Shown: positions 1 through 64,000 of the stretch, one piece after another
Numbering within the stretch: the stretch's first letter is position 1
Layout of the letters: every line of letters starts with the position of its first letter
Source of the DNA: a virus
IMG/VR virus record: IMGVR_UViG_3300046513_000221
Coordinates: 1 to 64,000 of that record
Length of the DNA stretch: 64,000 bases
Reading direction: 5' to 3' (one strand)
Program-made: the position numbers and the translations under genes
The notes under the pieces: generated by a model
Database searches by the model: none
Seen by the model: only the letters and a program-made list of their open reading frames with translations
Told to the model about the DNA's origin: nothing

Positions 1-237
1 CATGTCGAACTCCTGACCGACGCCGGGAACGTACACGCCCTTAATCGGGCCGAAGGTCTCGTCCTTCTCGAACTGGCAGGTGCCGAGGGTGATGTAGCCG
101 CCCTTGACAGTGACGCTGGTGCGTGCAACGTAGTAGAACACGTTTCCGAACTTCGCGAGGAAGTGGGCCTCGTGCAGGTGACCGCTCAGGGCCACTTGGC
201 CGGTGCGTGGGATCTTGGCGTTTGCTTGAGTGTTCAT
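1..237 (-). CDS. hypothetical protein, N-terminal part only (gene runs off the 5' edge of the window)
   Basis: Minus-strand ATG at 235-237 preceded by AAGGAAAAT; open frame to position 1 translates to MNTQANAKIPRTGQVALSGHLHEAHFLAKFGNVFYYVARTSVTVKGGYITLGTCQFEKDETFGPIKGVYVPGVGQEFDM. This is a different frame from the listed 41..283 ORF. Confidence 0.5.
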   Translation of the reverse strand, partial: MNTQANAKIPRTGQVALSGHLHEAHFLAKFGNVFYYVARTSVTVKGGYITLGTCQFEKDETFGPIKGVYVPGVGQEFDM

Positions 238-384
238 GATATTTTCCTTGGACGGATATAGTTTGATTTGTATGTGAAGACATCCTAAAAAGTCTCCTCT
301 TTCAGTTTGTCTTCACATAGAAATCATATATGCTCACCAGTTTTTCAGATACGGTAGGGAGGATCCTGAGACCCTCCCAATGCA

Positions 385-804
385 TCAGTCGTTGATGTAG
401 CTCACCACCTTGCACGGTGGCAGGTTCTCCACGTCCTTGTTCTTGTAGAACCAAGACAGGTGCGCGTAGGTGTCGTAGATCTTGTTGTACACCTCGGGGC
501 CGAAGCCGAAGAGGGCGAGCTTGCGACGCATGGACTCCAGCATGGCCTCTTCATACATGCGGTACCACGTCACCTCGCCCTCCTGCAGGGCGCGATCCGG
601 GTTGTTCGGATCCTGACGGCAGACGCCGAAGTTGATGATGTCCTTGTCGTTCTCCTCGTCCACCCACAGGAACAGCATGGCGAAGCCGAACTGGCCGAAG
701 ACCTTGACGTCGATGGTTTTGTCGTGGTCGCCCAGCTTCTCCCAGTCCTTTACAGGCACGGTGTAGAAGCCGTCTTTGTCACGATTCTCGGGATTGAGCA
801 GCAT
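385..804 (-). CDS. hypothetical protein (139 aa)
   Basis: ATG start, balanced amino-acid composition, tightly packed with neighbours. Confidence 0.6.
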   Translation of the reverse strand: MLLNPENRDKDGFYTVPVKDWEKLGDHDKTIDVKVFGQFGFAMLFLWVDEENDKDIINFGVCRQDPNNPDRALQEGEVTWYRMYEEAMLESMRRKLALFGFGPEVYNKIYDTYAHLSWFYKNKDVENLPPCKVVSYIND

Positions 805-855
805 AGTACTTTCTTTCTTTGAAGAACCCCTACCGGGTGGTAGGGGTGTTGGTTT

Positions 856-2721
856 TTAATTGCCGAAGCTGTTGATGATCTGCAGCGCTTGGGAGCGATT
901 CAGGACGATCCCTTTGACCTTGAAGTCCACTTCGGAGACCACATGGGTGGTGATCTCCAGACCGTCGTAGTCCACGGTCGTCTCCGCCTCGGAACCGACC
1001 GAGCGCAGGATGGTACCCAAGGCGCTAGTCAGGGACTTCAACTCGGAGAAGCTGAAGGGAACGCCCTTGATCAGGGTGAGTTGCTCGATCAGCAGCTCAT
1101 CGTCGTCTGCCGGTGCCTTGGCTTTGGCGATTGCCGCATCGACCTTGGCGGTTGCATCGATACGACGGCTGCTGGCGAGCAGATCGCTCATGGTCTTGCC
1201 TTTGGTCGGTGCCAAGGTTTCGTCTGGTGCTTTCAACATGGCATCCTTGATGGCGGCGGTTACATTGGACTGCTCGGCGGTGAGCCGAGGGGTGGATGGT
1301 ACCGTCAGGATCGGACGCACCGGGGCCGGTACTTCTTCCTTGACGATCTGATGTACCTCCTGCACATCACCCTCCGCCTCGCCGTCTTCCTTGACGAGGA
1401 ACCAGATGTTGTTGCCGGGGTACTTGTCGACCAGACCCTCCTCCTTCAGACCCTCCATCTTGCGGTGGACGGTGTGCTCCACCACGTCATAGCCCTTGCC
1501 CTCGACGTGGCGCAGGATCGAGATGATGGAGTGGGAGACCTGATCGGAGTCCTCCAGGAACTTCAGGATCGCATCGCGGAGTGGAGGGCGGGTGTCCTCG
1601 TCGTCCGTCATGTCGTTCAGCACCACGCCCGGATCGACGACCAGATCCGCAGGGTAAGGAATGCCGTCCTTCATGCGGTACTTGAAGGCACGCGATCCGG
1701 GGATCGGAGTGCGCTCGAACCAAGCCATCTTCTTGTCGCGGAAGATGTTGCCGATGCGGGTGCCGATGAAGCCCGGACGGAAGCCCGAGTTGTCCAGCAG
1801 CATCTCCACATCCTTGACGGTGTACCACTCCTGATCCTGAGTGACCTTCCAGATGCACTGGTCAAGCGAGTCCTTCCCGGTGATCTGGGTGTCGATAGTT
1901 GCCTGAATGGCAGCGACCGCCTCCTGCTGGTGGGCGTTCAGACCCGGAATCTTCTTGGTAGCGGCCATGTTACGGGCCACCGCCTCGATCGCGGCGTTGA
2001 CCGCTGGAGGGGTATCCGCCAGCTCCTCCAGAACGGTGGTCGCCAGCTTGGAGGACTTGGTCTCGCCCGGAGCCTTGATGCCCTTGCGGAGCGTGTAGTT
2101 CTTCTTGGTGCCGGTGCCACGCGCCTCGTAGTGATTCTTGTGGACGATCGTGGACATGAAGCGCTGGCGGATCACCTGACGGTTGAAGCCCAGCTCACCC
2201 AGCGTCTCGGCCATCTCGTCGAGGATGCGGGACTTGCCATCGGACATGAGCTTCCAGAGGGCGAGGTCGACGGGGTCCAGAGGGTCGATCTTCCACTCGT
2301 TCCCGGCGTATTTCGAATCTTGTTGGACTGTGTTGTGTCCGATCAGCATACGACCGGCTATGTTATGTTGCTGCATCTTACATCCCTTCAACGTATAGAT
2401 GACGGTATTTTTGACCACCGCCTTGATCATCTCCCCGCTGTTAACGAGGAAGTTGAGTATGGTCTCCACCTTGCCGCGCTCAAGCCCTTGTCGTTTCTCC
2501 ACGGAAGCGAACACCTCGTCAACGGTGCGCCCACGGAGGTCGGACATGATCGTCCAGACCAGTGCGGTCGGGTCGATCTCGGGGTCAGTCAGCATGTTAT
2601 CAGTCTCCTCGGCGATATTTTGCCCGGAGCTCTGCCTCTCCTTCATACGTGACACCTTGAACCTATCGCTCATGAGGAAGCGATTCATAAGTCCGGTGAC
2701 GACGTCGTCGGTATCAGCCAC
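856..2721 (-). CDS. large hypothetical protein (621 aa)
   Basis: GTG start at 2719-2721 preceded by GAAGGAGA RBS; protein-like composition, unlike the antisense 889..2652 ORF which is G/L/R/D/V-rich. Confidence 0.65.
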   Translation of the reverse strand: MADTDDVVTGLMNRFLMSDRFKVSRMKERQSSGQNIAEETDNMLTDPEIDPTALVWTIMSDLRGRTVDEVFASVEKRQGLERGKVETILNFLVNSGEMIKAVVKNTVIYTLKGCKMQQHNIAGRMLIGHNTVQQDSKYAGNEWKIDPLDPVDLALWKLMSDGKSRILDEMAETLGELGFNRQVIRQRFMSTIVHKNHYEARGTGTKKNYTLRKGIKAPGETKSSKLATTVLEELADTPPAVNAAIEAVARNMAATKKIPGLNAHQQEAVAAIQATIDTQITGKDSLDQCIWKVTQDQEWYTVKDVEMLLDNSGFRPGFIGTRIGNIFRDKKMAWFERTPIPGSRAFKYRMKDGIPYPADLVVDPGVVLNDMTDDEDTRPPLRDAILKFLEDSDQVSHSIISILRHVEGKGYDVVEHTVHRKMEGLKEEGLVDKYPGNNIWFLVKEDGEAEGDVQEVHQIVKEEVPAPVRPILTVPSTPRLTAEQSNVTAAIKDAMLKAPDETLAPTKGKTMSDLLASSRRIDATAKVDAAIAKAKAPADDDELLIEQLTLIKGVPFSFSELKSLTSALGTILRSVGSEAETTVDYDGLEITTHVVSEVDFKVKGIVLNRSQALQIINSFGN

Positions 2722-2743
2722 TGATAGTCTCCTTCAGGTTTAT

Positions 2744-2992
2744 TTAAAGCTTCCGTACGCGCCCTAGCAGACGGAAGATCCATAGATGCGAGTTGAATCC
2801 GTCGTACGTCCTCAGCTCGCACTTACTGCACTCCACGGCGTCGCCCATGCCACCGCCGCCCTCCTCGATGTCATGGAGGCAGAAGAAACCTTCCGCCTTG
2901 TCTCCCCACCGGATGAACCCGGCGCTGAGCCACACCACGAGAGCGCCGAAGATGCACACCACCAGAATAGCCACTACGGTGAACCTGTCCAT
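2744..2992 (-). CDS. small membrane protein (82 aa, N-terminal TM helix)
   Basis: AAGGAGG RBS before ATG; hydrophobic segment VVAILVVCIFGALVVWLSAGF. Confidence 0.55.
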   Translation of the reverse strand: MDRFTVVAILVVCIFGALVVWLSAGFIRWGDKAEGFFCLHDIEEGGGGMGDAVECSKCELRTYDGFNSHLWIFRLLGRVRKL

Positions 2993-3012
2993 GATCGACC
3001 TCCTTGAAGTTA

Positions 3013-3378
3013 TTACATCGCACCGATGATGACGAAGTTGTCGCCGACCATGATGCGCTCGGCACCGTTGATTTCCTTCTGCAGCGTGTCCAGTTCCTCG
3101 CGTTGCAAGAGGATGTCCTTGACACGCTGGATACGACCTGCCTCACCCAGACCGAACGATGCGCTGTGGACGCGACCTGGATCGCCGTAGTGGACGAAGG
3201 TGCTGTCCCGACCGAAGTCGTAGACCACGTTGTTCTGGTTGATCACCAGCGAGGCGCGCTTGGGGTTCTGCTGCACGGCCTTGCTCGTCGCGAACACATG
3301 CGACGCGTCATTGAACACCTCGCGACCGGCGCGACCGGCGAGTACGATCTTCCTGCCTTCTGCGTTGATAATCGACAT
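3013..3378 (-). CDS. hypothetical protein (121 aa)
   Basis: AAGGGGA RBS + ATG; possibly a distant paralogue of 3390..3773. Confidence 0.6.
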   Translation of the reverse strand: MSIINAEGRKIVLAGRAGREVFNDASHVFATSKAVQQNPKRASLVINQNNVVYDFGRDSTFVHYGDPGRVHSASFGLGEAGRIQRVKDILLQREELDTLQKEINGAERIMVGDNFVIIGAM

Positions 3379-3389
3379 CTTCGATCCCC

Positions 3390-3773
3390 TTACTTGCGGA
3401 CGATGGTGAGCATGCGCTCGCCGACGATGATGCCGACGGCGTTCGTGAGATCAGGGTAGAGCGGCTGCAGCTCCTTCATCGAGAGCAGGGTGATGACGAT
3501 GTCGTCGTAGCTCTCGTGGTGGATGCCGTTGCGCTCCTCCGTGAAGCCCCACTTGTGCGTGACGTCGCCAACGGGGGTGTGCTGAACGTGGTACAGCTCG
3601 GTCGGGGTGAAGTGGAACGACACGTCGCCGTACTCCTGCGACATGATGACGGAGAGGCGCGAAGGATCCTTGATCACCTCGGGGTTCTTCTTGAAGATCG
3701 CCAGTGCCTTACCGAAGATCTCGGCGTTCTGCGCGACGCCCATGTCTACGCGGGTCTGGATGCCTTGGATCAT
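3390..3773 (-). CDS. hypothetical protein (127 aa)
   Basis: ATG start at 3771-3773; coding-like composition. Confidence 0.6.
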   Translation of the reverse strand: MIQGIQTRVDMGVAQNAEIFGKALAIFKKNPEVIKDPSRLSVIMSQEYGDVSFHFTPTELYHVQHTPVGDVTHKWGFTEERNGIHHESYDDIVITLLSMKELQPLYPDLTNAVGIIVGERMLTIVRK

Positions 3774-4485
3774 TTTTCTGTGTTCCCAAATGTGAGTGAT
3801 TACAAAAAATAAGAGAGATGGCCCGATGCCGAAGCACCGAGCCTCTCAACTGCTTCCCTTTTCTGGTGGAGTGGGTCGCTATCTTCTTCTCGTCTGTTGC
3901 TACGTTGGATTTTGAGGTACAGCTGTGTCGTGTGTACTGCCGATACTGCCTTTTCGACCGTGTCCAGTCTACGTTTGGGTTCCACAGGCCACCATTTCGC
4001 CTGAATCGTTAAGCACCGCCTCGTGGCGGCTCTCTGGGTGATGTGATGAGCGCGTTTCAGCCCCATCCGGTACTCGCCCGGTACGTTACTGTGCTACGAG
4101 TCATAGGGAGGAAACCATTTGTCCGTGTCCCTACGAAGTTGATCCCTCAGTCCCCGACGGTCTGAAGAATTTTGATGCAAGAAGTGAGGTTGAGGTGGGT
4201 AGCTTAAAGGCTTCTTCTCCGCTCGTGTGAAGGGGTGGAGAGAAAGGACGCCTCCCTCCTACCCGGAGAGTGGATCCCAATTAGGTGCCTCAGCGAATCG
4301 ATAAGCTGACCCACCGAGGCGAGAACGGTTCTCGAACTAGGTTCGATCCCCATTGGACCGGATTAACGGTAACCCTTTCGGGCTGCTTGAGAACGGGGGT
4401 TCCGTGGAATTCCCCGTAGTTGTTAGATGAACCTTTCAGTCCATCATCGATATAATATATCAACAAGTGACCTGCAGATACGGTC

Positions 4486-5085
4486 CTACCGGTGGGAGAG
4501 GATGAGCACGATCGAGGAGTTGTCCTGCAGCTGAGCCCAGAAGGTGTGGTCGCGACCACGGCCCGAGTCGCCCTCGCGGTAGCCGAAGCAGTGCAAACGC
4601 TCGCCGCTCTTCGTGACGAAGCCCTGCAGCATGTCTGCCAGCTCCGAGTCCTTGTCGCCCTGCTCGATCTTACCGGCGTACAGGAAGTCGCGGTCAGAGA
4701 CGTCGTCCGGAGCCTCGTTGTACTCGCGCATGAAGACGTACGACTTGAAGCCCTGATTCAGCAGGTTCTCGTCCGGATGCTGCTCCGCGAAGTGCTGCTG
4801 GAGGAACGCCTTGAACTTGTCGTCCTGAGACGCCTCCGGTTCCTTGAAGGCCGTCGAGATGACGACCTCAACGTCCAGACCCAGAAGGTCGTTGGCCTTT
4901 CCCGAGTTCGTCGGCGGACGCATCGAGCCGTGCTTGCCGATGTAGTGGCGCAGCTTCGGGTCGGTACCCGTGTCCATCGAGACGGTCGCACCGGCGTTCT
5001 CCAGAGCGTTCTTGATGGACAGACCTGCCTGGAACAGGCACTCGTCACCCGCCCTGGACTTCACTTCAAACAAAATCGCTTTCAT
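4486..5085 (-). CDS. hypothetical protein (about 199 aa)
   Basis: Second ATG (MKAILFEVK...) is preceded by GGGAGTGGG, so preferred over the listed start at 5097. Confidence 0.5.
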   Translation of the reverse strand: MKAILFEVKSRAGDECLFQAGLSIKNALENAGATVSMDTGTDPKLRHYIGKHGSMRPPTNSGKANDLLGLDVEVVISTAFKEPEASQDDKFKAFLQQHFAEQHPDENLLNQGFKSYVFMREYNEAPDDVSDRDFLYAGKIEQGDKDSELADMLQGFVTKSGERLHCFGYREGDSGRGRDHTFWAQLQDNSSIVLILSHR

Positions 5086-5115
5086 ACCCACTCCCATAAG
5101 AAAACCTACCTTGAT

Positions 5116-5457
5116 TTAACGCCTCCCACGGGCGTAACGGTACCGGCTGTACTGCCGGTCATCGTCACCCGCCTTGGAGACTGCCTTTTCCTGCTTCGGC
5201 CTGAGCGCGTCACGCGCCGCAGCCTGTGCCAGCCTCTCCTCCGTCATGGCCTCGGAGACGAGGCGCACTAGGTCGGAGTTCACTTCCTCGTACTGGTCGA
5301 TGAAACCCTGTACGTCAACCGTGTAGTTGCCAGCCGGTCGCCGGACGATCGTTATCGTCAGGTGCGGTCGGCTGGTCTTGAGCTTCTCTATGGCGTACTC
5401 GTAGTACTTGACGTAGCCAGCGAGGAACGGCTCGTAGTATGCGTCGTTGCTGCTCAT
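5116..5457 (-). CDS. hypothetical protein with basic C-terminus (113 aa)
   Basis: ATG start verified; C-terminal RYRYARGRR. Confidence 0.55.
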   Translation of the reverse strand: MSSNDAYYEPFLAGYVKYYEYAIEKLKTSRPHLTITIVRRPAGNYTVDVQGFIDQYEEVNSDLVRLVSEAMTEERLAQAAARDALRPKQEKAVSKAGDDDRQYSRYRYARGRR

Positions 5458-5463
5458 ACCGTC

Positions 5464-6075
5464 TTAGAAGATGAGGTTCAATCCGACGAGCGAACCCACA
5501 ACCAGCAGCACGGCGGCGCAGACCCAGTGCCAGCCGGTCATGGTGTCGTCGGTGGAGAACTTGGTCACCAGCTTGCGGTTGTACAAGCCCCAGAACATCG
5601 CACGGTTCTCGTACTCGGCGCTATCGTACTTCTTACGCAGCAGGAACCACATCGCCAGCGAGTAGGAGAACAGCAGTACGAACGTGCCGAAGAAGACCTT
5701 CAGCAGCGACGCACCGACGATCTTGTAGACGATGATGCCCATAGTGACCTTACCCAGAGGGGTCTGGACGAAGTCGTTAGCCGCCATGCCGATCTCCTTC
5801 GCTGCGGAGACGGCTGCGCGCCCCATGTTGCCGCCCAGATCGCCCCACGCCTCGGCCTCGGTGCGGATGGTCTTCGAGACGTTGGCCGGAGACTTCTCTT
5901 CCTTCTCCAGAGCGGCCACGTTGGCGATCAGAGTCGCCTTCTGCTCCGCCGTCAGCTTGCTCACGTCCAGCGACGAGATGCTGCTCGCGCTGGTCTGGGC
6001 GAACGCCATAGGGCAGAAGAGGATAGCCATGATAGCTATCAGGAGGTACACTGGTTGCATCAGTTTGTCGATCAT
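5464..6075 (-). CDS. membrane protein with N-terminal signal/TM segment and C-terminal TM helices (203 aa)
   Basis: N-terminus LLIAIMAILFCPMAFAQTSA is signal-peptide-like; three further hydrophobic segments. Confidence 0.6.
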   Translation of the reverse strand: MIDKLMQPVYLLIAIMAILFCPMAFAQTSASSISSLDVSKLTAEQKATLIANVAALEKEEKSPANVSKTIRTEAEAWGDLGGNMGRAAVSAAKEIGMAANDFVQTPLGKVTMGIIVYKIVGASLLKVFFGTFVLLFSYSLAMWFLLRKKYDSAEYENRAMFWGLYNRKLVTKFSTDDTMTGWHWVCAAVLLVVGSLVGLNLIF

Positions 6076-6076
6076 T

Positions 6077-6415
6077 TCATTTCTTTCTGATTTCGGTTGC
6101 GTTGCTGTGCCGTCTCACCAGCGCCGTGAAGCGCTTGAGACGAGCTCCTTTGTCCTTCGTACCGAAGACCCGATCCACCAGCTTCTGAACCTCGCCGATT
6201 TCCTTCGAGTCGTGCTCGTGGAAGAGGTCATACTCCTCCTCGGTCACGGTGACCTTCCGTACTTCCATGAAGTGAGTCGCGTCAGCGGTCTTCACCCACA
6301 TGAGATAAATCCCATCGCTCCTCTTGAAGAAGGCGATCTGTTGGGGCGAGGCCTCGACCATCCGGACGAACCGGGTGGTGGGCCAAGCCTCGTACTGCTC
6401 CGGTAGCGCGCTCAT
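6077..6415 (-). CDS. hypothetical protein (112 aa)
   Basis: ATG start; stop 1 nt from the next gene. Confidence 0.55.
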   Translation of the reverse strand: MSALPEQYEAWPTTRFVRMVEASPQQIAFFKRSDGIYLMWVKTADATHFMEVRKVTVTEEEYDLFHEHDSKEIGEVQKLVDRVFGTKDKGARLKRFTALVRRHSNATEIRKK

Positions 6416-6792
6416 ACCTCGTACATACCCGGAGGCATGTATGCGCTACGGTACTCTTTCTCCACCACGCTATGGTACCGGCTGATAGCCACGAGGTTGT
6501 CGACGATCTTGACGACATCGCTGGTCAAGTCGGCGTAGCTGCGGATGTCGGTGGCCGGGTTCAGGCCGAGGCGGTCAGCCGTCTCGTGGTCAACCTCCAT
6601 CGCGTCCTCGCGGAAGAAGACGACACCGCCCGGAACAGCCATCCAGACAGCGTAGAACTTCGAGTTGCGGCGGTAGAACTCCGCGACGAACGAGGACTTG
6701 TGTACCTTCAGTGCCGCCTCCAGATCGATAGCGGTTCCCGGAGGGTGGACCATCAGCGCGCCGTGATACGGCTTGGGTGGTGTCTTGCTCAT
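6412..6792 (-). CDS. hypothetical protein (126 aa)
   Basis: Real start is the internal ATG at 6790-6792, forming an ATGA overlap with the stop of 6789..7790. The listed N-terminal extension to 7041 is P/R/G-rich out-of-frame sequence inside the upstream gene. Confidence 0.5.
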   Translation of the reverse strand: MSKTPPKPYHGALMVHPPGTAIDLEAALKVHKSSFVAEFYRRNSKFYAVWMAVPGGVVFFREDAMEVDHETADRLGLNPATDIRSYADLTSDVVKIVDNLVAISRYHSVVEKEYRSAYMPPGMYEV

Positions 6793-7790
6793 GCGTACAC
6801 CATCGCGTCGTGGTGGAACTTGCGGGACAGCTGGTGGCGCTCGGAGTCGGTACCGCGCACCCGCTGGAAGACCCGGTGGGCGCAGTGGCGTGCCTCCTCC
6901 ATCGTCTGCGAGTTGCTGAGGTGGTCGGTGAAGAAAGCGATCTCCGAAGGCTTGAGTTCCTCCTTGACAGGGCAGAACACGTAGACCATGCCGTCGTGCT
7001 TCAGCCACTTGAGGAGCCGGGTGTTGCCGATCAGATCCCACTCTGCGATCAGGGGCGACTTCAGGGCTTGCAGCATCACCTCACCGTGAGAGAGCTTCAT
7101 GCGGGTGAAGTCCTCCTCCACTGCGGCCATGTGCTTGAAGCGGTTCACCCAGTTGCTCAGAGCCTTGTAGCCCTCGGTGACGCCGCGCTTGTGGTCGGCG
7201 TAGCTCTGCTCGGTGACCTCGTTGATGCGGTTCAGCATCTGAGGCGAGAGCATCGCGGAGGGGTTGCTGAAGAAGTAGACCTTGCCCTCGAACTTGACCC
7301 AGCGGACGGCGCGGTTGTTTCCGCGAGCGTTGTCGCCGGTGTGCATGATGTCGCCGGTCCCGGATGGGGTGGTCTCCACCTCCGGCTTCGCACTGTCCTT
7401 GTACGGTGGGTAGGCCACCTTCGTGTGGTGCAGGACGCGGATCTCCTCGCCCACACGCTCGCCATCGGAGCGACGGTGCAGACGACAGCCCTCGAACAGC
7501 GTCTCGCCGAGGGTGCTGTACATCTCGTGACTCAACTGCGCGGGAGAGTGGTGCGAGGTCTGCTTGACCGGCTCCAGTTCCGCGCCGACCGGACTCATGA
7601 CGTAGAGCTCCGGGTAGTTCACTGCCAATTCCACCTCGCGGCGTACCTCGGACAGTCGTTGTTCGCCTACGCTGTTAACGATCTCCTCGACGCGGCATGT
7701 GTTGGCGAGGAGATCGTAGTGCAGGAAGGCTCGGCCTACCATCTCCCAGTCGTTCTCGGGAAGACGGAGTATGCCATTTGCTTGGATCAT
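6789..7790 (-). CDS. tandem paralogue family member 1 (333 aa)
   Basis: Shares ELAVNYPELY / W-E-x-I/V-G / MYxxL motifs with the three genes immediately downstream on the minus strand; TTTGGGAGTACC RBS. Confidence 0.65.
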   Translation of the reverse strand: MIQANGILRLPENDWEMVGRAFLHYDLLANTCRVEEIVNSVGEQRLSEVRREVELAVNYPELYVMSPVGAELEPVKQTSHHSPAQLSHEMYSTLGETLFEGCRLHRRSDGERVGEEIRVLHHTKVAYPPYKDSAKPEVETTPSGTGDIMHTGDNARGNNRAVRWVKFEGKVYFFSNPSAMLSPQMLNRINEVTEQSYADHKRGVTEGYKALSNWVNRFKHMAAVEEDFTRMKLSHGEVMLQALKSPLIAEWDLIGNTRLLKWLKHDGMVYVFCPVKEELKPSEIAFFTDHLSNSQTMEEARHCAHRVFQRVRGTDSERHQLSRKFHHDAMVYA

Positions 7791-7822
7791 TGCTTGGTAC
7801 TCCCAAAGTGAAACGGTTGTGG

Positions 7823-8593
7823 TTACTGCTTCTGCTCGATGCGGATGAGCTGGTTCTGGATCGCGGCACCGTTGCTGAGGACGATCTGGCGCAGGTAGTG
7901 GAACATGACGTCCCGATTCTCCGACTTCAGGTAGTCCGGATCCTCCATCATGGCCTTGCGGCTCAGACGACGCAGGTACTCGTACTCCTTGGTGTCGATC
8001 GTCACGGCGCGGTTCAGGCTGTCGCCGTCGTTGAAGGCGCGACCCTCCTTCAGGTTCATCATCACCCAGCGCAACGTCATGCGCGAGTCGCCAATGGAGT
8101 TCTGGTCCGGCACCGCGTAGACGAAGAAGTCCGAGAGGCGCGGATCCTCGAAGTTCGGGGAGTAGAGCGAGATCATGATGCGGTGGGTCTCCTGAATCTC
8201 GTCGTACTGCTTCGACCAGTTCTCCTGACGCTTACCGCCCAGCTTCGGCAGGATGTAGGAGACATTCGTCTTCACGTCCGTCATGATGGTGCTCTGCATG
8301 AGCGCGTGCGACAGCACCTTGTACATGAAGTGGGCGTCGTCCGACGTCTCCTCGATCGCGATCAGGGCACGGTCGTTATCGTCGTTGTAACGAACGAGGA
8401 GGAAGCGGTCGGGGTACGACAGCGCCAGCTCGACCGACTTGATGGCCTGGGTCAGACGCGGGTCGTCCATCACCAGATCCGCGAGGGCGATGCCGGACGA
8501 GCGCAGAGGCTCGTACATGGAGGCCATGCCGATCAGCTCCCAGACATTCTGGCTCTTGTTGAAACGACGTACCTTGTTTGCGACTTGGTTCAC
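7823..8593 (-). CDS. tandem paralogue family member 2 (256 aa)
   Basis: GTG start with GGGAG RBS; motifs RFNKSQNVWELIGMA, ELALSYPDRF, MYKVLSHAL. Confidence 0.65.
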   Translation of the reverse strand: MNQVANKVRRFNKSQNVWELIGMASMYEPLRSSGIALADLVMDDPRLTQAIKSVELALSYPDRFLLVRYNDDNDRALIAIEETSDDAHFMYKVLSHALMQSTIMTDVKTNVSYILPKLGGKRQENWSKQYDEIQETHRIMISLYSPNFEDPRLSDFFVYAVPDQNSIGDSRMTLRWVMMNLKEGRAFNDGDSLNRAVTIDTKEYEYLRRLSRKAMMEDPDYLKSENRDVMFHYLRQIVLSNGAAIQNQLIRIEQKQ

Positions 8594-8618
8594 GGTAGTA
8601 CTCCCAAAAGTGATGCGG

Positions 8619-9371
8619 TTAGCGCCGCTGGTTGGCGGCGAGGGCGGCGGTGTAGACTGCGCGGATGCGGTAGATCATGTAGGCGATACCCGGCATCGTC
8701 GAGTAGATCGGATTCAGCTGGGACTCCTTGCGGCTGATGTGGCGCAGGAAGGCGTACTCGGTCTTGTCGATCAGCGCCTTGGAGTGGCCGATGACGTTGA
8801 TGCGACCATTCGCGTAGATCCAGCCGATGATCATGCTGCCGTTGTCCGGGCGCATGGTGTCCGGGTAGGCGTAGATCATGTGGTCGGAGGTCTGAGCGTC
8901 CTCGCTACCGGGCGCGAACTCGGACACCATGATCCGGTGTACGCGGTTCAGGAGCTTCTTGTTCTCCAGCCAGTCAGCGCCGGTGAGGCCGTAGGCGTAA
9001 CGCTCCTCGATACCGACGTCTGCGACATCGTACTTGCCGGAAAGCAGCATCGAGAGGATCTCGTACATCTTCTCCTCGTCCAGCTCCTCGTTGCGGAACC
9101 CGATGAGTTCGCGCTTCGGATCGTTGCACTTGTACAGGTAGAAGCGGCTCGGGTGCGAGCAGATCAGCTCCGCGCTCTTCTCGCAGAACGAGGTGAACTC
9201 GTCCTGCAACACGATGCCGTTGATGTTGGCACCGGACGACAGCATGGGTTCGTGACCGAACGCCTTGCCGATCGTCTCCCAGACGCTTTGACGCTTGTTG
9301 AACTGACGGATGGTGATGCGCTCTTCCTGCCGGACGATGACGGCGAGGTTCTTCTCGGTGGCTACGTTCAT
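8619..9371 (-). CDS. tandem paralogue family member 3 (250 aa)
   Basis: Motifs RQFNKRQSVWETIGKA, ELICSHPSRF, MYEILSMLL. Confidence 0.65.
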   Translation of the reverse strand: MNVATEKNLAVIVRQEERITIRQFNKRQSVWETIGKAFGHEPMLSSGANINGIVLQDEFTSFCEKSAELICSHPSRFYLYKCNDPKRELIGFRNEELDEEKMYEILSMLLSGKYDVADVGIEERYAYGLTGADWLENKKLLNRVHRIMVSEFAPGSEDAQTSDHMIYAYPDTMRPDNGSMIIGWIYANGRINVIGHSKALIDKTEYAFLRHISRKESQLNPIYSTMPGIAYMIYRIRAVYTAALAANQRR

Positions 9372-10168
9372 ACGAAGCGGATCCTTTTGATGGAGGTGTT
9401 TGTGATGAGCTGCTCGTGCATATCTTCAACCTTGCGATCAGGCATCACGACGCTGAGGGTAGAGGTAAGATCTTTGATAATGAAGCTACCATTGACGAGT
9501 ACGTGGTTCAGAATGTGGTACATGCGCTCACCGGGTTCATCAATGTTGGCGCATGTGATGCTCATCCAACTATCGACATCTGCTCGCATGGCAAGTGCGA
9601 AACGATCAGGGTAGTTGAACGCCAGTTCGGCGACTTTGATGCGGTACTCCATCTCCTCTCGGTGTTCATTCATCAGACGATGGACGAACATGCCGCCGTG
9701 GTTGTAGGAGAGGGCTTTGCCCAGAGTCTGCCAGCGGTTAGGGTGGAAGACGAGCAGACGCTTGTTGCCGGGGTTCCTCTCCCAACCGTCACATCCCGCC
9801 AGCCACTCGGCGTTGTCCACATCGTGCTTCGGGTCGTTTAGCTGCCCGATCAGCGCCTCGCTGAAACGGTAGATCGAGTGGAAGTCGCGTTCCCGGATGT
9901 GCTGACCCAGTGCTTCTTTGTAGGAGGAACGGATCAGCCCTGCCGGGATCTTACCGCGAATGATCTCCGCATCGGGATTATCGATGGTACTGGGGATGAC
10001 GCGGGTCACCTCCGGTGCGTCCAGTGCAGCCACGGGGTTGCCAGGAACCGCACTGGACGGCTTACCGAACCCGGTTGGCACGAAGCCGTGGTTGACACCG
10101 TCGATGGCGCTTACGGTCACGTTGTTGTAAGCTTGTGCTTCACCGGGAAGACTTACCTTTTGATTCAT
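9368..10168 (-). CDS. tandem paralogue family member 4 with about 100-aa N-terminal extension (266 aa)
   Basis: Motifs NRWQTLGKA, ELAFNYPDRF, MYHILNHVL; AAGGAAAAG RBS; ATGA overlap with the next gene. Confidence 0.65.
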   Translation of the reverse strand: MNQKVSLPGEAQAYNNVTVSAIDGVNHGFVPTGFGKPSSAVPGNPVAALDAPEVTRVIPSTIDNPDAEIIRGKIPAGLIRSSYKEALGQHIRERDFHSIYRFSEALIGQLNDPKHDVDNAEWLAGCDGWERNPGNKRLLVFHPNRWQTLGKALSYNHGGMFVHRLMNEHREEMEYRIKVAELAFNYPDRFALAMRADVDSWMSITCANIDEPGERMYHILNHVLVNGSFIIKDLTSTLSVVMPDRKVEDMHEQLITNTSIKRIRFV

Positions 10169-10243
10169 GTTGCTTTTCCTTTACCTTCGGTTTCTTTACG
10201 TTTCCCATCTGGCGGCAGTGATCGCACTTGTCAGAGCACTTCT

Positions 10244-10759
10244 TCATGCTTCGTCAGCACCTATGGATTTTGCGGTCGGGAACGGCCAGGCCGCGCACGA
10301 TGCGGCCTGAGCCTTGCGCTTCGCCACCTCGGAGACCTTGGTCATGTACAGCTTCACATCGCGGGAAGCCAAGAGCTTCAGCAAAATGAAGCAACACATG
10401 ACCTCAGTGTCCTCGATACCGTGAGGGATCACCATCGGCTTGGAGGTGTCCATATCCTCCAGATAGATGCCGTCGCCGAACTTGACGCCGGTGTGCATCT
10501 CGTTGCCAATCATGTAGACAACGTCGAAGCTCTTGGCAAAAACGCGATCGGACGCGGATCGCGCCATGTTGATCATCGCTTTCAGCCTATCGGTATCGTT
10601 CGATGCATCGAACCACGGAGTCAGCTTATCGCGGATGTCTTGCATGATATTTTCGCGACCATAGTGCAGCGTACCTGCCACCATTGTGGCGTTACCGGTC
10701 TTCCACTTGTAGGGAATGACTTCGCTGTCGGGCTTTTGATCGATTTCGGTAGTTTGCAT
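10244..10759 (-). CDS. hypothetical protein (171 aa)
   Basis: Real start is MQTTEID at 10757-10759 with AAGGAAGTACC RBS; the listed 230-aa version has a spurious N-terminus. Confidence 0.55.
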   Translation of the reverse strand: MQTTEIDQKPDSEVIPYKWKTGNATMVAGTLHYGRENIMQDIRDKLTPWFDASNDTDRLKAMINMARSASDRVFAKSFDVVYMIGNEMHTGVKFGDGIYLEDMDTSKPMVIPHGIEDTEVMCCFILLKLLASRDVKLYMTKVSEVAKRKAQAASCAAWPFPTAKSIGADEA

Positions 10760-10787
10760 GGTACTTCCTTTCAATTCTGATTGGACT

Positions 10788-10994
10788 TCATTTCTTTTTC
10801 TTTTCCCACAGACCCGTCTGCTCGTTCTTCTCGTAGCCAGACTTAACGGCGGTCCATGCCGTCTTGAAGCAGACGCTCTCATCGAGTTTCCGATCGTGAG
10901 CGGCGTTGAAAGCATGCATGAAGATCTCTTGAGCATGCTCCGGCAGAACGTGCTGGACGTTCGCCGGTAGGTCGTCGATACTATTGTAGGGCAT
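10788..10994 (-). CDS. ChaB-like protein (68 aa)
   Basis: MPYNSIDDLPANVQHVLPEHAQEIFMHAFNAAHD ... KTAWTAVKSGYEK matches the ChaB family signature; AAGGAGAG RBS. The listed ORF begins 20 codons upstream. Confidence 0.6.
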   Translation of the reverse strand: MPYNSIDDLPANVQHVLPEHAQEIFMHAFNAAHDRKLDESVCFKTAWTAVKSGYEKNEQTGLWEKKKK

Positions 10995-11007
10995 GATACT
11001 CTCCTTG

Positions 11008-11862
11008 TTATGGAGTGAAATCAAAGACCTTCGAAGCACAGTAGCGCAGTTCACGCACGAAGGCCGCTTCTGCCGCCGTTCTCACGGACGGTGATTCCAG
11101 GCGCAACTGATTGCAGATACGGGCCGTCTGCCGGAGACGTCCGTAGGCCCAGCGACTCACCACCGCCACCGAGTCGTAGTGGCCCTTCAAGGCACGGATG
11201 CAGTTCTTCCGTACGGCGTCATCCAAGGTAGGACTCTGACGATGGACGGAGTTGAGGTACTTCACCATGAACTGCTGGAGCTGTACCTCGTTCAAGCTGC
11301 TCTGCTCCGGAGTGGCCTGAATGATGATCGACTGCGCCAGAGCGGAGCCGAAGTCAACGTCCAGATCGTCGGGATGACTGATGTATGTGTCACCGCCGTC
11401 CTTGGCGAACAGCACCGCGTAGAAGATGTCCGGCAGGTCATCTTCCTTGGCGATCGGGAATGGAATAACCTTGACGGCCATGCTACGCAGGTGGTCGTTG
11501 AAGGTCTGGATGCCGGTGTAGACCTCCCGGTCGTTCTCGTCCATCCCGCGCATCATGTCAGCGAACTTGCTGATGAACTCCCGACGATACGCCGGAATGA
11601 TGGCGATCGAGGAGAAGCTGAAACCGCAGTCCTCGCGGATGAAGCTCACCAGATCTTCGAAGCTCGAACCCATCTCAGGGTTGGAGCTGTTGAAAGCCAG
11701 CACATCGCAGGACATCGCGAACGCCAGCAGCTGGTTGTATTGGATGATCTCCTGATCCGGAGTCGCCAGCACGAACGGATACGACGACGGCTGCACCCCC
11801 GGATGGAAGATGAAGCTCTCGCCGAAGGGTACCATGTAGTACTCTTGGTCTTTGTCAGACAT
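11008..11862 (-). CDS. hypothetical protein (284 aa)
   Basis: Real start MSDKDQEYY at 11860-11862 with AGGAAAG RBS; the listed upstream extension is A/S/T-rich junk. Confidence 0.55.
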   Translation of the reverse strand: MSDKDQEYYMVPFGESFIFHPGVQPSSYPFVLATPDQEIIQYNQLLAFAMSCDVLAFNSSNPEMGSSFEDLVSFIREDCGFSFSSIAIIPAYRREFISKFADMMRGMDENDREVYTGIQTFNDHLRSMAVKVIPFPIAKEDDLPDIFYAVLFAKDGGDTYISHPDDLDVDFGSALAQSIIIQATPEQSSLNEVQLQQFMVKYLNSVHRQSPTLDDAVRKNCIRALKGHYDSVAVVSRWAYGRLRQTARICNQLRLESPSVRTAAEAAFVRELRYCASKVFDFTP

Positions 11863-12196
11863 GATTTTCTTTCCTGATTGGAGAATGCTTACGCGGAGGC
11901 ATCCAGATGCCCTTGCGGAGAGGACGGTCCTTGTAGCAGTAAATGCGCTTCTCCGTGCGGAAGAAGACGAGGATGCCGCCATCGAACGCATTGTACTTGA
12001 CGTAGCGAGCGCGCTTGCGCGGGTTGTCGCCGCTGTCACCGGCTGGGCCGATACTGCCGACGCCGGGAATGTCGTTGAGACGAGCAATTTCCTTCATGGA
12101 TAGACCGAACTGGCGCATGATGCAACGACCACCGATGAAGCCCTTGCGCTTGCTCTTGAACTTCAGGTAGTTATAGATGCGACGGTTAGCTGACAT
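11855..12196 (-). CDS. small basic protein (113 aa)
   Basis: ATG verified; K/R-rich; overlaps downstream start by 8 nt. Confidence 0.4.
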   Translation of the reverse strand: MSANRRIYNYLKFKSKRKGFIGGRCIMRQFGLSMKEIARLNDIPGVGSIGPAGDSGDNPRKRARYVKYNAFDGGILVFFRTEKRIYCYKDRPLRKGIWMPPRKHSPIRKENHV

Positions 12197-12518
12197 GCTT
12201 GCGGTCTCCCAGCTGTTGGATCATACAACCAAGTCGTCCGAGATCGCACAGGCGACGGTAGACGTACTCCTTGAAGGCAGTGATGCCGAGGTCGGTGATG
12301 CGCCAGTGAGGGATCACCATGCCACTGAACTCTGCATGGTCGAACTCGCCTTCCACGATGAACTTGTTGTCGATCAGACGATAGATCTCGATCGGCGTAC
12401 CGCTCACATCCCGCGTCGGGTTATGAGTCTGGTGCGTGGAGCCAATGTCGCTGACGATCTGCTCCATCACCACGAAATCGGCATCGGTCAGCTTGACGCT
12501 GCGGTCGGTGTTAGCCAT
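12186..12518 (-). CDS. hypothetical protein (110 aa)
   Basis: ATG verified. Confidence 0.55.
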   Translation of the reverse strand: MANTDRSVKLTDADFVVMEQIVSDIGSTHQTHNPTRDVSGTPIEIYRLIDNKFIVEGEFDHAEFSGMVIPHWRITDLGITAFKEYVYRRLCDLGRLGCMIQQLGDRKHVS

Positions 12519-12531
12519 GATACTCTTTCTT

Positions 12532-13389
12532 TTAATCGTTCGAAGTTTCCTTACCGATTTCGCTGTCTTTACCCTGACGGAGCGAAGCCTCGGCGATCAC
12601 CAGCACGGCCTTCAGCTCATCCAGCGTATACTCGCCGTCGAGCCATACGCGACCGCCCTTGCCGGGGCTGACGTACGGCAGACCGGACTTGCAGATGGAG
12701 CCACCGCCGTTGGAGCGCTCGCGGAACTCCTCCTTGGCCTGAGACAGCGACATCGACTTGCCGAGGCAGAAGGTGTGCTCGGTGTCCATGTTGAAGCCCG
12801 GTTGACCGATGCCGGTCAGCATTGGGATGCCCACGAAGTCGCCCGGCTGAGGGATGTTCATGTCCTTGAACACATCATCCCACGTACCGCCCTGAAATTT
12901 GAGAGGCGGATGCTTGTAGGCTTGACCGGGATCGGTTGCCAGTTTGTCAACGATGGGAGTACCGGCGAAGTCTGCCGGGTCGAAGTCCAGCAGCTTGATC
13001 TTGTGAGGGTACATGAAGTTGATGCTCAGGTCGCCGACCGGCGAAGCCTGACTGTCCGGCACGATCTCGAAGCCGTTCTCGCGCTCCATGCGATCGAAGA
13101 TGTGGCGTGCATCCGGTTCATTCTCCGCGTGGCAGAAGAGATCGGTGTACTGACTACGGGTCACCTTGTGCGGACGGCGCTCGATCTGCTCGGTGGAGAT
13201 GACCACTTCGAGATCCTTGTTAACGCGGCTTTCGCTGATGCTCTTCTGGAGAGCACCTTGGATGTCCTGCGGACGGATGTGGGTGGTGTAACCCTTACCT
13301 TTGAGAAGGATGTCGATGACGTGCGCTACTTGCTGACGATTCGAACCTTCGCCGGAGGTCACATGGACGTGTACTTTTTCTTTTTGCAT
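12532..13389 (-). CDS. hypothetical protein (285 aa)
   Basis: Start MQKEKVHVHV at 13387-13389 with AAGGGGA RBS, directly downstream of a terminator. Confidence 0.55.
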   Translation of the reverse strand: MQKEKVHVHVTSGEGSNRQQVAHVIDILLKGKGYTTHIRPQDIQGALQKSISESRVNKDLEVVISTEQIERRPHKVTRSQYTDLFCHAENEPDARHIFDRMERENGFEIVPDSQASPVGDLSINFMYPHKIKLLDFDPADFAGTPIVDKLATDPGQAYKHPPLKFQGGTWDDVFKDMNIPQPGDFVGIPMLTGIGQPGFNMDTEHTFCLGKSMSLSQAKEEFRERSNGGGSICKSGLPYVSPGKGGRVWLDGEYTLDELKAVLVIAEASLRQGKDSEIGKETSND

Positions 13390-13401
13390 TTCGATCCCCT
13401 T

Positions 13402-13432
13402 AAAAAAAGTTGGACGGGCGAACCCGCCCAAC
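13402..13432 (-). terminator. rho-independent terminator (GTTGGGCGGG-UUCG-CCCGTCCAAC followed by a T7 run on the minus strand)
   Basis: 9-bp stem with one mismatch, UUCG tetraloop and A7 on the plus strand, 6 nt after the stop of the pilin-like micro-gene. Confidence 0.65.
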
Positions 13433-13437
13433 TGGTA

Positions 13438-13575
13438 TTACATGAAGCTGGTGATCAGGTTCTTGATCATCGGCCAGAATTTTTCAACCGCGATGGTGCC
13501 GACGATGCCAATGATGGCGAGGACGACGAGCAGTTCGATCAGCGTGAAGCCGTCGTTATTAGGACGCTGCAGCAT
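13438..13575 (-). CDS. type IV prepilin-like micro-protein (45 aa)
   Basis: Not in the ORF track (<60 aa). Minus strand encodes MLQRPNNDG|FTLIELLVVLAIIGIVGTIAVEKFWPMIKNLITSFM. Perfect AAGGAGG RBS 6 nt before the ATG. Has the class III signal peptide: short basic leader, G-1, F+1, E+5, hydrophobic alpha-1 helix. Confidence 0.5.
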   Translation of the reverse strand: MLQRPNNDGFTLIELLVVLAIIGIVGTIAVEKFWPMIKNLITSFM

Positions 13576-14083
13576 CGGAAGCCTCCTTCTTGTTGCTCTC
13601 GACGATCACGGTGGTGATGTTGTAGCCGAAAGCAGCCAGTGGTTGCAGGAACAGACGGAAGCCAGCCTCGTTGCGCTGAGGATTATCGTCCAGGAACTCG
13701 ACTTCAATCGATTCCAGACCGAGCGCGGCAACCAGCTTGTCGGTTTCAGCCTTCAGACCGAAAATGGAAATCCATGCCTTGAAGGAGTCGATTCCGGTCG
13801 AGTGCTGACCGATCTCTTCCATGCTTCCCGGACGGGTGGTTTGCTCGTTGTGCAGGATGTCGCCGATCGCCTTAATCGCATCGGTGACATCCTTGGAGAT
13901 TTCCTTCTCCGATACCACGCCGGACGTGACCAGCTTGTGGATACCGTACCACAGCATCGAGGTCAGGTACGAGTGTACCTTGTACACGGAGTCCGAGACC
14001 GGTACCTCGCGGTCGAAGATGGAAGTCAGAGCGAAATGCTCCGGGGTGCCCAGACGGATCTGGAGCTTTTGAATCAGAGTCAT
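13559..14083 (-). CDS. hypothetical protein (174 aa)
   Basis: ATG verified at 14081-14083. Confidence 0.55.
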   Translation of the reverse strand: MTLIQKLQIRLGTPEHFALTSIFDREVPVSDSVYKVHSYLTSMLWYGIHKLVTSGVVSEKEISKDVTDAIKAIGDILHNEQTTRPGSMEEIGQHSTGIDSFKAWISIFGLKAETDKLVAALGLESIEVEFLDDNPQRNEAGFRLFLQPLAAFGYNITTVIVESNKKEASDAAAS

Positions 14084-14100
14084 GCGTGTTTCCTTGGCGA

Positions 14101-14134
14101 ATTGATAATACCCTAGACCTGCAAAGGTCTAGGG
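14101..14134 (-). terminator. terminator hairpin CCCTAGACC-N6-GGTCTAGGG
   Basis: Perfect 9-bp inverted repeat 10 nt after the stop of 14145..15557; A/T-rich flank. Confidence 0.5.
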
Positions 14135-14144
14135 CGATTTACTT

Positions 14145-15557
14145 TTAGGCAGCTGCCTTGTCGGTGTTGCCACCGATGCGGGACATGACGTTGTCCAGCA
14201 GAGCCTTGCCTTCGGTGGTGCCGCCCAGAGCGGTGACCATGCTGCCGATGGCGCTACCGCCCTTACCGGAGAACATGTCCATCAGGTTGTTGACACCGCC
14301 CTTGATGTCGCCGCCGTTCGCCACGACGGTCATCTTGGCATGGCCCATTGCAGCAGCCATTGCGATGCCAACTTCCTTGTTTGCCGCGACCTGCTCGATG
14401 CTGATCAGGTAGGTCTGGTAGCCCTCGTCGGAGCCGATCTTCTCGGCCAGCGCGATCTGCGCTTCGACAGGAGCCATCAGCGACGCTTTCTGAGCAGCCG
14501 CTTCGGCGGTACCCTTGGCAGTGATACCTTCAGCGTTCTTCAGTGTTGCCTGCAGTTCACCGTCGGCGCGCAGGGTGGCGGCTTCTTTCTCAGCCGTCGC
14601 ATTGGTAACGCGAACCGACTTCTCGGCTTCGGCGTTCACGGTGGCGACTTCCTTGTTTTGAGCTGCCACGATCACTGCGGTCGCCTTGTTGATCTCGGCC
14701 TTCTTGACGGCGTTGACCGACTCGACGGCCATGTTGGCTTCGGCGGTGTTCTTGGCTTCAGCTGCGATACGCTGTTCGGCTTTTTGCTGCTCGATACCGA
14801 TGTCCTGCTGGGTGGTAGCGGAGCGCATACCGACCTCGCGATCCATGTCCTGCTTCGACAGGGCGATGGCGCGGGACTTCTCGATCTCAGCGGTCTCAGC
14901 GGTCTGCTGATTGGCGGCGATGGCTACGCGGGACTCGCGGTCGATGCGCGACTGTTCCTTGCGCATGATGTTGGCGATCACGTTCGAGCCGGGAGCATCG
15001 CGCAGATCCATGAACTCGATGGTCTTCACGGTGGTTACGCCCCACTCCTTCAGCTGCGCCAGTACCTCTTCGGTGAACTGCGAACCCAGCGACGAACGGG
15101 CTTCCATGATCTCTTCCAGAGTGTTGGTCGCCAGAATGCGACGAACAGCACCTTGGATGATCTGCTTCAGTTGGCTGCGCAAATCTTCAACGGAGGTCAC
15201 GCGCTGCGCAGCCAAGTTCGACTGATCGATACGGAAGAAAGCCGCGACGTCAACAACGAACGGCAGACGAGCGGAGTCGTACGCCTCGTAGTCTTTCAGA
15301 TCGATGGTGAAGTTCGATTCCGGCAGCTTGATCACGGTCAGGCCGACGACAGGGATCCAGCTCGGCCACGCGTAGTAGACGTTACCGGAGTCCTTGCTGT
15401 TGCGACCGTACGAGGTCGCGCCCAACTTGTTCTGGACAATGTGGACCATGTTGGTCGGTACGACGACGCGCAGGTTCAGCGCCCACTTGACGGTGAACAG
15501 CGCGATGATTGCCAGAATGATGACTGCGACCAAAATTACGATACCCAGAATTTCCAT
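14145..15557 (-). CDS. SPFH/band-7 (flotillin-like) membrane protein (470 aa)
   Basis: N-terminal TM helix; SPFH-like core (FTIDLKDYEAYDSARLPFVVDVAAFFRIDQ...); long Ala/Glu/Lys-rich coiled-coil; Gly-rich C-terminus. Architecture of flotillin/YqiK. Confidence 0.65.
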   Translation of the reverse strand: MEILGIVILVAVIILAIIALFTVKWALNLRVVVPTNMVHIVQNKLGATSYGRNSKDSGNVYYAWPSWIPVVGLTVIKLPESNFTIDLKDYEAYDSARLPFVVDVAAFFRIDQSNLAAQRVTSVEDLRSQLKQIIQGAVRRILATNTLEEIMEARSSLGSQFTEEVLAQLKEWGVTTVKTIEFMDLRDAPGSNVIANIMRKEQSRIDRESRVAIAANQQTAETAEIEKSRAIALSKQDMDREVGMRSATTQQDIGIEQQKAEQRIAAEAKNTAEANMAVESVNAVKKAEINKATAVIVAAQNKEVATVNAEAEKSVRVTNATAEKEAATLRADGELQATLKNAEGITAKGTAEAAAQKASLMAPVEAQIALAEKIGSDEGYQTYLISIEQVAANKEVGIAMAAAMGHAKMTVVANGGDIKGGVNNLMDMFSGKGGSAIGSMVTALGGTTEGKALLDNVMSRIGGNTDKAAA

Positions 15558-15685
15558 TTTGTTTCTTTCTACTTTTGTCCTTGATTTATGGGATATTCGA
15601 AGGGAAGCCCGTCAGGGTTGTTTCCACTCCGATGACCTGCCCTGCAGGTCTACACCGCCCTCTGTGGAGCGGACCATGTTCTGTC

Positions 15686-16012
15686 TTACATCGACTTCAG
15701 AATCTGCAAGGACATCGCCTGTGGATTCTTCTTCGTCATGATCTCGATCGCCGTCTTCTTGACGCCGATCCATGCCGTCGCGGACAGCATGCTTGGGTAA
15801 TCCGCCAGCTTGCTCGCCCAGCGCAGTCCGGTACCCTCGGTACGGGCCTTGGCCTCGACGATGATCTCGTCGATTTCATTGGGGAAGATTGCGCAGTTGT
15901 ACAGGCGCACGCGCATGTTGGACTCCACGGTCTCCGGAGCCTTGAGGTCCGGCAGTTGGATGCCCGGATCTGCGGTCAGGTCGGCGTTACTCTTCGGGTA
16001 CTGCAGTGCCAT
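15686..16012 (-). CDS. hypothetical protein (108 aa)
   Basis: ATG verified. Confidence 0.5.
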   Translation of the reverse strand: MALQYPKSNADLTADPGIQLPDLKAPETVESNMRVRLYNCAIFPNEIDEIIVEAKARTEGTGLRWASKLADYPSMLSATAWIGVKKTAIEIMTKKNPQAMSLQILKSM

Positions 16013-16296
16013 TACGGGATTTCCTTCGCCATCAGTTGTTGCTTGATAATTCCGCTCATATCTTCTTGCAGAATGCCGTCGAGCTTGTAGTTGGCATTCT
16101 CCGGAGTGGACTTCGAGAGGCGGCGATAAGTGTCCATCATGTCATTCCCCAACTTCAGCACCTCGTCGCTAGGCATCTCGATCGGGATCGGCTGCGGCAT
16201 GTTGAGCTTGCCGGAGACGGTCGATGAAGGTACATCGCGAGGATTGACTCGTACAGTACGGGTGTTGATCCAAACGGTTTTTTCTTGATTACTCAT
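16012..16296 (-). CDS. hypothetical protein (94 aa)
   Basis: AAGGAAG RBS + ATG. Confidence 0.5.
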   Translation of the reverse strand: MSNQEKTVWINTRTVRVNPRDVPSSTVSGKLNMPQPIPIEMPSDEVLKLGNDMMDTYRRLSKSTPENANYKLDGILQEDMSGIIKQQLMAKEIP

Positions 16297-16388
16297 CTTA
16301 CTTCCTTACTCGTTGTGAAAAGCACGGGCGCTAACCCGCTCCCAGCCCAACTCCGCTGGCCTAAGTCTTTGACTCTCAGCCTCGTTTT

Positions 16389-16398
16389 AATTATATAT
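16389..16398 (-). promoter_or_regulatory. AT-rich promoter-like motif (ATATATAATT on minus strand)
   Basis: One copy of a recurring intergenic motif; 93 nt upstream of the 16012..16296 start. Confidence 0.3.
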
Positions 16399-16422
16399 GA
16401 CACAACGCTCAGAAGATTCCGT

Positions 16423-16887
16423 TCAGTGGAATCTCGTGTAGGGCGTCCTTACGTGCTCCGACAGGAAGTACGGCTTATGGGTCAGCTGACCGATAAGGCA
16501 ATTCTCCATGATCTTGTAGGGACGAACGTTCGGGTCGTACATGAAGACGTTGTTCATCTTCGAGTCGATCCGACCGTCGTTCTTCATCAGGAAGAAGCGT
16601 CCGGGATTGTTGACCAGCTGCTCGATGTTCGTCATGAGACCCTTGATGTAGGGCTCACCGATCTTCTTGACGAACATCTCCGGCTTGGGTAGCGCACGCG
16701 GCCCCGGATAGGTCGAGTACGCCAGCATCCGGGTCAGCTCCGTCAGGATATCATCCTTGAACTTGAATGCACCGCTCAAGATCTTCTCCTTTATGGCGGG
16801 GTGGAACGATAGAACGGTACGCAGAAGGTCGCATCGCGACTGTTGGCACCACGACTCATGATCTTGGCTTCCTTCTCGGACATCCAA
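16423..16887 (-). CDS. hypothetical protein (start uncertain)
   Basis: The listed start overlaps the preceding gene by about 97 nt in another frame. The internal ATG at about 16728 is an alternative start. Confidence 0.4.
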   Translation of the reverse strand: MDVREGSQDHESWCQQSRCDLLRTVLSFHPAIKEKILSGAFKFKDDILTELTRMLAYSTYPGPRALPKPEMFVKKIGEPYIKGLMTNIEQLVNNPGRFFLMKNDGRIDSKMNNVFMYDPNVRPYKIMENCLIGQLTHKPYFLSEHVRTPYTRFH

Positions 16888-17540
16888 ACATCCGGCTCAC
16901 GTCCGGCACCTTCCTTATACCACAGTGCCAGCCAGAAGTTACCTTCCGGCGTCTTGGTCACGGCGAAACCGGCGATAGGGACGTCGTCCTCATCGAAGAT
17001 CATCGAGTAGTTGATCGTCGCACTGGCACCGGTAGGATCGGCGGTCAGGACGCTGGTCCATTCCGTCTCGAAGAGTAGAAGGAAGTCCTCGCCGTGGCGT
17101 ACGGCCACCTTCTCCTCGTCGCTGTTGTACTTGTAGAGGACTGACTTGTTCGCCATCGCCCACGTTTCCTTGCCAACGGTGTTCTCAACCGTGTTCTTGC
17201 GATCGGCGTACTTGGGATCTTTCATCATCGCGCCGAGCCAAGCCTGAAGGTTCTCTTCGGTCGCACGCTCACCCTCGTGGTGATCGATGATGTAGTTGGG
17301 CAGATCCTCCCACGCGGCACCGCCGAAGCTGCGCAGGACGCTCTCGGCACGTTGAGCGCGACGCGCCCACTTGTGACGATTCTCCACCAAGCAGGGGATG
17401 CACTCCTTCATCACGCCGACCATCAGCATGGATTCCGGCTTACCGGCGTCGGGGTGAGGGTTGTCGGACATCAGATATCCGCACTTAGGGCAGTGGCCCG
17501 GTTCGACGAATACGCCATTCTCTTTATTTACAGCCTGCAT
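16791..17540 (-). CDS. zinc-ribbon protein (about 249 aa)
   Basis: HCPKCGY ... CIPC four-Cys motif; real start MQAVNKENG with TTTGGGAGCAACC RBS. Confidence 0.55.
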   Translation of the reverse strand: MQAVNKENGVFVEPGHCPKCGYLMSDNPHPDAGKPESMLMVGVMKECIPCLVENRHKWARRAQRAESVLRSFGGAAWEDLPNYIIDHHEGERATEENLQAWLGAMMKDPKYADRKNTVENTVGKETWAMANKSVLYKYNSDEEKVAVRHGEDFLLLFETEWTSVLTADPTGASATINYSMIFDEDDVPIAGFAVTKTPEGNFWLALWYKEGAGREPDVWMSEKEAKIMSRGANSRDATFCVPFYRSTPP

Positions 17541-17560
17541 GGTTGCTCCCAAAGTTGAAA

Positions 17561-17582
17561 AGACCCTAGCCGGAGCTAGGGT
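17561..17582 (-). terminator. terminator hairpin GACCCTAGC-CGGA-GCTAGGGTC + TTTT
   Basis: Perfect 9-bp stem after the stop of 17596..19767, followed by TTTT on the minus strand. Confidence 0.55.
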
Positions 17583-17595
17583 CGATTGGTGTTAC

Positions 17596-19767
17596 TTACA
17601 GGGTACGATTTTCCGGAAAGCTAGATGCTGCAGCCTCCAGGAACAAACGCACCGTGGTGTTGATGTACGCCCTGTTCATCGGGCCGGTACGGGCCAGACG
17701 GACGTTGATCGCACGCGGGTCGATGTGCGGCCACGCGTACTCCAGAACGGACAGTGCTTGCTTCACCGTCAGAGCCGACATGGTACGGCTGCGGATCAGC
17801 TCCGCGAGTTCCCAAGGAGGGGTCTCGGAACTGAAGAACACACCGTTCGCCGCCTCCGCAGGTGCCTTCGGAATGAAGGTGTCCGGGAACTTCACACGGT
17901 TCTTGTGCTGTTCGGCGAACAACTCGAAGTCACGCTTGCGGTTCAGGACATCGACCGCTCCGCTGCCGTGGTTACGGGTCTGCAGCAGATTGATGTAGGT
18001 CTCCAGAGCACTGACAGCCAAGGTGTCCTTGGCACGCAGGATGAAGACCGGCTCGTCGCTCGGGATTGCATGCCCGGTGCTGCGGACGTACAGTACGCCG
18101 TCACTGATCCCGTACTTAGGATCCTGCGACACAGGGAACGTCGCCTTCTTGGTACCGTAGGCGGTGTTCTCGATGTAGCGACGAGACAATTCCTTCATGC
18201 GTAGCAGGACAGCCAGCTCGTGATCGTAGTACGACATGTTGTCGCGACTCTGGTCATCGTCATGCTCGCGAGCGTCCTCGATGTACTTCTTGAACGAATC
18301 GTAGTGCGACACGATGTCCTTCAGAGCCTCGATCGCGCCATAGCTGAAGAACAGTGCACCGTCCACCAGCGGCAGCTTATCGTCGAAGTCCTTGCTGATC
18401 ATGGTCCGCAGAGCCTCGATCATGTAGGGATTGCTGTCAGTGAAGCGTTCCGCGATTTGACTCGCTGCGAAGAACGCATCGTCGCGCCACGCCTGTACCT
18501 CGGCGCGAGTGTAGACACGCTGGCCCTTCTGGAGGGCGCTGCCGTCGCGGTAGTCCTGTGCCAGATTTTTGTCCGCCACCTTGTCCACCGAGCGACCGAT
18601 CTCGGCCAAAACGGTACCAACCTTGTCGCGGATGCCCTCGATGGATACCGACTTCAACACCTCGTCCAAGGCGTTGAGAAGTGCCACCTCTGGCGGCTCG
18701 GAGCGGTAGATGCTGGTCGCCTTGGGGAAGCGGCGGCACAACTCGTCCAACATGTAGCTCAGACGGAGGCTAGGGGTGCCAGCACCGCCATTCTCCAACT
18801 GGTTGATGCGCCACTCCATCCACTTGATGCGGTCGCGTGCGCCGGTGACGACGGCCTCGTGTTGCAGGTCGCCGCGCATCAGCATACGTACCATACCGGC
18901 CATCTCGTCGTGGGACAGATGACCAAAGGCCAGTTCCGACAGCTCCGTGGAGTGCAGAGCGGTGCCGCTCTCGGAAACCGGAACCTGTGGTCCCTCCAGC
19001 AGCTTACGACGCAGATCGTCGGCCTCAGCACGAGATGCCTCCAGAGCCTTGTTCAGGCGATCGACTTCCTTCTCCAGAGCGGAACGACCCGGAGGAGCAC
19101 TGCTGACCTTGCTGTCCTTCAAGTTGAACAGCTGACCGAAGCCGGTCCACTTGCCGTCGTTCCAGTGCTCGACGAAGCGCATGTCGTTTGGCGTGCGGCG
19201 GGTGATGCAGTAGTGGCCGGTGACGCCGTCGGCACGGTCGGTCAGGTACGGAGCGCCGGGGTTTACCATGTCCAGAGGGACCAGATGGAAGCCGACGTTC
19301 AGGTGATTGCCAGTGCCCACGTCGAAGCCGACCTGCGTGTCGGTGATCTCGACGAACTTGCCGAAGAACAGGAATGCCTTGCGGAAGTTCTCGATGGGAG
19401 CAACGCTGTTGATGTCCAGCATGGCCTCGACCTCGTACACCGAGAATGCCTTCGAGTACTCGGCGAATTCCTCGTTCGAGTAGCCACGGTTGACCATCTC
19501 GTTATTGAGCAGGACGGTCAGGCCGGAGCGGAAGTCGATCTGCACACCGCGATCGGTTCCGTGGTCCTCGTCGGTGTTCAGGGAGATGGTCACACGACGT
19601 GCCAGCATGTCTTCGAGCAGCATCCACAACATGTCGTAGACGGCATTGTAGGCTTTTGTAGGATCCTTGAGCTGGAGCTCCACCTCGATCGGAGGGTTGA
19701 AGGCGGTGAAGCTTACACGGACGTTCTGACCCTCTTCGTGGGGCAGGATTTTATACGAGAAAAGCAT
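17596..19767 (-). CDS. large hypothetical protein (723 aa)
   Basis: Listed start is TTG; first ATG (MLFSYKILPHEEG) at 19765-19767 with TTTGGGAGTACAA RBS. Confidence 0.65.
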   Translation of the reverse strand: MLFSYKILPHEEGQNVRVSFTAFNPPIEVELQLKDPTKAYNAVYDMLWMLLEDMLARRVTISLNTDEDHGTDRGVQIDFRSGLTVLLNNEMVNRGYSNEEFAEYSKAFSVYEVEAMLDINSVAPIENFRKAFLFFGKFVEITDTQVGFDVGTGNHLNVGFHLVPLDMVNPGAPYLTDRADGVTGHYCITRRTPNDMRFVEHWNDGKWTGFGQLFNLKDSKVSSAPPGRSALEKEVDRLNKALEASRAEADDLRRKLLEGPQVPVSESGTALHSTELSELAFGHLSHDEMAGMVRMLMRGDLQHEAVVTGARDRIKWMEWRINQLENGGAGTPSLRLSYMLDELCRRFPKATSIYRSEPPEVALLNALDEVLKSVSIEGIRDKVGTVLAEIGRSVDKVADKNLAQDYRDGSALQKGQRVYTRAEVQAWRDDAFFAASQIAERFTDSNPYMIEALRTMISKDFDDKLPLVDGALFFSYGAIEALKDIVSHYDSFKKYIEDAREHDDDQSRDNMSYYDHELAVLLRMKELSRRYIENTAYGTKKATFPVSQDPKYGISDGVLYVRSTGHAIPSDEPVFILRAKDTLAVSALETYINLLQTRNHGSGAVDVLNRKRDFELFAEQHKNRVKFPDTFIPKAPAEAANGVFFSSETPPWELAELIRSRTMSALTVKQALSVLEYAWPHIDPRAINVRLARTGPMNRAYINTTVRLFLEAAASSFPENRTL

Positions 19768-19781
19768 TTGTACTCCCAAAA

Positions 19782-20261
19782 TTATTCGTGATCTTCGTCT
19801 GCCGGTTCCATCTCAACGAGGCGGATACCGTAGTCTTTGTTGTCGCCGTTCATGCCGACAGTCTTGTGGATGAACAGGAGGCGACGGAGGATCTCCACCG
19901 CATCGCCGTTCAGGTTGATGCCGTTCAGCAGCTGGTTGCGGATCTGATCGCCCTCGCGGACGAGACTGGCGCTGTTCTCCTCCAGATGCTCAGGAATCTC
20001 CTTCTCATCGACGATGCGAGGAGCCAGCTCCATACGGAACTTCTCCATCAGCTTGAGCTTCTCCTCGTCGCGGACCTGCCAGATGTGCTCGATCATGGCG
20101 TCCTTACCGCGCAGACCGCCCTCGATCCGCTTGGCCTTGGCGAGGATCCCGGCCTCGTCGCTCTCGTTTGCGACCACATGGATCACGGACGGGAAACCCG
20201 GTGCGGCGCACCAGAACTCCACGCGGTAGTACTCCATCGGCTTACGTGCAAATAAACTCAT
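19782..20261 (-). CDS. hypothetical protein (159 aa)
   Basis: ATG verified. Confidence 0.55.
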   Translation of the reverse strand: MSLFARKPMEYYRVEFWCAAPGFPSVIHVVANESDEAGILAKAKRIEGGLRGKDAMIEHIWQVRDEEKLKLMEKFRMELAPRIVDEKEIPEHLEENSASLVREGDQIRNQLLNGINLNGDAVEILRRLLFIHKTVGMNGDNKDYGIRLVEMEPADEDHE

Positions 20262-20303
20262 AGCTCTACTTCCAATTAAAAAGTCAACGCATAACCCATA
20301 TGA

Positions 20304-20312
20304 ATAATATAT
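20304..20312 (-). promoter_or_regulatory. AT-rich promoter-like motif (ATATATTAT on minus strand)
   Basis: Intergenic; 43 nt upstream of the 19782..20261 start. Confidence 0.35.
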
Positions 20313-20336
20313 GAGCTATGCGTCTTTCAGATCGAT

Positions 20337-21509
20337 TTACGCCGCCAGAGCGAACATGTCGTCAACTGGACCCGGCAGCGGTTTGGCGTCCTTCAGGTCG
20401 GTCTTGGTCTTGGTCAGAGGATCATCGACCAGACTGCGAGCACGACCGCGCTGAGAACCCTTGCTGCTGCGGGTCTTGCAACCGCCGCCGACGCGCTTCG
20501 TGAACTTGAAGAAGTCCTCCGGGATGAAGGCAGTCAGGGTCTTCGTCTCGGCGTCATAAACGAAGGATGCATTGATGCCGACTTGTACCTCGTCGAACTT
20601 CTCCAGATCTGGCTCGGAGATATTCGACTGCGCCAGAGTCGAGGACTGTACTGCGCCCTGTGCCGTCAGCTTGAAGCCCTTCGGATGGGCCTTCAGCACC
20701 AACATCTGGTTCTTGTCCAGCTCGACGGAGATGTTGCGACCATTGTTGGCGTCGTCGATGTACAGGGAGTCAGCAATCTCCTTGACCATCTTCGAGCCGA
20801 AGGTCACGGTCAGACGACCGAGATTATCGCCCTTGATCTTGCGGTTGTAGCTATAAAACAGCTTCGCCACGATGCGATGATGGTTCGGATACACCGAGTC
20901 CATCAGGAACTTCACCGGGTCGGCGCGGATCAGAGCGATCTGGTCGCTAAACCACAGGCGCAGCTCTGGGTATTTCAGCTGGTTGACCAGACGCGTGTAG
21001 ATTGCCAGATACTCCTTGCCGGATTGGATGATACGGTATCCGGTGCCACGGGAGCCGTCGTTCGTGAAGACCATCTCATGGATGTCGAAGAACGGATGTT
21101 CAGCCAGCGGTGTCTTGCGAGAGCAGCTGTAGAGCGACTTCATGCCGAAGCCGGTCTGCGTGATCTTCATCGCGCCACCCTTCTTACCCTTGCTCTTGAA
21201 CCACAAAGGGATAACCGGGGCGTAACGCTTACCTTCCTTCAGATCGGGGGCCGGGAAGCGGGTACCGGTGTCCATCTGACCGTGACCGTCAGCGGCCAGA
21301 GTCATGGCCCAGATACGGGTGAAGAGTCCTTCGTTGCCGTTCCCGGCACCGTTGCTCTTGCGCAGCCCCTTCGTCACCAGCTCCAGCGATGGCAGCGCGA
21401 TGCGGGACATCGCTCGGAGGATCGGGTCGTTGCGCGAGATCGTCGGCAGGTTCTTAAAGCGGAAGGTGTCCTCGACGCCTTCGATGGTTGCTTGATTGGT
21501 GTCTTTCAT
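20337..21509 (-). CDS. hypothetical protein with basic C-terminal region (390 aa)
   Basis: ATG verified; no recognisable catalytic motif. Confidence 0.6.
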   Translation of the reverse strand: MKDTNQATIEGVEDTFRFKNLPTISRNDPILRAMSRIALPSLELVTKGLRKSNGAGNGNEGLFTRIWAMTLAADGHGQMDTGTRFPAPDLKEGKRYAPVIPLWFKSKGKKGGAMKITQTGFGMKSLYSCSRKTPLAEHPFFDIHEMVFTNDGSRGTGYRIIQSGKEYLAIYTRLVNQLKYPELRLWFSDQIALIRADPVKFLMDSVYPNHHRIVAKLFYSYNRKIKGDNLGRLTVTFGSKMVKEIADSLYIDDANNGRNISVELDKNQMLVLKAHPKGFKLTAQGAVQSSTLAQSNISEPDLEKFDEVQVGINASFVYDAETKTLTAFIPEDFFKFTKRVGGGCKTRSSKGSQRGRARSLVDDPLTKTKTDLKDAKPLPGPVDDMFALAA

Positions 21510-22252
21510 TTTTCTTCTTTCTTCATTGGTAGAGTGATGACGCCGGTGAGAGGATTCAGGATCTGGTCGGACTGTCCGCGAAGCGACAGATCGATCTTGC
21601 CCTTGAAGAATTCCTTCTCGTGGTATGCCACCCCCATGAGGTCTCGCAGTGCGGGTAGTTCGTAGGAGAAGAAGCCAGCCCAGTACATCTGGAAGCAGCT
21701 GCTCTCGAACTCCTTCTCGGAGAACGAGTCCTTACCCTTCTTGACAACGCCATGGACGTTGCCGGTGTCGAATATCACATGAGTTCCTCGTCGGAGTGGA
21801 ACCCTTACTCCCGAGAGCGGGAAAAGCAGATCCCACTCCTCGTCATCTTCCATCCAGTGGACGAAGAAAGCCTTGTCGGCGAACAGCTCGTAGCTAGTGT
21901 CTACGTGAAAAAAAGAACCTTCACACGCGTTCAGCGCGGGTTCACTACACTTGTCGTTATCTTCACACAACAGCCCCACCTCCTCCGCCCGTAGGCGGAG
22001 GAGGTTAGTGTAGGGATTTGGGGATGCTATGTGTGACGTGAAGACGTCACCGGTACCGGCCAGTGGGTTGGCCGCGTGAAGTTGGTCGATCCAAGAAGCA
22101 TAGAGCTCCTCGTTAATCGCTGGTGTGTCGATATGAGCGGTAATCACTTTGAGGCTCACATTGCGGGCATTCCCCTTGGGGAGCGCAACGTAGAGTTGAT
22201 TCGCTACATCGACACCCTTTTGTATTCCAGGTATCGCACTACTATCCATCAT
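21506..22252 (-). CDS. hypothetical protein with HxD...H motif (possible 2OG-Fe(II) oxygenase-like, 248 aa)
   Basis: FHVDTS ... THVIFDTGNVHG resembles a 2-His-1-carboxylate facial triad. Weak evidence. Confidence 0.5.
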   Translation of the reverse strand: MMDSSAIPGIQKGVDVANQLYVALPKGNARNVSLKVITAHIDTPAINEELYASWIDQLHAANPLAGTGDVFTSHIASPNPYTNLLRLRAEEVGLLCEDNDKCSEPALNACEGSFFHVDTSYELFADKAFFVHWMEDDEEWDLLFPLSGVRVPLRRGTHVIFDTGNVHGVVKKGKDSFSEKEFESSCFQMYWAGFFSYELPALRDLMGVAYHEKEFFKGKIDLSLRGQSDQILNPLTGVITLPMKKEEK

Positions 22253-22368
22253 TCACCTCTACACACAAATACTCCCAAATAGTCATCGGTTCGGTGGTCA
22301 CAGCCGTGATCCGTACTGGCATCTAGCTATTCCCTTCGTACTGAAGGAATTCGAAGTCGTGACTATTT

Positions 22369-22788
22369 CTAAACATGGATCGAATTACCTTGCCTAACGG
22401 TAACTTTTCGATCCTGCGCGTGTAATGATGCACCCGTTGAGTGCATGCCCAACGCATGACGCCGATGTTGAACATCCGTGACGTCATCTCCCGGAGATCC
22501 GGGACCGGAACCATCTTCTACCGACTCGCACCCAAGCGCTCGGTCTCCCACCACGGCCATGCAGCCAACGGGATGGTGAAGACGGGTGTTGTAGACTTCA
22601 CCTTTCGGTGTCGCCTCCTGAAGCAGCTGTTCTACCGCCGCTTTGGTGTTGGTATCGCCGACTTTGATGTCGACTAACGGGAAACCATCCGATACAGCAT
22701 GGACGGAATGGGTGCTACCGTTGAGGGAGGTCGTGACCTCTGCCTCGGGCGCTGCTAAACTAGCGCCTTCTTTTATACCGGAACACAC
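22369..22788 (-). CDS. doubtful ORF inside a 1-kb ORF-poor island
   Basis: Longest ORF in 22253-23319; no RBS; mediocre composition. Confidence 0.15.
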   Translation of the reverse strand: MCSGIKEGASLAAPEAEVTTSLNGSTHSVHAVSDGFPLVDIKVGDTNTKAAVEQLLQEATPKGEVYNTRLHHPVGCMAVVGDRALGCESVEDGSGPGSPGDDVTDVQHRRHALGMHSTGASLHAQDRKVTVRQGNSIHV

Positions 22789-23319
22789 AAAATACCTCTA
22801 CTGAAGCATACTGCAATGATACTCTCGGAGTTAGGCAACGACTTCTTACCGTTCCGTGGTTGCAGGGAAATCCTGCACTTGCGACCGATTCGCTTACACT
22901 TGACTTGGATGCCACACATCCGTTGTTGCCAAGTAGGGAATTCACGGCCTTGTATTTGGCGCTAGCATCTTTCCGGGACACAGCTGGTTCACGTACCTGC
23001 GACGGGTGAGAACGCCCGGTACCTTACGAAAAACCATCACGCCTTGCCCTTCCGGGCTGTATCACGAGTACGGAGACGAACCGGGTCTCACCCCGATTTG
23101 ATCGTCTCCGCGCCTGAAGGATCCTACTCTCCAGACTAGCCCCGTGTTGTTGATGAAACGACATCCCTCTCTTGAGTTCAGCCGTACCTCCACGTCACGC
23201 CATCGCCGGAACTCCGGTTGCGCGTGGAATTGTATGAAGTACCTCCGATTACGGATTAACATCCGATCGTCGAACGAGTCCGTCAGGTATCAGGCCTCCA
23301 ATCGACGACCACCAGTACT

Positions 23320-23706
23320 CTACAGATCTTGCATAATCTCTGCCATGGTGCGTGATGCACCGACGAAGCACATTGTCTTACCGAAGCTATCATCGTACGT
23401 ATGCTCAGAATCGAGCATACGCTTCCACATGGCGTGATTGTACGCCATAGCGTACTCACCGTAGTAGAAGTCCTGCCGGATGATCACGGTCTTCCAACCG
23501 CGCTTCGATGCGAACTGTGCTGCCGTCACAACCAACTCATCGTCAGATACCTTGCGCGAGACAAGGCCATCAAACGGGAGCAGTACAACCCTGATGGAGC
23601 GGCGACCTACACCGCTCACAATGTACGACGGATGGATATCCAATCCGTACGGACGGCGGGTTTGATCCGCGTCACGTTTCTGTCTCACGATGTGAGGCTG
23701 TTTCAT
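23320..23706 (-). CDS. ASKRGWK-motif family protein A (128 aa)
   Basis: GGGAGA RBS; paralogue of 28806..29129 (shared ...AAxxASKRGWKxVIxxxDxxYGExA...NxAM...). Confidence 0.55.
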   Translation of the reverse strand: MKQPHIVRQKRDADQTRRPYGLDIHPSYIVSGVGRRSIRVVLLPFDGLVSRKVSDDELVVTAAQFASKRGWKTVIIRQDFYYGEYAMAYNHAMWKRMLDSEHTYDDSFGKTMCFVGASRTMAEIMQDL

Positions 23707-23766
23707 ACTTCTTTTCTCCCAGAGGCTTATGTAGCCACGAACAGGCGGGTCTCCCCGCCCTCAGAA

Positions 23767-24324
23767 TTACTTTTTGAGCCGCTTCAGCTCGTAGAACTGG
23801 CACAGGTCGCTGACGAACTCGTTCTTGGTCGCATCTTCGATGATGTCTTCCAGCAATGCAAAGGTATGATTCACCCGCATTCTTACATCACCCGGTGCCG
23901 TGAACTCGACGTTCTCCTCGTTGAGGACGAAGAACGCTTGTCGGATGGCCGACATCATGCGGAAGATCAACGGCAGAGCCTTGTGCAGCTCGTCGTGGGT
24001 TCCCATGATGCTCTGAACGACCTCGATGTACTTGCGGTCCTGCATGGCAAGCACGTCATCAGCCTTACCCATCAGCTGCTTGTAGATCTCGCGCTGCTCT
24101 ACCGGTACACGTCCCTCAGTGTACTCGGTGTGCATGTGCGCCACGGCGGTCTTGATGACGCCGGAGAAATCAGCCAGTTGGCAGGACTTTGCCGCCACAA
24201 GGGCTTCCAAATGTTGAGCGCGTTTGTTCGCTTCTTCATAGCGTGCCCAGCCTTGATCAGCCGAGAGTTGCAGGGCTGCAATTACACGATGCAGACGGGT
24301 CTCTTCTTCGTTTTTGACTTCCAT
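23767..24324 (-). CDS. hypothetical protein (185 aa)
   Basis: Start MEVKNEEE at 24322-24324; the listed 5' extension is unlikely. Confidence 0.55.
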   Translation of the reverse strand: MEVKNEEETRLHRVIAALQLSADQGWARYEEANKRAQHLEALVAAKSCQLADFSGVIKTAVAHMHTEYTEGRVPVEQREIYKQLMGKADDVLAMQDRKYIEVVQSIMGTHDELHKALPLIFRMMSAIRQAFFVLNEENVEFTAPGDVRMRVNHTFALLEDIIEDATKNEFVSDLCQFYELKRLKK

Positions 24325-24388
24325 GATGCTCCCATAGGTACTAAATTCTTGAGTTTTCGAGTCTCCACTCGGATTTCTCTTCATTTTT

Positions 24389-24397
24389 ATAATATAT
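24389..24397 (-). promoter_or_regulatory. AT-rich promoter-like motif (ATATATTATA on minus strand)
   Basis: Intergenic; 65 nt upstream of the 23767..24324 start. Confidence 0.35.
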
Positions 24398-24430
24398 TCC
24401 CGGATGCCACGTCAATTTCGTTTTTGACGT

Positions 24431-24706
24431 TTAGGCTGGCACCGGGGCTTTTGCGGAGGCCTTGAAGGTCTTCAACGCTTGTTTCTGCCACTGCCAGAAC
24501 CATTCGCGATCCTCTTGCGAGTACATGCGCTCGTAGTCGGCAGTGGTCTTGTTATACACCATCTCAGCATGCGATGGGGCGGGTTTTTGGGTCTTCTCGC
24601 ATATTCGCTTGATGTTTTGCTTCTTCTCTTGAGCATCTTTCTCGATAGCAGCAGCCAGATCGCAGCCGTCAGCGTAGAAGACGTCTTTGTAGACCTTGAG
24701 TTTCAT
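24431..24706 (-). CDS. hypothetical protein (91 aa)
   Basis: AAGGAGAG RBS + ATG at 24704-24706. Confidence 0.5.
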   Translation of the reverse strand: MKLKVYKDVFYADGCDLAAAIEKDAQEKKQNIKRICEKTQKPAPSHAEMVYNKTTADYERMYSQEDREWFWQWQKQALKTFKASAKAPVPA

Positions 24707-24714
24707 CACTCTCC

Positions 24715-25281
24715 TTACACAATGTTGGGGTTGTCTACATGGGCGAAACGCATGTTGCTCGGATGCGGAACGCCCTCGATTGCCACGGTACCGCGACCCT
24801 TGGAACTGAGGTACTTCTCCAGATGGTTGCGACGCACATAGGCGTGGCCGGGAATGCCCGGAGGCAGGGGATCGCCTTCCTTCACGCCGGTCTGGTCAAT
24901 CTCGACAACACCGACGCGACCTGCGGTCAGGATGACCTTCTGGCCCTCGTAGGTACCCATAGCGACAGCGCTGGTCTGCTTGCCACTGATGACGAAGCCG
25001 TCGTGGGCGATCAGGACGTCCTCATCCGTGGTCTCACGGACGAAGAAGAACTTCGGGTTCGAGAAGTTCGTCTCGGTGCGCTCGGAATTCTGGAAATAAC
25101 GAATCCCGGTGATCATCACCTCGACAGTGGCGTCGCGTTCCGGCATCTGCCGCATACGGTCGAACAGGCACAGAATGCCCACGTACTCGTAGCTGACTTT
25201 GCCGTCAACGTTCTCCACCCCGCTCAGTTTCGCAATGACCTTATCCTTCTCGAAACGGTCGGGTTTGGTCGTTACTTTCAT
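24715..25281 (-). CDS. hypothetical protein (188 aa)
   Basis: ATG verified. Confidence 0.55.
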   Translation of the reverse strand: MKVTTKPDRFEKDKVIAKLSGVENVDGKVSYEYVGILCLFDRMRQMPERDATVEVMITGIRYFQNSERTETNFSNPKFFFVRETTDEDVLIAHDGFVISGKQTSAVAMGTYEGQKVILTAGRVGVVEIDQTGVKEGDPLPPGIPGHAYVRRNHLEKYLSSKGRGTVAIEGVPHPSNMRFAHVDNPNIV

Positions 25282-25386
25282 TTTGTACTCCCTTTATGTG
25301 TACTCTTGGAATCCCCTGTTACCCTCGGATCCACTCAGGTTTGTTTACCCATCCCGGCCAATTTCGGGATGGATTACTTCGGAACC

Positions 25387-25659
25387 CTAGTCAGTACTAC
25401 CGGGCCGACTAGGGTGTTTCTGGATCAGTTCCTCGACCAGCTCTTTGAAGGCTTTCTTGTCCTTCGCGAGCAGGTTCCGGAACCGATTACGTAGACTGAA
25501 GGCCTCTTGGCCCCTGATCCACTTGGACTGAAAGTTCTTTCCCGATTTGTCAGTCAGGAAGACGTACAGTTCACCGGCACCGCCATGGACGGAATGATGA
25601 GGCAGCTTGTTCCAAGCACCAGTTTCAAGACGCTCTGCTGCTTTGATCTTGCGACTCAT
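25387..25659 (-). CDS. hypothetical protein (90 aa)
   Basis: GGAGA RBS + ATG. Confidence 0.5.
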   Translation of the reverse strand: MSRKIKAAERLETGAWNKLPHHSVHGGAGELYVFLTDKSGKNFQSKWIRGQEAFSLRNRFRNLLAKDKKAFKELVEELIQKHPSRPGSTD

Positions 25660-25898
25660 TTATTCTCCACTTCGGTCATTTCCTTGATATCGGACATCGA
25701 TACTAGCGTACCGCTGATGTCGAGACGACGGCGGAAGACGCCGAGTACCTTCCCGCTTTGAGGGAAGAAGTAACCACGTCCGCTCTTGTCGATGTCCTGA
25801 TCTCGGAGGTATTTCACGTTCTTTCCGATCAAGGCTTTCGCCTCGACGGAAGTTGTGGGGCGAACGTTAGCCCCGGTAAGTATCCTGCAGTCTGCCAT
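25656..25898 (-). CDS. hypothetical protein (80 aa)
   Basis: ATGA overlap with the next gene. Confidence 0.45.
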   Translation of the reverse strand: MADCRILTGANVRPTTSVEAKALIGKNVKYLRDQDIDKSGRGYFFPQSGKVLGVFRRRLDISGTLVSMSDIKEMTEVENK

Positions 25899-25899
25899 T

Positions 25900-26667
25900 T
25901 CAGGTAACGTTCAGATGATGCACGTTGGCGCGCTTGGTGATGGCCCCGATGTTGTCGAGGGTCATCTGGATCAGCAGCGCGGTATCCGCGTCTCCCTCGT
26001 CGCGCATCTTGTCGAGGTTGACTTGGCTCATGGCCGAGAAGGTGGAGAGCTTCAGGACGCTCATGTTACGGTTCAGCTTCCCCAGCTCCGTGTTCAGGGC
26101 TGGGTCGGCAGAGTGGTCATGAGCGTAGTTGTAGTTCATGCGGGTGTCACGCCACGTATCCGGACGCTTGTAGTCCCAGGCCCGTGCGAAGACGTAACCG
26201 ATGTCATCGGCATCGTCCAGCGAGAAGCCGAAGCCGCCGAGGTTGACCGCGTCGAACGCCTTGCTTTCCTTCTTCCAACGCTGCCAACGCAGGAACGGTC
26301 CCCAGACCTGCTCGTGGCAGGTACCTTCCGGCGCGTAGATCACGAAGTTCTCGTCGATGGTGGCGAAGTTGTGGGTCTTGGTGTAGCCCCGGAACTCCTC
26401 GCTGCCGTCGATCAGTTTATTGATCATTTCCATCTCGTTAGCCGAGGCACCGATGAGCAGGTACTTACGGATTTTGATGGAGCGCTCAGTCAGGGGAGAT
26501 GCGGTCAAGACGAAGCCGCGATCGCTGCCGTGCTGGATGACGCTGACGGACTGGGCTGGGCCGATGTTGGCGACCGCCATCTTGTACTCCTTCAGCTTGT
26601 CCGGCGCGGAGCCGATGCTGTGGATGGTGGCGGAGGCGATATCGGTTTTACGCAGTGGCAAAGACAT
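25900..26667 (-). CDS. hypothetical protein (255 aa)
   Basis: AAGGGAAAAA RBS + ATG. Confidence 0.6.
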   Translation of the reverse strand: MSLPLRKTDIASATIHSIGSAPDKLKEYKMAVANIGPAQSVSVIQHGSDRGFVLTASPLTERSIKIRKYLLIGASANEMEMINKLIDGSEEFRGYTKTHNFATIDENFVIYAPEGTCHEQVWGPFLRWQRWKKESKAFDAVNLGGFGFSLDDADDIGYVFARAWDYKRPDTWRDTRMNYNYAHDHSADPALNTELGKLNRNMSVLKLSTFSAMSQVNLDKMRDEGDADTALLIQMTLDNIGAITKRANVHHLNVT

Positions 26668-26769
26668 GGTTTTTCCCTTCGAAAGTGTATGGATGAGGGT
26701 ATGCCCTTGATGGCATACCCACTTTGTATTAGTCTACTAAATCTATGACTTAGACTGTTACTTTTCGGA

Positions 26770-26901
26770 CTACGAGTCCGCGTACGGACGGATAACACCC
26801 GGTTTCTTCCGGTTGCCAGAGCCGTACGCATCCATCACATCGGGGATTGGTACGAATTCGTTTGCGCCCTTGTTGAGCAGGCGGCTTGCATTGCTTTCCA
26901 T
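26770..26901 (-). CDS. possible micro-protein (43 aa)
   Basis: Internal ATG MESNASRLL preceded by TTTGGGAGTATTT RBS; the listed 69-aa version overlaps the upstream gene. Confidence 0.3.
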   Translation of the reverse strand: MESNASRLLNKGANEFVPIPDVMDAYGSGNRKKPGVIRPYADS

Positions 26902-26953
26902 AAATACTCCCAAATATTGCAAAAGAACGTGGTTAGAGACGCTCTGCTCTTTG

Positions 26954-27442
26954 CTACTTCGCCGCCACCATACCCTCATAGCGAGCGAATTCCTTCTCCT
27001 CCAAACTGCCGGTTTCGATGACCGTCAGGCCCATCAGTTCCGCCAGCTCCTTCGACTTCTTCTCTGCCTCGCTCATCGTGAGGCAGGAGATCTCGACAAC
27101 CTTACGGTCGGTCTCGATCTGGATTACGCCAGCCGAGCCGTGATCTGGATGATCATAGACGCGGATAACGGTCTTCTCCGTACGGGTATTGGCGCTCGGT
27201 TGACGACTCGCCTCAGTCAGAGCCTTCTTCATGGTTGTCACCATGCCCCAGACATCGGCACGAGCTTTGTTGAAACGGTTGCGGCTTTCAGTGATCAAGC
27301 CCGGAGAGGTCTCCGCTTTGGGATTCTCCAGACCACCCAATTCCTTAGCCGCGCGTTCAAAGGCGGTAAGGATGTTGCGCTGATTGTCGCTCAATATGAC
27401 GCGACGTGGACCTTTTTCACCTACACGTTTTTCTTGGTGCAT
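26954..27442 (-). CDS. hypothetical protein (162 aa)
   Basis: GGAGAAA RBS + ATG. Confidence 0.55.
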   Translation of the reverse strand: MHQEKRVGEKGPRRVILSDNQRNILTAFERAAKELGGLENPKAETSPGLITESRNRFNKARADVWGMVTTMKKALTEASRQPSANTRTEKTVIRVYDHPDHGSAGVIQIETDRKVVEISCLTMSEAEKKSKELAELMGLTVIETGSLEEKEFARYEGMVAAK

Positions 27443-27532
27443 TGTATTTCTCCGCTACTTTTACAGCACTACTTTATTATTAAACCTCGAATTTTCTAGT
27501 CGAGGGTGACTCTTGCAGAACGCTTCTTTGTA

Positions 27533-27877
27533 TTAACGGTTACGCTTCTTGGACTTCTTGACGATCTTCGCCGTCGTCTTGCGCTCATCCTTCGAGCGTT
27601 TCTTCTTGTTGTTGCCGTAGCGGATACGGCGCTGGGCCTCGGTCTCGTACGACTCGTCCTGAGTCGCGTCTTCGCCCATGTAATCTTCGTGCTCCGGGTT
27701 GCGGTGATTCAGCATTGCTTTAAGCCTTTCTTCGTCGATAGACGATTCAAAATTGGTGATCAGGATTTGCTCACCTCGTTGGTAGGCTTCCATCGCGAGA
27801 CGCATCTGGAAGTCGGTGCGGATGACGCTGGGGCATCGTCCACTCCAGTGCATATCAGAAATCGTTGCGACGTTCAT
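27533..27877 (-). CDS. protein with GNNKK...SKKRNR basic C-terminal tail (114 aa)
   Basis: C-terminus RIRYGNNKKKRSKDERKTTAKIVKKSKKRNR. Confidence 0.5.
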   Translation of the reverse strand: MNVATISDMHWSGRCPSVIRTDFQMRLAMEAYQRGEQILITNFESSIDEERLKAMLNHRNPEHEDYMGEDATQDESYETEAQRRIRYGNNKKKRSKDERKTTAKIVKKSKKRNR

Positions 27878-28338
27878 CGGCGATTCCTTTGCTTCGAGGC
27901 TTTCGCCATTTTCTTCTTGATCGAACGATCAACATGCCACTTCTTGTTGTTACCGGATCGACGCTGCTCGGTGAGAGCACCCTTGAAGGCCTCGTGTACC
28001 GGTGGCAGCTGACCTTCCGCTCCGACGTAGTTGAAGCTCTCGATCTTGAGGGCGTCCATCATAGCCTCGGTGATACGAGGTCCGACACCACCGAAGCCGA
28101 TGATGTTCGCCTCTCGTTCGTTCAGTTCCTCTCGGGACTTGGCGACGAAGCTACCGAGGCTGTCGATGACGATGATGCTACCGGTCTCGATCGCCTTCTC
28201 CATCTCCGCCTTCAGCTTCTCAACATCGAGATTCGGCATCGGGTGGTTCTGGTTGTGGCGCTCGATGGCCTCAATGGTCTGCTGCATCCGTATCCCGGAA
28301 CCGTCAGTGTCGTAGTCGAGGGTGATGACTTCAGACAT
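27874..28338 (-). CDS. protein with GNNKK...SKQRNRR basic C-terminal tail (154 aa)
   Basis: C-terminus QRRSGNNKKWHVDRSIKKKMAKASKQRNRR is homologous to the tail of the adjacent gene; ATGA overlap. Confidence 0.55.
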   Translation of the reverse strand: MSEVITLDYDTDGSGIRMQQTIEAIERHNQNHPMPNLDVEKLKAEMEKAIETGSIIVIDSLGSFVAKSREELNEREANIIGFGGVGPRITEAMMDALKIESFNYVGAEGQLPPVHEAFKGALTEQRRSGNNKKWHVDRSIKKKMAKASKQRNRR

Positions 28339-28780
28339 TCACCACCTCTTCATCGATTGCCCTCATGCGCTTCAGCGATTCCTCGCTGAACACGCCCTTC
28401 CCAGCGAACCTTCCGCCAGTCATCTTCAGCCAAGCTTCCTCTTCCGTCGCCACAACTGCGGTGGCACGGATCTCGGTCATTCGCTTCGAAGGCACGGTGC
28501 TGTCGAAGGCATCCGTACGGCTCTTCAGGTAGACGCCGCGTTTCACGTCGATGATGTGATCGCAGACGAAAGACAGCTTGACAGGAAGATCATCGATCCT
28601 GGTATCCTCGATCAACCACACCTGACCTCCGTGGTGACGACTGAGCATGAAGATCAGGTCGGTACGCCTCTGAAACTTCGCTGCAGGAGCTTGCTCAGGG
28701 GTCTTCACAAAGTAGCGACGGAATGCCAAGGCCGCTACGACAAATACCAGCAGGACTAATATCGGGGTTACGAAATCCAT
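28331..28780 (-). CDS. N-terminally membrane-anchored protein (149 aa)
   Basis: Real start MDFVTPILVLLVFVVAALAF at 28778-28780; the listed 5' extension is spurious. Confidence 0.5.
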   Translation of the reverse strand: MDFVTPILVLLVFVVAALAFRRYFVKTPEQAPAAKFQRRTDLIFMLSRHHGGQVWLIEDTRIDDLPVKLSFVCDHIIDVKRGVYLKSRTDAFDSTVPSKRMTEIRATAVVATEEEAWLKMTGGRFAGKGVFSEESLKRMRAIDEEVVNV

Positions 28781-28805
28781 TGTAAGTCTCTTTCTTCTAG
28801 TTCTA

Positions 28806-29129
28806 TTAACCGTTTGCCATGCCACTATCGCCGACGTAGCCGATAGTGATGCCGCCGTAACGATGACCCTTCCAGACGTCAATGCACATCGCCAGATTGA
28901 AGATCTCGGCTTCCTCGCCGTACAGGTTATCGGGGTGAACGATGACCTTCTTCCAACCGCGCTTGCTTGCTTCCAGAGCCGCCAGCTTGATCAGATCCTC
29001 TTCCTCCATACGCCACTCGACGATGTGGAAGGGGTGCATCACCACAACGACTGCGCGCTTGCCGTAGCCGCGTACGAGGTGTTGGAACCGGTGCTGGTAC
29101 ATCTTTTGTTTCTTCTCGATGGTTATCAT
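28806..29129 (-). CDS. ASKRGWK-motif family protein B (107 aa)
   Basis: Start MITIEKK with GGGAGTAAC RBS (the listed start is TTG 4 codons upstream); paralogue of 23320..23706. Confidence 0.55.
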   Translation of the reverse strand: MITIEKKQKMYQHRFQHLVRGYGKRAVVVVMHPFHIVEWRMEEEDLIKLAALEASKRGWKKVIVHPDNLYGEEAEIFNLAMCIDVWKGHRYGGITIGYVGDSGMANG

Positions 29130-29144
29130 CGTTACTCCCAATGG

Positions 29145-29498
29145 TTAGAAATTGTTTGCCACCCAGCTGTCGCGCTCCCGGTCGGAGGCGAATGCCTTTG
29201 GATGACGTACTGCGAACAGCTCGAACTCCGGTCCCACATCGTCCCTCAGAACGTAGTGGGTGCCGTTGGCGCTCTCGTAGATTACACGGTTCGCCATGTC
29301 GATCCCGGCTGTGTCGTGCCGGAAGTCGTCGATACGGATCTCGTCATCATCCATTTTGCGCAGAGCCTGATGGGTGAGCTGGAGACGCGTCAGGATGATT
29401 GCCTTGAACGTGACCGGGGGTCTGTACTTCTGCTGTGGACCAAGGTCTTGCCGCAGACTGCCGATGTGTACCGGCTTGTTTTCTTCGATAGTTTTCAT
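29145..29498 (-). CDS. hypothetical protein (117 aa)
   Basis: Real start MKTIEENKP at 29496-29498; the listed 198-aa version runs into the upstream gene in another frame. Confidence 0.5.
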   Translation of the reverse strand: MKTIEENKPVHIGSLRQDLGPQQKYRPPVTFKAIILTRLQLTHQALRKMDDDEIRIDDFRHDTAGIDMANRVIYESANGTHYVLRDDVGPEFELFAVRHPKAFASDRERDSWVANNF

Positions 29499-29571
29499 TA
29501 TTATATTGATTGAAGAGGACCGCCATTCCGTAGGGACAGCGGTCGAAGGCCTTGACGACCTTCGCGCTTCC

Positions 29572-30645
29572 TTACATGAACAGGGTGGAGACCTCGACAC
29601 GATTGTCGAAGGCCGTGATGTTGTAGTGATCGAAGTCCGAACGCGACACCTTGTTGGCGGCTGCGAACTGGCTCTCGACCTTGAGGATGTCTTCGTCGGC
29701 CAGCAGATTGACGTGCTCAAACACGTCGAACAGCGCGACACGGGCCTTCATGGTCTCGATGTCGGCGTCCAGCACATCGAAATCCTTGAGGATGTCGTAG
29801 TCGTTGAACTTGCTGTGGGTCTGCTTGATCTTGTTGATCAGGTCGATGGCCTTCTTCGACTTGTACTTGGCGATCATCGGGACGTCGTCGGTGCCCACCA
29901 GATTGCCGTACAGTTGGATGAACGAATCGCTCGTCTTCAGCTCGTCGCCGTGCTTCACCGCGTACTTGTGCTTCTCGTACAGGTAGTTGAAGTAGCCGTT
30001 CGTCGTGACCATCTTGGAGTTCTCACCTGCCGGGTGCAGGTTGAAGAAGCCCTTGAAGCACTGCGAGTACTGCTGGATCAGTGGATCATTGCTGATGAAG
30101 ACGTTGTACTTCGACTGCGTCAGCACGTTCGGATCCTGACGCTGAGAGAGCGCTGGGATCACAGAAAGATCCACATCATCGGTGTTGACGACGAACAGAT
30201 CCGGGATGCAGTTGGCGAAGCGCGCCATTTTCTCGCCGATGAAGCCGAGGTAGGCCGGTTTGACGGTCTTCTCGATGATCGTCTTGCTCCAGTCCGGCGC
30301 GATGGCGGTCTTGTACTTGTCCGGGGTCTTACCGCTGTCGAACATGAGGACGACCTGCAGGTTGCAATTGCGCTTCTCGACGAAGTAGCGCTTGTAGTGG
30401 ACGATGAAGTTCAGCGTCTCAGCAATGACCTTGTTGGAGTCGGTCACGAACTCGGAGGTCACCATGTCAGCGTAGTACTTGATGCGCATGATGTCCATGA
30501 TGTATTTCATGTCGATGAACAGCGTGACAGAGGTCTCGATCACGCGCTCAGCGAACAGCTCATCCAGAACGGAGTACTTGACCTTCTTGCGATTGAAGGC
30601 GAAGCCGAAGCTGCTGTTCTCGTCTTGATTGCCGTGGTAACTCAT
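29572..30645 (-). CDS. T4 RNase H / FEN-family 5'-3' exonuclease-like protein (357 aa)
   Basis: Acidic clusters in FEN-like order (VVLMFDSGKTP ... VVNTDDVDLSVIPAL ...) resembling T4 rnh; AAAGGAAAT RBS. Confidence 0.6.
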   Translation of the reverse strand: MSYHGNQDENSSFGFAFNRKKVKYSVLDELFAERVIETSVTLFIDMKYIMDIMRIKYYADMVTSEFVTDSNKVIAETLNFIVHYKRYFVEKRNCNLQVVLMFDSGKTPDKYKTAIAPDWSKTIIEKTVKPAYLGFIGEKMARFANCIPDLFVVNTDDVDLSVIPALSQRQDPNVLTQSKYNVFISNDPLIQQYSQCFKGFFNLHPAGENSKMVTTNGYFNYLYEKHKYAVKHGDELKTSDSFIQLYGNLVGTDDVPMIAKYKSKKAIDLINKIKQTHSKFNDYDILKDFDVLDADIETMKARVALFDVFEHVNLLADEDILKVESQFAAANKVSRSDFDHYNITAFDNRVEVSTLFM

Positions 30646-30671
30646 AATATTTCCTTTGGATTGAAGTCTTT

Positions 30672-30917
30672 TTATTTTGCTTTGATCGCCACTGCTTGGC
30701 AGTCCACATCGTCCGGGTCGGCGAAGTTGCGGATCTCCTCGCGGTAGATCTCGCCCTTGCGCTCGGTACTGTCAGCCCAGTCAGTGTGGATGGTCAGGGC
30801 ATCCGGCCCGTAGGAGATGAGAAAGTCGCCGTCTGCCAGCTCGCCGTTCTCGTCGGCACATTGCACCTTGATCTTCTGTCCCGGTTTGAGCAGGACGATC
30901 ATTTCGTTAGAGCTCAT
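30672..30917 (-). CDS. hypothetical protein (81 aa)
   Basis: AAGGGAAA RBS + ATG. Confidence 0.5.
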   Translation of the reverse strand: MSSNEMIVLLKPGQKIKVQCADENGELADGDFLISYGPDALTIHTDWADSTERKGEIYREEIRNFADPDDVDCQAVAIKAK

Positions 30918-30953
30918 TAGTTTCCCTTTAGATTCTAGTCACAGTCAAACCTA

Positions 30954-30962
30954 TAATATATC
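30954..30962 (-). promoter_or_regulatory. AT-rich promoter-like motif (ATATATTATAGG on minus strand)
   Basis: Intergenic; 37 nt upstream of the 30672..30917 start. Confidence 0.35.
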
Positions 30963-31090
30963 TCACACAAGAGTTTAGTTCCGATTCTCGCGTTATCGTC
31001 TTTTTGACTGTAGTGAATAAAAAAGACGGGGTAACTGAGGGTCTCTACCGGGAAACTAGTCCGCAGTATGACCCTCAGCTATCCGTCCAT

Positions 31091-31675
31091 TTAGATGCTC
31101 ACCTTGATGGCGTTGTAGAGCGAAAGGTACGGTTCGACGAGACTTTTGGCACGCACCGAGTCATCGTTGACATCGCAGGGGTGTACGCTGACCTCGTCGA
31201 GCTTCTCCCTGATGACTTTCTGAGCAGCGGCCAACAGGCCAGTGGCCTTGTGTACTGCATCCCGCTGTTCCCAGCCGTTCAGCCAGATGTTTTGAACTGG
31301 CATGAGACCCAGTGATCTCTCAACCCTTTTGTATGCTTCCTGACAGATGGCATCCACACAGGGATGCTTTATCAGGAGTTCATCCGACCAGTCCCGCTTG
31401 CCGGAGAAGTATAGGCAGAGCTGCTGAACCCGTTCCTTGTATGCGATCATGAAGGGGATCGAGAACCAAGCAATCTCCTCCGACGCGAGGGTGACGATCA
31501 TCTCGAAACCCTTGTACGGATCGCTGCCCGGTTGCAGAATACACATGGCGTTCCGAGCAGAATGAATGATCTCGCGCAGGTTCTCGCGGACGCTCTCGAT
31601 GTTGAACCATTCGATGCGATTCAACGAGAATTCGATCTTGGAAGCGAAGGCTAGACATTCCTGTTTGATCTTCAT
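31091..31675 (-). CDS. hypothetical protein (194 aa)
   Basis: ATG verified. Confidence 0.55.
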   Translation of the reverse strand: MKIKQECLAFASKIEFSLNRIEWFNIESVRENLREIIHSARNAMCILQPGSDPYKGFEMIVTLASEEIAWFSIPFMIAYKERVQQLCLYFSGKRDWSDELLIKHPCVDAICQEAYKRVERSLGLMPVQNIWLNGWEQRDAVHKATGLLAAAQKVIREKLDEVSVHPCDVNDDSVRAKSLVEPYLSLYNAIKVSI

Positions 31676-32316
31676 CGCCGCCCCAGCTTCTTCTCAGCAG
31701 CTTGGATGGCCCCGCGAATAGTACCGTGGCTCTCGGCACGGTTGTGGTGCCACATCAGCTCCAGCTCCTTGGGGTTGTCGGCCTTGCGGATGGTCAGGCC
31801 GGTGTACGAATCCTTCGCCAGCTCTTCGATGAAATTGATGAGATCGGTGTCGTCATTGTCCTCCGGGATCGCGTGCGCCTTGATGGCACCGGCGATAGCT
31901 GCTGCAGAACGATCCGGGTTCTCGATCAAGAACTCGTCCATGCCAACGATGACTGGATTACCTTTTACATCGGCGAACAGCTTGGCCTTGTAATCATTGT
32001 CGAACAGACGACGGATCTTGAGCGCTGCCAATGCATGATCCTGCAGAGAGATCTCGATGAAGTCCGGAATGCCCTCGATCTGCGACTCCGAAGGCTGGAA
32101 CCACAGTGATTTGTACTGCGTGACCGCATGGCGCTTGGCTTTCTCAGCGGTGTGCATGATGCGGCGGCTCTGGCCGAGGTTGTAACCCAATTCGTAAGCC
32201 TCGGAGTGATCCGGGTTACCGTGAGGGGTCTTGAAGATGTCCATACCGTCTCCGGCAAGGCCGTGGCCCATACCGGATTCGTAGGCATCAACGATCATAA
32301 AAACGTTGGATGGCAT
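31672..32316 (-). CDS. hypothetical protein (214 aa)
   Basis: ATG verified; ATGA overlap. Confidence 0.55.
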   Translation of the reverse strand: MPSNVFMIVDAYESGMGHGLAGDGMDIFKTPHGNPDHSEAYELGYNLGQSRRIMHTAEKAKRHAVTQYKSLWFQPSESQIEGIPDFIEISLQDHALAALKIRRLFDNDYKAKLFADVKGNPVIVGMDEFLIENPDRSAAAIAGAIKAHAIPEDNDDTDLINFIEELAKDSYTGLTIRKADNPKELELMWHHNRAESHGTIRGAIQAAEKKLGRR

Positions 32317-32323
32317 GATTACC

Positions 32324-32953
32324 TTATTGAGTTTTGATCAGCTCGTACTTCTCTTCGAACTCACCTTCGGTCAGGGCGAACGAGTCGGTACCTTCTCCGA
32401 TGACCCAGTCGCCGACGCTCAGGGTGAAGTCACCGATCAGGTGAACCTGCTTGCCGTACATGGTCTCCGACAGGATGTACTGGTGAACAGACGGATCGCC
32501 CTTGTACTGGACCGCCTTGACCTCGTCGCCAGCCGGGACGGGCTTGGTGCGTGCGATGATCGGCTTGCCGAGGATGATGTTGGCGCACAGCTTGCTGTCC
32601 TCCTGACGGTTCATCAGGTCGATGACGTACCAGAGGATCTTCATGATGTCCTCGCGACTGCGGCGACCGCCATACACGGTGAAGATCTTCTGGTCACCGC
32701 GTCGGATGGTCTGGTGGCCCGTTGCAGTCCAGATCCTCGACACCGGTTTCTCGCTAGGAGCGATGAAACCCTTGTGCAGATCAACCAGCAGTTGAGCGTA
32801 CTTCACGCGGTCCTTGACGCCGAGCGTGGCGTGCATCGAGATAATCTGTTGGCCGGACTTGAGATCGCTGATTGACCAAGCATATTTACGACCGTGAGCC
32901 AACTCCGGGCAGACCCACTCCCCTGCTCCGTCCAGCTTATTGAACTGCGCCAT
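32324..32953 (-). CDS. hypothetical protein (209 aa)
   Basis: Coding-like composition. Confidence 0.55.
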   Translation of the reverse strand: MAQFNKLDGAGEWVCPELAHGRKYAWSISDLKSGQQIISMHATLGVKDRVKYAQLLVDLHKGFIAPSEKPVSRIWTATGHQTIRRGDQKIFTVYGGRRSREDIMKILWYVIDLMNRQEDSKLCANIILGKPIIARTKPVPAGDEVKAVQYKGDPSVHQYILSETMYGKQVHLIGDFTLSVGDWVIGEGTDSFALTEGEFEEKYELIKTQ

Positions 32954-33281
32954 CGCGTTTCTCCTCGATATGTTTGGGGTTTGTGTTCTCAGCGTTGCCG
33001 CTGAACCCGAACGGACACTTGCCGCCCGTGGTCACATCGGTTTGGTGCTCGATGGAGGCTTCGAATCGCTTCGAGTTCTCCTTGGGCTTCTTGCCGCCGA
33101 AGGCATCGATGATCATGGCGAACGGGAGCCACACCGGAATGGTGATGATGAGCCACTTGCACAGCATCAGGCAAACGTATAAGATTGCCGGGATGATGGT
33201 GTATAAGACCCACGGCTTCGTCAGTACTTCGAGATCGTAGATCCAGAGGTTGACGAGGATGGTGATGAGTTTGTCGAGCAT
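32937..33281 (-). CDS. two-TM membrane protein (114 aa)
   Basis: AAGGAAGTACC RBS; hydrophobic segments ILVNLWIY ... and LIITIPVWLPFAMII. Confidence 0.5.
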   Translation of the reverse strand: MLDKLITILVNLWIYDLEVLTKPWVLYTIIPAILYVCLMLCKWLIITIPVWLPFAMIIDAFGGKKPKENSKRFEASIEHQTDVTTGGKCPFGFSGNAENTNPKHIEEKRDGAVQ

Positions 33282-33290
33282 GGTACTTCC

Positions 33291-34094
33291 TTATTTGATG
33301 TCTTTGAGGGAGTTCAACAGCTCCCACATGGCGTTGCGTTCGTGGGCCGGGATGCCGCTGGAGCCTCCCAAGACCGCCTGTTCGTACTTGCGCAGCAGAG
33401 CCAGCATCAGCGGTGCGGCGTTCACCAGCGCCTCGATGCGGGTGTTCTGCTCCTTGCTGTTGGCCGGGTTGGACTCGTCGCCACCGGAGTACAGGACGTT
33501 GTCGCCGTCCTCGTCCTTGACGAACATGAACTGGAACTCGCAGTCCAGCAGCGGCCACTCGAAGTCGCCGTCAAATACGCAGCGCTTCTTGTTGACGACC
33601 TTGGCCGGAGCCAGTTCGTAGTCCGATTCGATCTTCAGTTCGAACGGCAGCTTGTTGTTGTATCCGGACTCGATCTCGTCCTGTAGGGTGTTGGTCTCTT
33701 CATCGACGCGTACCCAGTGATAGACGCGACCGGCGTCGTCGTCCTCGACGTTCACGATGTACGCGAGGTAGCTGTCTTTCGGAACGACGGAATTACCGAA
33801 GGACGAGTTGTACTCGTTCACGGTGACGAAGGTACCCGGCATCATCTGGACCACCGGAGCCGGGTTCGGATCCACCCAATCGCGATCCTCGCGCTCGATC
33901 CACTCCAGACCGGCCACACCGGCATAGACCTGCTGGTCGTTACCGGCGATATCGACGGTCACGAAGCCGCTGCTTGCGGCACTGCGAGGCTTCTGGAAGG
34001 ACACGATCTTCACCTTGCCTTCGTGGTTGTGCAGCGATACCTCGTCGCCTACCTTCGCCTCGCGGCTGTGGTCGTTCTCATACACGATGCGCAT
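33291..34094 (-). CDS. hypothetical protein (267 aa)
   Basis: GAGGAGA RBS + ATG. Confidence 0.55.
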   Translation of the reverse strand: MRIVYENDHSREAKVGDEVSLHNHEGKVKIVSFQKPRSAASSGFVTVDIAGNDQQVYAGVAGLEWIEREDRDWVDPNPAPVVQMMPGTFVTVNEYNSSFGNSVVPKDSYLAYIVNVEDDDAGRVYHWVRVDEETNTLQDEIESGYNNKLPFELKIESDYELAPAKVVNKKRCVFDGDFEWPLLDCEFQFMFVKDEDGDNVLYSGGDESNPANSKEQNTRIEALVNAAPLMLALLRKYEQAVLGGSSGIPAHERNAMWELLNSLKDIK

Positions 34095-34578
34095 TTGCGG
34101 TCTCCTCGTTGATTTTCTTCATTTGTGCTTCGGTCAGCGCGAGACGCGCCATAGGGATCATCCATGTCAGATCTGGAACGATCTTGTGGGAGGCGCAGTT
34201 CAGCGTCCAATAGCCGAGGTCGTTGCAGTCCAGTTCGATGCAGTAGAGATCCTCGTCTGCCGGATTGTCAACCATCTCCAGAGCGGTGATGTTCGGCAGT
34301 TCGATGGCGTAGCACCAGATGATGTAGTCCGGCTCTTCGACGATGTGGAAGCGAACCCACTGTTCCTTCACCGTATCGACGCCGGTCTCCTCGCGGAACT
34401 CACGCATCATCGCACCGACAGGACTCTCGTGAGGCTCTTTCTTGCCGCCCTGACCGTTGTACTTGTCGATCAAGTTCATCGGACCGCGATTCTTCAGCTG
34501 CAACAGCACCTGATCCAGATCACCGGCCTCGAACGGGAAACCCAACACGTATTGTTGCTTCTTGGAATTTTCAAACAT
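34078..34578 (-). CDS. Nudix hydrolase (166 aa)
   Basis: Perfect Nudix box GGKKEPHESPVGAMMREFREETGV (Gx5Ex7REUxEExGU); GAGGAG RBS. Confidence 0.75.
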   Translation of the reverse strand: MFENSKKQQYVLGFPFEAGDLDQVLLQLKNRGPMNLIDKYNGQGGKKEPHESPVGAMMREFREETGVDTVKEQWVRFHIVEEPDYIIWCYAIELPNITALEMVDNPADEDLYCIELDCNDLGYWTLNCASHKIVPDLTWMIPMARLALTEAQMKKINEETANAHRV

Positions 34579-34579
34579 C

Positions 34580-34945
34580 TCAGCACTCCTCTTCTTCTAT
34601 GTGACGACGAGTCTTGCGCTTGCGGCGCTCGTCGATGATTTTCATTACTTTACGGATGATATTGTCGCCGTGACACTCCTTCGGAGCGCACCAGCACATC
34701 AAGGCGATATCTTCACCTGCTTCTACCCTGTCGGCCAAGGAGTTCAATTCCTTCCTGATGGCCCAGTCCTTCTCGTACAGCTCGTCCAGTCGGACGGCAT
34801 GTTCGCGGATGCACTTGCCCCGCTCGTGTTCGAACACGAGCCTCACCGGATTCTCCAGAAGGCTCGGTCTACTGATCTTCACCACAGTCTCGTGCTTGAG
34901 AGGCTTGGTGCCTCCCACGCGAGCGCTAACGACTCGGATTCCCAT
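34580..34945 (-). CDS. small protein with MCWCAPKECHGD motif (DUF4326-like by recollection) and basic C-terminus (121 aa)
   Basis: C-x-C ... C-H-G-D cluster near the C-terminus; KRKTRRH tail. Confidence 0.5.
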   Translation of the reverse strand: MGIRVVSARVGGTKPLKHETVVKISRPSLLENPVRLVFEHERGKCIREHAVRLDELYEKDWAIRKELNSLADRVEAGEDIALMCWCAPKECHGDNIIRKVMKIIDERRKRKTRRHIEEEEC

Positions 34946-35375
34946 CGACGGACTTCCAGTTCGGGGTCCACACGGATCCCGTATACTCGTCGGACTTATA
35001 ACCTGCCTTGGTCAGAAAATCTGCCACCTTACGCTCACCGACGTTGTAGTCACGGTTGCGGTCGGCATGGTTGTCAGTCACGAATGTTGCATGCGCCTCG
35101 ATGGCTTTCGTGATCTCATTCCAATCAGGATCTCTGCGGCAGCTGCGATTCCCCTCAGCAGAGATGAAGACCCAATCATCGCCGGTGTACTGACCGCAGT
35201 TAGCAAGGTTGCCAGCGAAGCGGCGGTAGCGGTCGGAGGACGAGCGCAGCGAACCTTGGCCGATGAACTTGTTGCAACGTGCTGCCTTCTTCATGTCCTT
35301 CTCGAAGTATGGCGACTGCGCGTCCGGAGGGAGTTCGCGGAGGCGGCGAACGAGAATGCTCTTATTTATAATCAT
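34926..35375 (-). CDS. hypothetical protein (149 aa)
   Basis: Start MIINKSIL at 35373-35375. Confidence 0.5.
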   Translation of the reverse strand: MIINKSILVRRLRELPPDAQSPYFEKDMKKAARCNKFIGQGSLRSSSDRYRRFAGNLANCGQYTGDDWVFISAEGNRSCRRDPDWNEITKAIEAHATFVTDNHADRNRDYNVGERKVADFLTKAGYKSDEYTGSVWTPNWKSVDGNPSR

Positions 35376-35427
35376 AATCTCTCCAAAATGAAGGTCGCTA
35401 TGGCGATGAACCATAGCGACCCTTGGA

Positions 35428-36873
35428 TTAGTGTACGTTCTTCGGATCTTCGAAGAACATGTCCTTCACGTTCGTGCAGAACGGCACGATGGTACCGCTC
35501 AAGCCCGGATCACCGGACGAGGACGCATTCAGCGACAGGTTGCCGAGGAACGACTCGTGGATGCTGCGGTACTTGACCAGAACGTTACCACCGTTCGCAC
35601 CGAGGGACTGAGCGCCACGCGCCGACCACTTCAGTGCCACGTTGAACAGGTTCAGCGTGTTGGTGATGTTGGAGTAGCGCAGCAGCTCGTTGGTGATCAG
35701 GCGCTTGACGAGGAACATCGCGCCGATGTTGCTGAACACCGTCTCCAGACGCTTCATGTCGATGTTGCGGCTGTTCAGGATGCGGACGGTGATCTCGGAC
35801 CACTTGATCAGCAGCGGGAAGATCAGGTACTCGTACAGGCGCAGACGGCGCGTGTAGATGTTGAGGCTGTCCAGCTGGTGCAGCTCTTCGTAGTTCCATG
35901 CCATGTAGCGCACGACATCGAAGGTGCTCTGCTTACCGTCATCCGGCAGCTCGCGCAGGTTCTTCTTGGTACGCTCGTCGAGGATGCGCTCCAGCGACAT
36001 GATGGCCTTGTCTGCCTTCTCCAGCTTGGAGGTCGGCGAGGTCAGGATCTTACGACGCCAGAAGTCGCCGGACGCCAGACTAGTGGACTTCTTCACGTTC
36101 TCCAGCACATGATGCAGGGAAATCACGAGGTTGCGGAAGTTGGCATCGGACTGCAGACGCTCCTTGTTGACCACCATCGTCATGGTCTTGCTCGGATGGA
36201 AGTACTCGAAGTCGCTGTCCACCTCGACCTCTTGATCATTGAAGACGAACACGTCCTCATCCAGCTTCATCAGACGCATGGTCTCCTCGAAGCCGTACTT
36301 GATGAAGAAGTAGATGAAGAAGTTCTTGAATGCGTTGATGTTGTTCGAGCGGGTCTTGAAGAAGTCCAGCAGGAACACCTTACCGTTGTAGTCGGTGCCG
36401 CCGTTCGACTGGATGGTCGTCTGCTTGTGGCGAACGCCCAACGGCATCAGCAGCGTCTTCAGGAAGATACCATTGCGCACGTTGTAGAAGTTCTTGTCTG
36501 CAACCTGCAGGATCGCGTAGTAGCGGTTCCCGTTCAGGATGAAGAAGTAGTCGTCGACCAGCTTCGGGATGAACAGGTGCAGAGCGCGCTCCTTCTTCTC
36601 ACCCTCCCACTCGATCATGAACCGGGCCTCGATCAGGTCCAGACGCGATTCCTCGATCGAGATGGTCTGCTTCGAGATGTACTTGTGGCACTCCTCCTCG
36701 TTGATGCGCTTCATGTCGAGGAACTTGATGCCGGGGATCGAGTTCAGCGTCGAGAACAGGTCGCGGAAGTAGCTGTCGATGTCCTCGCGTTGACGGATGT
36801 AGATCAGGTCTTCATTGAACTTCTCCGGGTTGTCTGCCTGGAACTTCTTGTAGAATTGGGTTTGGATGTCCAT
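35428..36873 (-). CDS. candidate multisubunit RNA polymerase beta-subunit N-terminal fragment (481 aa)
   Basis: Real start MDIQTQFYKK with AAGGAG RBS. C-terminal LGANGG ... RSIHESFLGNLSLNASSSGDPGLSGTIVP resembles the beta fork-loop region (LGPGGL ... [24 protein letters not shown]). Lies a few genes from the beta'-like gene. The product call is tentative. Confidence 0.6.
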   Translation of the reverse strand: MDIQTQFYKKFQADNPEKFNEDLIYIRQREDIDSYFRDLFSTLNSIPGIKFLDMKRINEEECHKYISKQTISIEESRLDLIEARFMIEWEGEKKERALHLFIPKLVDDYFFILNGNRYYAILQVADKNFYNVRNGIFLKTLLMPLGVRHKQTTIQSNGGTDYNGKVFLLDFFKTRSNNINAFKNFFIYFFIKYGFEETMRLMKLDEDVFVFNDQEVEVDSDFEYFHPSKTMTMVVNKERLQSDANFRNLVISLHHVLENVKKSTSLASGDFWRRKILTSPTSKLEKADKAIMSLERILDERTKKNLRELPDDGKQSTFDVVRYMAWNYEELHQLDSLNIYTRRLRLYEYLIFPLLIKWSEITVRILNSRNIDMKRLETVFSNIGAMFLVKRLITNELLRYSNITNTLNLFNVALKWSARGAQSLGANGGNVLVKYRSIHESFLGNLSLNASSSGDPGLSGTIVPFCTNVKDMFFEDPKNVH

Positions 36874-36881
36874 GCTGCTCC

Positions 36882-37139
36882 TTAGCGAACGTTCTTGTAG
36901 GCTTCCAGAACTGCCGCCTTGACGACCTCCGGTGCTGCGGTGAAGTAGTCGGCAACCATCGCCACGGTCCACTTGGAGCCGTTGCGCGGTGCCGAGCCGG
37001 TCATGTAGAATGCCAGCTTGTCGGAGATGACGCGCCAATGACGTTCAGTGATCTCTTCCATCTTGAGGCCGAGAAACTCAGCGACTTCCTCTGCGTGGTA
37101 GATGTAGCTGTGGGTTACCAGCCCGGATACGATAGCCAT
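36882..37139 (-). CDS. hypothetical protein (85 aa)
   Basis: ATG verified. Confidence 0.45.
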   Translation of the reverse strand: MAIVSGLVTHSYIYHAEEVAEFLGLKMEEITERHWRVISDKLAFYMTGSAPRNGSKWTVAMVADYFTAAPEVVKAAVLEAYKNVR

Positions 37140-37636
37140 TATGATTCTTCCTCGGTTATAACTCTTTTGTGCTTATTGACTAGCACGAAGTCTGGATCAT
37201 TCCTGATCCTCCACAGCTCGGTCGCCTGACAGGCATGACCGCTCTGGCCGAACTTGTCGGATAATCCCGATGCGTCACGTATGACCGCGTACAGCTTCGG
37301 GTTTTCCCTTATGTATTCATCCCAGAGCCGAGAGTACAGAACTCGTACCTCGTCCGGGTTTAGCGGCACTTTGCCTTTGGCGAACTTCCAGCCCATGCCA
37401 CTGATGTTGCCCTCGAAGACCTTCGATGCTTGATAGATCTCCTCGATACTTCTGTTGCCGCGAGAGCGGATCCTCGCATAGAAGGCTGAGAGCCTGCAGT
37501 CCCCTTGAGAACTGCATTCGAGAAACGGCGACTCTCCGTGGCTTATCACACCGATTTTCCCATACTCGTAATCAACTGTTCGTCTGGCATCCGGAATCGA
37601 TTGCCAAAACGTGATTGGTATGCATAGGTCTTCCAA
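37139..37636 (-). CDS. hypothetical protein, possibly NADAR/YbiA-like (165 aa, start uncertain)
   Basis: Weak similarity of PFLECSS ... SIEEIYQASKVFEG to the NADAR core (SNF ... EHyfQAxKF). An alternative GTG start at 37549 would remove the overlap with 37546..37800. Confidence 0.4.
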   Translation of the reverse strand: MEDLCIPITFWQSIPDARRTVDYEYGKIGVISHGESPFLECSSQGDCRLSAFYARIRSRGNRSIEEIYQASKVFEGNISGMGWKFAKGKVPLNPDEVRVLYSRLWDEYIRENPKLYAVIRDASGLSDKFGQSGHACQATELWRIRNDPDFVLVNKHKRVITEEES

Positions 37637-37800
37637 AGTTCACGGTTTTCCAGCATGTCTTTGAACGGGAAATGCTCAGAATTATCCTGCAGAAGGAACA
37701 CATACTGGATGTCGCCGGTCACAAGATACATATTCCGGGCAAGCAGGGATGTCTTCGTGCTCAGCATCCCTGCAGCGGTGTTCAGATCCAGAATACTCAT
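37546..37800 (-). CDS. doubtful small ORF (84 aa)
   Basis: ATGA overlap with the upstream gene, but it overlaps the 5' end of 37139..37636 by about 90 nt. Confidence 0.25.
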   Translation of the reverse strand: MSILDLNTAAGMLSTKTSLLARNMYLVTGDIQYVFLLQDNSEHFPFKDMLENRELWKTYAYQSRFGNRFRMPDEQLITSMGKSV

Positions 37801-38123
37801 GCCATACCTCGCTTCCACTTAGGGATCTTGGGCTTCTTGGCCTTCTGGAACACGGCCCCGGTAGGGTTGGCTGCACCCTGCCAGCGCGCCTTGGTGGCTT
37901 GCTTGACGGACACCTCCATCTTACCGCCCTCCTTGTAGAGCCAACGCCAGCCATCCCAGAACAGCCGCTCGATGTTCTTGGCCAGATTCGAAGCCTCCAC
38001 ATTGTACCAACCCGGTTCGGTCGGCGATACCACGGTCGCGTCGAACCAGTCGGAATCAGGCGGGAGACCACATGCAGCGGCGACGGTCTTAGGCATTGGT
38101 TTACGCTTGGGAATTACTGCCAT
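37797..38123 (-). CDS. hypothetical protein (108 aa)
   Basis: Trp-rich; basic C-terminus. Confidence 0.5.
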   Translation of the reverse strand: MAVIPKRKPMPKTVAAACGLPPDSDWFDATVVSPTEPGWYNVEASNLAKNIERLFWDGWRWLYKEGGKMEVSVKQATKARWQGAANPTGAVFQKAKKPKIPKWKRGMA

Positions 38124-38580
38124 CTTCCTCTCCGAGGTTCACGTTCACGGACTCCCACTTCTCGATCAGGTCGCACACGACCATGAAGTTGGGGTGCATC
38201 AGGTGGTCCTCGTCGGAGCCGACGACATCGGCCAGCCAGTCGCCGAGGTAGTGAATCCGGTCGAAATCCTGCTCGTTCTCGATGACATAGTCCTTGGTGA
38301 GGGCCATGATATCGTCCGGCAGACTGCGCCCGAATTTCTGCTTGTAGTGGACCGAGTTCGGCTCACGGTTGCCGATGTTCACCGTCAGGATGTCGGCCAG
38401 CAGATGGATCGGGAAGATGCGCGAGAATACGCGACGCACATCGTTCAGGTTGGAGTGCTGCATGCACTCGCCGTCCGGCATCACCGGATCCTTGAACATG
38501 TAGCAGTGCAGTTCAGGATTGTCGTTCAACTTCTTGTGAGTGCAGCTTTCGCACTTCAGCATGTCTTGAGTTTCGGCCAA
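38101..38580 (-). CDS. Cys-rich (putative zinc-binding) protein (159 aa)
   Basis: TTG start 6 nt after a perfect AAGGAG RBS; CESCTHK ... HCYMF ... GECMQH. Confidence 0.5.
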   Translation of the reverse strand: MAETQDMLKCESCTHKKLNDNPELHCYMFKDPVMPDGECMQHSNLNDVRRVFSRIFPIHLLADILTVNIGNREPNSVHYKQKFGRSLPDDIMALTKDYVIENEQDFDRIHYLGDWLADVVGSDEDHLMHPNFMVVCDLIEKWESVNVNLGEEDGSNSQA

Positions 38581-38595
38581 GATCTACTCCTTGAG

Positions 38596-38634
38596 TTAAA
38601 ATAATCGGAGGATGACCTTTTCGGGTCATCCTCC
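38596..38634 (-). terminator. terminator hairpin GGAGGATGACC-N6-GGTCATCCTCC + T-rich tail
   Basis: 11-bp perfect stem downstream of the beta'-like gene, followed by GATTATTTTAA on the minus strand. Confidence 0.5.
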
Positions 38635-38708
38635 TCTCAGTTCGGCATCTATTATAACGCCATTTTCGGTTTTACGCTATGCAACTTAACAACAGTCGAT
38701 ATCACTGC

Positions 38709-38718
38709 TATTATATAT
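38709..38718 (-). promoter_or_regulatory. AT-rich promoter-like motif (ATATATAATA on minus strand)
   Basis: Intergenic between the beta' gene stop and 38580. Confidence 0.3.
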
Positions 38719-38739
38719 GTGCAAAACGTCGCACGAAAA

Positions 38740-40308
38740 TTACTCCTTGGTGAGCATGTACAGTGCCAGACCACCCTCACGATGGATGCCCCGGATGAAG
38801 TTACCCTGAGTATCCATATAGTTCATCGGCGAGAACATGATCTTTTCCGCCTCGATGTTGGCCTCTGCGGAGAACAGACCTGCCACACGCATCGTGTCGC
38901 CGTCGTAGTCACCACCGAGACCCTTCATGTATGCGAAGTTCGGTACGTAGGTGTCGATCCACTGGATCTTGTCTTCGAGGATCGTGTTCTTACCATCGGT
39001 CGGGAAGAACGGGTAGTCCTTGAAGTTCTTGTTACCGGTTCCGCCCTCGCTCACCAGACCGGACACGTCCACGGTTTTCTCCGTGGTCAGGATCTTCACC
39101 CGGCAGGTGATGACGGACTCGGGACCAGTCACCGGGAAGCGGGTGGCGATTACGTGCTTGTCGCGGCACACGTCGATCGCGGCGTCGTACAGGAAGTCGG
39201 TCAGTGTGTAGTGGCGATCCGGCAGACCCTTGATACCCTCGATGTTTTTCATGATCGGAGTGCGATCACCGACGCCGTTCAGACGAAAGGCCTGAGTACG
39301 GATCCGCTTAGTCTTGTCCTTGATGTAGCCGTTCACGATCTTCTGGATGTTCGCGGACGAGATGGTCTCGTACACGGTGTCCTGTAGGTCGTAGCGTTCG
39401 TCACCCTCCAGTACGATCGATGCCGAGTGCTCGTACTCATGGAAGAAGTCTTCGATCCACTTGATGATGAACGGATAGAACAGGTTCAGTGCCAGATGGA
39501 GCGGTACCCCGAAGTAGTTGTATGGGATCTGCTGCGTCTCGGGGGTGTTGCTCTTGATCTGCGAGCAGGAGAGCACGCCGATGGTCGAGTAGTCGATGGA
39601 CTTACCCATGATGGCCTGACGGATCACGCCCTTCTTACCGGCGATCTTCTGAGTCAGTTCCTTATGGATCTCGACCAGCAGGTTCTGCACGGAGGATTGG
39701 GTGATGTAGCTGTTCTCGAAGATGATGGCCTCCGAGGTGGCGGCATTCAGGAGCTTGATGTACAGGGCGTTGACACCCTCCACAGTGATCTTCTTGGAGC
39801 CGGACTGACTGGAGAAGTTCACATCGCGGTAGTAGGCAGGGATGACCAGCCACTTGTCGAGGAAGATCTCATCGAACTTGAGCATGTTGAGCAGCTCGTC
39901 CTTCTTCTCGCGGCTAGCGTTGATAGTACCTTCCTTCACCCACTTGATCTTCTTCCAGTTCTTGACGAAGAAGTCGATGCCGCACTCACCCTGCTCCGGG
40001 TCGTCGGACACAACGAGGTTGCCGAACTGGTCGAGCCGGACGTACTTGTCACCAGCCAGAACGAGCGGCAGCGCACGAAACATCTGGAAGATGGTGATGT
40101 ACACCATCGGGTGAAAGAACTTACGACGGAGATCGATAAAGCCGAAGTTGTTCTTACGCTCTTCCGAGCCGAACTTACCGAAGATCTTTGTCGAGAACAG
40201 ACCGTCCTCGCTTGGGAGTCCATCCGATCCGAGATAGAAGCGGTTGTTTACTTGCTCGCAGCCGTTCACACGGATGAACTCGTTCATGTTGAATGCGTCT
40301 AATTGCAT
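38740..40308 (-). CDS. multisubunit RNA polymerase beta'-like subunit, N-terminal fragment (522 aa)
   Basis: KGLGGDYDGDTMRVAG is the universal NADFDGD Mg-binding motif, sitting near the C-terminus as in split beta' N-fragments; RFPVTGPESV region; AAGGGAAAG RBS. Confidence 0.7.
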   Translation of the reverse strand: MQLDAFNMNEFIRVNGCEQVNNRFYLGSDGLPSEDGLFSTKIFGKFGSEERKNNFGFIDLRRKFFHPMVYITIFQMFRALPLVLAGDKYVRLDQFGNLVVSDDPEQGECGIDFFVKNWKKIKWVKEGTINASREKKDELLNMLKFDEIFLDKWLVIPAYYRDVNFSSQSGSKKITVEGVNALYIKLLNAATSEAIIFENSYITQSSVQNLLVEIHKELTQKIAGKKGVIRQAIMGKSIDYSTIGVLSCSQIKSNTPETQQIPYNYFGVPLHLALNLFYPFIIKWIEDFFHEYEHSASIVLEGDERYDLQDTVYETISSANIQKIVNGYIKDKTKRIRTQAFRLNGVGDRTPIMKNIEGIKGLPDRHYTLTDFLYDAAIDVCRDKHVIATRFPVTGPESVITCRVKILTTEKTVDVSGLVSEGGTGNKNFKDYPFFPTDGKNTILEDKIQWIDTYVPNFAYMKGLGGDYDGDTMRVAGLFSAEANIEAEKIMFSPMNYMDTQGNFIRGIHREGGLALYMLTKE

Positions 40309-40447
40309 GATGCTTTCCCTTGATTGGTTGGGTTATCTAAAGTACTGTTACTCTTTAAACTAAAGGAGTTTTGTCGGTAATTACCTGAAAGCACCAGCTG
40401 TGCGCAAACAGTTGGTTAGATCCCACTAACCAACCGAGTCAATCCAC

Positions 40448-40879
40448 ATGGACTTCATTTTCGAACTCATCAAGTTAGTCTTCACGATGGTGCAATTCAC
40501 AAACATCGTCCTGTCCTGCATCTTGATCTTCTCCGGAATCGCGCTGTTCCGGTACATCAAGCAGGCACTTCGAGGATTCGACAGGTGGATTCACCTGATC
40601 GTGGTGCTGCAAGTGGCCGTGTGCCTCCTGCTGCTATCCATCTACGAAGTGAAGAGTGCAGAGACCGTCATAAAGACGGCCTTGTATTCAAGTTTTGCGT
40701 ATCAATTCTCCATCTTCGCGCTGCTGGTCATAAACGCCCTGTTCCAATCCGGCATCTACAAGTTCTTCTCGGAGAAACATTGCGACGTGACGCTCTTGGG
40801 CAACATCCTCAAGATCATCCACAGCCAGAGCAACGTGAGCGTCAAACCTTCGAACGAAGGCGAAGCCTCCGCAACCTAG
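40448..40879 (+). CDS. polytopic membrane protein (143 aa, about 4 TM)
   Basis: ATG verified; four hydrophobic helices. Confidence 0.55.
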   Translation: MDFIFELIKLVFTMVQFTNIVLSCILIFSGIALFRYIKQALRGFDRWIHLIVVLQVAVCLLLLSIYEVKSAETVIKTALYSSFAYQFSIFALLVINALFQSGIYKFFSEKHCDVTLLGNILKIIHSQSNVSVKPSNEGEASAT

Positions 40880-40894
40880 GAATACGTTTCTACC

Positions 40895-41422
40895 ATGAGC
40901 AAGCAAGGCTTTATTACTGAAGAAGGGGTGTACTACGAGTCTATGACGCAAATTAACGCATCGGACGCACCTGTCCCTCTTCGCCCGAGTGAAGACGATG
41001 TCTTCACGAACGGAACATGGATCTCGAACCGCCGCGCCAGCCGCCAGCAGCAGTTCGACTTCCAGACCCAGCCTACGGTTCGGGAGATCCCGCAACCAGC
41101 TTCTCAGGATAGCTCGTCGCGTGATATAAACACTTACAGGATCGGCGAGGACACGCAGTTCAAGTTCAAGCTGAAGGACATCGTCATCGTGGTGGCATTC
41201 ATCGTCTCGATCGCAATTAGCTGGAATAACTCCGACACGCGCATGACGCGTACCGAGGAGAAGCTCTCCCAGCTCAAGAGCGATCTGGTTCAGCTCAAGA
41301 GCGATCTGAGTGAATCGATGAAAAAGAACGATGAACTCTGGCGTCGCCAAGAGGACATGAACCGTACCCTGTCGCAGCAGATCTTCAACGAGTTCCGCGA
41401 TCGCACAGGACAACACAAGTAA
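40895..41422 (+). CDS. single-pass membrane protein with C-terminal coiled coil (175 aa)
   Basis: TM segment IVIVVAFIVSIAISW followed by a LSQLKSDLVQLKSDLSESMKK heptad region. Confidence 0.55.
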   Translation: MSKQGFITEEGVYYESMTQINASDAPVPLRPSEDDVFTNGTWISNRRASRQQQFDFQTQPTVREIPQPASQDSSSRDINTYRIGEDTQFKFKLKDIVIVVAFIVSIAISWNNSDTRMTRTEEKLSQLKSDLVQLKSDLSESMKKNDELWRRQEDMNRTLSQQIFNEFRDRTGQHK

Positions 41423-41467
41423 AAAAAAAGACACCCATAGCCCCGGAAAGGGCTATGGGTTCTTTTT
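41421..41467. terminator. bidirectional terminator A9-ACCCATAGCCC-N6-GGGCTATGGGT-T5 between convergent genes
   Basis: 11-bp perfect stem flanked by an A-run and a T-run. Confidence 0.7.
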
Positions 41468-42230
41468 AATGATCCCAGGCCAAGTACTGGCCGTCATCGA
41501 GAACGTGCTCGTTCTCGGGATCGTACAGGCGATGGGTGTTGGGGTTCACGCGCAGCTCGGTGTCATACCAGAAGATGCCTACCTGATGCTCGCGCTTCAG
41601 ATCCAACTCCATAGGAATGTCCACGTTGTGGCGCAGACGCGGCAGGAAGAACTCCTTGCCGTGCGAGTCGGTGTTCTCGATGACATCGACGATGTTGTAC
41701 GTTGCGTCATCGGCGAACGAGGTGTAAATGACATCATGCTCCTTCATGGCCTCGGATTTCTTCTGCTTGCCCTCGGTCAGGATGAAGCGCACCTTGACAC
41801 CGGCGCTCTTGAACGGTTCCATGATGCGGTCGAGCATCCGGATCTTGCTCGCCGTGACCGGGTAGGACACATCCACGCAGCTCGTGATGACGGTGATGCT
41901 GTTCAGCACGTCATGCTGGAGCATCTGGCGCAGCAGATGGTAGTACGCCGACGTCTGCAGGTTGTCGTAGAAATTCGGATCGTAGAAAAATTTGTTCAGC
42001 ATCAGCTTGCCCAGTTCAGGATACTTCTTCTCGAAGTCCTCTTCAAAGTGGGTAAGGATTGGGTACTGGAGGCGGTTAGCCGGGTTCGAGTTGATTGCCG
42101 AACTGAACTGCGTCTCGGACAATGCACCACGAAGCTTCGTGTCGTTAAGGATAACCTTCACCCATGGAGTGCTGCAGTCAACCAGCACATCGTCCATATC
42201 GGTGGCTATGTCGAATTTCTTATTCGTCAT
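41466..42230 (-). CDS. HAD-superfamily phosphatase, 5'(3')-deoxyribonucleotidase-like (254 aa)
   Basis: Motif I DIATDMDDVLVD (DxDxV) and later SFADDATYN (DD). Confidence 0.5.
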   Translation of the reverse strand: MTNKKFDIATDMDDVLVDCSTPWVKVILNDTKLRGALSETQFSSAINSNPANRLQYPILTHFEEDFEKKYPELGKLMLNKFFYDPNFYDNLQTSAYYHLLRQMLQHDVLNSITVITSCVDVSYPVTASKIRMLDRIMEPFKSAGVKVRFILTEGKQKKSEAMKEHDVIYTSFADDATYNIVDVIENTDSHGKEFFLPRLRHNVDIPMELDLKREHQVGIFWYDTELRVNPNTHRLYDPENEHVLDDGQYLAWDH

Positions 42231-42235
42231 TTTCT

Positions 42236-42280
42236 CAGGAAAAAATAAAAGCGATAGCCACCAGATCGGTGGCTATCGCT
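42236..42280 (-). terminator. terminator AGCGATAGCCACC-N5-GGTGGCTATCGCT + TTTATTTTTT
   Basis: 13-bp stem 20 nt after the stop of 42302..43048. Confidence 0.65.
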
Positions 42281-42301
42281 AGTTACTTAGACGCTACAGG
42301 A

Positions 42302-43048
42302 TTACTCCTGGAACTCGTCGGACAGGTTGGTCTTCTTGGCACCGGCCTTGCCGCTCGGCTTGCCGGACGACTCTTCGCCGCCTTCTTCGCTATCTTCTTC
42401 GATGGCGCGACGGGCAGGCTTCTTGCCAGCGGACTGGTAGCTACTACCGCCGCCACCATTGCGCTTGGCACCGTGTGCCGAAACGCCGAATGCGTTGTCG
42501 ATCACTGCGTTGAAGAACTCGACCAGCAGCAGCATGTCGATTTCCTGCGTGTCTTCGATCACATCGTTGTCGGCGGTCTTGAACTCGGAGGTGGCGCGCT
42601 GCATGATGTGGAACATCTTCTGCTCGCCGTCGTCCTTGGTCTGGGTCAGCTTCAGGACGAACTCGCCGAAGAAGTTGCCGCCCAGCTTGATCGCGTTCGG
42701 CTTGAAGATCGTGAAGGTACGCGGCGACTTCTCGTTGCCGAACTTCATGGTGAAGCTCTTCAGCGCGCCGTCTTCGTCGGCCAGCAGATCCTGCACGCCC
42801 TTGCGGCCCAGCAGGGCAGCTTGCGCGTCGATCATGAAGTTCATCTTCTCGTCGTAGTCGTAGACGTTGTCGCCCTTCTTCGGTTCCTTGTTCAGGAACT
42901 CGTCGAAGATCGGTGCCAGCGAGATCAGCGAGCCGCCGTTGACCAGCGTGAAGTTCATTGCCGAGAATTGGCGCTCGTAGGAGTTCACGTCACTCTTCGA
43001 GTAGACGGATTGGCGGCGTTGGTTTGGTTGTTGACGGTCGTCGGACAT
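42302..43048 (-). CDS. hypothetical protein with Gly/Ser/Glu-rich C-terminal tail (248 aa)
   Basis: Start MSDDRQQPNQ at 43046-43048. Confidence 0.55.
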   Translation of the reverse strand: MSDDRQQPNQRRQSVYSKSDVNSYERQFSAMNFTLVNGGSLISLAPIFDEFLNKEPKKGDNVYDYDEKMNFMIDAQAALLGRKGVQDLLADEDGALKSFTMKFGNEKSPRTFTIFKPNAIKLGGNFFGEFVLKLTQTKDDGEQKMFHIMQRATSEFKTADNDVIEDTQEIDMLLLVEFFNAVIDNAFGVSAHGAKRNGGGGSSYQSAGKKPARRAIEEDSEEGGEESSGKPSGKAGAKKTNLSDEFQE

Positions 43049-43117
43049 GGTATTTCCTATTGAATTGATTTGGGATTTATGGAACTTGATCAATTTAGGG
43101 TGATCAACCCTTTACCT

Positions 43118-43867
43118 CTACTTACCTGTTCGATTGTGTAAATCGTGCAGGTGGAATTTGTAGATGAAGTCGTACTCGCTATTTCCGTAGCTGACGTACA
43201 GACGATTCATGCCGACGTGGAGCTGCATGTACTCCTCCGTTTCGGTCTTTTTGTTCTTCAATTTCTCGAAGTTGTGCAGACAGATGAGCGTCTTGTTCTC
43301 CAGCGAGAGGCCGAGCTTGGTCTCATGCAGGTGGATGTCACCGTCGATGATCTCCATGAAGACGAACAGGTTCTGGACCAGTTGCTTCTTCAGGTCGACG
43401 ATCTCGATGATGTCGTTCATGACGATATCACCTTCCTTGACGATGTCGCCATCGTAGTACAGGTTCGCTTTCTTGCAGTCCAGTTCTTTCAACGAGCTGG
43501 TGGGCTCGTCGGACAGGAGGCTCATGTCGATCTTCCCGGTGAACTTTACCGGGAACTCCTCACCGTTGCAGGTGAACCCGCGTTCGTTGAGGTACATGTC
43601 TGGCACGTACTTCTTGTTATCGGCACCGATGAGCTGCTTCTTGTGCAAGCTCAAGAAGGTGTACAGTTTCTTACCGTCTTCGATGAAGATGTACCGTGGC
43701 ATCTCATCTTCGACCTCGATCTTGAAGCTGTCGCAGCTGATCAAGATATCGGACTGACCATCGTTCGAGATGATGGTCTGCTCGACTAGGTCGAAATAGT
43801 ACGGGTTGTTCTTTACATACTGATTTACCTCGTAAAGCTTTTTCGAGTCGATTAGGATTGGTTTCAT
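43118..43867 (-). CDS. hypothetical protein (249 aa)
   Basis: ATG verified. Confidence 0.55.
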   Translation of the reverse strand: MKPILIDSKKLYEVNQYVKNNPYYFDLVEQTIISNDGQSDILISCDSFKIEVEDEMPRYIFIEDGKKLYTFLSLHKKQLIGADNKKYVPDMYLNERGFTCNGEEFPVKFTGKIDMSLLSDEPTSSLKELDCKKANLYYDGDIVKEGDIVMNDIIEIVDLKKQLVQNLFVFMEIIDGDIHLHETKLGLSLENKTLICLHNFEKLKNKKTETEEYMQLHVGMNRLYVSYGNSEYDFIYKFHLHDLHNRTGK

Positions 43868-43919
43868 GTCAAATCTCTATGTGAGTAATAGATTGTTGGA
43901 TCGTCTCACTCACACCAAA

Positions 43920-43928
43920 ATAATATAT
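43920..43928 (-). promoter_or_regulatory. AT-rich promoter-like motif (ATATATTATTTT on minus strand)
   Basis: 53 nt upstream of the 43118..43867 start. Confidence 0.35.
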
Positions 43929-43978
43929 CCGAGATCTTTCATTCAGAAATTGCTCCTGTTCATCCGATGCCCTAGAGA

Positions 43979-44013
43979 ATAAAAAATCCGAAAGCCCGGT
44001 GAGGGGCTTTCGG
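43979..44013 (-). terminator. terminator CCGAAAGCCC-N6-GGGCTTTCGG + ATTTTTTAT
   Basis: 10-bp stem after the stop of 44042..44695. Confidence 0.65.
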
Positions 44014-44041
44014 AGAGGCTACATCTCAGGAGCTTGCTACG

Positions 44042-44695
44042 TTACTGGAGGTCGTTCTTCACGGTGGCCGGTTTCTTGGCGGTCACCGACATGTCGGCGG
44101 CGTCGTGCGCCGCTGCCGCTTGAGGACGCAGCTGCAGGGTCTTCTCTTTGCCGGTGCGGAAGGTCTCTTCGGTATGGTCATCCTTCACGATCTTGTATTT
44201 GTCCAGATCGATGTGCGGATAGCCGCCGAAGCTCAAGAAGAACGAACGTGGTGCGGTGTTCAGACCGACTTCGTATGCACGCTTGACATCGATCAGACGG
44301 GTCTGAGCGTTCTTGAACTCGTCGCGACCAGCTTCGATCATGTTCATCAGCTTGCGGTACAGTTCGGTGTCCAACGTAGGATTTTGTTCCTTGATGGACA
44401 GGAATGCGGCGCGGCTACCGTCCGGGCCGTAGCGACCGGAGATCGATGCCTTCACCAGCTCGGCCATGTCGTTCTTGGCCATTTCCGGGATCTGCGTGCT
44501 GGTCATGACCTTTTGCGAGTAGTTCGCCAGAACGTTCTGGTTGTCCTCGTAAGCTGCTTTGATCAGGGCTTCCTGACGGTTGGCCCAGTTGCTCGCGGAG
44601 AAGTACGCGATGACCAGTGCGACCAGTGCGGCGACGATCACGCCGACGATGGCCAAGGCGATGATGCCAGCGCTACCTTGTTGATTCTTTTTCAT
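44042..44695 (-). CDS. N-terminally anchored membrane protein (217 aa)
   Basis: TM helix IIALAIVGVIVAALVALVIAYF; soluble domain of about 190 aa. Confidence 0.55.
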   Translation of the reverse strand: MKKNQQGSAGIIALAIVGVIVAALVALVIAYFSASNWANRQEALIKAAYEDNQNVLANYSQKVMTSTQIPEMAKNDMAELVKASISGRYGPDGSRAAFLSIKEQNPTLDTELYRKLMNMIEAGRDEFKNAQTRLIDVKRAYEVGLNTAPRSFFLSFGGYPHIDLDKYKIVKDDHTEETFRTGKEKTLQLRPQAAAAHDAADMSVTAKKPATVKNDLQ

Positions 44696-44719
44696 TTGTG
44701 TTGCCTTTCTTTTCGGGGT

Positions 44720-45805
44720 TTAAAAACGACGGTACTTGTACGGCGATGCGTTCTTCTGAACGAAGATCGCAGCCGCGATGCAGGATACTACTGACAGGAA
44801 GAGCGTGATGAAGATAGCCCAGCCATCGACCTCAATGTCATCCTTGAGGTACTCGAAGTCCTTCATGCTCTTACGAACGAAGGTGGTGCGGGTGTGCTCC
44901 GTCATCTTCTCGATGATCTTCTCGCGGTCGATAGTGCCAACATCGAGGATCGCTTCCCGAAGATTTACCTTGAAGTCCTCGCGGTCTGTCCACGAGATCA
45001 CGCGCACCCAACTGATCTTCGGGTACTCCTCGGTTCCGATTACGATGATGACATCGTTCTTCTTGCCGCCGAGCCACTCGTGCTCGACCTTCGAGGCGTA
45101 TCCGGGATTACCGGTCTTCGCGACGACTACTACAAAGTTGACCTGCTTCGTGGCACCCAGCTTCCGCAGGGCCATCGAGATATCGACATTCCACTTCTGC
45201 AAGTCGGGCATTGCCAGACCTACCTGCATAACGCGGTCGATCTTGTAGTAGTCATAAATGCTCTTGGGATATGGAGGAACGGGCATCTCCATCTTTGTGT
45301 ATCCCTTGTTGTGGTACAGAGACTTCTCTGCACCCTTGATGTAGTTAATGAAGATGTGATCCTTCGACACCGGGTCGCCCTTGTTGATCACGGTCCAGCG
45401 GCGAGGCTCGTTCAGACCCTGACGGTCGATGCGGTCGATATCGAAATCACCGATAGTCGTCTTGGCTGTCCAGTCCACATCGTAGCGGTGTTCGTAGCAG
45501 GTCTGACAACTCTTGTGGGTCGTCGTGTTGCCATTGGAATCCTTGGATGTTGTGTAGGTGCAGTTGCATTCGTAGGAATGCGAGCAGCTAACCTCCTCGC
45601 GAACCTTACTGACGATCTCGCCATTCCAGATCTCTACATCGGCATTCTTGCTCATTACGGCCAGACCCCAGCCCATAACGACCACAATACAGCCGAGTGC
45701 GATGATCCCGAGTACCATGCCGATTGAGAGATCCTTCCCGAAGAAGACCTTGTAGATCAGGACGGCGACGATGGGAACCAACATCATGAGAAGCAGCGTT
45801 TCCAA
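44720..45805 (-). CDS. Cys-rich polytopic membrane protein (about 361 aa, start uncertain)
   Basis: Two N-terminal TM helices and one C-terminal; CSHSYECNCTY ... CQTCYEH cluster. The TTG at 45803-45805 lies 9 nt after AAGGAG; ATG alternatives at 45787 and 45784; the listed GTG start is at 45850. Confidence 0.5.
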   Translation of the reverse strand: METLLLMMLVPIVAVLIYKVFFGKDLSIGMVLGIIALGCIVVVMGWGLAVMSKNADVEIWNGEIVSKVREEVSCSHSYECNCTYTTSKDSNGNTTTHKSCQTCYEHRYDVDWTAKTTIGDFDIDRIDRQGLNEPRRWTVINKGDPVSKDHIFINYIKGAEKSLYHNKGYTKMEMPVPPYPKSIYDYYKIDRVMQVGLAMPDLQKWNVDISMALRKLGATKQVNFVVVVAKTGNPGYASKVEHEWLGGKKNDVIIVIGTEEYPKISWVRVISWTDREDFKVNLREAILDVGTIDREKIIEKMTEHTRTTFVRKSMKDFEYLKDDIEVDGWAIFITLFLSVVSCIAAAIFVQKNASPYKYRRF

Positions 45806-45849
45806 TTTATTATTCTCCTTTGAGGGGCGACTCTCGCCGCCCCGTTTCA

Positions 45850-47535
45850 CTATGCCAGCAGCGCCTCCAGATCGACGATGACGTCGTTGACGTCAGGCAG
45901 ACCGAGGAGTTCCTTGCCGATTCGGATGATATCGTTCTCGGCGATGAGGCCGGGGATGATATCGTCGAGTTCCGGACGCTTGTCGCACATGATCTTGCCG
46001 ATCATGGTGTCCGCATCGATGTTACCTGCCAGAATGATCGATGGATACATGGACGATAAGTCCTCGTCCACAATATTCTCGAAGATGCGATTGGAGCGCT
46101 TGCCATCCTTGCTGATGACGATGCCGACGGCGTCCATCATCTCAGGCAGAGCCACGAATGCACCCTTGAACTTCTTCTTCTCTTCCTCTTCCTTCAGACG
46201 GTTGTGGTTGTTGGACAGGAGGAAACCCTCCTTCTCCAGAACCATCGCCGCGAAGTTACGGATCGAGGTGGTCTTGGTCATGACCTTGTTGAAGCGGGTC
46301 GCGGTCATCAGGCCCATGTTGTACAGCAGGTCGATGTCGTTGTTCTGCTCTTCGAGCTGATACAGACGGAACGAGTCATACATCGAGTACTTGAGGAAGC
46401 TCTCGTAGTTGATGTACATCGCGTCCGTGATCTCGCCCTCGTACTCATACTTACCTTCGATCCCCTCGTCGATCAGGATCGCATCCAGAGCGTACGATTC
46501 GCGCTTGCCCATCGTCGCCCGGATCTTGGCGAACTGCTCCTGCATCTCGACGAACTGCGAGTAACCTGCAACCTCCAGCTTGGTGTTCCGCTTGGTGAAG
46601 TCGGTTGCGAAGGAATCGTTCTCGATCCATGTGGACTTGTACGGCAGCTCCTTTGGACACATCACCTCTTCAGGCTTTAGCTTCAGTCGGAGCATACGGT
46701 TCTTCATGGTTACCAAGTCGAACCCGGCGTTCCAAGCACCCATGAAGTCGGGTTTGTCACGCTTCACGATCTTGAAGAAGTCCTTCAGCAGCTCCGCCTC
46801 ATCGTCGTAGATGTGTACCTCGATCGCACGCACCTTGGCGTAATCGATCTTGGAGTTTGGATCCTTCTCGTTCATCTCGTCGATGACCTGAGAGATCCAC
46901 TCATCGCCGTATTCTGCGAATGCTTCAAGGAAGTCCATCTGAGATTGGTTGTTCTCGTTCTTCAGGATGAACGAGTGGATGGTCATCGTCGGCTGGTGGA
47001 TGTACGAGATCATCGACACCGGACATGGAGCCAGCTCTGGTTCAGGAAACTCCCTGTACTCCGACACATCGACCTCAATATCGTAGAACGCCTTGGTGAT
47101 CGGCAGGACTGCGATCTGGTGACGGTTGCGGTCGAGCCACTCACGCGTCTTGTAGTCTGCCAGATCCATGTCCGTCAGGTGCAGGTTGTTGTCCTTGTGG
47201 AGGTTACGGAGTTCCTTCCACTTACCGTTGTTCTTACAAGCCTTGTAGAAGTCCATCTGGTCGGAGGCCTTAGCCATCTCATACTGCAGATTGTCGAACT
47301 TCACGGTTATCGGCTCGACCTTGTCGAACTCGATGTAATTCGCTGCCTTCTTCAGCCTGAACTCGTCCTTGGTAATGTAGAACGTGTAGGACGGATCCTC
47401 CTCGATCTCGAATTGCTTCTTGATCGTACCATCCGGTTGAAGTACGCTCTCCACATAGATGATCTTGGAGTGCTGGCGATTGTTGTCGTCACGATCGCGA
47501 ACGTGCAAGACGTTCGATAGCTGTTTTCCGCTCAT
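45850..47535 (-). CDS. family-B DNA polymerase, N-terminal part (3'-5' exonuclease domain + polymerase motif A, 561 aa)
   Basis: Exo I YDIEVD; Exo II WNAGFDLVTM; Exo III YSMYDSFRLYQL; motif A DLSSMYPSIILAGN. The protein ends about 70 aa after motif A. Confidence 0.75.
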   Translation of the reverse strand: MSGKQLSNVLHVRDRDDNNRQHSKIIYVESVLQPDGTIKKQFEIEEDPSYTFYITKDEFRLKKAANYIEFDKVEPITVKFDNLQYEMAKASDQMDFYKACKNNGKWKELRNLHKDNNLHLTDMDLADYKTREWLDRNRHQIAVLPITKAFYDIEVDVSEYREFPEPELAPCPVSMISYIHQPTMTIHSFILKNENNQSQMDFLEAFAEYGDEWISQVIDEMNEKDPNSKIDYAKVRAIEVHIYDDEAELLKDFFKIVKRDKPDFMGAWNAGFDLVTMKNRMLRLKLKPEEVMCPKELPYKSTWIENDSFATDFTKRNTKLEVAGYSQFVEMQEQFAKIRATMGKRESYALDAILIDEGIEGKYEYEGEITDAMYINYESFLKYSMYDSFRLYQLEEQNNDIDLLYNMGLMTATRFNKVMTKTTSIRNFAAMVLEKEGFLLSNNHNRLKEEEEKKKFKGAFVALPEMMDAVGIVISKDGKRSNRIFENIVDEDLSSMYPSIILAGNIDADTMIGKIMCDKRPELDDIIPGLIAENDIIRIGKELLGLPDVNDVIVDLEALLA

Positions 47536-47586
47536 TGGTTTCCTATAAGTACATTTTAATCATTACTCTTATCACTAAAAACATGT

Positions 47587-47614
47587 ACCGCTTCCGGAGC
47601 GGTCCCGTTTTTTT
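47587..47614. other. hairpin ACCGCT-N5-AGCGGT followed by T7, in the 5' region of the DNA polymerase N-fragment gene
   Basis: 6-bp stem plus CCCGTTTTTTT on the plus strand; T5 on the minus strand after the same stem. Confidence 0.35.
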
Positions 47615-47727
47615 ATTTATTATTTATAATTATTTAAATTCGCGACACGTACGCGCGCGCGAGAAAGTCATTCGAGCTCCACCAGCTGACCGGAAGTCCA
47701 CTGAAAATGTGATGCTTAACAACCCAA

Positions 47728-47736
47728 TAATATATA
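47728..47736. promoter_or_regulatory. AT-rich promoter-like motif in divergent region (AATAATATATA)
   Basis: Between the 47535 (-) start and the 47777 (+) start; the following AT-rich block 47610-47660 also looks promoter-like. Confidence 0.3.
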
Positions 47737-47776
47737 CTCGAAACACCGGTAAGAAAACGGTGCATCTGGAGCAATC

Positions 47777-48625
47777 ATGGCAGAAACAGGAAATCAAGTC
47801 GCCACCACAGGTCAGTCCTTCAGTAATACTGAGCTGACCCTGCGCGACATCATAGCACAGAATACATTCTCGGACAACGAGGCGATGTTGAAGCAGGAGC
47901 TGACAGAGGCCAATGAGCTCTTCACTCTTGTCAAGGGACTGCTGATGGACGAGGTAGGCGAGATCGCCAAACCGGCCACCCCTCAGCGCATGGGTACGGT
48001 GCAGCAGACCAAGCGTCGCAACATGATGTTCATCTCAAGTCAGACGACGAACCTGATCAGCATCAAGAACCTTAAGATGTCGCTGATCACGAAGCTCAGC
48101 GGCCTCCAGCAGGACCAGCTGGATCGTAACATCAGGGCGCTCTCCCAGATCGCCAAAGAGAACAAGATCGAGGATTCCGAGAGCAACCCAACGGCGGTTC
48201 TGGACTTCATCCTCAACAACCTCAACATCACGATCCCAATCGCCCCGGCTCTCCGGGCGCAGATGGGACTGCGGCCAGCCCACGACATCTCCGCCGAAGT
48301 CGATCTGGACTCGATCATCGATGCCGAGGAGGCAAGGGAGAACGAGTTCAAGCAGGAAAAGACCTCGTTCACCGCACCGCCTCCGAAGAAGCTGGTGAAG
48401 CCGAAGGTGGAACCCAAGGTCGAGGAACCGCTCTACAAACTGGCGTACGACGACGCTGGGAACACCCTCGTCTACAACGTGGAAGAGGACAAGATGGTCG
48501 TGGTCGATGGTGGCTACGAGATCATCAAGGAGCTGCAGTCTGACGAATACGAGGTTGACGTCCTCCCGGACGGCTCGTACTACGACAAGCACACCAACAC
48601 ACTAATCGAACTCATAGGAGAATAA
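47777..48625 (+). CDS. hypothetical protein, first gene of plus-strand late block (282 aa)
   Basis: GGAG RBS + ATG; GC3-rich codon usage. Confidence 0.55.
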   Translation: MAETGNQVATTGQSFSNTELTLRDIIAQNTFSDNEAMLKQELTEANELFTLVKGLLMDEVGEIAKPATPQRMGTVQQTKRRNMMFISSQTTNLISIKNLKMSLITKLSGLQQDQLDRNIRALSQIAKENKIEDSESNPTAVLDFILNNLNITIPIAPALRAQMGLRPAHDISAEVDLDSIIDAEEARENEFKQEKTSFTAPPPKKLVKPKVEPKVEEPLYKLAYDDAGNTLVYNVEEDKMVVVDGGYEIIKELQSDEYEVDVLPDGSYYDKHTNTLIELIGE

Positions 48626-48627
48626 CG

Positions 48628-49176
48628 ATGGCTACCGATTACTTCATGCCGAACTACAACCAGCTGCTCAAGGACGAGGGAGAGTTCAGCAACAACAAGA
48701 ACGATTCCGGCGGCGCTACCCGCTGGGGTGTCACCGAGAAGGTGGCACGCGCCCACGGCTACACTGGCCGCATGGAAGACCTCCCGCTGGAGACAGCGAA
48801 GGTCATCTACAAGGAACAGTACTGGGACATCAACAAGCTGGACGACATCGCCGCCCTCTCCCCGGAGATCGCGTCGAAGATCTTCAATGCCGGTGTAAAC
48901 TGCGGTGTGACGCGCCCAATCAAGTGGCTGCAACGCGCTCTGAACGTCCTGAACGGACGCGGCGAATTCTTTTCCGACATCTCCGCTGACGGCGTGTCCG
49001 GCAAGATGACCGTGTTCGCACTGTCCAGCTTCCTCAAGAAGCGCGGCACTATGGGCGTAACCGTCCTGATGCGTCTGCTGAATGACCAGCAAGGCGTCTA
49101 CTACGTCGAGTGCGCAGAGGGTAACGACAAGAACGAGGACTTCGTCTTCGGCTGGGTCGCTAACCGCGTCGCGTAA
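48628..49176 (+). CDS. GH108-family lysozyme-like protein (182 aa)
   Basis: DEGEFSNNKNDSGGATRWGVTEKVARAHGY matches the GH108 N-terminal signature (EGGY.NDP.D.GG.T..GIT); AGGAGA RBS. Confidence 0.65.
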   Translation: MATDYFMPNYNQLLKDEGEFSNNKNDSGGATRWGVTEKVARAHGYTGRMEDLPLETAKVIYKEQYWDINKLDDIAALSPEIASKIFNAGVNCGVTRPIKWLQRALNVLNGRGEFFSDISADGVSGKMTVFALSSFLKKRGTMGVTVLMRLLNDQQGVYYVECAEGNDKNEDFVFGWVANRVA

Positions 49177-49186
49177 GGGATAGGAC

Positions 49187-49840
49187 ATGGCACTTTTCCT
49201 GAATGAAAGCACTCTCCTTCAGTACAAACTGATGGACGAGAAGCTGCTCTCCGAGGCCGTTACCGACCCGGAAGCCGGGGCTGATCCGAAGGATTCCAAG
49301 GATCCTAAAGAGAGCTCCGATGACAAGACCGCGACCGATGTGTCTGCCGATGCGAAGGACGCCGCTGCGGTCCCTACCGACTCTGGCGATGATGCACCAC
49401 CAGCCGGTGATCCACCTGCGGATGATTCCGATAGTGGTGATGACGAAGATGACGGCGGTGACGATCCTGCCACCCCACCCTCCTCCTTCCAGACCCGGAA
49501 AACGATCGGTGGCGTGGAAGTGGAAGACACTGCCCTCAACCGTCGCTACCTCTTCAACCAGTTCCAAGAGATCATTAAGATCCACGAGAACTTGCTGGAG
49601 TTCGTCACCAACATGACGGTGAAATTCCCAAATGACAAAAAGCGACTCCAGCTGCTCGGACAGATCAAAGAGAAATCCGAGTTCGATCTGCGCATGCTTA
49701 ACAACGCTCTAGACGATCAGATCTTTGTCGGCATGGACATCACCTCGCTGTTCGCGCTGTACAAGATCTACTTTAACGACGCCTCAAGCGCCCTTAGAGT
49801 GATCAAACTTGTTCTTAACTACCAACCGATAAAATCGTAG
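49187..49840 (+). CDS. acidic low-complexity protein, scaffold-like (217 aa)
   Basis: Asp/Glu/Pro/Ser-rich N-half immediately upstream of the capsid-like gene. Confidence 0.5.
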   Translation: MALFLNESTLLQYKLMDEKLLSEAVTDPEAGADPKDSKDPKESSDDKTATDVSADAKDAAAVPTDSGDDAPPAGDPPADDSDSGDDEDDGGDDPATPPSSFQTRKTIGGVEVEDTALNRRYLFNQFQEIIKIHENLLEFVTNMTVKFPNDKKRLQLLGQIKEKSEFDLRMLNNALDDQIFVGMDITSLFALYKIYFNDASSALRVIKLVLNYQPIKS

Positions 49841-49979
49841 GTTCTTCGGCGGCGGTCTCCAAAAAATGCTACCGCCGAACTAAATTGACCCTAACATTCA
49901 GATAGAATGCAGCCTTCAGAGGGCTGTGTAAGTTGATTTAGGATAACCTAAACCTCTTTTACTTTTAAGGAAGAATCAC

Positions 49980-51563
49980 ATGTCTATCAGCTACGATACC
50001 GTCCACCAAAGCACCGTGGGCAGCAAAGTCTCCGCCATTCTGGAAAAACTGCCAGCGATCAACGAATCGTTCGCAGCAGAAGGCCTGAACGTCCTGAACG
50101 AAGGTTTCTCGGAAGTTGCTGCTAACAAGCACTACTACGAAGACTACGTCACCAAGCTGAGCGAAGGTCTGGACCCGGTAGCTGCCGCCCAGTTCCAATC
50201 GCTGGCCGACACCACCCGTACCCAGATCCTGCAAGAAAGCTCGATCTCGGGCATCAACCCGATCACCGCACTGGCGCTGCCGATGCTGCGCGTGGCATGG
50301 CCAAAAACCTCGATCCGCGAAGGCTTCCCGACCGAACCGGTCATGCAGCCGAAGTTCAAGGTGACCTGGCTGAAGCCGTACTTCATCGACGCTTCGACCA
50401 ACGAAAAGATCTTCATGCCTGCTGGCATCAGCAAGCGTAAAGACCTGTTCAAGCTGAAAATGCTGCAGGAAACCCCAATTCTGGTCGGCGCTGCCGGTCT
50501 GAACGGCTACGACCTGCTGACCCCTGTCGGCGCGAACGCATCGCTGGGCGACGAAATCGATCCGAACTTCTCGATCAGCGGCGTGACCTTCAAGGCACTG
50601 GACGCAACCGGCGCTAACCCGGTCAACGTCACCGTGGACGTCGAGTTCGAACTGGACACCAACATCGACGTGATCGAAGGCACCGCCTCCGGCAAGCACA
50701 CCGATGGTACCGACAACAAAGTTCGCGTGTTCGCGAAACTGAACCGTCGTGACGGCCAGATGGACGTCGTCGGTCTGGGCCGCGAAGTCGTCAGCGTAAC
50801 CGTCAAGGGCTACCTGTCGTCCGAAGCCAACAACCGCGCTACCCAAGTCGGTTTCGACGTTACGTCGGACGAGACCGTCATCGGTACCGGCCAACCGATC
50901 GAATCGCCGATCAACATCCAGCAGATGACCGACACGATGGCGATGTACAACATCGACTCGACCGTCAAGACGCTGGAAATCATGTCCACCGCGCTGGCAC
51001 AATCGACCGATCTGGAAGGCATCGACTTCCTGGAGCGTCGCTTCATGCTGGGCCTGAAACTGCAGACCGAGTTCGACGTGAACCCACCTGCCAACTTCCA
51101 GCTGGGCAACACCGCATGGCGCGAAGAGATCAAGATCAAGATCGACAATCTCGTGACCCGTCTGATGCAGTCCACCAACATCACCGCTGGCTCGGTCGTG
51201 ATCTTCGGCAACCCGCTGGACACGCAGATCCTGTCGAACGTGAAGTGGATGTACTCCGGCGAAGACCAGCCTAACGGCGTCAACATCGAGTACCGCGTCG
51301 GTAACTACACCTCCGGCGTGACGAACTACAAGGTTCTGTCGTCGTTCAACTTCGGTCAAGGCGAGCTGTACGTCGCGTTCCTGCCATCCACCCCGGATCA
51401 GGCGACGCTGAAGTACTACCCGTACTCGTTCAACGTTGTGCGCGGCACCGCCTCGCCTAACCGCACGTTCAACCCTGCTGTTCAGATGATCAAACGCCAC
51501 GTCTTCAAGGAGTACTCCTCGATGGTCGGCAAGATCAAGATCAAGAACAACAACGGCCTGTAA
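49980..51563 (+). CDS. putative major capsid protein (527 aa)
   Basis: Extreme codon bias (CTG, CCG, GGC, ATC ... dominate). AAGGAAG RBS; strong terminator immediately downstream; position in the structural module. Fold not verified. Confidence 0.65.
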   Translation: MSISYDTVHQSTVGSKVSAILEKLPAINESFAAEGLNVLNEGFSEVAANKHYYEDYVTKLSEGLDPVAAAQFQSLADTTRTQILQESSISGINPITALALPMLRVAWPKTSIREGFPTEPVMQPKFKVTWLKPYFIDASTNEKIFMPAGISKRKDLFKLKMLQETPILVGAAGLNGYDLLTPVGANASLGDEIDPNFSISGVTFKALDATGANPVNVTVDVEFELDTNIDVIEGTASGKHTDGTDNKVRVFAKLNRRDGQMDVVGLGREVVSVTVKGYLSSEANNRATQVGFDVTSDETVIGTGQPIESPINIQQMTDTMAMYNIDSTVKTLEIMSTALAQSTDLEGIDFLERRFMLGLKLQTEFDVNPPANFQLGNTAWREEIKIKIDNLVTRLMQSTNITAGSVVIFGNPLDTQILSNVKWMYSGEDQPNGVNIEYRVGNYTSGVTNYKVLSSFNFGQGELYVAFLPSTPDQATLKYYPYSFNVVRGTASPNRTFNPAVQMIKRHVFKEYSSMVGKIKIKNNNGL

Positions 51564-51579
51564 CCTGCGTTGATAAACT

Positions 51580-51614
51580 CCCGCTACCTCAAAAGGGTAG
51601 CGGGGTTTTTCTTT
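51580..51614 (+). terminator. terminator CCCGCTACC-N6-GGTAGCGGG + TTTTTCTTT
   Basis: 9-bp stem plus T-run after the capsid-like gene. Confidence 0.75.
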
Positions 51615-51664
51615 GCCTCGTCTCGAATCGGCTAACTAAGTATTAGTGGTAACGACTAGGAGGC

Positions 51665-52555
51665 ATGACCATGAACCACCCAAGCAATTTTACTCAAGAG
51701 CTGCACGCATATGCCGAACAGGCAGGTTGCGGTCTCACCACGCTGAGTTCCGATGTGATCGATGGCTACGTCATCGACATCGCCGACCCGGCCAGCCGCG
51801 TGGCTATCAACCTCGTACCCCTGAACGGGATCGAGAGTCCAGACAACAGGTTGCTCGAAATGTCCATGAAGGCACATGAGAACAACTTCACACTCTATCA
51901 CGTCTTCGAATCGGACTGGATGCATCGTCGCTCAGTCCTGATGAAGAAGATCGACTCCCTTCTCGGGATTGGCAGCGAAGAGAAAACGATCTACCGCTCG
52001 AAAAAGTGTGAGATCCGGCGCATCGATGAGAAGACCTTCCGGGAATTCTTCCGCACCAATTCGGTCGCGGTAACATCGAAAGCCGATAAGTACTTCGGAA
52101 TGTATCCGATCGACAAGCAAGACACAACACTGGTCGCGGCGATCGCCGTTAAGAACCTGAAGAAGGATCCGAACGGCTCCATCATCACGTCCTATGTGAC
52201 CAACCTCGACCACAAGGTCGTTGGTGCTTTTGGCAAGTTCGTGGGATACCTGAAGGGCGGCAAGAACTACTGTCTGTACCACGCGGATCTCCGCTGGTTG
52301 GACCTGCGTTCGACCTTCCTCAACAAGGCTTCCATGAAGTTCGTCAAGGTGTCGGAGCCACTGCGCTTCGCCTACACCCAGAGCATCAAGAAGCTCCACC
52401 TGCTGAACGGGATGACCCGCGAGAGTCTTTCGTCCCGCGTATCCTTGTCGAAGCCGTACGATACACGGCTCTCGATTGAGGATAATCTGGCAGCGAATGA
52501 CTTCAGCTTCATCCGCGATGCTGGCTGTATGATCTTCTCCTCGAAGAAGAACTGA
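51665..52555 (+). CDS. hypothetical protein in its own terminator-flanked unit (296 aa)
   Basis: AGGAGG RBS; terminators on both sides; less biased codon usage than the capsid gene. Confidence 0.55.
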   Translation: MTMNHPSNFTQELHAYAEQAGCGLTTLSSDVIDGYVIDIADPASRVAINLVPLNGIESPDNRLLEMSMKAHENNFTLYHVFESDWMHRRSVLMKKIDSLLGIGSEEKTIYRSKKCEIRRIDEKTFREFFRTNSVAVTSKADKYFGMYPIDKQDTTLVAAIAVKNLKKDPNGSIITSYVTNLDHKVVGAFGKFVGYLKGGKNYCLYHADLRWLDLRSTFLNKASMKFVKVSEPLRFAYTQSIKKLHLLNGMTRESLSSRVSLSKPYDTRLSIEDNLAANDFSFIRDAGCMIFSSKKN

Positions 52556-52560
52556 AAAAC

Positions 52561-52598
52561 CCGCTAGACCCCGAGAGGTCTAGCGGTTTTCATTTTAC
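52561..52598. terminator. bidirectional terminator CCGCTAGACC-N6-GGTCTAGCGG + TTTTCATTTT
   Basis: 10-bp stem; A5 upstream and T-run downstream. Confidence 0.7.
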
Positions 52599-53011
52599 TT
52601 CTTGGCCATCGGCTGCGGTACCGCACCCTGCATGAACTGGCGTGCGCGAGCAACGGCCTTCGAGCCGTACTTGCGATGGATCAGTTCGCGCAGCTGCAGA
52701 CGGATGCCGTTGTACTTGGCGTACTTGGCATACAGGGCGTCGCCCTTGGCTTTCGCCAGCAGCAGAGCCTGACGGTGGGCCAGGTTGTTGGTCTTGGCTT
52801 GACGGTTCAGGTGGACGATGATGTTCTGCTCGGACAGAGCTTTGATCACGACTTCCTCGTCCAGTGCTTGGAAAGCACCGGCCATCTTGCGCATCGCCAG
52901 CTCTTCGTCCAGCGGCAGTTCCACTTCAGGGGCAGCGCCCGGAGCGCCGGTTTGGACTGCGGTCTCAGCCAGCAGGTCTTGCAACAGTTTCGTCGACATA
53001 TGTGACTCCAT
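52595..53011 (-). CDS. hypothetical protein (138 aa)
   Basis: ATG at 53009-53011; Ala/Lys-rich. Confidence 0.5.
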   Translation of the reverse strand: MESHMSTKLLQDLLAETAVQTGAPGAAPEVELPLDEELAMRKMAGAFQALDEEVVIKALSEQNIIVHLNRQAKTNNLAHRQALLLAKAKGDALYAKYAKYNGIRLQLRELIHRKYGSKAVARARQFMQGAVPQPMAKK

Positions 53012-53145
53012 AAGTTGGGGTGTTAAGCGTCACCGTCCCACGTCTGGGAGACGTAAATCCCTTCAGATGAAATGAGACAGTTACTTTCTAATTAGATGTT
53101 AGGCTTGCGAAAAAATAAAATAGCCAATCACAAGAACGGATACGT

Positions 53146-53157
53146 GTATATATAATA
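53146..53157 (+). promoter_or_regulatory. AT-rich promoter-like motif (TATATATAATAT) upstream of the DNA polymerase C-fragment gene
   Basis: 55 nt upstream of the 53212 ATG in a divergent intergenic region. Confidence 0.3.
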
Positions 53158-53211
53158 TGGATGTATGAGTTAGAAGCATCCTCGAATGAATTTTGAAAGG
53201 AAGGTTAGTGT

Positions 53212-55176
53212 ATGAGCGGAGTCTACCATGACAAATATTTCGAGACGCTGGAACGGCGTCTCAGCCTCGTCTGCGGCGAACTCAGCGACGAGGATCGTGC
53301 AAAGCTCCGGGAGCGCATCTGGGCGATGCGCAAGCCAATCGAACTGACGATCGAAAACAACTACAAAGACACATGGATCGATACCAACTCGGAAGAGATC
53401 CTCAACATCATCTACGACAAGAAGCCGAACATCTCCGGCTATGGCGTACTGTTCAACCACAAGCCGAACATCCCCGGTCGCGTTCTGGACTTCCTGCTGA
53501 AGGAACGTAAGGTCAAGAAGAACAAGATGTTCGACCACCTGAACGACGACGACAAGACCATGTACAACAAGCTGGACGTGGAGCAGAAGGTGCTCAAGGT
53601 TCTGGCGAATGCGTACTACGGTGCGTTCGGTCAGCGTTCGTTCCACTTCTTCAATCCGTTCCTTGGTCCATCAGTGACCTACACGGGTCAGCACATCATT
53701 CTGAGCGCGATTCTCGGCTTCGAATCGTTCATGTCGGACAACTTCGCGTTCTTCACGTTCGACCAGCTGCTGAAGTACGTGGACAACATCACTCAGGAGT
53801 TCGACGCCGAGCTGACGGCTCTGGACGAGAAGGTCACCGTCGAGCAGGTGTACGCTCGTCTGTCCGGCAAGTGCAACTTCGAGCTGACCGAGGAGCAGCA
53901 GATGGTGCTGGGCGGCGTCCTCGATGACATGCCTTACACCCAGCTGGAGCGTCTGTTCCTCAAGAACAACCTGTTCTTCCTGCTGCGTAACTCCACGGAG
54001 GTGCGTGACATCTTCGGTGAGTGCTTCAGTTCGGAATTCCTCGATCCAGACCATCCTCCGAAGGAGATCGCTGAGAACGTCGAGGCACTGAACGAGTACT
54101 TCAGCTACTTCGTCTCCTATCCGTACCAGTGGGACGACAAGTACGAGACTGCGCAGAATATCAAACGCAAAACCGTGCTGATCTCCGACACGGACTCCAC
54201 ATTCCTCAATATGGATCCTGCCGTCAAGTGGTACGAGGAAACGTTTGGTGTCAAGCTTGATAAAGTGGGCAAGATCAACGTCTGCAACATCATGGTATAC
54301 AACGTTACGAAGTTCATCGAGAAGGTGTTCTACCAGCTTACGACGAACCTGAACGTGAAGGAGAACATGCGTTCGAAGATCAATATGAAATCCGAGTTCA
54401 ACTTCTCCCGGATCATCTTGACTAAGAACAAGAAGCAGTATGCAGGTCAGATCGTTCTACAAGAAGGCAAGCTGCTCGGTAAGCCCAAGTTCGCGGTCGT
54501 CGGCCTGTCAATCAAGAAGGTCGGTACTCCTAAGATCGCTCGCAAGCGGTTCAATGACATTCTCGAAAAGGACATGTTGTTGGCCGACGTCATCGATCCG
54601 CTGGTACCGTTCATGAAGTTCATGGAGTTCGAGCGCGACATCAACAACTCGCTCCGGGCCGGTGAGTCGAGCTTCCTGAAACCGGCGCGCTTCACCGCTG
54701 AACGCGCCTACAAGAAGCCATTCACTCAGCAGACCGTTCGCGGCGTACGCCTCTGGAATGCTATCTTCCCCAACAGGAAGATCCCTAACTTCACCTCCGT
54801 CAATATGCTGAAGCTGCGTAAGTACTCGCTGCCGAAGTTCGAAGTGGACAAGGATGGCGAACCGGTAGAGAACGTCAACAAGGAAGTCGACATTCTGGAA
54901 TTCATGGAGGAGATTGCTAAGCTGAATCTCGCCGAGAATATTCTGGAGGGCATCGCCGAGTTCATCCAGACCCCGGAGATCGGCAACTACGGCATCGACG
55001 TGATCGCCATTCCGAAGGACATCGACCAGTTCCCGGAGGAGCTGGTTCCTCTGGCCGACATCAGTTCCATCATCAACGACAACATGAAGAATGGTAACAT
55101 CCTTCTGGAGTCCATTGGGTTCAAGGTAATCAAGAGCCTGAAGTACGATACGGTGAGTAACATCATCGAGATCTAA
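53212..55176 (+). CDS. family-B DNA polymerase, C-terminal part (motifs B and C, thumb; 654 aa)
   Basis: Motif B KVLANAYYGAFG (KxxxNSxYG); motif C LISDTDSTF (DTDS); GAAAGGAAGG RBS. Confidence 0.75.
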   Translation: MSGVYHDKYFETLERRLSLVCGELSDEDRAKLRERIWAMRKPIELTIENNYKDTWIDTNSEEILNIIYDKKPNISGYGVLFNHKPNIPGRVLDFLLKERKVKKNKMFDHLNDDDKTMYNKLDVEQKVLKVLANAYYGAFGQRSFHFFNPFLGPSVTYTGQHIILSAILGFESFMSDNFAFFTFDQLLKYVDNITQEFDAELTALDEKVTVEQVYARLSGKCNFELTEEQQMVLGGVLDDMPYTQLERLFLKNNLFFLLRNSTEVRDIFGECFSSEFLDPDHPPKEIAENVEALNEYFSYFVSYPYQWDDKYETAQNIKRKTVLISDTDSTFLNMDPAVKWYEETFGVKLDKVGKINVCNIMVYNVTKFIEKVFYQLTTNLNVKENMRSKINMKSEFNFSRIILTKNKKQYAGQIVLQEGKLLGKPKFAVVGLSIKKVGTPKIARKRFNDILEKDMLLADVIDPLVPFMKFMEFERDINNSLRAGESSFLKPARFTAERAYKKPFTQQTVRGVRLWNAIFPNRKIPNFTSVNMLKLRKYSLPKFEVDKDGEPVENVNKEVDILEFMEEIAKLNLAENILEGIAEFIQTPEIGNYGIDVIAIPKDIDQFPEELVPLADISSIINDNMKNGNILLESIGFKVIKSLKYDTVSNIIEI

Positions 55177-55181
55177 CCGTC

Positions 55182-55220
55182 AGGGAGGGGCTTCGGCCTC
55201 TCCCTTTCTTTTTTTTTTTA
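55182..55220 (+). terminator. terminator AGGGAGGGGC-UUCG-GCCTCTCCCT + T15
   Basis: 10-bp stem, UUCG tetraloop, very long T-run. Confidence 0.8.
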
Positions 55221-55236
55221 TGACAGAAAACTAAAA

Positions 55237-55674
55237 ATGAACCAAGTCACAGTAATCAATCCCGACCTGTCCAACATCGATCTGGTCGCGGACCAAGCAA
55301 ACAGAATCAAGATCAGCGCTATGGTCACCTACTTCGAGACCGACGAGGGAAAGATTCTGTTACAGGAACTCAACGCCAAGAAGTTCGAATACGTCCTCGT
55401 CAACGAGGCGGAGACGAATCTGGTTGATCCGACCTTCGAGGGTAACATCGTGAACTCCGCCATCAACGTTATCACGGATGGCGAGACTTCCATGTACTCC
55501 CTCATGCAGGAGCCGGATCGCAACAAGATCGTCAGGATCTACTTCCTGCCCTACGCTACAACCTCGTCGGTCTTCCGGGAGTTCATCGACGAGTACCTGT
55601 CCGATGATGGTCTGGACGACGAGGATGAGATCTACACGCCTCCCTACATGGTCGAAGGCAAGTACCTGAACTAA
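55237..55674 (+). CDS. hypothetical acidic protein (145 aa)
   Basis: ATG verified. Confidence 0.5.
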   Translation: MNQVTVINPDLSNIDLVADQANRIKISAMVTYFETDEGKILLQELNAKKFEYVLVNEAETNLVDPTFEGNIVNSAINVITDGETSMYSLMQEPDRNKIVRIYFLPYATTSSVFREFIDEYLSDDGLDDEDEIYTPPYMVEGKYLN

Positions 55675-55679
55675 ACGAA

Positions 55680-55716
55680 AACCGGGATGAGCTCACTTTG
55701 GCTCATCCCGGTTTAA
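55680..55716 (+). terminator. terminator AACCGGGATGAGC-N7-GCTCATCCCGGTT
   Basis: 13-bp stem after 55237..55674; weak T-tail. Confidence 0.5.
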
Positions 55717-55781
55717 TACTCTACCTATCGATTTACGGCCATCAGCCAACATAAGAATAACCTAATTCCAATGGAATACCT

Positions 55782-56294
55782 ATGCAAAACGTATCCGAAC
55801 TGAAGGGAACCTTCGATCGGCTTCCGGTATCAACAGGCAACTACTCCCTCTACGAGCGGCTGCTAGCTCTCGACCAGAGCGTCTTCAAGCCTCTGATGGA
55901 AGAGATCCTCGCCGGAAGACTGGATATCGAGGATACCCGCCCTCTCTTCAACGTAAACATCCGGGAGATCGTCAGCGCCGCTGAGAAGATCTCGACCAAC
56001 AAGATCATTCAGACGCCAGATGACCTGCGCCGGAACCTTGTCAACCGCGTTTTCAGTCCCAACGATGTGATCAAGGAAGTGACTCTTCCAAGAATCGACA
56101 TCATGGATCTCAAGATGCAGATCTCGGAGCAGTACACCGCTAAGACCGGTGACGTACTGACCGACGCCCAGATGCAAGTCATCCTCGTGGCCGTAGACCT
56201 GACGAGAGACATCTCCGCTACAAGCGGTAGCTCGAAGGAAGAACAGCAGATCTACGTCAACGCAATGTCAGCCAAACCACTTACGGAGTTCTAA
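55782..56294 (+). CDS. hypothetical protein (170 aa)
   Basis: ATG verified. Confidence 0.5.
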   Translation: MQNVSELKGTFDRLPVSTGNYSLYERLLALDQSVFKPLMEEILAGRLDIEDTRPLFNVNIREIVSAAEKISTNKIIQTPDDLRRNLVNRVFSPNDVIKEVTLPRIDIMDLKMQISEQYTAKTGDVLTDAQMQVILVAVDLTRDISATSGSSKEEQQIYVNAMSAKPLTEF

Positions 56295-57338
56295 ATGTCC
56301 GCAGAATTACTCATCACCCAGAACGAACTCGATCAGTACCTCGCCGGTCTCGATCTGAGTACGGCCCTGAACAACCGCGTCTTCAACGCCATCCAGCTCC
56401 TAACGGCGTCGCTGTACAACGATACACTGTACTACCTTGTCATCGGCAAGCTGACGCCGGAGCGTCTGGACACGATCCCGATCAACAATGCTTCCATCAA
56501 GGTATTGCTGGACAGCCTGTCCGGTGCCGACGAGAGCGTCCTCGCACGCAAGCGTGTGTACGAGAAGTTCCATGATGATCTGCCGCTGTATCGCGGATTC
56601 ATCAAGAAAATGAATCAGACCTCGCCGCAGTTCTTCTTCCGTATGCAGCAGCCCAACACGAACTTCATCACGGAGCTGACCCTCGACAAGACGGGTCTTG
56701 ACCCGACGAAGTTTACCGGTCTCTTCGAGACCAAGACCAAGTACAACCAGATCATCGCCCAGACTCGCCTGAGTGCCGAGTACGTGGAGCTGGCCGCTTA
56801 CGCCCAGACCCACAGCTTCTCCCGGCTCCTGACCTTGATCGAGAACGAGCTGAACGCCTTCCGGCTGATTACCGTCGTGAACACCTCTGTTCAGAGTCAG
56901 ATTCCCGCTGACACCAGTCTGCTCGGGTACATCCTGCGCGGCGTGTTCACGGATCCTTTCCGCGTCGGTTTCATCGACAACATCAACTACGCGCTGATGC
57001 GCATGGTGGACAAGTACGATCAGGACACGTCGAAGACGGGGGTTGTCGGTATCAAGAACGCATGGTTGACGGACACTTGGGAGAATGTGTTCCTCTCACA
57101 AACCAGTGCCGAATTCATTGAGAAATTGGGTCGTACGTCGTACATCCGCTACGTACTTCCCAATGTCTACGGAACGGTCTACTTCACCCCCGACGAGATC
57201 GCGGCCGAATCCGCTGCGCACAGTACGATCATTTCCGGCGTGGAGACATCCAGTGGCGTGATGGATTTGGCTTACAAGTACCTGATAAAGGTGGTGATCC
57301 AGATCCGCCTCAACATGACACCGCTGTCGGTCATCTAA
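56295..57338 (+). CDS. hypothetical protein (347 aa)
   Basis: TAAATG stop-start junction with the previous gene. Confidence 0.55.
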   Translation: MSAELLITQNELDQYLAGLDLSTALNNRVFNAIQLLTASLYNDTLYYLVIGKLTPERLDTIPINNASIKVLLDSLSGADESVLARKRVYEKFHDDLPLYRGFIKKMNQTSPQFFFRMQQPNTNFITELTLDKTGLDPTKFTGLFETKTKYNQIIAQTRLSAEYVELAAYAQTHSFSRLLTLIENELNAFRLITVVNTSVQSQIPADTSLLGYILRGVFTDPFRVGFIDNINYALMRMVDKYDQDTSKTGVVGIKNAWLTDTWENVFLSQTSAEFIEKLGRTSYIRYVLPNVYGTVYFTPDEIAAESAAHSTIISGVETSSGVMDLAYKYLIKVVIQIRLNMTPLSVI

Positions 57339-57348
57339 GGAGAAAAGA

Positions 57349-58410
57349 ATGACTTTAACCAAAGAGCAACTGCGGGCTTTCGTGGACGATCAGATCAACT
57401 CCCGGAACTTCCTGCTGTTCGCTAAGCTGCTCAACATCGGCAACCAGACGAACTTCCAGCGCGTAGTGGAGCTGCTGTACAACAACCAGATCAACTACTT
57501 CATGCTGAATGATCTGAGGATCATCGACGACCAGAGCATCTCGAACTTCCTCGCTCAGTACGATCTGAACGCCAACCCGACCATCCTGTTCGCCGCCGGG
57601 AACGGCGTCTTCATCGCGGAGCGGTGGCTTTCGGGACGGTTCGACGGCAAGGCCTTCGACTACATCAACGATGTCATCACCGCATTCAACTCCGGTGCGA
57701 ACGACAACTACCTCAACGATCGCAAGTACGTCCAGATCAAGCGTCCGGCTGTGCTGGTCGGGGATAAGGACTTCCGCTCTTACAGTTCCGATGTGGAGCT
57801 GCGAAACTCGTTCCATGAGAAGGTGGTCCTCCCACTGCTGGCGAAGTACGGCGTGACTGACATCCGCCAGCTGTTCCCCCTCAGCGCGGCTTATCCGGTC
57901 ACATCGCCGTTCCCGACCTCGATTCAGGGCAAGTACGAGTCGATCTTCGGCAGTATCCTGCCCTACCTGAACAACGCCGACCTCATCCGCGTCTTCCTGA
58001 CGGTGAACGACGATAGCTCGATGCTCGACCGCTTCCTCGTCGAGATGACTGAGATCAGTAACTTCCAGACCGTCAGCGAATCGACCATGAGCACCCACAG
58101 GTTCCACCTGTTTGAGCTCTCCGCGATCCAGCGTCCCTACAACGACGTGGAGACTAGCCTTCAGGAGCGGAACCTGCACGAGTTCCGTTTTCCTGTGGCT
58201 AAACTCTCGGAGAACTTCTCGCAAATGATGTACAGTGCAGAGTTGGTGCGACTGGCGAAGGCATACGGCGGTGACGCCGAGTACTTCAATAGCTACATCG
58301 CAGATCTGAAGGGGTTGGCTGCAACTATCATGAAATTCAATGAGTTTGCGAAGGATGTGTACGCTAACATCTTAAATAGTATTAAACTAATCAACTCGAA
58401 CGGAAATTAG
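57349..58410 (+). CDS. hypothetical protein (353 aa)
   Basis: AAGGAGAAAAG RBS. Confidence 0.55.
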   Translation: MTLTKEQLRAFVDDQINSRNFLLFAKLLNIGNQTNFQRVVELLYNNQINYFMLNDLRIIDDQSISNFLAQYDLNANPTILFAAGNGVFIAERWLSGRFDGKAFDYINDVITAFNSGANDNYLNDRKYVQIKRPAVLVGDKDFRSYSSDVELRNSFHEKVVLPLLAKYGVTDIRQLFPLSAAYPVTSPFPTSIQGKYESIFGSILPYLNNADLIRVFLTVNDDSSMLDRFLVEMTEISNFQTVSESTMSTHRFHLFELSAIQRPYNDVETSLQERNLHEFRFPVAKLSENFSQMMYSAELVRLAKAYGGDAEYFNSYIADLKGLAATIMKFNEFAKDVYANILNSIKLINSNGN

Positions 58411-58415
58411 TTGCA

Positions 58416-60878
58416 ATGAAAAAGAATTCGGACCAAAAACTGAAGGTCAGCGCAAGCGCCGTCAAGGCCTTGGAGTCGCTCTCGAAGAGCAACAACAAGC
58501 TTTTGACCGCGCAGGACGGTATCCCTGATATCATGCTCAACGCCGGTTCCAAGACCGAGCGGCTGGGCAAGAACCTCAACTCCGTCATCGCCAGAGCCTA
58601 TAACAACTTCGTGGGACTGGGACAGGACGTCAACGCCCATGAGGTGAACCAACTGCTGGCGCTCTCGAAACGTAAGGGCGACAAGCGTTCCACCAACGTG
58701 AAGAAGCAGCTGGAGGATTTCAAGAAATCCGTCGGCACCAACGACCAAGCCGCGATGCTCGTGCAGCAACGCAAGACCTACAAGGCTAGTCTCTACAGCT
58801 CTTACGACCTCATCCTCAACATCATCCCCAAGATGAAGCTGGCAGTCAACACGATCGCCAACAGCATCATCTCTCCGGACGACTTCAGCAAGCACAGCTT
58901 CGCCTCGATGTTCAACGAGACCCGGATGAGCAAGGAGAACATCGATGTGACCAAGGAGCGGGTCAAGGATCTGCTCAAGAAGCACAAGATCGAGGACGAG
59001 CTGAAGGCCGATGTGGTTGACGCACTCGTCAAGGGCGAGAAGTTCTTCGCCGTCCTTTCCATGAACGACGAGATCAAGTCGCTCCTGAAGGAGAATGCCG
59101 ACACCGAGAAGGATGGTGGCTACGAGACCCTCAAGGGTTCCTGCGGCTCCATGCTCAACGAGGCGGCAATGCATCGCGACGAGGGCTACATGGTCGAGGA
59201 AGGCCTCGCCCTCTTCAGCGAGAGCAAGGACGAGAAAGATCAGACCAAGGTCGCCGAGAAGCGCAAGAAGTTCGTGGACGACCTCGACGAGTTCCTGCAC
59301 GAGAACCTGATCATCGGCGACAGCAAGAACTTCCTCGCAGAGCATCTGGAGCAGGAAACCGAACTCAACGAGAGCGCGATCTTCCAGCGCTACAGCCAGA
59401 ACGCAAATGACACGCCAGAGAAGACGGATACTACTTCCGGCCTCGACGGTCTGCGTCTCAGCACCGACAGCGCAGTGCTGAAGCGTCTGGATGCCGACAA
59501 CGTGGTCAAACTGGAGTACGATGGTCGTACCTACGGCTATATCTACCTCGATGTGGTCAAGTCAGACAAGAACGACAAGACCACCAAGCCGGGTGCCGCA
59601 AGCAGCTCCGGTGGCATGATGGCGGGTAACTCCAACAGCGTGACCTCGTCGATTCAGGGTGTCCTGTACTCGGCCAACGATGTCGATCGCGGCATCAACA
59701 ATACCGGTCAAAAATCCGGTCAGGTTCTGAACGATCCGAAGCTGGCGTTCATCGCCGATGCCTTCGTGAATCGTCTGAGCCAGAAGGAAAACATCCGTCT
59801 GATCCGGAAGAACGAGCAGCTGAAATACATGATCTACCATTCGCTGATCACGAAGCGGATCACGAAGGACGAGAAGATGCGCATCATCTTCTTCTCGGCG
59901 AATGAAGTCGTTCACATCGACCGCAAAGAATCGATCTTCGACAACATTCTCTTCTTCGCGAAGATGTACATCGCGACCCTGATCACCATTCTGATGCAGA
60001 ACATCGTACGCGGCGCAGACAAGCGCGCCTACTACATCGACATCGGCTTGGAGAACGACGCCGCCAACGCGGTGAACGACGTGATCCGGAGCGTGAAGGC
60101 CAAGGACATCGCTAACCTCCACAACATGGACATCGGTTCCGTGCTGAACGTCCTCGGCGAGTTCAACGACTACTACATGCCGACCATCGACGGCGAGAAG
60201 CCTATCACGATGGAGACGATCGAGGGTCTGAGCAACGTATCGCTCGACAACGATTTCCTCAACTGGCTGTCCAACAATATCTTCTCCGGTATCGGTCTGC
60301 CATCGGCGTACCTGACCGAAGTCGAGAACGTGGACTTCGCCAAGACGCTGGGTATGCAGTCGGCACGCTTCATCCGCGACATCATCGCGGAGCAGATCAT
60401 CTTCGGCAAGGGCTACTCCGAGTTGCTGCAGAAGCTGTACCTGATCGAGCACGGCGACCCTCGCAAGAAGGCCGCTGCTGCCAAGTCGGACGGCTCGACC
60501 CCGGAAGATGGAAAGAAGAGCAAGGAGAAAGACGACGATGTGCTGTTGGACATTGAGTCCCTCTGCGTCAAGTTCCCCTCCCCGGTCAGTCTCAACATGA
60601 CCAACCTGAACGACCAGCTGAACAACCTCAACATGCTCGTCGAGACCCTCGGCGACATCATCGATGTACCGGAGGCCGACAAGGCCATCGGTCAGACCGC
60701 ATTCAAGCGAGAAATGTACAAGAAATTCTTGTCCAACCTCGACTGGGAAGCGGTGGAGGAGATCATGAAGAAGGTCCAGCAGGAGGTGATCAAATCTAAG
60801 CTGAATCCGGCTAATGCCCCGGCAGATGCAGCTCCACCTGCGGGAGCGGACGACGGCAGCGAAGACGACGCACCATAA
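58416..60878 (+). CDS. large structural-module protein, possibly portal (820 aa)
   Basis: Size, acidic Ala/Pro/Asp-rich C-terminal tail, position before the sheath/tube genes and near the capsid gene. Function not verified. Confidence 0.6.
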   Translation: MKKNSDQKLKVSASAVKALESLSKSNNKLLTAQDGIPDIMLNAGSKTERLGKNLNSVIARAYNNFVGLGQDVNAHEVNQLLALSKRKGDKRSTNVKKQLEDFKKSVGTNDQAAMLVQQRKTYKASLYSSYDLILNIIPKMKLAVNTIANSIISPDDFSKHSFASMFNETRMSKENIDVTKERVKDLLKKHKIEDELKADVVDALVKGEKFFAVLSMNDEIKSLLKENADTEKDGGYETLKGSCGSMLNEAAMHRDEGYMVEEGLALFSESKDEKDQTKVAEKRKKFVDDLDEFLHENLIIGDSKNFLAEHLEQETELNESAIFQRYSQNANDTPEKTDTTSGLDGLRLSTDSAVLKRLDADNVVKLEYDGRTYGYIYLDVVKSDKNDKTTKPGAASSSGGMMAGNSNSVTSSIQGVLYSANDVDRGINNTGQKSGQVLNDPKLAFIADAFVNRLSQKENIRLIRKNEQLKYMIYHSLITKRITKDEKMRIIFFSANEVVHIDRKESIFDNILFFAKMYIATLITILMQNIVRGADKRAYYIDIGLENDAANAVNDVIRSVKAKDIANLHNMDIGSVLNVLGEFNDYYMPTIDGEKPITMETIEGLSNVSLDNDFLNWLSNNIFSGIGLPSAYLTEVENVDFAKTLGMQSARFIRDIIAEQIIFGKGYSELLQKLYLIEHGDPRKKAAAAKSDGSTPEDGKKSKEKDDDVLLDIESLCVKFPSPVSLNMTNLNDQLNNLNMLVETLGDIIDVPEADKAIGQTAFKREMYKKFLSNLDWEAVEEIMKKVQQEVIKSKLNPANAPADAAPPAGADDGSEDDAP

Positions 60879-60892
60879 GAAGTAATGTAAAC

Positions 60893-60926
60893 CCCCATAG
60901 ACCGATTAAGGTCTATGGGGATTCTT
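60893..60926 (+). terminator. terminator CCCCATAGACC-N6-GGTCTATGGGG
   Basis: 11-bp stem 15 nt after the stop. Confidence 0.65.
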
Positions 60927-61075
60927 ACACAAGCTTACGTCCATCGTCAGCATTTTTAGCGCGGAGGCTACAGGTCGATGCGCAAGGCTTCCTCTAAGGA
61001 GCAACAGGTTGGGCGCAGACGCTGCGAGTCCACCGCGACAGGGACTATAGGTATGTTAGGAACTGAAACTGAAGA

Positions 61076-61104
61076 GCCAATAGACCCCGGAGGATCTATT
61101 GGCT
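61076..61104 (-). terminator. terminator hairpin GCCAATAGA-N11-TCTATTGGC for the convergent minus-strand gene
   Basis: 9-bp stem 10 nt after the stop of 61115..61897. Confidence 0.45.
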
Positions 61105-61114
61105 TTCAGTCCGA

Positions 61115-61897
61115 TTAGGCCGAAGGGACCGAGGTTGCTACCTCGCTCATGTTCAGGTAATCGTTCTCGTTGTAGAACTTGTAGGTGGACGACTGCGACA
61201 TCTGGGAAGCTGCGAATTTCTCCACAGCGCCGCCGATGTTCATGTAACCCTTGAAGTCCTGTGTCGGCTCGGCGAACTCATGCGAACCCGATTCGAAGTT
61301 GAAGTGGTCCAGGATGATCTTCGTCGGCATGACGTTGGTGTACAGCGCAGCGAACTCGATGTTCGAGCCGTCCGGGCCGTTGCCGAAGTTGTCGGCGTCG
61401 GGACGCGTGACAACGTACAGCAGAATGCCGGTGTGGTTCGACGAGTGGTACGCCAGACCCGATTTCTTCGGATAGGTAGCGATACCCGTCTTCGGATCAC
61501 GGATGCCGGAAACCCACTCGTTGTAGTACTTGGTCTCAGGCGAGCCGGACTTTTCCTGATACTTCAGGGAGAAGCCTTCGGCCTTCTGGACGGTACCCTT
61601 CGCGTGCGAGGTCTCGTTGTTGGTGAAGCCCGACGTGATAGCGCCGGTATCCATCGTCATGTCGCTCAGGCCCGACAGAGCCTTGAAGTTGCGCTCGGAC
61701 AGCTGCTTGAACTCGCGGCCCTCGTCGGTGCCGATCCATTTAGGGACTTTGATCCACTTGATGAATGCGTAACCGGAGACGTACGGGTCTTTGGTGTTTT
61801 CGCCGGTGGCGACGTAGCCGTTGAAGAACGACGCCAGACCGGGATCGACCTTGTGGCTGGTGAGCGAGGTGTCGCGCACCATGTTATCGTTTGCCAT
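61115..61897 (-). CDS. putative tail tube protein (260 aa)
   Basis: Size and position immediately downstream of the sheath-like gene; biased codon usage. Confidence 0.6.
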   Translation of the reverse strand: MANDNMVRDTSLTSHKVDPGLASFFNGYVATGENTKDPYVSGYAFIKWIKVPKWIGTDEGREFKQLSERNFKALSGLSDMTMDTGAITSGFTNNETSHAKGTVQKAEGFSLKYQEKSGSPETKYYNEWVSGIRDPKTGIATYPKKSGLAYHSSNHTGILLYVVTRPDADNFGNGPDGSNIEFAALYTNVMPTKIILDHFNFESGSHEFAEPTQDFKGYMNIGGAVEKFAASQMSQSSTYKFYNENDYLNMSEVATSVPSA

Positions 61898-61917
61898 TTC
61901 GATGACCTTTCTGCTGA

Positions 61918-63705
61918 TTAGCGGTTGATGATGAAGTCGGCGAAGATCCGCTCGATCAGACCGTTGAAGGTCAGCTCAACCTGCACACGCACGATCTTTT
62001 GCTGCTTATCGTAGTCGGATGCGTAAACGGTCGCCTTGATGGTCGAGCAAGCACGGTTGCTCACCCACTTCTTCAGGTAACTGTTCAGGTTGTAGGACAT
62101 CGCCTCGTGGGTGATGTCATCGTTGAACTCGTCGCGGTATTCGTCGACGAGTTGCTCGACGTCACGCTTGATACGGAACAGCGCACGAACGTTGTTCAGG
62201 TTCGACAGGGCCGAGTTGACGGTCTGCGAGGTCAGCTGGGTACCGAGATTGACGCGTTTAGGGTCTTTCTCGATGTAGTTGATCTGCTTCTTGTACAGGG
62301 TCTCTTTCCATGCCTCGTTCGGGAAGAAGTTGATGGCTTCGTAGCCCGAGATCACGCCGCGACGTGGACCTGCGAAGGACCAGTGTACGCCGAACTTGTC
62401 GTCGTGCGGGGCGATCTTCTTCGCGAGGAAGTAAGGCGTGGTGACCTTGACGTTCTGGCCGGTGTACTCGTCGTAGACCACGAAGTCCTGTGCGAAGATC
62501 GCGGTGGCGAACGAGGACATACCGATCGAGTTGGTGCGGAAGTCCACGGTCTGCTGCTCATTGGCTTGGAAGCCGCAGTCCAGCAGTGCCACGCAGTCGC
62601 CACGGATGTCCGTAGCCATCTGCGACATGGCGTTCTTCACGGCGGCGCTGTTGTTGCCGTCCAGCATCAGGTCGAACAGGTATTGCTTCTTGTCGGTCGC
62701 GTTGGAGTCCAGCTGGCCGGTGTAGGCTTTGATCAGCAGGGAGTCTTCCGAGTTGCCACCGGTCCAGGTACCTTCCGAGCCGCCCGAGATGTGATTCACG
62801 GTCTTCAGGTCAGCGGCGGTGTCGTCGGTGACTTGGTTATCGGCCAGACCAGCGGTCAGCGGAGTCGCGAACTTGACAGCTTGGTGGATACCTTGTGCGA
62901 CGGACACGCCGTTACGCTCGGCACCGAAGAAGATGTCCAGATGCAGCGGGTTCACAGTATCCGTAGGATTGATGAACTCGCGGATGGTATCGATCAGATC
63001 CTTGCGGTCGAGGACGCGGAAGGTAGTCGAGTACTTGTTGACCACGTTGGCCCAGTACATGGATTCGCGGTTGCGGTCCTTGGCGGTAGGCTCGAACGAA
63101 ACGGTGTATGGACCATCGATGATGGTGTCCACGCCGACCGTGTTCTTCGCGGCGATCTCGAAGGTGTACGTACGGAAGTCGTAGGTACCGTCCAGCGAGT
63201 CCAGCAGCGAGATGCGGAAGCCCAGATCTTCGTAGGCTTTGCCGCGACCGACAGGCATCAGGACGCCCAGCGGGTAGGACACGAAGGTGGCATCGGTCAC
63301 CGGGTCAGCGCCCAGCAGGGTCTGCATCGCGGCGACGGAGGTCGCGCCCGGTACAGTCGTCAGCGTTGGCTTGACGATGTTGGTCAGGCCATCCTGACCG
63401 CAAGCGACGCTCAGCATCGCGTTGGCGTACAGGCCGTCTTCCGGCAGAATGCGGATGAAGTAGGCTTCGCCGCCAGCTTTCAGATGCTCGAACACGTTGT
63501 AGAGCGTCTGGCCGGTTTCCGACATATCGGGTTCACCGAAGTAGAACTTCGCCTCGCCGACGGAGGTCAGGCGCACCAGTTTGTTGTCTGGGCCTTTGGT
63601 TGCTTTACCGCATGCAAACAGGACGGTCGAGCCCTCAGCCGTCTGGAAGACGAAGGAGTTGTCGATGATCCTGGAATGCACTGAAGGGTGGAGATATTCA
63701 GGCAT
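61918..63705 (-). CDS. putative contractile tail sheath protein (595 aa)
   Basis: Size, AAGGAAAG RBS, highly biased codons, followed by a tube-sized gene. Sheath fold not verified. Confidence 0.65.
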   Translation of the reverse strand: MPEYLHPSVHSRIIDNSFVFQTAEGSTVLFACGKATKGPDNKLVRLTSVGEAKFYFGEPDMSETGQTLYNVFEHLKAGGEAYFIRILPEDGLYANAMLSVACGQDGLTNIVKPTLTTVPGATSVAAMQTLLGADPVTDATFVSYPLGVLMPVGRGKAYEDLGFRISLLDSLDGTYDFRTYTFEIAAKNTVGVDTIIDGPYTVSFEPTAKDRNRESMYWANVVNKYSTTFRVLDRKDLIDTIREFINPTDTVNPLHLDIFFGAERNGVSVAQGIHQAVKFATPLTAGLADNQVTDDTAADLKTVNHISGGSEGTWTGGNSEDSLLIKAYTGQLDSNATDKKQYLFDLMLDGNNSAAVKNAMSQMATDIRGDCVALLDCGFQANEQQTVDFRTNSIGMSSFATAIFAQDFVVYDEYTGQNVKVTTPYFLAKKIAPHDDKFGVHWSFAGPRRGVISGYEAINFFPNEAWKETLYKKQINYIEKDPKRVNLGTQLTSQTVNSALSNLNNVRALFRIKRDVEQLVDEYRDEFNDDITHEAMSYNLNSYLKKWVSNRACSTIKATVYASDYDKQQKIVRVQVELTFNGLIERIFADFIINR

Positions 63706-63879
63706 GTTTCTTTCCTTAGAGAAAGTGGTTATTGACTTCCAAAAGTCGGTGTTACGATAAACTTTGGAATGCGATCTAATCTACTGTTTGGCAGTAAGAC
63801 GTACTATTCGATTGCTTTTCAGACCCGCCGCGACAGCGAAGGCTCTGGTTCAAATACGCAATCGGGAATCCCCCGTAGA

Positions 63880-63987
63880 TCACGCGAATTTCGGATGATT
63901 CCTCAAGAACTCCTCCTGATGACGCAGTTTCGCCTCATTCTGCTGAATGGTGTGCTCGTAGCTCTTCCGAAGAGCGTATTGAGTCAT
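63880..63987 (-). CDS. possible micro-ORF (35 aa) at the window edge
   Basis: Minus-strand ATG at 63985-63987 encodes MTQYALRKSYEHTIQQNEAKLRHQEEFLRNHPKFA. No upstream context available. Confidence 0.15.
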   Translation of the reverse strand: MTQYALRKSYEHTIQQNEAKLRHQEEFLRNHPKFA

Positions 63988-64000
63988 AAGCAGTGAATCG

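What the first reader, a model, noticed from the sequence alone, without database searches (positions are those of the whole stretch)
3774..4485. A 0.7-kb ORF-free island with a promoter-like motif at its upstream edge: candidate ncRNA or long structured leader
Intergenic spacers in this block are typically 0-60 nt. This 712-nt stretch has no convincing ORF in any frame; the candidates at 3800..4066 and 4290..4559 lack an RBS and have poor composition. Its GC is similar to coding DNA, and it begins (in the minus-strand direction) right after an ATATATTATATCG motif at 4452-4460. It contains several GC-rich inverted repeats, e.g. GGGGGTTCCGTGGAATTCCCC around 4395-4415, and a tRNA T-loop-like GGTTCGATCCCC that does not fold into a cloverleaf. 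It could encode a non-coding RNA such as a regulatory or anti-defence RNA, or a highly structured 5' UTR for the 3390..3773 operon.
Basis: seen in the sequence. Interest (0 to 1): 0.5.

Follow-up and report, generated by a model that had tools for sequence, protein, structure and literature searches.

The report
Giant-phage early structured RNA gene
The 0.7-kb gene-free stretch most likely makes a folded RNA of about 640 nucleotides that a giant phage related to phiR1-37 and AR9 would transcribe at the very start of infection; it matches no known RNA family and its function is unknown.

Summary
Window 3774-4485 has no coding signal: GC by codon position is 0.48/0.54/0.54, against GC3 of 0.80-0.91 in neighbouring genes. 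No ORF is conserved.

It looks like a minus-strand transcription unit. ATATATTAT-(6N)-G at 4460-4445 fits the core of the published AR9 virion-RNA-polymerase early promoter. Ten such motifs occur in the window (0.46 expected), all pointing with the genes. A strong intrinsic terminator (3847-3804) follows about 640 nt downstream.

The only diverged relative found (L004, a metagenome contig) keeps the island in the same place. The island differs at 22% of sites, against 38% at four-fold degenerate sites of flanking genes. Indels are not multiples of three.

Conserved folding is specific to the minus strand (RNAalifold z = -5.0, against -0.1 for plus). One hairpin keeps 13-15 base pairs at only 40% sequence identity.

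Rfam and ARAGORN find nothing, and the "T-loop" is spurious.

Best reading: a new large structured RNA, stand-alone and possibly also a read-through leader. Its function is unknown. Only two sequence types exist and there are no expression data.

The parts
4477..4484 (-). ACCGTATC box, 25 nt upstream of TATATTAT
   Evidence: Conserved in L004. The same ACCGTAT(T/C) box lies 26 nt upstream of TATATTAT in about a quarter of the AR9 early promoters in Table S2 of PMC5312081. Its role is unknown.
4445..4460 (-). Early promoter core ATATATTAT-(6N)-G, virion-RNA-polymerase type; predicted start is G at 4445
   Evidence: Matches the core of the AR9 early consensus AAATATATATTAT-(6N)-G+1. It is one of 6 perfect and 4 one-mismatch copies in the window, with 0.46 expected, all in gene orientation. 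Conserved in L004. The start site is inferred by analogy, not measured.
3804..4445 (-). Predicted RNA of about 640 nt, non-coding and structured
   Evidence: No coding periodicity. No conserved ORF. Single-sequence MFE z = -3.07 on minus against -0.11 on plus. Consensus fold z = -5.0 on minus against -0.14 on plus. Divergence is 22%, against 38% at four-fold sites of neighbours.
4426..4445 (-). 5'-terminal hairpin with a GNRA loop (GAAA in the window, GGAA in L004)
4393..4417 (-).
   Evidence: One C-G to U-A compensatory change.
4371..4384 (-). GNRA hairpin (loop GAAA in the window, GAGA in L004)
   Evidence: A-U to G-C and C-G to U-G changes keep the stem.
4356..4370 (-). 5' arm of the long-range helix (ACCGUUAAUCCGGUC)
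   Evidence: Pairs with 3957-3969 over 12 bp in the single-sequence and consensus folds. Both arms are invariant, so there is no covariation test.
4287..4320 (-). Variable hairpin V1: the stem is kept while the sequence is replaced
   Evidence: 13 bp in the window and 15 bp in L004, at 18/45 identity. Fold z = -4.5 and -6.0.
3957..3969 (-). 3' arm of the long-range helix (GACUGGACACGGU)
3820..3881 (-). 62-nt block identical in both phages, holding a loop-like CCACUCCACCAGAAAAGGGAAGCAG and most of the terminator stem
   Evidence: 59/60 identity. Unique in the window.
3804..3847 (-). Intrinsic terminator: 14-bp GC-rich stem, UUCG loop, then UUAUUUUUU
   Evidence: Identical in L004 apart from one bulge base.
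3774..3803 (-). Short conserved spacer carrying the start signals of the 127-aa gene (CACAUUUGGGAACACAGAAAA-AUG)
   Evidence: A similar CAC(T)TTTGGGAGTA module precedes other genes inside operons.

Best explanation
The island is a minus-strand transcription unit that yields a large structured RNA, not a protein.

Shown by the sequence:
- It has a promoter of the class that, in phage AR9, is read by the RNA polymerase packaged in the virion. The motif is ATATATTAT-(6N)-G, which predicts a start at 4445.
- About 640 nt of non-coding sequence follows, with folding that is conserved and specific to this strand.
- The fold has a 5'-terminal hairpin, several hairpins whose GNRA loops stay GNRA despite substitutions, a 12-bp long-range helix joining 4356-4370 to 3957-3969, and a variable hairpin kept by wholesale covariation.
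- A strong intrinsic terminator at 3847-3804 closes the unit.

Inferred:
- The RNA would be made within minutes of DNA injection, stabilised by its terminal hairpins, and would act through its folded shape.
- My preferred mechanism is a trans-acting scaffold or decoy that binds a host or phage protein during host take-over. I put this at about 45%.
- Another terminator in this phage (13.4 kb) directly abuts the next gene's ribosome-binding site. Some read-through is therefore likely. The same RNA would then also form the leader of the downstream operon (3773 to 856), and its terminator would set how much early transcription enters that operon.

It is the founding member of an RNA family absent from Rfam 15.
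For: Non-coding:
- GC by codon position is flat.
- Indels against the homologue are of 1, 2, 3, 5 and 8 nt.
- No ORF is conserved in frame.
- Gene callers left it empty in four public contigs.

Promoter:
- The AR9 early consensus is AAATATATATTAT-(6N)-G+1 (PMC5312081).
- All six perfect window copies and L004 have G exactly 6 nt after the motif.
- Ten copies occur with 0.46 expected.
- The phage belongs to the phiR1-37/AR9 group. Its divergent family-B polymerase and its portal are 35-39.5% identical to those phages.

Terminator. AR9 transcription stops strongly at predicted terminators.

Selection:
- Island divergence is 0.22, against 0.38 at four-fold sites of five flanking genes.
- Flanking proteins are only 51%, 81% and 56-59% identical.

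Structure:
- MFE z = -3.07 on minus against -0.11 on plus.
- RNAalifold gives -158 against -127 kcal/mol.
- The column-shuffle z is -5.0 (0 of 100 shuffles) against -0.14.
- Ten pairs changed on both sides, against 0-3 in slid controls.
- The L004 fold transferred to the window breaks 34 pairs, against 52 expected (0 of 2000 shuffles).
- The V1 hairpins fold with z = -4.5 and -6.0 at 40% identity.
Against: - There are no expression data, so the transcript ends are inferred from motifs.
- Only two distinct sequences exist. Covariation cannot be tested with R-scape-type statistics, and many predicted helices are invariant or uncertain.
- The window fold transferred to L004 is only weakly better than chance (104 of 2000 shuffles).
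- The promoter lacks the AT-rich upstream extension of the AR9 consensus.
- No terminator separates the upstream gene from the island, so part of the RNA may simply be a 3' UTR.
- No partner protein, target or catalytic motif was found, so the trans-acting mechanism is a guess.
- Flanking proteins are orphans, and their structure models were unusable (pLDDT 39 and 43).
Confidence: 0.7

Rival explanations
1. It is purely a cis-acting leader. The RNA of about 640 nt is a sensor or attenuator, and its terminator is conditionally read through to switch on the downstream operon (3773 to 856). It has no function in trans.
For: - The terminator sits only 30 nt before the 127-aa gene, with no recognisable promoter in between.
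- The terminator-to-ATG segment is the most conserved part of the locus (59/60 and 56/60 identity).
- Another terminator in this phage directly abuts the next gene's ribosome-binding site, so read-through appears to be the normal route of expression.
- Giant phages make RNAs by premature termination in 5' UTRs (PMC11512511).
- AR9 has early 5' UTRs of up to 340 nt, and the g214 one is strongly structured.
Against: - 640 nt with many conserved domains is far larger than known attenuators or riboswitch leaders, on my own knowledge of those classes.
- No Rfam riboswitch, T-box or leader matches.
- I saw no convincing conserved antiterminator pairing. The only candidate is about 8 bp against a 14-bp GC-rich stem, and this was checked by eye only.
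- The other nine early-type promoters that I checked lie 30-180 nt from a gene start.
Confidence: 0.22
2. It is a DNA-level element: a transcription-primed replication origin, where the promoter-driven structured transcript primes DNA synthesis. ColE1 RNA II and the T4 and T7 promoter-dependent origins work this way.
For: - It is an ORF-free island with a strong early promoter and a conserved structured transcript of ColE1-RNA-II-like length.
- The comparison with ColE1, T4 and T7 rests on my own knowledge, not on a test.
Against: - There are no iterons or repeats.
- There is no AT-rich unwinding region apart from the promoter.
- Cumulative GC skew shows no inflection here.
- The RNA is C-rich rather than G-rich over 4100-4400, which is unfavourable for R-loops.
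- The unit ends in a clean terminator.
- The strand switch and the AT-richest region of the window are at 47.5-47.8 kb.
Confidence: 0.05
3. It is a decayed pseudogene or neutral spacer that happens to lie between a promoter and a terminator.
For: It has no detectable function and no database match.
Against: - It evolves more slowly than four-fold degenerate sites of its neighbours (0.22 against 0.38).
- Its conserved fold is strand-specific, with z = -5.
- The V1 stem is preserved although its sequence has been replaced.
- The length is kept (712 against 705 nt).
Confidence: 0.02
4. It is an ORF-less self-splicing intron or other mobile RNA element.
For: - AR9-like phages carry many group I introns, and one AR9 intron contains an early promoter.
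- The RNA has intron-like features: GNRA loops, a long-range helix and a comparable size.
Against: - No group I or group II intron match appears, even at E up to 10.
- The flanking ORFs are complete, separately conserved genes with their own stop and start signals.
- An internal strong terminator would abort expression of a host gene.
Confidence: 0.01

Closest known systems
ROOL and GOLLD large 'ornate' RNAs (PMC12286853)
   Same: RNAs of 500-800 nt, often carried by phages or prophages, with intricate multi-domain folds and unknown function. Both are non-coding.
   Different: No sequence or structure match appears in Rfam 15, even at E up to 10. There are no neighbouring tRNA genes. This RNA sits in a lytic-type giant phage under a virion-polymerase early promoter. 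Oligomerisation is untested.
5'UTR-derived sRNAs of giant phages made by premature termination (201phi2-1 sRNA005 and its phiKZ counterpart; PMC11512511)
   Same: The layout is the same: a phage promoter, then a structured RNA, then a terminator, just upstream of a gene. Conservation among related giant phages is also shared.
   Different: Those RNAs were selected as under 250 nt and are linked to a tail gene. This one is about 640 nt, is driven by an early promoter, and shares no sequence with them.
phiR1-37 misc_4, an intergenic RNA of about 300 nt (PMC4848604)
   Same: It is an ORF-free intergenic transcript in the closest characterised relative. The portal is 39.5% and the polymerase 38.7% identical.
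   Different: It lies between divergent genes g099 and g100. It is AT-rich and half the size. A covariance model of the conserved core here does not match it, and there is no synteny.
Long early 5' UTRs of AR9, such as g214 at 340 nt (PMC5312081)
   Same: The promoter class is the same. The g214 leader is strongly structured (z = -4.2) and has a hairpin followed by a U-rich run before the gene.
   Different: There is no detectable similarity. It is half the length. No terminator was called by the scan. Its function is likewise unknown.

Membership tests
AR9/phiR1-37-type virion-RNAP early promoter | Core motif (A)TATATTAT | tested here: met
   ATATATTAT at 4460-4452 on the minus strand. Six perfect copies in the window, with 0.15 expected. 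Consensus taken from PMC5312081.
AR9/phiR1-37-type virion-RNAP early promoter | G (+1) exactly 6 nt downstream of the motif | tested here: met
   All six perfect copies and the L004 copy have it.
AR9/phiR1-37-type virion-RNAP early promoter | AT-rich extension upstream of the core (AAAT...) | tested here: not met
   The upstream bases are TTGTTG, CTC, GGA and similar in this 59% GC genome. The core alone is conserved.
AR9/phiR1-37-type virion-RNAP early promoter | Transcription start mapped; early timing; independence from protein synthesis | not testable with these tools
   Needs infected-cell RNA. The phage is known only from metagenome contigs.
Intrinsic (rho-independent) terminator | GC-rich stem-loop followed directly by a U tract | tested here: met
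   14-bp stem, UUCG loop, then UUAUUUUUU at 3847-3804.
Rfam families (ROOL, GOLLD, OLE, HEARO, raiA, tmRNA, RNase P, 6S, SRP, group I and II introns, riboswitches, T-box, Csr/Rsm sponges) | Covariance-model match | tested here: not met
   There is no hit at gathering score in the window. At E up to 10 the window and L004 give only unrelated hits of 9-17 bits, and these differ between the two.
tRNA / tmRNA | Cloverleaf or tmRNA fold with a T-loop | tested here: not met
   ARAGORN finds none. GGTTCGATCCCC is on the plus strand and is not conserved in L004.
Protein-coding gene or pseudogene | Codon periodicity and an ORF conserved in frame | tested here: not met
   GC by position is 0.48/0.54/0.54. 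Indels are not multiples of three. No ORF is conserved in frame.
Structured non-coding RNA (generic) | Conserved secondary structure beyond chance, on one strand | tested here: met
   Column-shuffle z = -5.0 on minus against -0.14 on plus. V1 hairpins.
Structured non-coding RNA (generic) | Statistically significant covariation across many homologues | tested here: inconclusive
   Only two distinct sequences exist. Ten pairs changed on both sides, against 0-3 in slid controls, but the structure was derived from the same alignment.
Replication origin | Iterons, an AT-rich unwinding element, and a skew inflection | tested here: not met
   No repeat families beyond chance two-copy matches. No skew inflection.
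Antisense / base-pairing sRNA | Extended complementarity to a target mRNA | tested here: inconclusive
   Within the 64-kb window only chance-level 11-14-nt matches occur. The rest of the phage (about 263 kb) and the unknown host could not be searched.

The most novel reading that the evidence does not exclude
This would be the first member of a new class of large (over 600 nt) ornate RNAs that giant phages with packaged RNA polymerases produce in the first minutes of infection. It would work as a ribozyme, or as an RNA-only or RNA-protein assembly, for host take-over or anti-defence. It would be a lytic-phage counterpart of ROOL and GOLLD, but with a defined promoter, timing and genetic context.
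Probability: 0.3. Interest if true: 0.8.

Novelty: new variant of a known kind. Interest (0 to 1): 0.6.

Why it matters
Bacterial and phage non-coding RNAs above about 500 nt are rare. On my own knowledge, the characterised ones are mostly ribozymes or elaborate assemblies.

A 2026 review of jumbo phage biology says only that phiKZ expresses non-coding RNAs of unknown role (PMC13282480).

This candidate has clean predicted boundaries, a predicted expression time (early, by the virion polymerase), and a homologue showing selection on the fold. It can therefore be tested directly by in vitro transcription, structure probing or cryo-EM, even without a cultured phage.

It also shows that the core of the AR9-type early promoter persists in a 59% GC relative. 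That gives a simple way to annotate early transcription units in uncultured phages of the phiR1-37/AR9 group.

Tried and rejected
Searches for more homologues all failed:
- megablast, blastn and tblastn of the locus and both flanking proteins against 50,697 phage records;
- flank-based scans of IMG/VR;
- six exact-pattern scans of IMG/VR with conserved blocks, giving only two chance hits in coding DNA;
- one metagenome scan with a 17-mer, giving 95 hits that all matched the seed only;
- one GTDB genome scan, giving one chance hit in a Ruminococcus MAG;
- three word-indexed protein searches and one exhaustive HMMER search, which returned only the two known lineages.

Other ideas tested and dropped:
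- The three contigs carrying the exact flanking gene have identical islands, so they are uninformative.
- Known RNA families and tRNA/tmRNA gave nothing.
- A Csr/Rsm-like sponge is unlikely, because GGA is not enriched.
- The window holds no paralogue and no antisense target.
- ACTCACAT is not enriched, so it is not a second promoter motif.
- Neighbour function gave no lead. Pfam, PHROGs, NCBIfam and PDB found nothing for the flanking genes. AlphaFold models had pLDDT 39 and 43, so no fold search was run.
- The one neighbour with phage homologues (5464-6075, phrog_19575) is scattered among unrelated phages and gives no synteny.
- A covariance model of the conserved core does not match the AR9 g214 leader or the phiR1-37 misc_4 locus.

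Full report
**The observation**

The interval 3774-4485 lies between two minus-strand genes. The 203-aa gene (4486-5097) is upstream and the 127-aa gene (3390-3773) is downstream.

The six neighbouring genes show the strong codon bias of this 59% GC genome, with GC3 of 0.80-0.91. The island is flat at 0.48/0.54/0.54 and has 6-13 stops in every frame. Spacers in the surrounding block are 1-51 nt, and in a crude gene map the island is the longest gap in the window. The gene callers behind four public contigs that carry this locus also called nothing here.

**Which genome this is**

The window encodes a "divergent family-B DNA polymerase" (PF20286). Its best phage matches are phiR1-37 (38.7%) and PBS1/AR9 (35%). 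Its portal is 39.5% identical to phiR1-37 g160. It is therefore an uncultured, high-GC member of the phiR1-37/AR9 group of giant phages, which carry their own multisubunit RNA polymerases. The longest contig on record that carries the 127-aa flanking protein is 263 kb.

**Promoter**

The AT-rich motif at the upstream edge is not a generic AT patch.
- TATATTAT occurs six times in 64 kb, always on the minus strand, with 0.15 expected.
- All six copies read ATATATTAT, with a G exactly six bases further on.
- Allowing one mismatch gives ten copies, with 0.46 expected. Each points the same way as the adjacent genes.
- The experimentally mapped early promoter of AR9 is AAATATATATTAT-(6N)-G+1. It is read by the virion-packaged polymerase, and phiKZ and phiR1-37 share the same 6-nt spacing (PMC5312081).
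- The island's copy also has an ACCGTATC box 25 nt upstream. An ACCGTAT(T/C) box sits 26 nt upstream in about a quarter of AR9 early promoters.

By analogy, transcription starts at G 4445 and runs leftwards. The other early-type promoters that I checked lie 30-180 nt from a gene start. This one faces 672 nt without a gene.

**Terminator**

On the minus strand, 3847-3804 forms a 14-bp GC-rich stem with a UUCG loop, followed by UUAUUUUUU. It is one of only two strong minus-strand terminators in the first 20 kb. In AR9, transcription stops strongly at predicted terminators. The predicted RNA is therefore about 640 nt.

No terminator lies between the upstream gene's stop codon and the promoter. 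Transcripts of the upstream operon probably also run through the island.

**Comparative evidence**

Exact copies of the island occur in three contigs and are uninformative.

One diverged relative exists, L004 (JGI Ga0590109_0008637). It has a 705-nt ORF-free island in the same position.
- Flanking proteins are 51%, 81% and 56-59% identical.
- Four-fold degenerate sites of five flanking genes differ at 38% of positions. The island differs at 22%.
- Indels are of 1, 2, 3, 5 and 8 nt, and no ORF is conserved in frame.
- The promoter, the +1 G and the terminator are all conserved.
- The last 140 nt are almost identical, at 59/60 and 56/60.

This is purifying selection on a non-coding sequence.

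**Structure**

The minus strand folds better than shuffled sequence (z = -3.07). The plus strand does not (z = -0.11).

On the two-sequence alignment:
- RNAalifold gives -158 kcal/mol for minus and -127 for plus.
- Against 100 column-shuffled alignments, the minus strand has z = -5.0, with no shuffle as good. The plus strand has z = -0.14.
- The consensus has 161 pairs. Ten changed on both sides while staying paired, against 0-3 in slid controls. This count is biased, because the structure was derived from the same alignment.
- Transferring the L004 fold to the window breaks 34 pairs where 52 are expected (0 of 2000 shuffles). The reverse transfer is only marginal (104 of 2000).

The clearest single feature is hairpin V1 (4320-4287). 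The two phages share 18 of 45 bases there. Both still form a long perfect hairpin, 13 bp in the window and 15 bp in L004, with z = -4.5 and -6.0.

Other recurring elements:
- a hairpin at the very 5' end;
- loops that stay GNRA despite substitutions (GAAA to GGAA, and GAAA to GAGA);
- a 12-bp long-range helix pairing 4356-4370 with 3957-3969.

With two sequences the detailed fold is provisional.

**What it is not**

- No Rfam 15 family matches at gathering score. Hits at E up to 10 are unrelated and differ between the two homologues.
- ARAGORN finds no tRNA or tmRNA.
- There are no iterons, no AT-rich unwinding block and no skew inflection of the kind expected at an origin.
- It is not an intron. 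The flanking genes are complete and separately conserved, and no intron model matches.
- It has no paralogue or long antisense target in the window, and GGA sponge motifs are not enriched.

**How it probably works**

The sequence shows an early-type promoter, a structured non-coding region under selection, and a terminator. The rest is inferred.

The RNA would be made immediately after injection by the packaged polymerase. Its terminal hairpins would stabilise it, and it would act through its fold. Its size and multi-domain conservation exceed what an attenuator needs, so I favour a trans-acting scaffold or decoy (about 45%).

A cis role is not excluded. At 13.4 kb another strong terminator runs straight into the next gene's ribosome-binding site. 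Read-through therefore seems to be a normal route of expression in this phage. The island's terminator lies 30 nt before the 127-aa gene, and I saw no recognisable promoter in between. The RNA may be both a terminated product and the leader of read-through mRNAs. That pattern is known at smaller scale in giant phages (PMC11512511).

**Comparison with what is known**

- The nearest analogues by layout are the giant-phage 5'UTR-derived sRNAs, which are under 250 nt.
- The nearest by host lineage are phiR1-37 misc_4 (about 300 nt, PMC4848604) and the long structured early leaders of AR9 (g214: 341 nt, z = -4.2).
- The nearest by size and ornateness are ROOL and GOLLD (PMC12286853).

None is detectably homologous. 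A 2026 review notes only that phiKZ expresses non-coding RNAs of unknown role. I rate the island a new RNA family and a markedly larger variant of a known kind of phage element.

**Limits**

- The family has only two sequence types.
- All searchable collections were exhausted without further members.
- There is no expression evidence.
- The neighbouring proteins are orphans with unusable structure models.

Noticed in passing
window 316-331, 16383-16398, 20297-20312, 24382-24397, 30946-30961, 38703-38718, 43913-43928, 47720-47735 (all minus); 53148-53163 (plus): Nine further AR9-type early promoter motifs, ATATATTAT-(6N)-G with at most one mismatch. Each points with the adjacent genes. Together with the island's copy they outline the early transcription units of this high-GC phage.
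   Followed up: partly
window about 13437-13574 (minus): A 45-aa ORF, MLQRPNNDG/FTLIELLVVLAIIGIVG..., carries a prepilin-type N-terminal methylation motif (Pfam N_methyl, E = 1.8e-10). This is a minimal pilin-like peptide in a giant phage. It suggests a host with type IV pilus or type II secretion machinery.
   Followed up: partly
window 13400-13433 (minus): A strong intrinsic terminator whose U tract runs directly into the ribosome-binding site and ATG of the next gene (TTTTTTTAAGGGGATCGAAATG). Downstream genes would seem to depend on terminator read-through.
   Followed up: no
window 45850-47535 (minus) and 53212-55176 (plus): The family-B DNA polymerase is split. The exonuclease domain and the divergent polymerase domain are separate genes on opposite strands, about 6 kb apart.
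   Followed up: no
window about 22515-23060: A second stretch with weak codon periodicity (0.09-0.18), downstream of the early promoter at 24389. Folding is only marginally better than shuffles on either strand (z = -1.75 and -1.44). No homologous contig covers it, so its status is unresolved.
   Followed up: partly
L102 (AR9 KU878088.1) 1725-2065, equal to record 181724-182064: The 341-nt early 5' UTR of AR9 g214 is strongly structured (z = -4.2). It contains a long hairpin followed by a U-rich run. It may be a functional analogue of the island, but there is no detectable similarity.
   Followed up: partly
window, upstream of the gene starts at 3773, 7790, 8593 and 22252: A recurrent gene-start module, CAC(T/A)TTTGGGAGTA, lies 10-20 nt before the start codon. 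It could be an extended ribosome-binding signal or a promoter of another class.
   Followed up: no
window 4486-5097 (minus) and L004 729-1358: The upstream 203-aa protein has no relative among 1.84 billion cluster representatives apart from its two lineage copies. It carries a conserved G-S-G-R-G-R-D motif near its C-terminus. The arginine-glycine run might bind RNA, but this is speculation.
   Followed up: partly
window 5464-6075 (minus): The 203-aa protein of phrog_19575 has 25-32% identical homologues scattered in unrelated phages (Vibrio, Xanthomonas XacN1, Variovorax, Acidovorax). This points to a mobile accessory gene.
   Followed up: partly

What the first reader, a model, noticed from the sequence alone, without database searches (positions are those of the whole stretch)
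4452..53157. Recurring AT-rich promoter-like element ATATATTAT(A) in intergenic spacers of the minus-strand gene block
Copies occur at 4452-4460, 16389-16398, 20304-20312, 24389-24397, 30954-30962, 38709-38718, 43920-43928 and 47728-47736 (plus coordinates). Related TATATATAATAT lies at 53146-53157. On the transcribed (minus) strand they read (A/T)ATATATTAT(A/T) or ATATATAAT(A/T). They sit 37-190 nt upstream of gene starts and only in the rare spacers. This resembles the short AT-rich early-promoter consensus (TATATTAC-like) that I recall for phiKZ-type virion RNAP, rather than a sigma70 -35/-10 pair. It probably defines the early transcription units of this region.
Basis: partly seen in the sequence, partly recalled or inferred. 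Interest (0 to 1): 0.55.

Follow-up and report, generated by a model that had tools for sequence, protein, structure and literature searches.

The report
Jumbo-phage early promoters, AR9 type
The recurring ATATATTAT element is real and matches the experimentally mapped early promoter of the related giant phages AR9 and phiR1-37, which the phage's own injected RNA polymerase reads, so this is a new example of a known signal in an uncultured, GC-rich relative.

Summary
Confirmed. ATATATNAT occurs exactly 10 times in the 64-kb window (55% GC). All 10 copies lie in the 9% of sequence that is intergenic. All point toward the downstream gene, and all are followed by N6-G (9 of 10 by N5-TG). Shuffles of the spacers alone predict 0.21 copies, and 58 kb of coding sequence holds none.

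The window comes from an uncultured jumbo phage of the AR9/phiR1-37 clade (capsid protein 46% identical to phiR1-37). The element matches the early promoters mapped in those phages: AR9 AAATATATATTAT-(6N)-G+1, and the promoters annotated in phiR1-37. Both are attributed to the virion RNA polymerase.

The motif recurs at matching positions in five uncultured relatives with GC from 31 to 58%. It heads operons for both DNA polymerase halves and a non-virion RNAP subunit. It is absent before the capsid, tail sheath and virion-RNAP genes. Those carry AACA-N6-TA, the AR9 late-promoter consensus.

The closest match is AR9/phiR1-37 rather than phiKZ.

This is a new member of a known kind and of moderate interest. 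Start sites and polymerase identity are inferred, not measured.

The parts
316..331 (-). Early promoter P1: ATATATGAT-ttctat-G, inferred TSS at 316. Leader of 33 nt to the ORF 41-283.
4445..4460 (-). Early promoter P2: ATATATTAT-atcgat-G, inferred TSS at 4445. Followed by about 670 nt with no credible ORF (3774-4445).
16383..16398 (-). Early promoter P3: ATATATAAT-taaaac-G, inferred TSS at 16383. Leader of 87 nt to the gene 16012-16296.
20297..20312 (-). Early promoter P4: ATATATTAT-tcatat-G, inferred TSS at 20297. Leader of 36 nt to 19782-20261. The core lies inside the hairpin plus T-tract at 20324-20286.
24382..24397 (-). Early promoter P5: ATATATTAT-aaaaat-G, inferred TSS at 24382. Leader of 58 nt to 23767-24324.
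30946..30961 (-). Early promoter P6: ATATATTAT-aggttt-G, inferred TSS at 30946. Leader of 29 nt to 30672-30917.
38703..38718 (-). Early promoter P7: ATATATAAT-agcagt-G, inferred TSS at 38703. Heads the operon that contains the non-virion RNAP beta gene. Same position as the promoter annotated after g178 in phiR1-37.
43913..43928 (-). Early promoter P8: ATATATTAT-tttggt-G, inferred TSS at 43913. Preceded by the terminator 44014-43987. A late-type AACA-N6-TA lies in tandem at 43886-43897.
47720..47735 (-). Early promoter P9: ATATATTAT-tgggtt-G, inferred TSS at 47720. Leader of 185 nt to the PolB N-terminal-half gene. Interlocked back to back with the plus-strand late-type promoter at 47718-47729.
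53148..53163 (+). Early promoter P10: ATATATAAT-atggat-G, inferred TSS at 53163. Leader of 49 nt to the PolB C-terminal-half gene. Conserved at the same position in L004, L006, L008 and L005.
35428..36873 (-). Non-virion RNAP beta subunit (N-terminal half), ortholog of AR9 g105. Lies in the early unit driven by P7.
38740..40308 (-). Virion RNAP beta-prime subunit (N-terminal part), ortholog of phiR1-37 g178 (a structural protein) and AR9 g145 (virion RNAP subunit). No early motif upstream; late-type AACA-N6-TA at 40338-40349.
45850..47535 (-). Family B DNA polymerase, N-terminal (exonuclease) half. First gene after P9.
53212..55176 (+). Family B DNA polymerase, C-terminal half. First gene after P10.
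49893..49904 (+). Late-type promoter AACAttcagaTA, 76 nt before the major capsid gene 49980-51563. The same motif lies 54-76 nt before the capsid gene in L004-L010 and 60 nt before it in phiR1-37.
63777..63788 (-). Late-type promoter AACAgtagatTA, 72 nt before the tail sheath gene 61918-63705.
47718..47729 (+). Late-type promoter AACAacccaaTA, 48 nt before 47777-48625. This gene heads the block that contains the endolysin and runs up to the capsid gene.

Best explanation
These are the early promoters of an uncultured jumbo phage of the AR9/phiR1-37 clade. Each consists of an invariant core, A-15 T A T A T N A T-7, then W at -6 and T-1 G+1, with no -35 element.

Proposed mechanism, inferred by homology: the multisubunit virion RNA polymerase is packaged in the capsid and injected with the DNA. 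It binds this element, centred near -10, and starts at the G seven bases after the core. It needs neither the host polymerase nor new protein synthesis.

The transcripts cover replication genes (both PolB halves) and a subunit of the second, non-virion RNA polymerase. That second enzyme then reads a different signal, AACA-N6-TA, placed before the capsid, tail sheath, virion-RNAP and other late genes.

Shown here: the motif, its statistics, its placement and orientation, its conservation in relatives, and the orthology of the genes. Inferred: the start site, the identity of the polymerase, and the timing.
For: 1. Statistics. ATATATNAT occurs 10 times, all intergenic, against 0.21 expected from spacer-only shuffles and 0 in 58 kb of coding sequence.

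2. Constraint outside the search pattern. G lies 7 nt after the core in 10 of 10 window sites (12 of 12 with two further sites just past the window end). T at -1 is seen in 9 of 10 (11 of 12), and W at -6 in 10 of 10 (12 of 12).

3. Orientation. All sites point toward the next gene, with leaders of 29-185 nt for nine of ten.

4. Phage identity. Capsid protein 46% identical to phiR1-37 and 36% to AR9. Split RNAP and PolB genes are present.

5. Match to mapped promoters. AR9 has 41 dRNA-seq-supported early promoters with consensus AAATATATATTAT-(6N)-G+1; transcription from two tested ones did not require new protein synthesis, and they are attributed to the virion RNAP (PMC5312081). AR9's annotated promoters read the same way. 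phiR1-37's annotated promoters read ATATAT(T/A)AT-N5-TG, and 56 of that phage's predicted promoters were confirmed by RNA-seq (PMC4848604).

6. Conservation. The motif is present in spacers at matching positions in relatives L004-L008 (capsid identity 65-82%, GC 31-58%), before the PolB-C and PolB-N operons.

7. Regulatory logic.
   - The ortholog of AR9 g105 (non-virion RNAP beta) lies in an early unit.
   - The ortholog of the virion beta-prime subunit (phiR1-37 g178, AR9 g145) lacks the early motif and has AACA-N6-TA instead.
   - AACA-N6-TA is enriched in spacers, 10 observed against 2.49 expected (0 of 1000 shuffles), and precedes the capsid gene in every relative examined.

8. Not sigma-70-like. 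Sigma-70-type hits are below chance, and only 1 of 10 sites has a -35-like hexamer.
Against: - There are no transcript 5' ends or expression data for this phage. The start site, the timing and the polymerase are all inferred from relatives.
- Only one virion-RNAP subunit gene lies in the window. The rest of the enzyme was not seen.
- AR9's 5' AAAT extension of the core is not conserved here.
- Terminator-like hairpins sit inside the leaders of P7 (38634-38607) and P9 (47603-47587). If efficient, they would stop early transcripts before the genes.
- P2 has no obvious gene to drive for about 670 nt.
- An in-register upstream box, CCGTATCTG, is present at 4-5 of 12 sites. This hints at an extra factor or a promoter subclass not described for AR9.
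- The core contains a good sigma-70 -10 hexamer (TATWAT at -12 to -7), so some use by the host polymerase cannot be excluded from sequence alone.
Confidence: 0.88

Rival explanations
1. Host sigma-70 promoters of the '-10 only' kind. The host RNA polymerase holoenzyme would recognise TATWAT at -12 to -7 and start 7 nt downstream.
For: The core contains TATAAT, TATTAT or TATGAT at exactly the -12 to -7 position relative to the conserved G. One site (53148) also has a -35-like ATCACA at an 18-nt spacing.
Against: - Nine of 10 sites lack a -35-like hexamer, and sigma-70-type hits in the window are fewer than in shuffles.
- No site has the TG of an extended -10 element.
- ATA at -15 to -13 and T-1 G+1 are invariant, and no one-mismatch variants of the core with the downstream TG exist. 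This is unlike the degenerate sigma-70 consensus.
- The same 9-mer with the same spacing is used by relatives infecting Bacillus and Yersinia. In AR9, early transcription does not need new proteins and is assigned to the injected phage polymerase.
Confidence: 0.05
2. Promoters for a different phage-directed activity, such as the non-virion RNAP or a middle class depending on a phage-made factor, rather than the virion enzyme.
For: - No timing data exist for this phage.
- An extra upstream box at some sites could be a factor binding site.
- phiR1-37 transcripts from such promoters were reported as largely constitutive.
Against: - A non-virion RNAP subunit gene lies downstream of one of these promoters, so at least that unit must be read by something present before the non-virion enzyme exists.
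- The non-virion enzyme of AR9 reads AACA-N6-TA/G. That motif forms a separate, enriched class here, before late genes.
Confidence: 0.05
3. Not promoters at all: a compositional or structural feature of spacers, such as AT-rich terminator tails, DNA-bending sites, or N4-style hairpin signals.
For: - Spacers are more AT-rich (47% GC) than genes.
- Several sites lie next to hairpins, and P4 lies inside one.
- ATATAT is self-complementary.
Against: - Spacer-only shuffles predict 0.21 copies against 10 observed.
- The orientation is strictly that of the downstream gene, and the fixed N5-TG is asymmetric.
- No consistent stem accompanies the core across sites.
- Long AT-rich runs elsewhere, for example 47615-47660, do not carry the motif.
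Confidence: 0.02

Closest known systems
Bacillus phage AR9 early (virion RNAP) promoters, consensus AAATATATATTAT-(6N)-G+1 (Lavysh et al. 2017, PMC5312081)
   Same: - The nine 3' bases of the consensus (ATATATTAT) are identical, as are the 6-nt spacer and the G at +1.
- Sites are intergenic and upstream of early genes, including the non-virion RNAP beta gene (AR9 g105 and its ortholog here).
- There is almost no tolerance of mismatches.
- Some genes carry early and late promoters in tandem.
- Density is similar, about one site per 6 kb.
   Different: - AR9's 5' AAAT extension is not conserved here; the upstream bases are G/C-rich or variable.
- Position -9 is free here (T, A or G, and C in relative L005).
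- The genome is 55% GC, so the element stands out as an A/T island.
- A subset of sites carries a CCGTATCTG box at about -38 to -30, which is not described for AR9.
- No experimental data exist for this phage.
Yersinia phage phiR1-37 A-dU-rich promoters (annotated in AJ972879.2; 56 confirmed by RNA-seq, PMC4848604)
   Same: - The core ATATAT(T/A)AT-N5-TG is the same.
- phiR1-37 is the closest cultured relative (capsid 46%, virion beta-prime 45% identity).
- A promoter sits directly after the virion beta-prime gene in both genomes.
   Different: - phiR1-37 usually places a terminator with a T-tract just before the promoter. Here that arrangement is clear only at P8, and at P4 the terminator hairpin contains the core; at P7 the order is reversed.
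- phiR1-37 is 33% GC over the 41.5-kb stretch examined.
phiKZ early promoters (28-32 sites; AT-rich extended -10 plus a T-rich stretch upstream of -19; PMC8244752, PMC7598289)
   Same: The principle is the same: an AT-rich element of about 10 nt centred near -10, read by an injected multisubunit virion RNAP, independent of the host polymerase.
   Different: - phiKZ belongs to a different phage lineage.
- The reviews state that the motifs differ from phage to phage.
- The phiKZ sequence itself was not compared here.
- No T-rich upstream stretch is seen in this window, only a T at -21 in 9 of 12 sites.
AR9 late (non-virion RNAP) promoters, AACA-(6N)-T A/G+1
   Same: This applies to the second motif class found here. 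It has the same sequence and spacing, lies 19-90 nt before the capsid, sheath, virion-RNAP and other late genes, and is conserved before the capsid gene in all relatives and in phiR1-37.
   Different: - All intergenic copies here end in TA, mostly TAG, rather than TA/G.
- The dependence on template-strand deoxyuridine shown for AR9 cannot be assessed from sequence.

Membership tests
AR9/phiR1-37-type virion-RNAP early promoter | Highly conserved AT-rich core ATATAT(T/A)AT centred near -10 | tested here: met
   Ten of 10 sites carry ATATATNAT (T six times, A three times, G once at the variable position). The core is identical to the AR9 and phiR1-37 promoter sequences.
AR9/phiR1-37-type virion-RNAP early promoter | Conserved start nucleotide G exactly 6 nt after the core | tested here: met
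   G at that position in 12 of 12 sites of this genome, and T before it in 11 of 12. That this G is the actual start site is inferred, not measured.
AR9/phiR1-37-type virion-RNAP early promoter | Intergenic, co-oriented with early-type genes (replication, non-virion RNAP); absent before virion genes | tested here: met
   All sites are intergenic and co-oriented. They precede both PolB halves and the operon with the AR9 g105 ortholog. None precedes the capsid, portal, sheath or virion beta-prime genes.
AR9/phiR1-37-type virion-RNAP early promoter | The phage encodes a virion-packaged multisubunit RNAP | tested here: inconclusive
   One subunit is present: 38740-40308 is the ortholog of phiR1-37 g178 ('phage structural protein') and AR9 g145 ('virion RNAP subunit'). 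The other subunits were not found in the 64 kb, and packaging cannot be tested.
AR9/phiR1-37-type virion-RNAP early promoter | Transcription immediately after infection, without new protein synthesis and without the host RNAP | not testable with these tools
   This needs infection experiments or in vitro transcription. The phage is known only from metagenome assemblies.
AR9/phiR1-37-type virion-RNAP early promoter | AR9's full 13-nt consensus including the 5' AAAT | tested here: not met
   Positions -19 to -16 are variable and mostly G/C here. The extension is therefore specific to AR9, or reflects its base composition, rather than defining the clade.
Bacterial sigma-70 promoter | -35 hexamer 16-18 nt upstream of a -10 hexamer | tested here: not met
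   Only 1 of 10 sites passes the consensus scan. Window-wide hits are below the shuffle expectation (4 against 6.9, 5 against 10.2, 7 against 11.0).
AR9-type non-virion-RNAP late promoter (second motif class) | AACA at -11 to -8, six free bases, then T-1 and A/G+1, upstream of late genes | tested here: met
   Ten intergenic copies against 2.49 expected (0 of 1000 shuffles), and AACA-N6-TAG 7 against 0.55. Eight lie 19-90 nt before co-oriented starts. The motif precedes the capsid gene in L004-L010 and in phiR1-37.
AR9-type non-virion-RNAP late promoter (second motif class) | Recognition of template-strand deoxyuridine (dU-substituted genome) | not testable with these tools
   Base modification is invisible in assembled sequence. 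The small ORF next to the g105 ortholog shows no similarity to the AR9 uracil-glycosylase inhibitor g104.

The most novel reading that the evidence does not exclude
The early promoters of this phage may fall into two subclasses. One is the bare core. The other is a bipartite form with an in-register (C)CG(T/A)A(T/C)CTG box 14-15 nt upstream of the core, at about -38 to -30. The bipartite form is seen at 323, 4452 and 20304 and at two sites just past the window end. The box could bind a co-injected factor or a distinct part of the virion polymerase and so set an 'immediate-early' tier. One of these promoters (P2) would drive a roughly 670-nt non-coding early RNA.
Probability: 0.15. Interest if true: 0.55.

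Novelty: new member of a known kind. Interest (0 to 1): 0.35.

Why it matters
The result gives a ready transcription map for an uncultured 55%-GC jumbo phage. It has ten early promoters and at least eight late-type promoters in 64 kb, with the expected division of labour between the two polymerases.

Relatives with GC from 31 to 58% keep the same all-A/T core. This separates what the virion polymerase probably needs (ATATATNATW-N4-TG) from the AT-rich background that surrounds the motif in AR9 and phiR1-37. That is useful, because how this sigma-less enzyme recognises promoters is still unknown.

As a by-product, the AR9 late-promoter motif also lies before structural genes in phiR1-37 (capsid, sheath and several others), for which no late consensus had been reported.

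Tried and rejected
- DNA-level search of a 12-kb piece of the window against the phage collection found no match. A protein search was needed to place the phage.
- The search for related loci with PolB-N in viral contigs found nothing.
- Two metagenome scans with the genes flanking the ORF-free region after P2 gave nothing, then one weak partial hit (L017). That region could therefore not be compared across relatives.
- tRNA and Rfam searches of the window found no hit at gathering thresholds. The relaxed scan of 3750-4500 gave only one chance-level hit.
- Folding the 379 nt after P2 gave a z-score of -1.95, which is not decisive.
- I tested whether the small ORF 36882-37139, next to the g105 ortholog, is the AR9 uracil-glycosylase inhibitor. 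There was no similarity, so nothing can be said about dU DNA.
- Pfam scans of 20 further window proteins were almost uninformative.
- The near-match at 30644 and the plus-strand one-mismatch hits (38647, 45805, 47615) were rejected as members. They lack the N5-TG, or they overlap a start codon or an AT-rich run.
- N4-type hairpin promoters were considered and rejected. No consistent stem flanks the core, and the polymerase here is multisubunit.

Full report
**Observation.**
The window is 51-60% GC throughout. Exact ATATATTAT occurs six times, always on the minus strand, against 0.04 expected. With one mismatch there are 16 hits against 1.95 expected. The pattern ATATATNAT occurs exactly ten times on both strands together. 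Nine copies are on the minus strand, with cores at 323, 4452, 16390, 20304, 24389, 30953, 38710, 43920 and 47727. One is on the plus strand, at 53148.

I built a gene map with a self-trained codon model. It agrees with independent gene calls on overlapping public contigs. About 9% of the window is intergenic, and all ten sites fall there. Shuffling only the spacers (47% GC), keeping their dinucleotide content, predicts 0.21 copies. The 58 kb of coding sequence contains none. The motif is also the commonest A/T-only 9-mer in the window.

One site was missed (323-331), and three coordinates are off by one.

**Anatomy.**
I aligned the ten sites on the core. The invariant positions are A T A T A T at -15 to -10 and A T at -8 and -7. 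Position -6 is always A or T. Position -1 is T in 9 of 10 sites. The base seven positions after the core is G in 10 of 10.

The downstream T, G and W were not part of the search pattern, so they are independent evidence of a constrained family. No one-mismatch variant of the core carries the downstream TG. The signal is all-or-none.

Every site points toward the next gene on its strand. The distance from the conserved G to the start codon is 29-185 nt for nine sites. About 9.7 kb of the same genome lies just past the right end of the window (locus L014). It contains two more sites, both ATATATGAT-N5-TG, both intergenic, 55 and 61 nt before co-oriented genes.

**What the window is.**
- PHROG and Pfam hits identify a jumbo-phage major capsid protein, a tail sheath, a split family-B DNA polymerase and two RNA-polymerase beta/beta-prime-like proteins.
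- The capsid protein is 46% identical to Yersinia phage phiR1-37 and 36% to Bacillus phage AR9. It matches nothing outside that clade in the phage collection.
- There is no DNA-level match to any deposited phage.
- The sequence comes from metagenome assemblies.

**Comparison with mapped promoters.**
For AR9, dRNA-seq and primer extension defined 41 early promoters with consensus AAATATATATTAT-(6N)-G+1. Two tested ones remained active when protein synthesis was blocked, and the class is attributed to the injected virion RNA polymerase. [quoted passage not shown] The same paper notes that the phiKZ and phiR1-37 promoters also place the start 6 nt after the element (PMC5312081). AR9's annotated early promoters read AAATATATATTATttataaG and AAGCATATATTATattcctG.

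The promoters annotated in the phiR1-37 record read, for example, ATATATTATtaccatG, ATATATTATtttagtG and ATATATAATcatattG. Fifty-six of that phage's predicted promoters were confirmed by RNA-seq (PMC4848604).

The window's element is therefore the same signal in its core, its spacer and its start nucleotide. A review states that every RNAP-encoding jumbo phage has such an AT-rich element of about 10 nt near -10 before its early operons (PMC7598289).

**Conservation in relatives.**
A capsid homology search found a family of uncultured relatives. I fetched seven loci around their capsid genes.

In the five closest (capsid identity 65-82%, GC from 31% to 58%), ATATATNAT-N6-G again lies in spacers and at matching positions:
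- before the PolB C-terminal half or the small genes that precede it: L004 3420, L006 13485, L008 11512, L005 15919;
- in the divergent spacer heading the PolB N-terminal operon: L005 7889, L006 7815.

The free position -9 takes all four bases across these genomes. The two most distant loci (L009, L010) do not show the motif in their spacers.

**Regulatory logic.**
- The gene 35428-36873 is the ortholog of AR9 g105, annotated as the non-virion RNAP beta subunit. In AR9 it lies behind an annotated early promoter. Here it lies in the unit headed by P7 (TSS 38703).
- The gene 38740-40308 is the ortholog of phiR1-37 g178 (annotated 'phage structural protein') and of AR9 g145 ('virion RNAP subunit'). 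It has no early motif. It carries AACAgtacttTA 30 nt before its start codon.
- AACA-N6-TA is the AR9 late-promoter consensus, read by the non-virion RNAP.
- In the window's spacers this motif occurs 10 times against 2.49 expected (0 of 1000 shuffles). With the trailing G it occurs 7 times against 0.55 expected.
- Eight copies lie 19-90 nt before co-oriented starts, including the capsid, sheath and endolysin-block genes.
- The motif lies 54-76 nt before the capsid gene in all seven relatives and 60 nt before it in phiR1-37.

The picture is coherent. The injected polymerase reads the early promoters, which leads to replication proteins and the second polymerase. That enzyme reads the late promoters, which leads to virion proteins, including the next generation of virion polymerase.

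**Rival explanations.**
The core contains a good sigma-70 -10 hexamer at -12 to -7, so use by the host polymerase is the main rival. Against it:
- sigma-70-type hits are below chance in all three scans, and only one site has a -35-like hexamer;
- there is no extended -10 TG;
- ATA at -15 to -13 and TG at -1/+1 are invariant, which is unlike sigma-70 promoters;
- the same element serves relatives in very different hosts, where early transcription is assigned to the phage enzyme.

Spacer composition is excluded by the spacer-only shuffles. A hairpin-type signal is not supported, because no consistent stem accompanies the core.

**Unexplained details.**
1. Four sites carry ATCTG in the same register: 323, 4452, 20304 and L014:3707. 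A fifth (L014:3309) has ACCTG. The box lies 14-15 nt upstream of the core, within a (C)CG(T/A)A(T/C)CTG context. This in-register sharing was reached in 0 of 3000 composition shuffles and 7 of 3000 rotation controls. It is not seen in the relatives.
2. T at -21 is seen in 9 of 12 sites of this genome and in all six sites of L005 and L006.
3. P2 (TSS 4445) is followed by about 670 nt with no credible ORF. Predicted structure is only marginally better than shuffles (z = -1.95 for the first 379 nt), and there is no Rfam match.
4. Terminator-like hairpins lie inside the leaders of P7 and P9.
5. The P4 core sits inside a terminator hairpin.
6. At 47718-47735 a plus-strand late promoter and the minus-strand early promoter P9 interlock, with inferred start sites 9 bp apart. 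The same arrangement is seen in L005.
7. At 43886-43928 an early and a late-type promoter lie in tandem before one gene. AR9 shows this arrangement for continuously expressed genes.

**Verdict.**
The element is a member of the known AR9/phiR1-37 class of virion-RNAP early promoters, found in a new, GC-rich, uncultured phage. It is not a new kind of signal.

Its value is practical. It gives a transcription map and a sharper definition of the recognition core. Start sites, timing and polymerase identity remain inferences until transcripts are mapped.

Noticed in passing
window 49893-49904(+), 47718-47729(+), 55748-55759(+), 40407-40418(+), 63777-63788(-), 53089-53100(-), 40338-40349(-), 43886-43897(-); L003 19930; L004-L010: AACA-N6-TA(G), the AR9 late (non-virion RNAP) promoter consensus, is enriched in spacers. 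It sits 54-78 nt before the capsid and sheath genes in this phage, in seven uncultured relatives and in phiR1-37. The published phiR1-37 transcriptome study reported no late consensus.
   Followed up: yes
window 47718-47735; L005 7880-7897: A plus-strand late-type promoter and the minus-strand early promoter interlock back to back. Their inferred start sites are 9 bp apart, and each one's recognition element overlaps the other's start region. The arrangement is conserved in a relative and could make the two polymerases mutually exclusive at this spacer.
   Followed up: partly
window 3774-4445 (-): The early promoter P2 is followed by about 670 nt with no credible ORF, and no gene is called there on the public contig. 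The region ends near a UUCG-loop hairpin at 3843-3820. There is no Rfam or tRNA hit, and the folding z-score is -1.95 for the first 379 nt. It may be an early non-coding RNA or a very long leader.
   Followed up: partly
window 38634-38607 (-) and 47603-47587 (-): Strong terminator-like hairpins with T-rich tails lie inside the leaders of early promoters P7 (+70 to +97) and P9 (about +117 to +133), before the first gene. They could be attenuators or ends of short RNAs, or terminators that the virion polymerase ignores.
   Followed up: no
window 346-354, 4475-4483, 20327-20331 (-); L014 3290-3294, 3688-3692: An in-register upstream box, (C)CG(T/A)A(T/C)CTG, lies 14-15 nt 5' of the promoter core at 5 of 12 early promoters of this genome. 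It is not seen in relatives or in the AR9 and phiR1-37 consensus.
   Followed up: partly
window 20286-20324 (-): The P4 core lies inside a 39-nt hairpin followed by a T-tract. The hairpin would terminate the upstream gene's transcript. The promoter's own start site falls within the 3' arm, so its own transcript cannot form the hairpin.
   Followed up: no
loci L004-L008 versus window: Phages with 65-82% capsid identity span 31% to 58% genomic GC. This is a large compositional range for one clade, yet both promoter motifs are kept.
   Followed up: no
window 40448-41422 (+): Two plus-strand genes of unknown function are embedded in the long minus-strand block. They have their own late-type promoter (40407-40418) and a bidirectional terminator (41433-41460). 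The same pair sits at the equivalent place in relative L005.
   Followed up: no
L005 11640-15312, L007 9645-12667, L010 6464-7657: Relatives carry large DUF723 proteins or an IS605 OrfB/TnpB-like gene inserted next to the capsid gene, where the window has none. These are likely mobile insertions.
   Followed up: no

What the first reader, a model, noticed from the sequence alone, without database searches (positions are those of the whole stretch)
14145..15557. Phage-encoded SPFH/flotillin-like membrane scaffold
A 470-aa protein with an N-terminal TM helix, an SPFH-like core, a long AEAK-type coiled coil and a Gly-rich tail. This matches flotillin/YqiK architecture. A phage flotillin could organise membrane microdomains during infection, for example at assembly, lysis or exclusion sites. 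It is flanked by the pilin-like micro-gene and small unknown genes, not by an NfeD partner.
Basis: partly seen in the sequence, partly recalled or inferred. Interest (0 to 1): 0.5.

Follow-up and report, generated by a model that had tools for sequence, protein, structure and literature searches.

The report
Phage flotillin-like SPFH membrane protein
A jumbo phage carries a real gene for a membrane-anchored SPFH ("flotillin-like") scaffold protein of a type already annotated, but never functionally studied, in dozens of other large phages, so it is a sound but fairly ordinary finding.

Summary
Window 14145-15557 (-) is a genuine 470-aa gene. It has an N-terminal transmembrane helix, a Band_7/SPFH core (Pfam E=4e-17, above the curated cut-off), about 210 residues of Ala/Glu-rich helix and a conserved Gly-rich tail. 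The predicted fold matches flotillin-1/2 cage subunits best and over the full length. The window is a high-GC relative of the phiR1-37/AR9 jumbo phages.

The protein is not a canonical flotillin. None of 60 family members has the Pfam Flot domain that E. coli YqiK has. The FloT model scores 38 bits against a 700-bit cut-off. No NfeD/YqiJ partner exists in the window or in 77 related loci.

It belongs to a compact "solo" SPFH clade shared by scattered bacteria and many large phages. Fifty-one deposited phage genomes carry it, some already labelled "flotillin" or "SPFH".

It is under purifying selection (dN/dS 0.27). It lies downstream of an AR9-type early promoter motif. It most likely forms a cytoplasm-facing cage on the host inner membrane early in infection. 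Its client or purpose is unknown.

A prepilin-type micro-gene lies nearby in four independent phage lineages, which is unexplained.

Verdict: new member of a known kind; modest interest.

The parts
14145..15557 (-). SPFH (Band 7) membrane protein gene, 470 aa plus stop codon
   Evidence: ORF. GC3 0.77. Pfam Band_7 E=4e-17. 1523 or more homologues. dN/dS 0.27 against the sister contig.
15489..15548 (-). N-terminal transmembrane helix (residues about 4-23), inferred N-out/C-in
   Evidence: Hydropathy. AF2 helix 2-28. K+R on the C-terminal flank in 59 of 60 homologues.
14904..15464 (-). SPFH / Band_7 domain (residues 32-218)
   Evidence: Pfam. Alpha/beta core 31-187 in the model. Foldseek matches to stomatin and flotillin SPFH domains at rmsd 2.2-3.0 A.
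14340..14981 (-). Long Ala/Glu-rich helical region (residues 193-406), the presumed cage wall and roof
   Evidence: Composition. AF2 helices 193-271, 279-376 and 378-406. Aligns to the flotillin-1/2 helical region. About 90 residues longer than in QmcA.
14148..14339 (-). Conserved Gly-rich C-terminal tail (residues 407-470)
   Evidence: 10 Gly in the last 50 residues. Invariant or near-invariant N414, G416, D417, G421, G433, G434 and G450. Low model confidence. No Flot domain hit.
14111..14134 (-). GC-rich hairpin directly after the stop codon (CCCTAGACC-TTTGC-AGGTCTAGGG), a possible terminator or RNA-stabilising element
   Evidence: Sequence. The scan lists it on the + strand; the palindromic stem reads the same on both strands.
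16390..16398 (-). ATATATAAT-(6N)-G motif, AR9/phiR1-37-type early (virion RNAP) promoter-like site. It is the nearest one upstream of the SPFH gene.
   Evidence: 9 sites against 0.04 expected. All 9 have G six nt downstream. AR9 consensus AAATATATATTAT-(6N)-G+1 (PMC5312081).
16012..16296 (-). 94-aa gene of unknown function, first gene after the early-promoter-like site
   Evidence: ORF. Called on the JGI contig. Syntenic in the sister contig. No Pfam hit.
15686..16012 (-). 108-aa gene of unknown function immediately upstream of SPFH
   Evidence: ORF. 69% identity and dN/dS 0.28 against the sister contig. No Pfam hit.
13559..14083 (-). 174-aa lineage-restricted ORFan immediately downstream of SPFH; not NfeD-like
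   Evidence: Only 2 homologues among 5.8 billion proteins. The model is mainly helical with 3 strands. No fold match at E<=0.001. No Pfam hit.
13438..13575 (-). 45-aa prepilin-type (class III signal, G|FTLIE) micro-gene; association with SPFH unproven
   Evidence: Pfam N_methyl E=1.8e-10. Motif and synteny conserved in the sister contig. It is the only such motif in the 64 kb window.

Best explanation
Shown: the gene encodes a single-pass membrane protein of the SPFH (stomatin/prohibitin/flotillin/HflK-C) superfamily. It belongs to a compact, NfeD-less 'solo' clade found in scattered bacteria and in many large phages. It is carried by a high-GC relative of the phiR1-37/AR9 jumbo myoviruses and is kept under purifying selection.

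Inferred from fold and topology: the N-terminal helix inserts N-out/C-in. The SPFH domain then sits on the cytoplasmic face of the host inner membrane. As in every solved full-length SPFH assembly (flotillin, stomatin, HflK/C, QmcA, prohibitin, erlin), the long helical region bundles many copies into a ring or dome that fences off a patch of membrane. The length of the helical wall is flotillin-like.

Inferred from context: the gene lies about 0.8 kb downstream of an AR9-type early (virion RNA polymerase) promoter motif, in an accessory region of small genes. It is therefore most likely made early, as a host-takeover or fitness factor that reorganises or stabilises the inner membrane during the long jumbo-phage cycle. 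It may do this by caging particular host membrane proteins. It is unlikely to be part of the virion, assembly or lysis machinery. The client and the benefit to the phage are not known.
For: Family and fold:
- Band_7 scores above the curated cut-off, and 60 of 60 relatives hit Band_7.
- AF2 model, pLDDT 72.
- Foldseek top hits are flotillin-2/-1, E 5e-11 to 3e-10 over 411-441 columns. Stomatin, HflK/C, QmcA, prohibitin and erlin follow, all at E<1e-6.
- The PDB profile search finds QmcA at 6e-10 and flotillin-1 at 7e-5.
- SPFH proteins in general form oligomeric rings or domes (abstract of PMC12624060; PMC13086221).

Topology: positive charges lie on the C-terminal flank of the TM helix in 59 of 60 members.

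Phage identity of the window.

Selection: 74.8% aa identity and dN/dS 0.27 against the syntenic sister contig, the best conserved gene of the block. GC3 is typical of the phage's genes.

Solo status:
- No NfeD among the neighbours.
- No neighbour family is conserved across loci.
- The Herbaspirillum copy sits among housekeeping genes.
- Only one SPFH ORF in the window.

Early expression:
- The motif ATATATWAT-(6N)-G occurs 9 times against 0.04 expected. The same motif also precedes both DNA polymerase genes.
- It matches the published AR9 early promoter.

Spread across unrelated large phages.
Against: - Oligomerisation and membrane localisation are not shown. The model is a monomer of only moderate confidence, with a low-confidence break at 271-280 and a low-confidence tail.
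- Two hairpins lie between the upstream gene and SPFH, so read-through from the early promoter is an assumption. The motif-to-promoter equivalence is by analogy to AR9.
- No client, partner or phenotype is known for any phage SPFH.
- Bacterial SPFH mutants often show only subtle phenotypes.
- The closest isolates, phiR1-37 and AR9/PBS1, are not among the 51 phage records carrying the family, so the gene is dispensable for this phage type.
Confidence: 0.6

Rival explanations
1. It is a canonical bacterial flotillin (a FloT/YqiK orthologue) recently picked up from the host. It works as in the host, with the host's NfeD/YqiJ partner, to build functional membrane microdomains.
For: JGI and some GenBank records name relatives 'flotillin' or 'YqiK'. 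The NCBIfam FloT model aligns end to end, residues 12-426. Flotillins are the top structural match.
Against: E. coli YqiK has the Flot domain (E=6e-41), but 0 of 60 family members do. The FloT score is 38 bits against a 700-bit cut-off. BLASTP to YqiK aligns only the A/E-rich helix. hhalign places the clade equally far from YqiK and QmcA. No NfeD/YqiJ is present anywhere. Composition is fully ameliorated, and the gene is shared with a sister phage at 75% identity, so the acquisition is not recent.
Confidence: 0.08
2. It is an HflK/C- or QmcA-like modulator of host membrane proteases such as FtsH. The cage sequesters or shields the protease, so that phage or host proteins are stabilised during infection.
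For: HflK/C-FtsH and QmcA cages are strong structural matches, and QmcA is the best PDB profile hit. This is a specific version of the client-caging idea and is compatible with the best explanation.
Against: There is no paired paralogue as in HflK/HflC. The inferred orientation is cytoplasmic, not periplasmic as in HflK/C. There is no sequence closeness to HflK/C beyond the shared fold. There is no evidence of any protease link.
Confidence: 0.12
3. It is part of an early envelope-modifying or superinfection-exclusion module, together with the nearby prepilin-type micro-protein. The module acts on type IV pilus or type II secretion machinery, or on incoming phage DNA transfer.
For: The prepilin-type ORF lies 570 nt downstream, and this arrangement is conserved in the sister contig. 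Prepilin-type ORFs lie within 2.3 kb of an SPFH gene in three other independent lineages: X1/BUDD, IMG/VR locus L024, and the 44RR group, which has a different SPFH class. The gene is in an early-type region.
Against: About 25 other viral loci of this family, 4 diverse loci of the lipoprotein class and 44 genome/MAG loci have no such ORF within 5-10 kb. The background density of such ORFs in big phages is unknown, so enrichment cannot be claimed. PADLOC gave no hit.
Confidence: 0.12
4. It is a functionless passenger gene (or a mis-called ORF) with no role in infection.
For: Distribution is sporadic. The closest isolates are not among the 51 phage records carrying the family. SPFH knock-outs in bacteria often have weak phenotypes.
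Against: dN/dS is 0.27, and it is the best conserved gene in its block. Full-length conservation at 47-55% identity holds across at least five unrelated phage groups. Many residues are invariant, including in the tail. GC3 marks a real gene.
Confidence: 0.05

Closest known systems
Phage homologues of the same clade: Brevundimonas jumbo phages (e.g. Domovoi USN14831.1 'flotillin protein'), Xanthomonas phages X1/BUDD ('SPFH domain-containing protein'), Ralstonia phage RP13 ORF243, Vibrio Thalassavirus gp116 (e.g. AG74)
   Same: Same family over the full length, at 47-51% identity and 91-94% coverage. All hit Band_7 only. All are solo genes in accessory regions of small genes or tRNAs.
   Different: The phage lineages are unrelated (T5-like Demerecviridae, jumbo siphoviruses, other myoviruses), and no neighbours are shared. 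None has been studied functionally.
Eukaryotic flotillin-1/flotillin-2 cage (PDB 9BQ2, 9L3G)
   Same: Best structural match, and the only one spanning the whole protein: the SPFH domain plus a very long helical wall. The profile hit to flotillin-1 covers residues 81-354.
   Different: Identity is 18-20%. There is no Pfam Flot domain. The anchor here is a true N-terminal TM helix. Flotillins are hetero-oligomers of two paralogues (entries 9bq2 and 9l3g hold both flotillin-1 and flotillin-2 chains), whereas only one gene is present here.
Bacterial flotillins E. coli YqiK and B. subtilis FloT
   Same: The order of parts is the same: N-terminal anchor, SPFH domain, A/E-rich helices. The helical regions align at 36% over 164 residues. 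The FloT model aligns end to end.
   Different: YqiK has the Flot domain and the YqiJ partner. This clade has neither. The FloT score is far below its cut-off.
E. coli QmcA-YbbJ (stomatin-type SPFH-NfeD cage, PDB 8Z5G)
   Same: Best PDB profile hit, E=6e-10. It forms a cage that protrudes into the cytoplasm (PMC13086221), the same side as the orientation inferred here.
   Different: QmcA is 305 aa. This protein has a helical region about 90 residues longer and no NfeD partner.
Short SPFH 'lipoproteins' of T5-like, T4-like and other phages (e.g. Aeromonas phage 44RR ORF098c)
   Same: Phage-borne SPFH proteins in early or accessory regions. They are very common, present in 740 phage records, and have been noted since 2006 (PMC1524935).
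   Different: They are about 270-315 aa, annotated as lipoproteins, and not detectably similar by tblastn to this clade.

Membership tests
SPFH / Band 7 superfamily | Sequence match to the Band_7 (PF01145) profile above the curated threshold | tested here: met
   63.3 bits against a 23.6-bit cut-off, E=4e-17. 60 of 60 relatives also match.
SPFH / Band 7 superfamily | SPFH alpha/beta fold | tested here: met
   Predicted core at 31-187. It matches solved SPFH domains with TM-score by target 0.74-0.85 and rmsd 2.2-3.0 A. This is a prediction, not an experimental structure.
SPFH / Band 7 superfamily | N-terminal membrane anchor followed by a C-terminal helical oligomerisation region | tested here: met
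   TM helix at about residues 4-23. Helices at 193-406.
SPFH / Band 7 superfamily | Assembly into a large ring or cage on a membrane | not testable with these tools
   Only monomer prediction is available. The claim is inferred from the solved homologues listed.
Flotillin family (flotillin-1/2, FloT, YqiK) | C-terminal Flot domain (Pfam PF15975) | tested here: not met
   YqiK hits it at 6.4e-41. The window protein has no hit at E<=1. 0 of 60 family members hit it.
Flotillin family (flotillin-1/2, FloT, YqiK) | NCBIfam FloT equivalog score | tested here: not met
   38.2 bits against a 700-bit cut-off.
Flotillin family (flotillin-1/2, FloT, YqiK) | Flotillin-length helical wall; whole-chain structural similarity | tested here: met
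   Flotillin-2/-1 are the top Foldseek hits over 411-441 columns. Global rmsd is very large because a monomer model is being compared with a subunit in its cage conformation.
Flotillin family (flotillin-1/2, FloT, YqiK) | Operon partner of the NfeD/YqiJ type (bacterial members) | tested here: not met
   No such Pfam hit in 10 neighbours. No YqiJ/YbbJ-like ORF in the window or 77 loci. The 174-aa neighbour is not an OB fold. The rest of the phage genome lies outside the window and could not be checked.
Flotillin family (flotillin-1/2, FloT, YqiK) | Localisation to detergent-resistant or functional membrane microdomains | not testable with these tools
   Needs fractionation or microscopy.
HflK/HflC | Two paralogous subunits encoded together | tested here: not met
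   The family profile finds only one SPFH ORF among 458 window ORFs.
HflK/HflC | N-in topology with a periplasmic SPFH body | tested here: not met
   The positive-inside rule gives N-out/C-in in 59 of 60 members. This is an inference, not an experiment.
Known anti-phage defence proteins (PADLOC) | Match to a defence-system profile | tested here: not met
   No family at E<=1.
PHROGs phage protein families (v4) | Match to a PHROG | tested here: not met
   No family at E<=0.01, although 51 GenBank phage records carry homologues.

The most novel reading that the evidence does not exclude
The long 'solo' SPFH protein and the neighbouring prepilin-type micro-protein may form a recurrent, early-expressed phage module. 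In this reading an SPFH cage on the inner membrane acts together with a pilin-like peptide processed by the host prepilin peptidase. Together they disable or re-purpose host type IV pilus or type II secretion machinery, or seal the membrane against superinfecting phages. The repeated, independent juxtaposition in four phage lineages, once with a different SPFH class, would then reflect function rather than chance.
Probability: 0.1. Interest if true: 0.65.

Novelty: new member of a known kind. Interest (0 to 1): 0.3.

Why it matters
SPFH proteins are universal membrane organisers whose roles in bacteria remain poorly defined. Phage-borne copies are listed in hundreds of genome annotations, yet none of the papers I read reports a functional test.

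This work narrows the problem to a compact clade with four properties: it lacks an NfeD partner, it faces the cytoplasm, it has flotillin-length helices, and it has spread among unrelated large phages under purifying selection. The gene is probably expressed early.

That gives a clean, single-gene handle on what an SPFH cage does for a cell or a virus. Several culturable carriers exist for knock-outs: Vibrio Thalassavirus, Xanthomonas X1, Ralstonia RP13 and the Brevundimonas jumbo phages.

For the window itself the result is mainly good annotation, not a new kind of system.

Tried and rejected
- Megablast of 13000-17000 against the phage collection found no DNA relative.
- PHROGs and PADLOC scans of the protein found nothing.
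- Exact-sequence look-up of the Vulgatibacter homologue P0011 found it not on record.
- The P0010 contig (329 kb, phage-like) has gene calls but no DNA available.
- tblastn with the X1 prepilin-type peptide found only X1 and BUDD, because short hydrophobic motifs are invisible to it. I switched to a regex scan.
- The first bootstrap tree, using Biopython's distance calculator, timed out. It was redone with numpy.
- One literature query was malformed. Another, on SPFH with exclusion or defence terms, returned nothing with SPFH in it.
- A single-sequence search for 44RR-type SPFH in IMG/VR found only close relatives.
- I searched for a conserved partner gene across 30 and then 77 loci. None was found beyond within-taxon synteny.
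- The 174-aa neighbour was tested as a cryptic NfeD. It is an ORFan with a mainly helical model and no significant fold match.
- No AR9-type late promoter motif (AACA-N6-T[A/G]) occurs in the 128-nt spacer upstream of the gene.
- No tRNA genes occur in the window.
- Readings considered and rejected: canonical flotillin orthologue, HflK/C pair, defence-system component, spurious ORF.
Full report
**1. The observation.**
It is the coding strand. Its third-position GC is 0.77, typical of this genome's genes, against 0.60 for the long antisense ORF. An independent gene caller made the same call on a near-identical JGI metagenome contig (L088) and on a 75%-identical sister contig (L032).

All four architectural elements are present:
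- A strongly hydrophobic N-terminal segment (19-residue Kyte-Doolittle means above 3), modelled as a helix at 2-28.
- A Band_7/SPFH domain at residues 32-218 (E=4e-17, 63.3 bits against Pfam's 23.6-bit cut-off).
- An Ala/Glu/Lys/Gln-rich stretch at 201-365 (23% Ala, 13% Glu), modelled as very long helices at 193-271, 279-376 and 378-406.
- A tail with 10 Gly in the last 50 residues, several of them invariant across 60 homologues.

**2. What the window is.**
PHROG hits identify split multisubunit RNA polymerase beta-type subunits, a split DNA polymerase, a major head protein, a tail sheath and a virion structural protein. The closest isolates are Yersinia phage phiR1-37 (major head 46%, RNAP beta' 45% identity) and then Bacillus phages AR9/PBS1 at about 36%. 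There is no nucleotide-level match in the phage collection. The window's GC is 51-60%. From my own knowledge, phiR1-37 and AR9 are low-GC genomes. The window is therefore an uncultured, high-GC member of that jumbo-myovirus group. None of those isolates is among the 51 phage records that carry the SPFH family, so the gene is an accessory acquisition in this lineage.

**3. Fold and family.**
An AlphaFold2 model built on a 60-sequence alignment (mean pLDDT 72) shows four parts: a TM helix, an alpha/beta core at 31-187, about 210 residues of helix, and a poorly defined tail.

Foldseek against the PDB ranks the flotillin-2 and flotillin-1 cage subunits first (E 5e-11 to 3e-10). These are the only targets that align across the whole chain (411-441 columns). 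Stomatin, HflK/C, QmcA, prohibitin and erlin follow, all at E<1e-6. Isolated SPFH domains superpose at 2.2-3.0 A, with TM-score by target 0.74-0.85.

Sequence searches of the PDB agree. The single sequence finds stomatin and QmcA at about 1e-4. The family profile finds QmcA at 6e-10 and flotillin-1 at 7e-5 over residues 81-354.

**4. Not a canonical flotillin.**
E. coli YqiK, taken from MG1655, carries Band_7 and also the Pfam Flot domain (E=6e-41). It sits beside its YqiJ partner. Several results separate the window protein from it:
- The window protein shows no Flot hit even at E<=1.
- None of 60 family members shows a Flot hit, while all 60 hit Band_7.
- The NCBIfam FloT equivalog scores 38 bits against a 700-bit cut-off, although it aligns end to end.
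- BLASTP to YqiK aligns only the compositionally similar helical region.
- Profile comparison puts the clade equally far from YqiK and from stomatin-type QmcA (both about 87% probability, E about 4e-6). Relative to QmcA, the helical region is about 90 residues longer.

The accurate description is a distinct SPFH clade with flotillin-like length and layout. It is not a member of the Flot-domain flotillin family.

**5. The clade.**
A search that read all 1.84 billion 50%-identity cluster representatives finds only 630 at E<=1e-3 and 147 at E<=1e-30. This is a compact group within a very large superfamily. The word-indexed search lists 1523 relatives, mostly about 460 aa and 50-57% identical. They include chromosomal copies in Vulgatibacter ('YqiK'), Burkholderia ubonensis and Herbaspirillum.

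In Herbaspirillum the gene sits alone among housekeeping genes (gltBD, L25, prs, ispE, lolB). Another copy lies in an ordinary bacterial context.

A pattern-limited scan of 185,579 species-representative genomes finds 44 loci in scattered taxa: Betaproteobacteria, Caulobacterales, Opitutales, Thermomicrobiales and several candidate-phyla MAGs. IMG/VR yields 24 viral loci, on contigs up to 455 kb. GenBank phages yield 51 records: 37 Vibrio Thalassavirus, plus Brevundimonas jumbo phages, Xanthomonas X1/BUDD, Ralstonia RP13 and an Erwinia phage. Some of these are already annotated 'flotillin' or 'SPFH domain-containing protein'.

In a neighbour-joining tree the viral and bacterial copies interleave. 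The window groups with its sister contig (100% bootstrap), then with three metagenomic proteins (91%), then with Vulgatibacter (100%). The backbone is unresolved. The pattern indicates repeated horizontal transfer. Its direction cannot be read from this tree.

**6. Solo gene.**
- None of ten flanking ORFs has an NfeD-type domain.
- E. coli YqiJ and YbbJ find nothing among 7721 ORFs from the window and 77 loci. This is a single-sequence test and therefore of limited sensitivity.
- No window neighbour recurs next to SPFH elsewhere.
- Recurrent neighbour families exist only within taxa.
- The window holds only one SPFH ORF.
- The 174-aa gene immediately downstream is an ORFan, known only from this phage lineage. 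Its model is mainly helical with three strands, and no fold match reaches E<=0.001. It is not an OB-fold NfeD.

**7. Topology and likely assembly.**
In 59 of 60 members the positive charges sit on the C-terminal flank of the TM helix (mean 2.08 against 0.03 K+R), and only about 5 residues precede it. By the positive-inside rule the protein is N-out/C-in, so the SPFH and helical body is cytoplasmic. QmcA's cage also protrudes into the cytoplasm (PMC13086221); from my own knowledge, YqiK and FloT also face the cytoplasm, and the HflK/C body is periplasmic.

Every solved full-length SPFH assembly among the structural matches is a ring or dome (PMC12624060 abstract; PMC13086221). A homo-oligomeric cage on the cytoplasmic face of the inner membrane is therefore the most probable physical form. 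This is an inference. No multimer could be modelled here.

**8. Selection and expression.**
Against the syntenic sister contig, SPFH is the best conserved gene of the block (74.8% aa identity, dN/dS 0.27). The 174-aa and prepilin-type genes are at about 52% identity and dN/dS about 0.6.

The window contains nine copies of ATATATWAT, against 0.04 expected. All nine are followed by G exactly six bases downstream. This matches the published AR9 early, virion-RNAP promoter AAATATATATTAT-(6N)-G+1. That paper also reports a conserved start site 6 nt downstream of the consensus in phiR1-37 (PMC5312081). The same motif precedes both DNA polymerase genes.

One site (16390-16398) heads the co-directional run 94-aa gene, 108-aa gene, SPFH. 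No other such site, and no AR9-type late motif, lies in between. Two hairpins lie in the 128-nt spacer and one lies just after the stop codon. Early expression is therefore plausible but not shown.

In other phages the gene likewise sits in accessory regions: among tRNAs in Thalassavirus, next to NAD-salvage genes in the Brevundimonas phages, and next to an ATP-grasp gene in X1. It is never in structural or lysis modules.

**9. Mechanism.**
Best-supported reading (overall confidence about 0.6): an early-made, cytoplasm-facing SPFH cage that reorganises or stabilises the host inner membrane, or sequesters particular membrane proteins, for the benefit of a large phage with a long cycle.

Rival readings:
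- Protease modulation in the manner of HflK/C or QmcA.
- Envelope modification or exclusion together with the prepilin-type peptide.
- A canonical flotillin borrowed from the host.
- A functionless passenger.

The last two are disfavoured by the membership tests and by purifying selection.

**10. What is known.**
Phage SPFH genes have been listed since 2006 (PMC1524935). They appear in recent genome papers only as annotations. [quoted passage not shown] Another files it under host-metabolism genes (PMC13384950). The 2021 comparative overview and the 2026 review of jumbo phages do not mention SPFH proteins.

BFVD holds SPFH-fold proteins from many phages and giant eukaryotic viruses. A second, short 'lipoprotein' SPFH class is present in 740 phage records. 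The finding is thus a new member of a known, uncharacterised kind.

**11. An unexplained side observation.**
The 45-aa ORF at 13438-13575 is a prepilin-type peptide: a leader ending in Gly, then FTLIELLVV... (N_methyl E=1.8e-10). It is the only such motif in the 64 kb window and is conserved in the sister contig.

Prepilin-type ORFs also lie close to SPFH genes in three other lineages:
- 2.3 kb from the SPFH gene in X1/BUDD.
- Directly upstream in IMG/VR locus L024, as three tandem ORFs of roughly 540-630 aa.
- 53 nt downstream of the different, lipoprotein-type SPFH gene in the Aeromonas phage 44RR group.

About 25 other viral loci of this family lack one. So do four diverse loci of the lipoprotein class and all 44 genome/MAG loci. 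The background density of such ORFs in big phages is unknown to me. I therefore treat this as a lead, with about 10% probability of a real functional module, and not as a result.

Noticed in passing
window 13438-13575 (-): A 45-aa prepilin-type micro-gene (MLQRPNNDG|FTLIELLVVLAIIGIVG...). It hits Pfam N_methyl at E=1.8e-10 and is conserved with its motif in the sister contig L032. The mature peptide would be little more than the hydrophobic pilin N-terminal helix.
   Followed up: partly
window 4452-4460, 16390-16398, 20304-20312, 24389-24397, 30953-30961, 38710-38718, 43920-43928, 47727-47735 (all -) and 53148-53156 (+): Nine ATATATWAT-(6N)-G sites (0.04 expected by chance), all with G six nt downstream. 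They match the published AR9/phiR1-37 early virion-RNAP promoter rule and precede both DNA polymerase genes and several small-gene clusters.
   Followed up: partly
whole window (1-64000): The window is a high-GC (51-60%) uncultured relative of the phiR1-37/AR9/PBS1 jumbo myoviruses (major head 46%, RNAP beta' 45% identity to phiR1-37). It has no nucleotide-level match in the phage collection and no tRNA genes in 64 kb.
   Followed up: partly
window 45850-47535 (-) and 53212-55176 (+): The DNA polymerase is split into two genes on opposite strands, about 6 kb apart, with the major head protein gene (49980-51563 +) between them. Each polymerase part follows an early-promoter-like motif.
   Followed up: no
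window 14111-14134 and about 15634-15650: GC-rich hairpins bracket the SPFH gene and share an AGACCT...AGGTC core: CCCTAGACC-TTTGC-AGGTCTAGGG after the stop codon, and GACCTGC-AGG-GCAGGTC in the upstream spacer. Similar CCCTAG-containing hairpins occur in other intergenic regions, for example upstream of 16791-17552 and 24715-25281.
   Followed up: no
window 10788-11054 (-): A small ChaB-domain protein (Pfam E=1.2e-18). It is also called, as 68 aa, on the near-identical JGI contig L088.
   Followed up: no
window 13559-14083 (-): A 174-aa ORFan between the SPFH gene and the prepilin-type gene. It has only two homologues among 5.8 billion proteins, both from this phage lineage. The C-terminal half is strongly conserved, and the model (pTM 0.67) has no significant fold match.
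   Followed up: yes
L024 3794-9133 (IMG/VR UViG_2903405734_000002, 215 kb): Three tandem paralogous ORFs of roughly 540-630 aa (stop-to-stop spans of 1.6-1.9 kb), each beginning with a prepilin-type signal (KGFTLLELLLVIG...). They lie directly upstream of that contig's SPFH gene (10001-11350).
   Followed up: no
L080 14998-16193 (Aeromonas phage 44RR2.8t, record 54997-56192): ORF098c (Band_7 'lipoprotein', 307 aa) is followed after 53 nt by ORF097c, a 72-aa prepilin-type protein. The pair is conserved in two related Aeromonas phages (L082, L083) but not in T5-like, Klebsiella T4-like, Vibrio or AsFcp_2 carriers of that SPFH class.
   Followed up: partly
phage collection: The short lipoprotein-type SPFH class is present in 740 of 50,697 phage records (T5-like Salmonella and Escherichia phages, T4-like Klebsiella, Aeromonas and Cronobacter phages, Proteus phage and others). 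It is mostly annotated 'hypothetical' or 'lipoprotein'.
   Followed up: partly
L046, L050, L057, L072, L073, L077 (genome contigs): Several homologues lie on contigs binned to Patescibacteria/Saccharibacteria MAGs. These may be mis-binned phage contigs and not genuine CPR genes; contig lengths are 20-98 kb.
   Followed up: no
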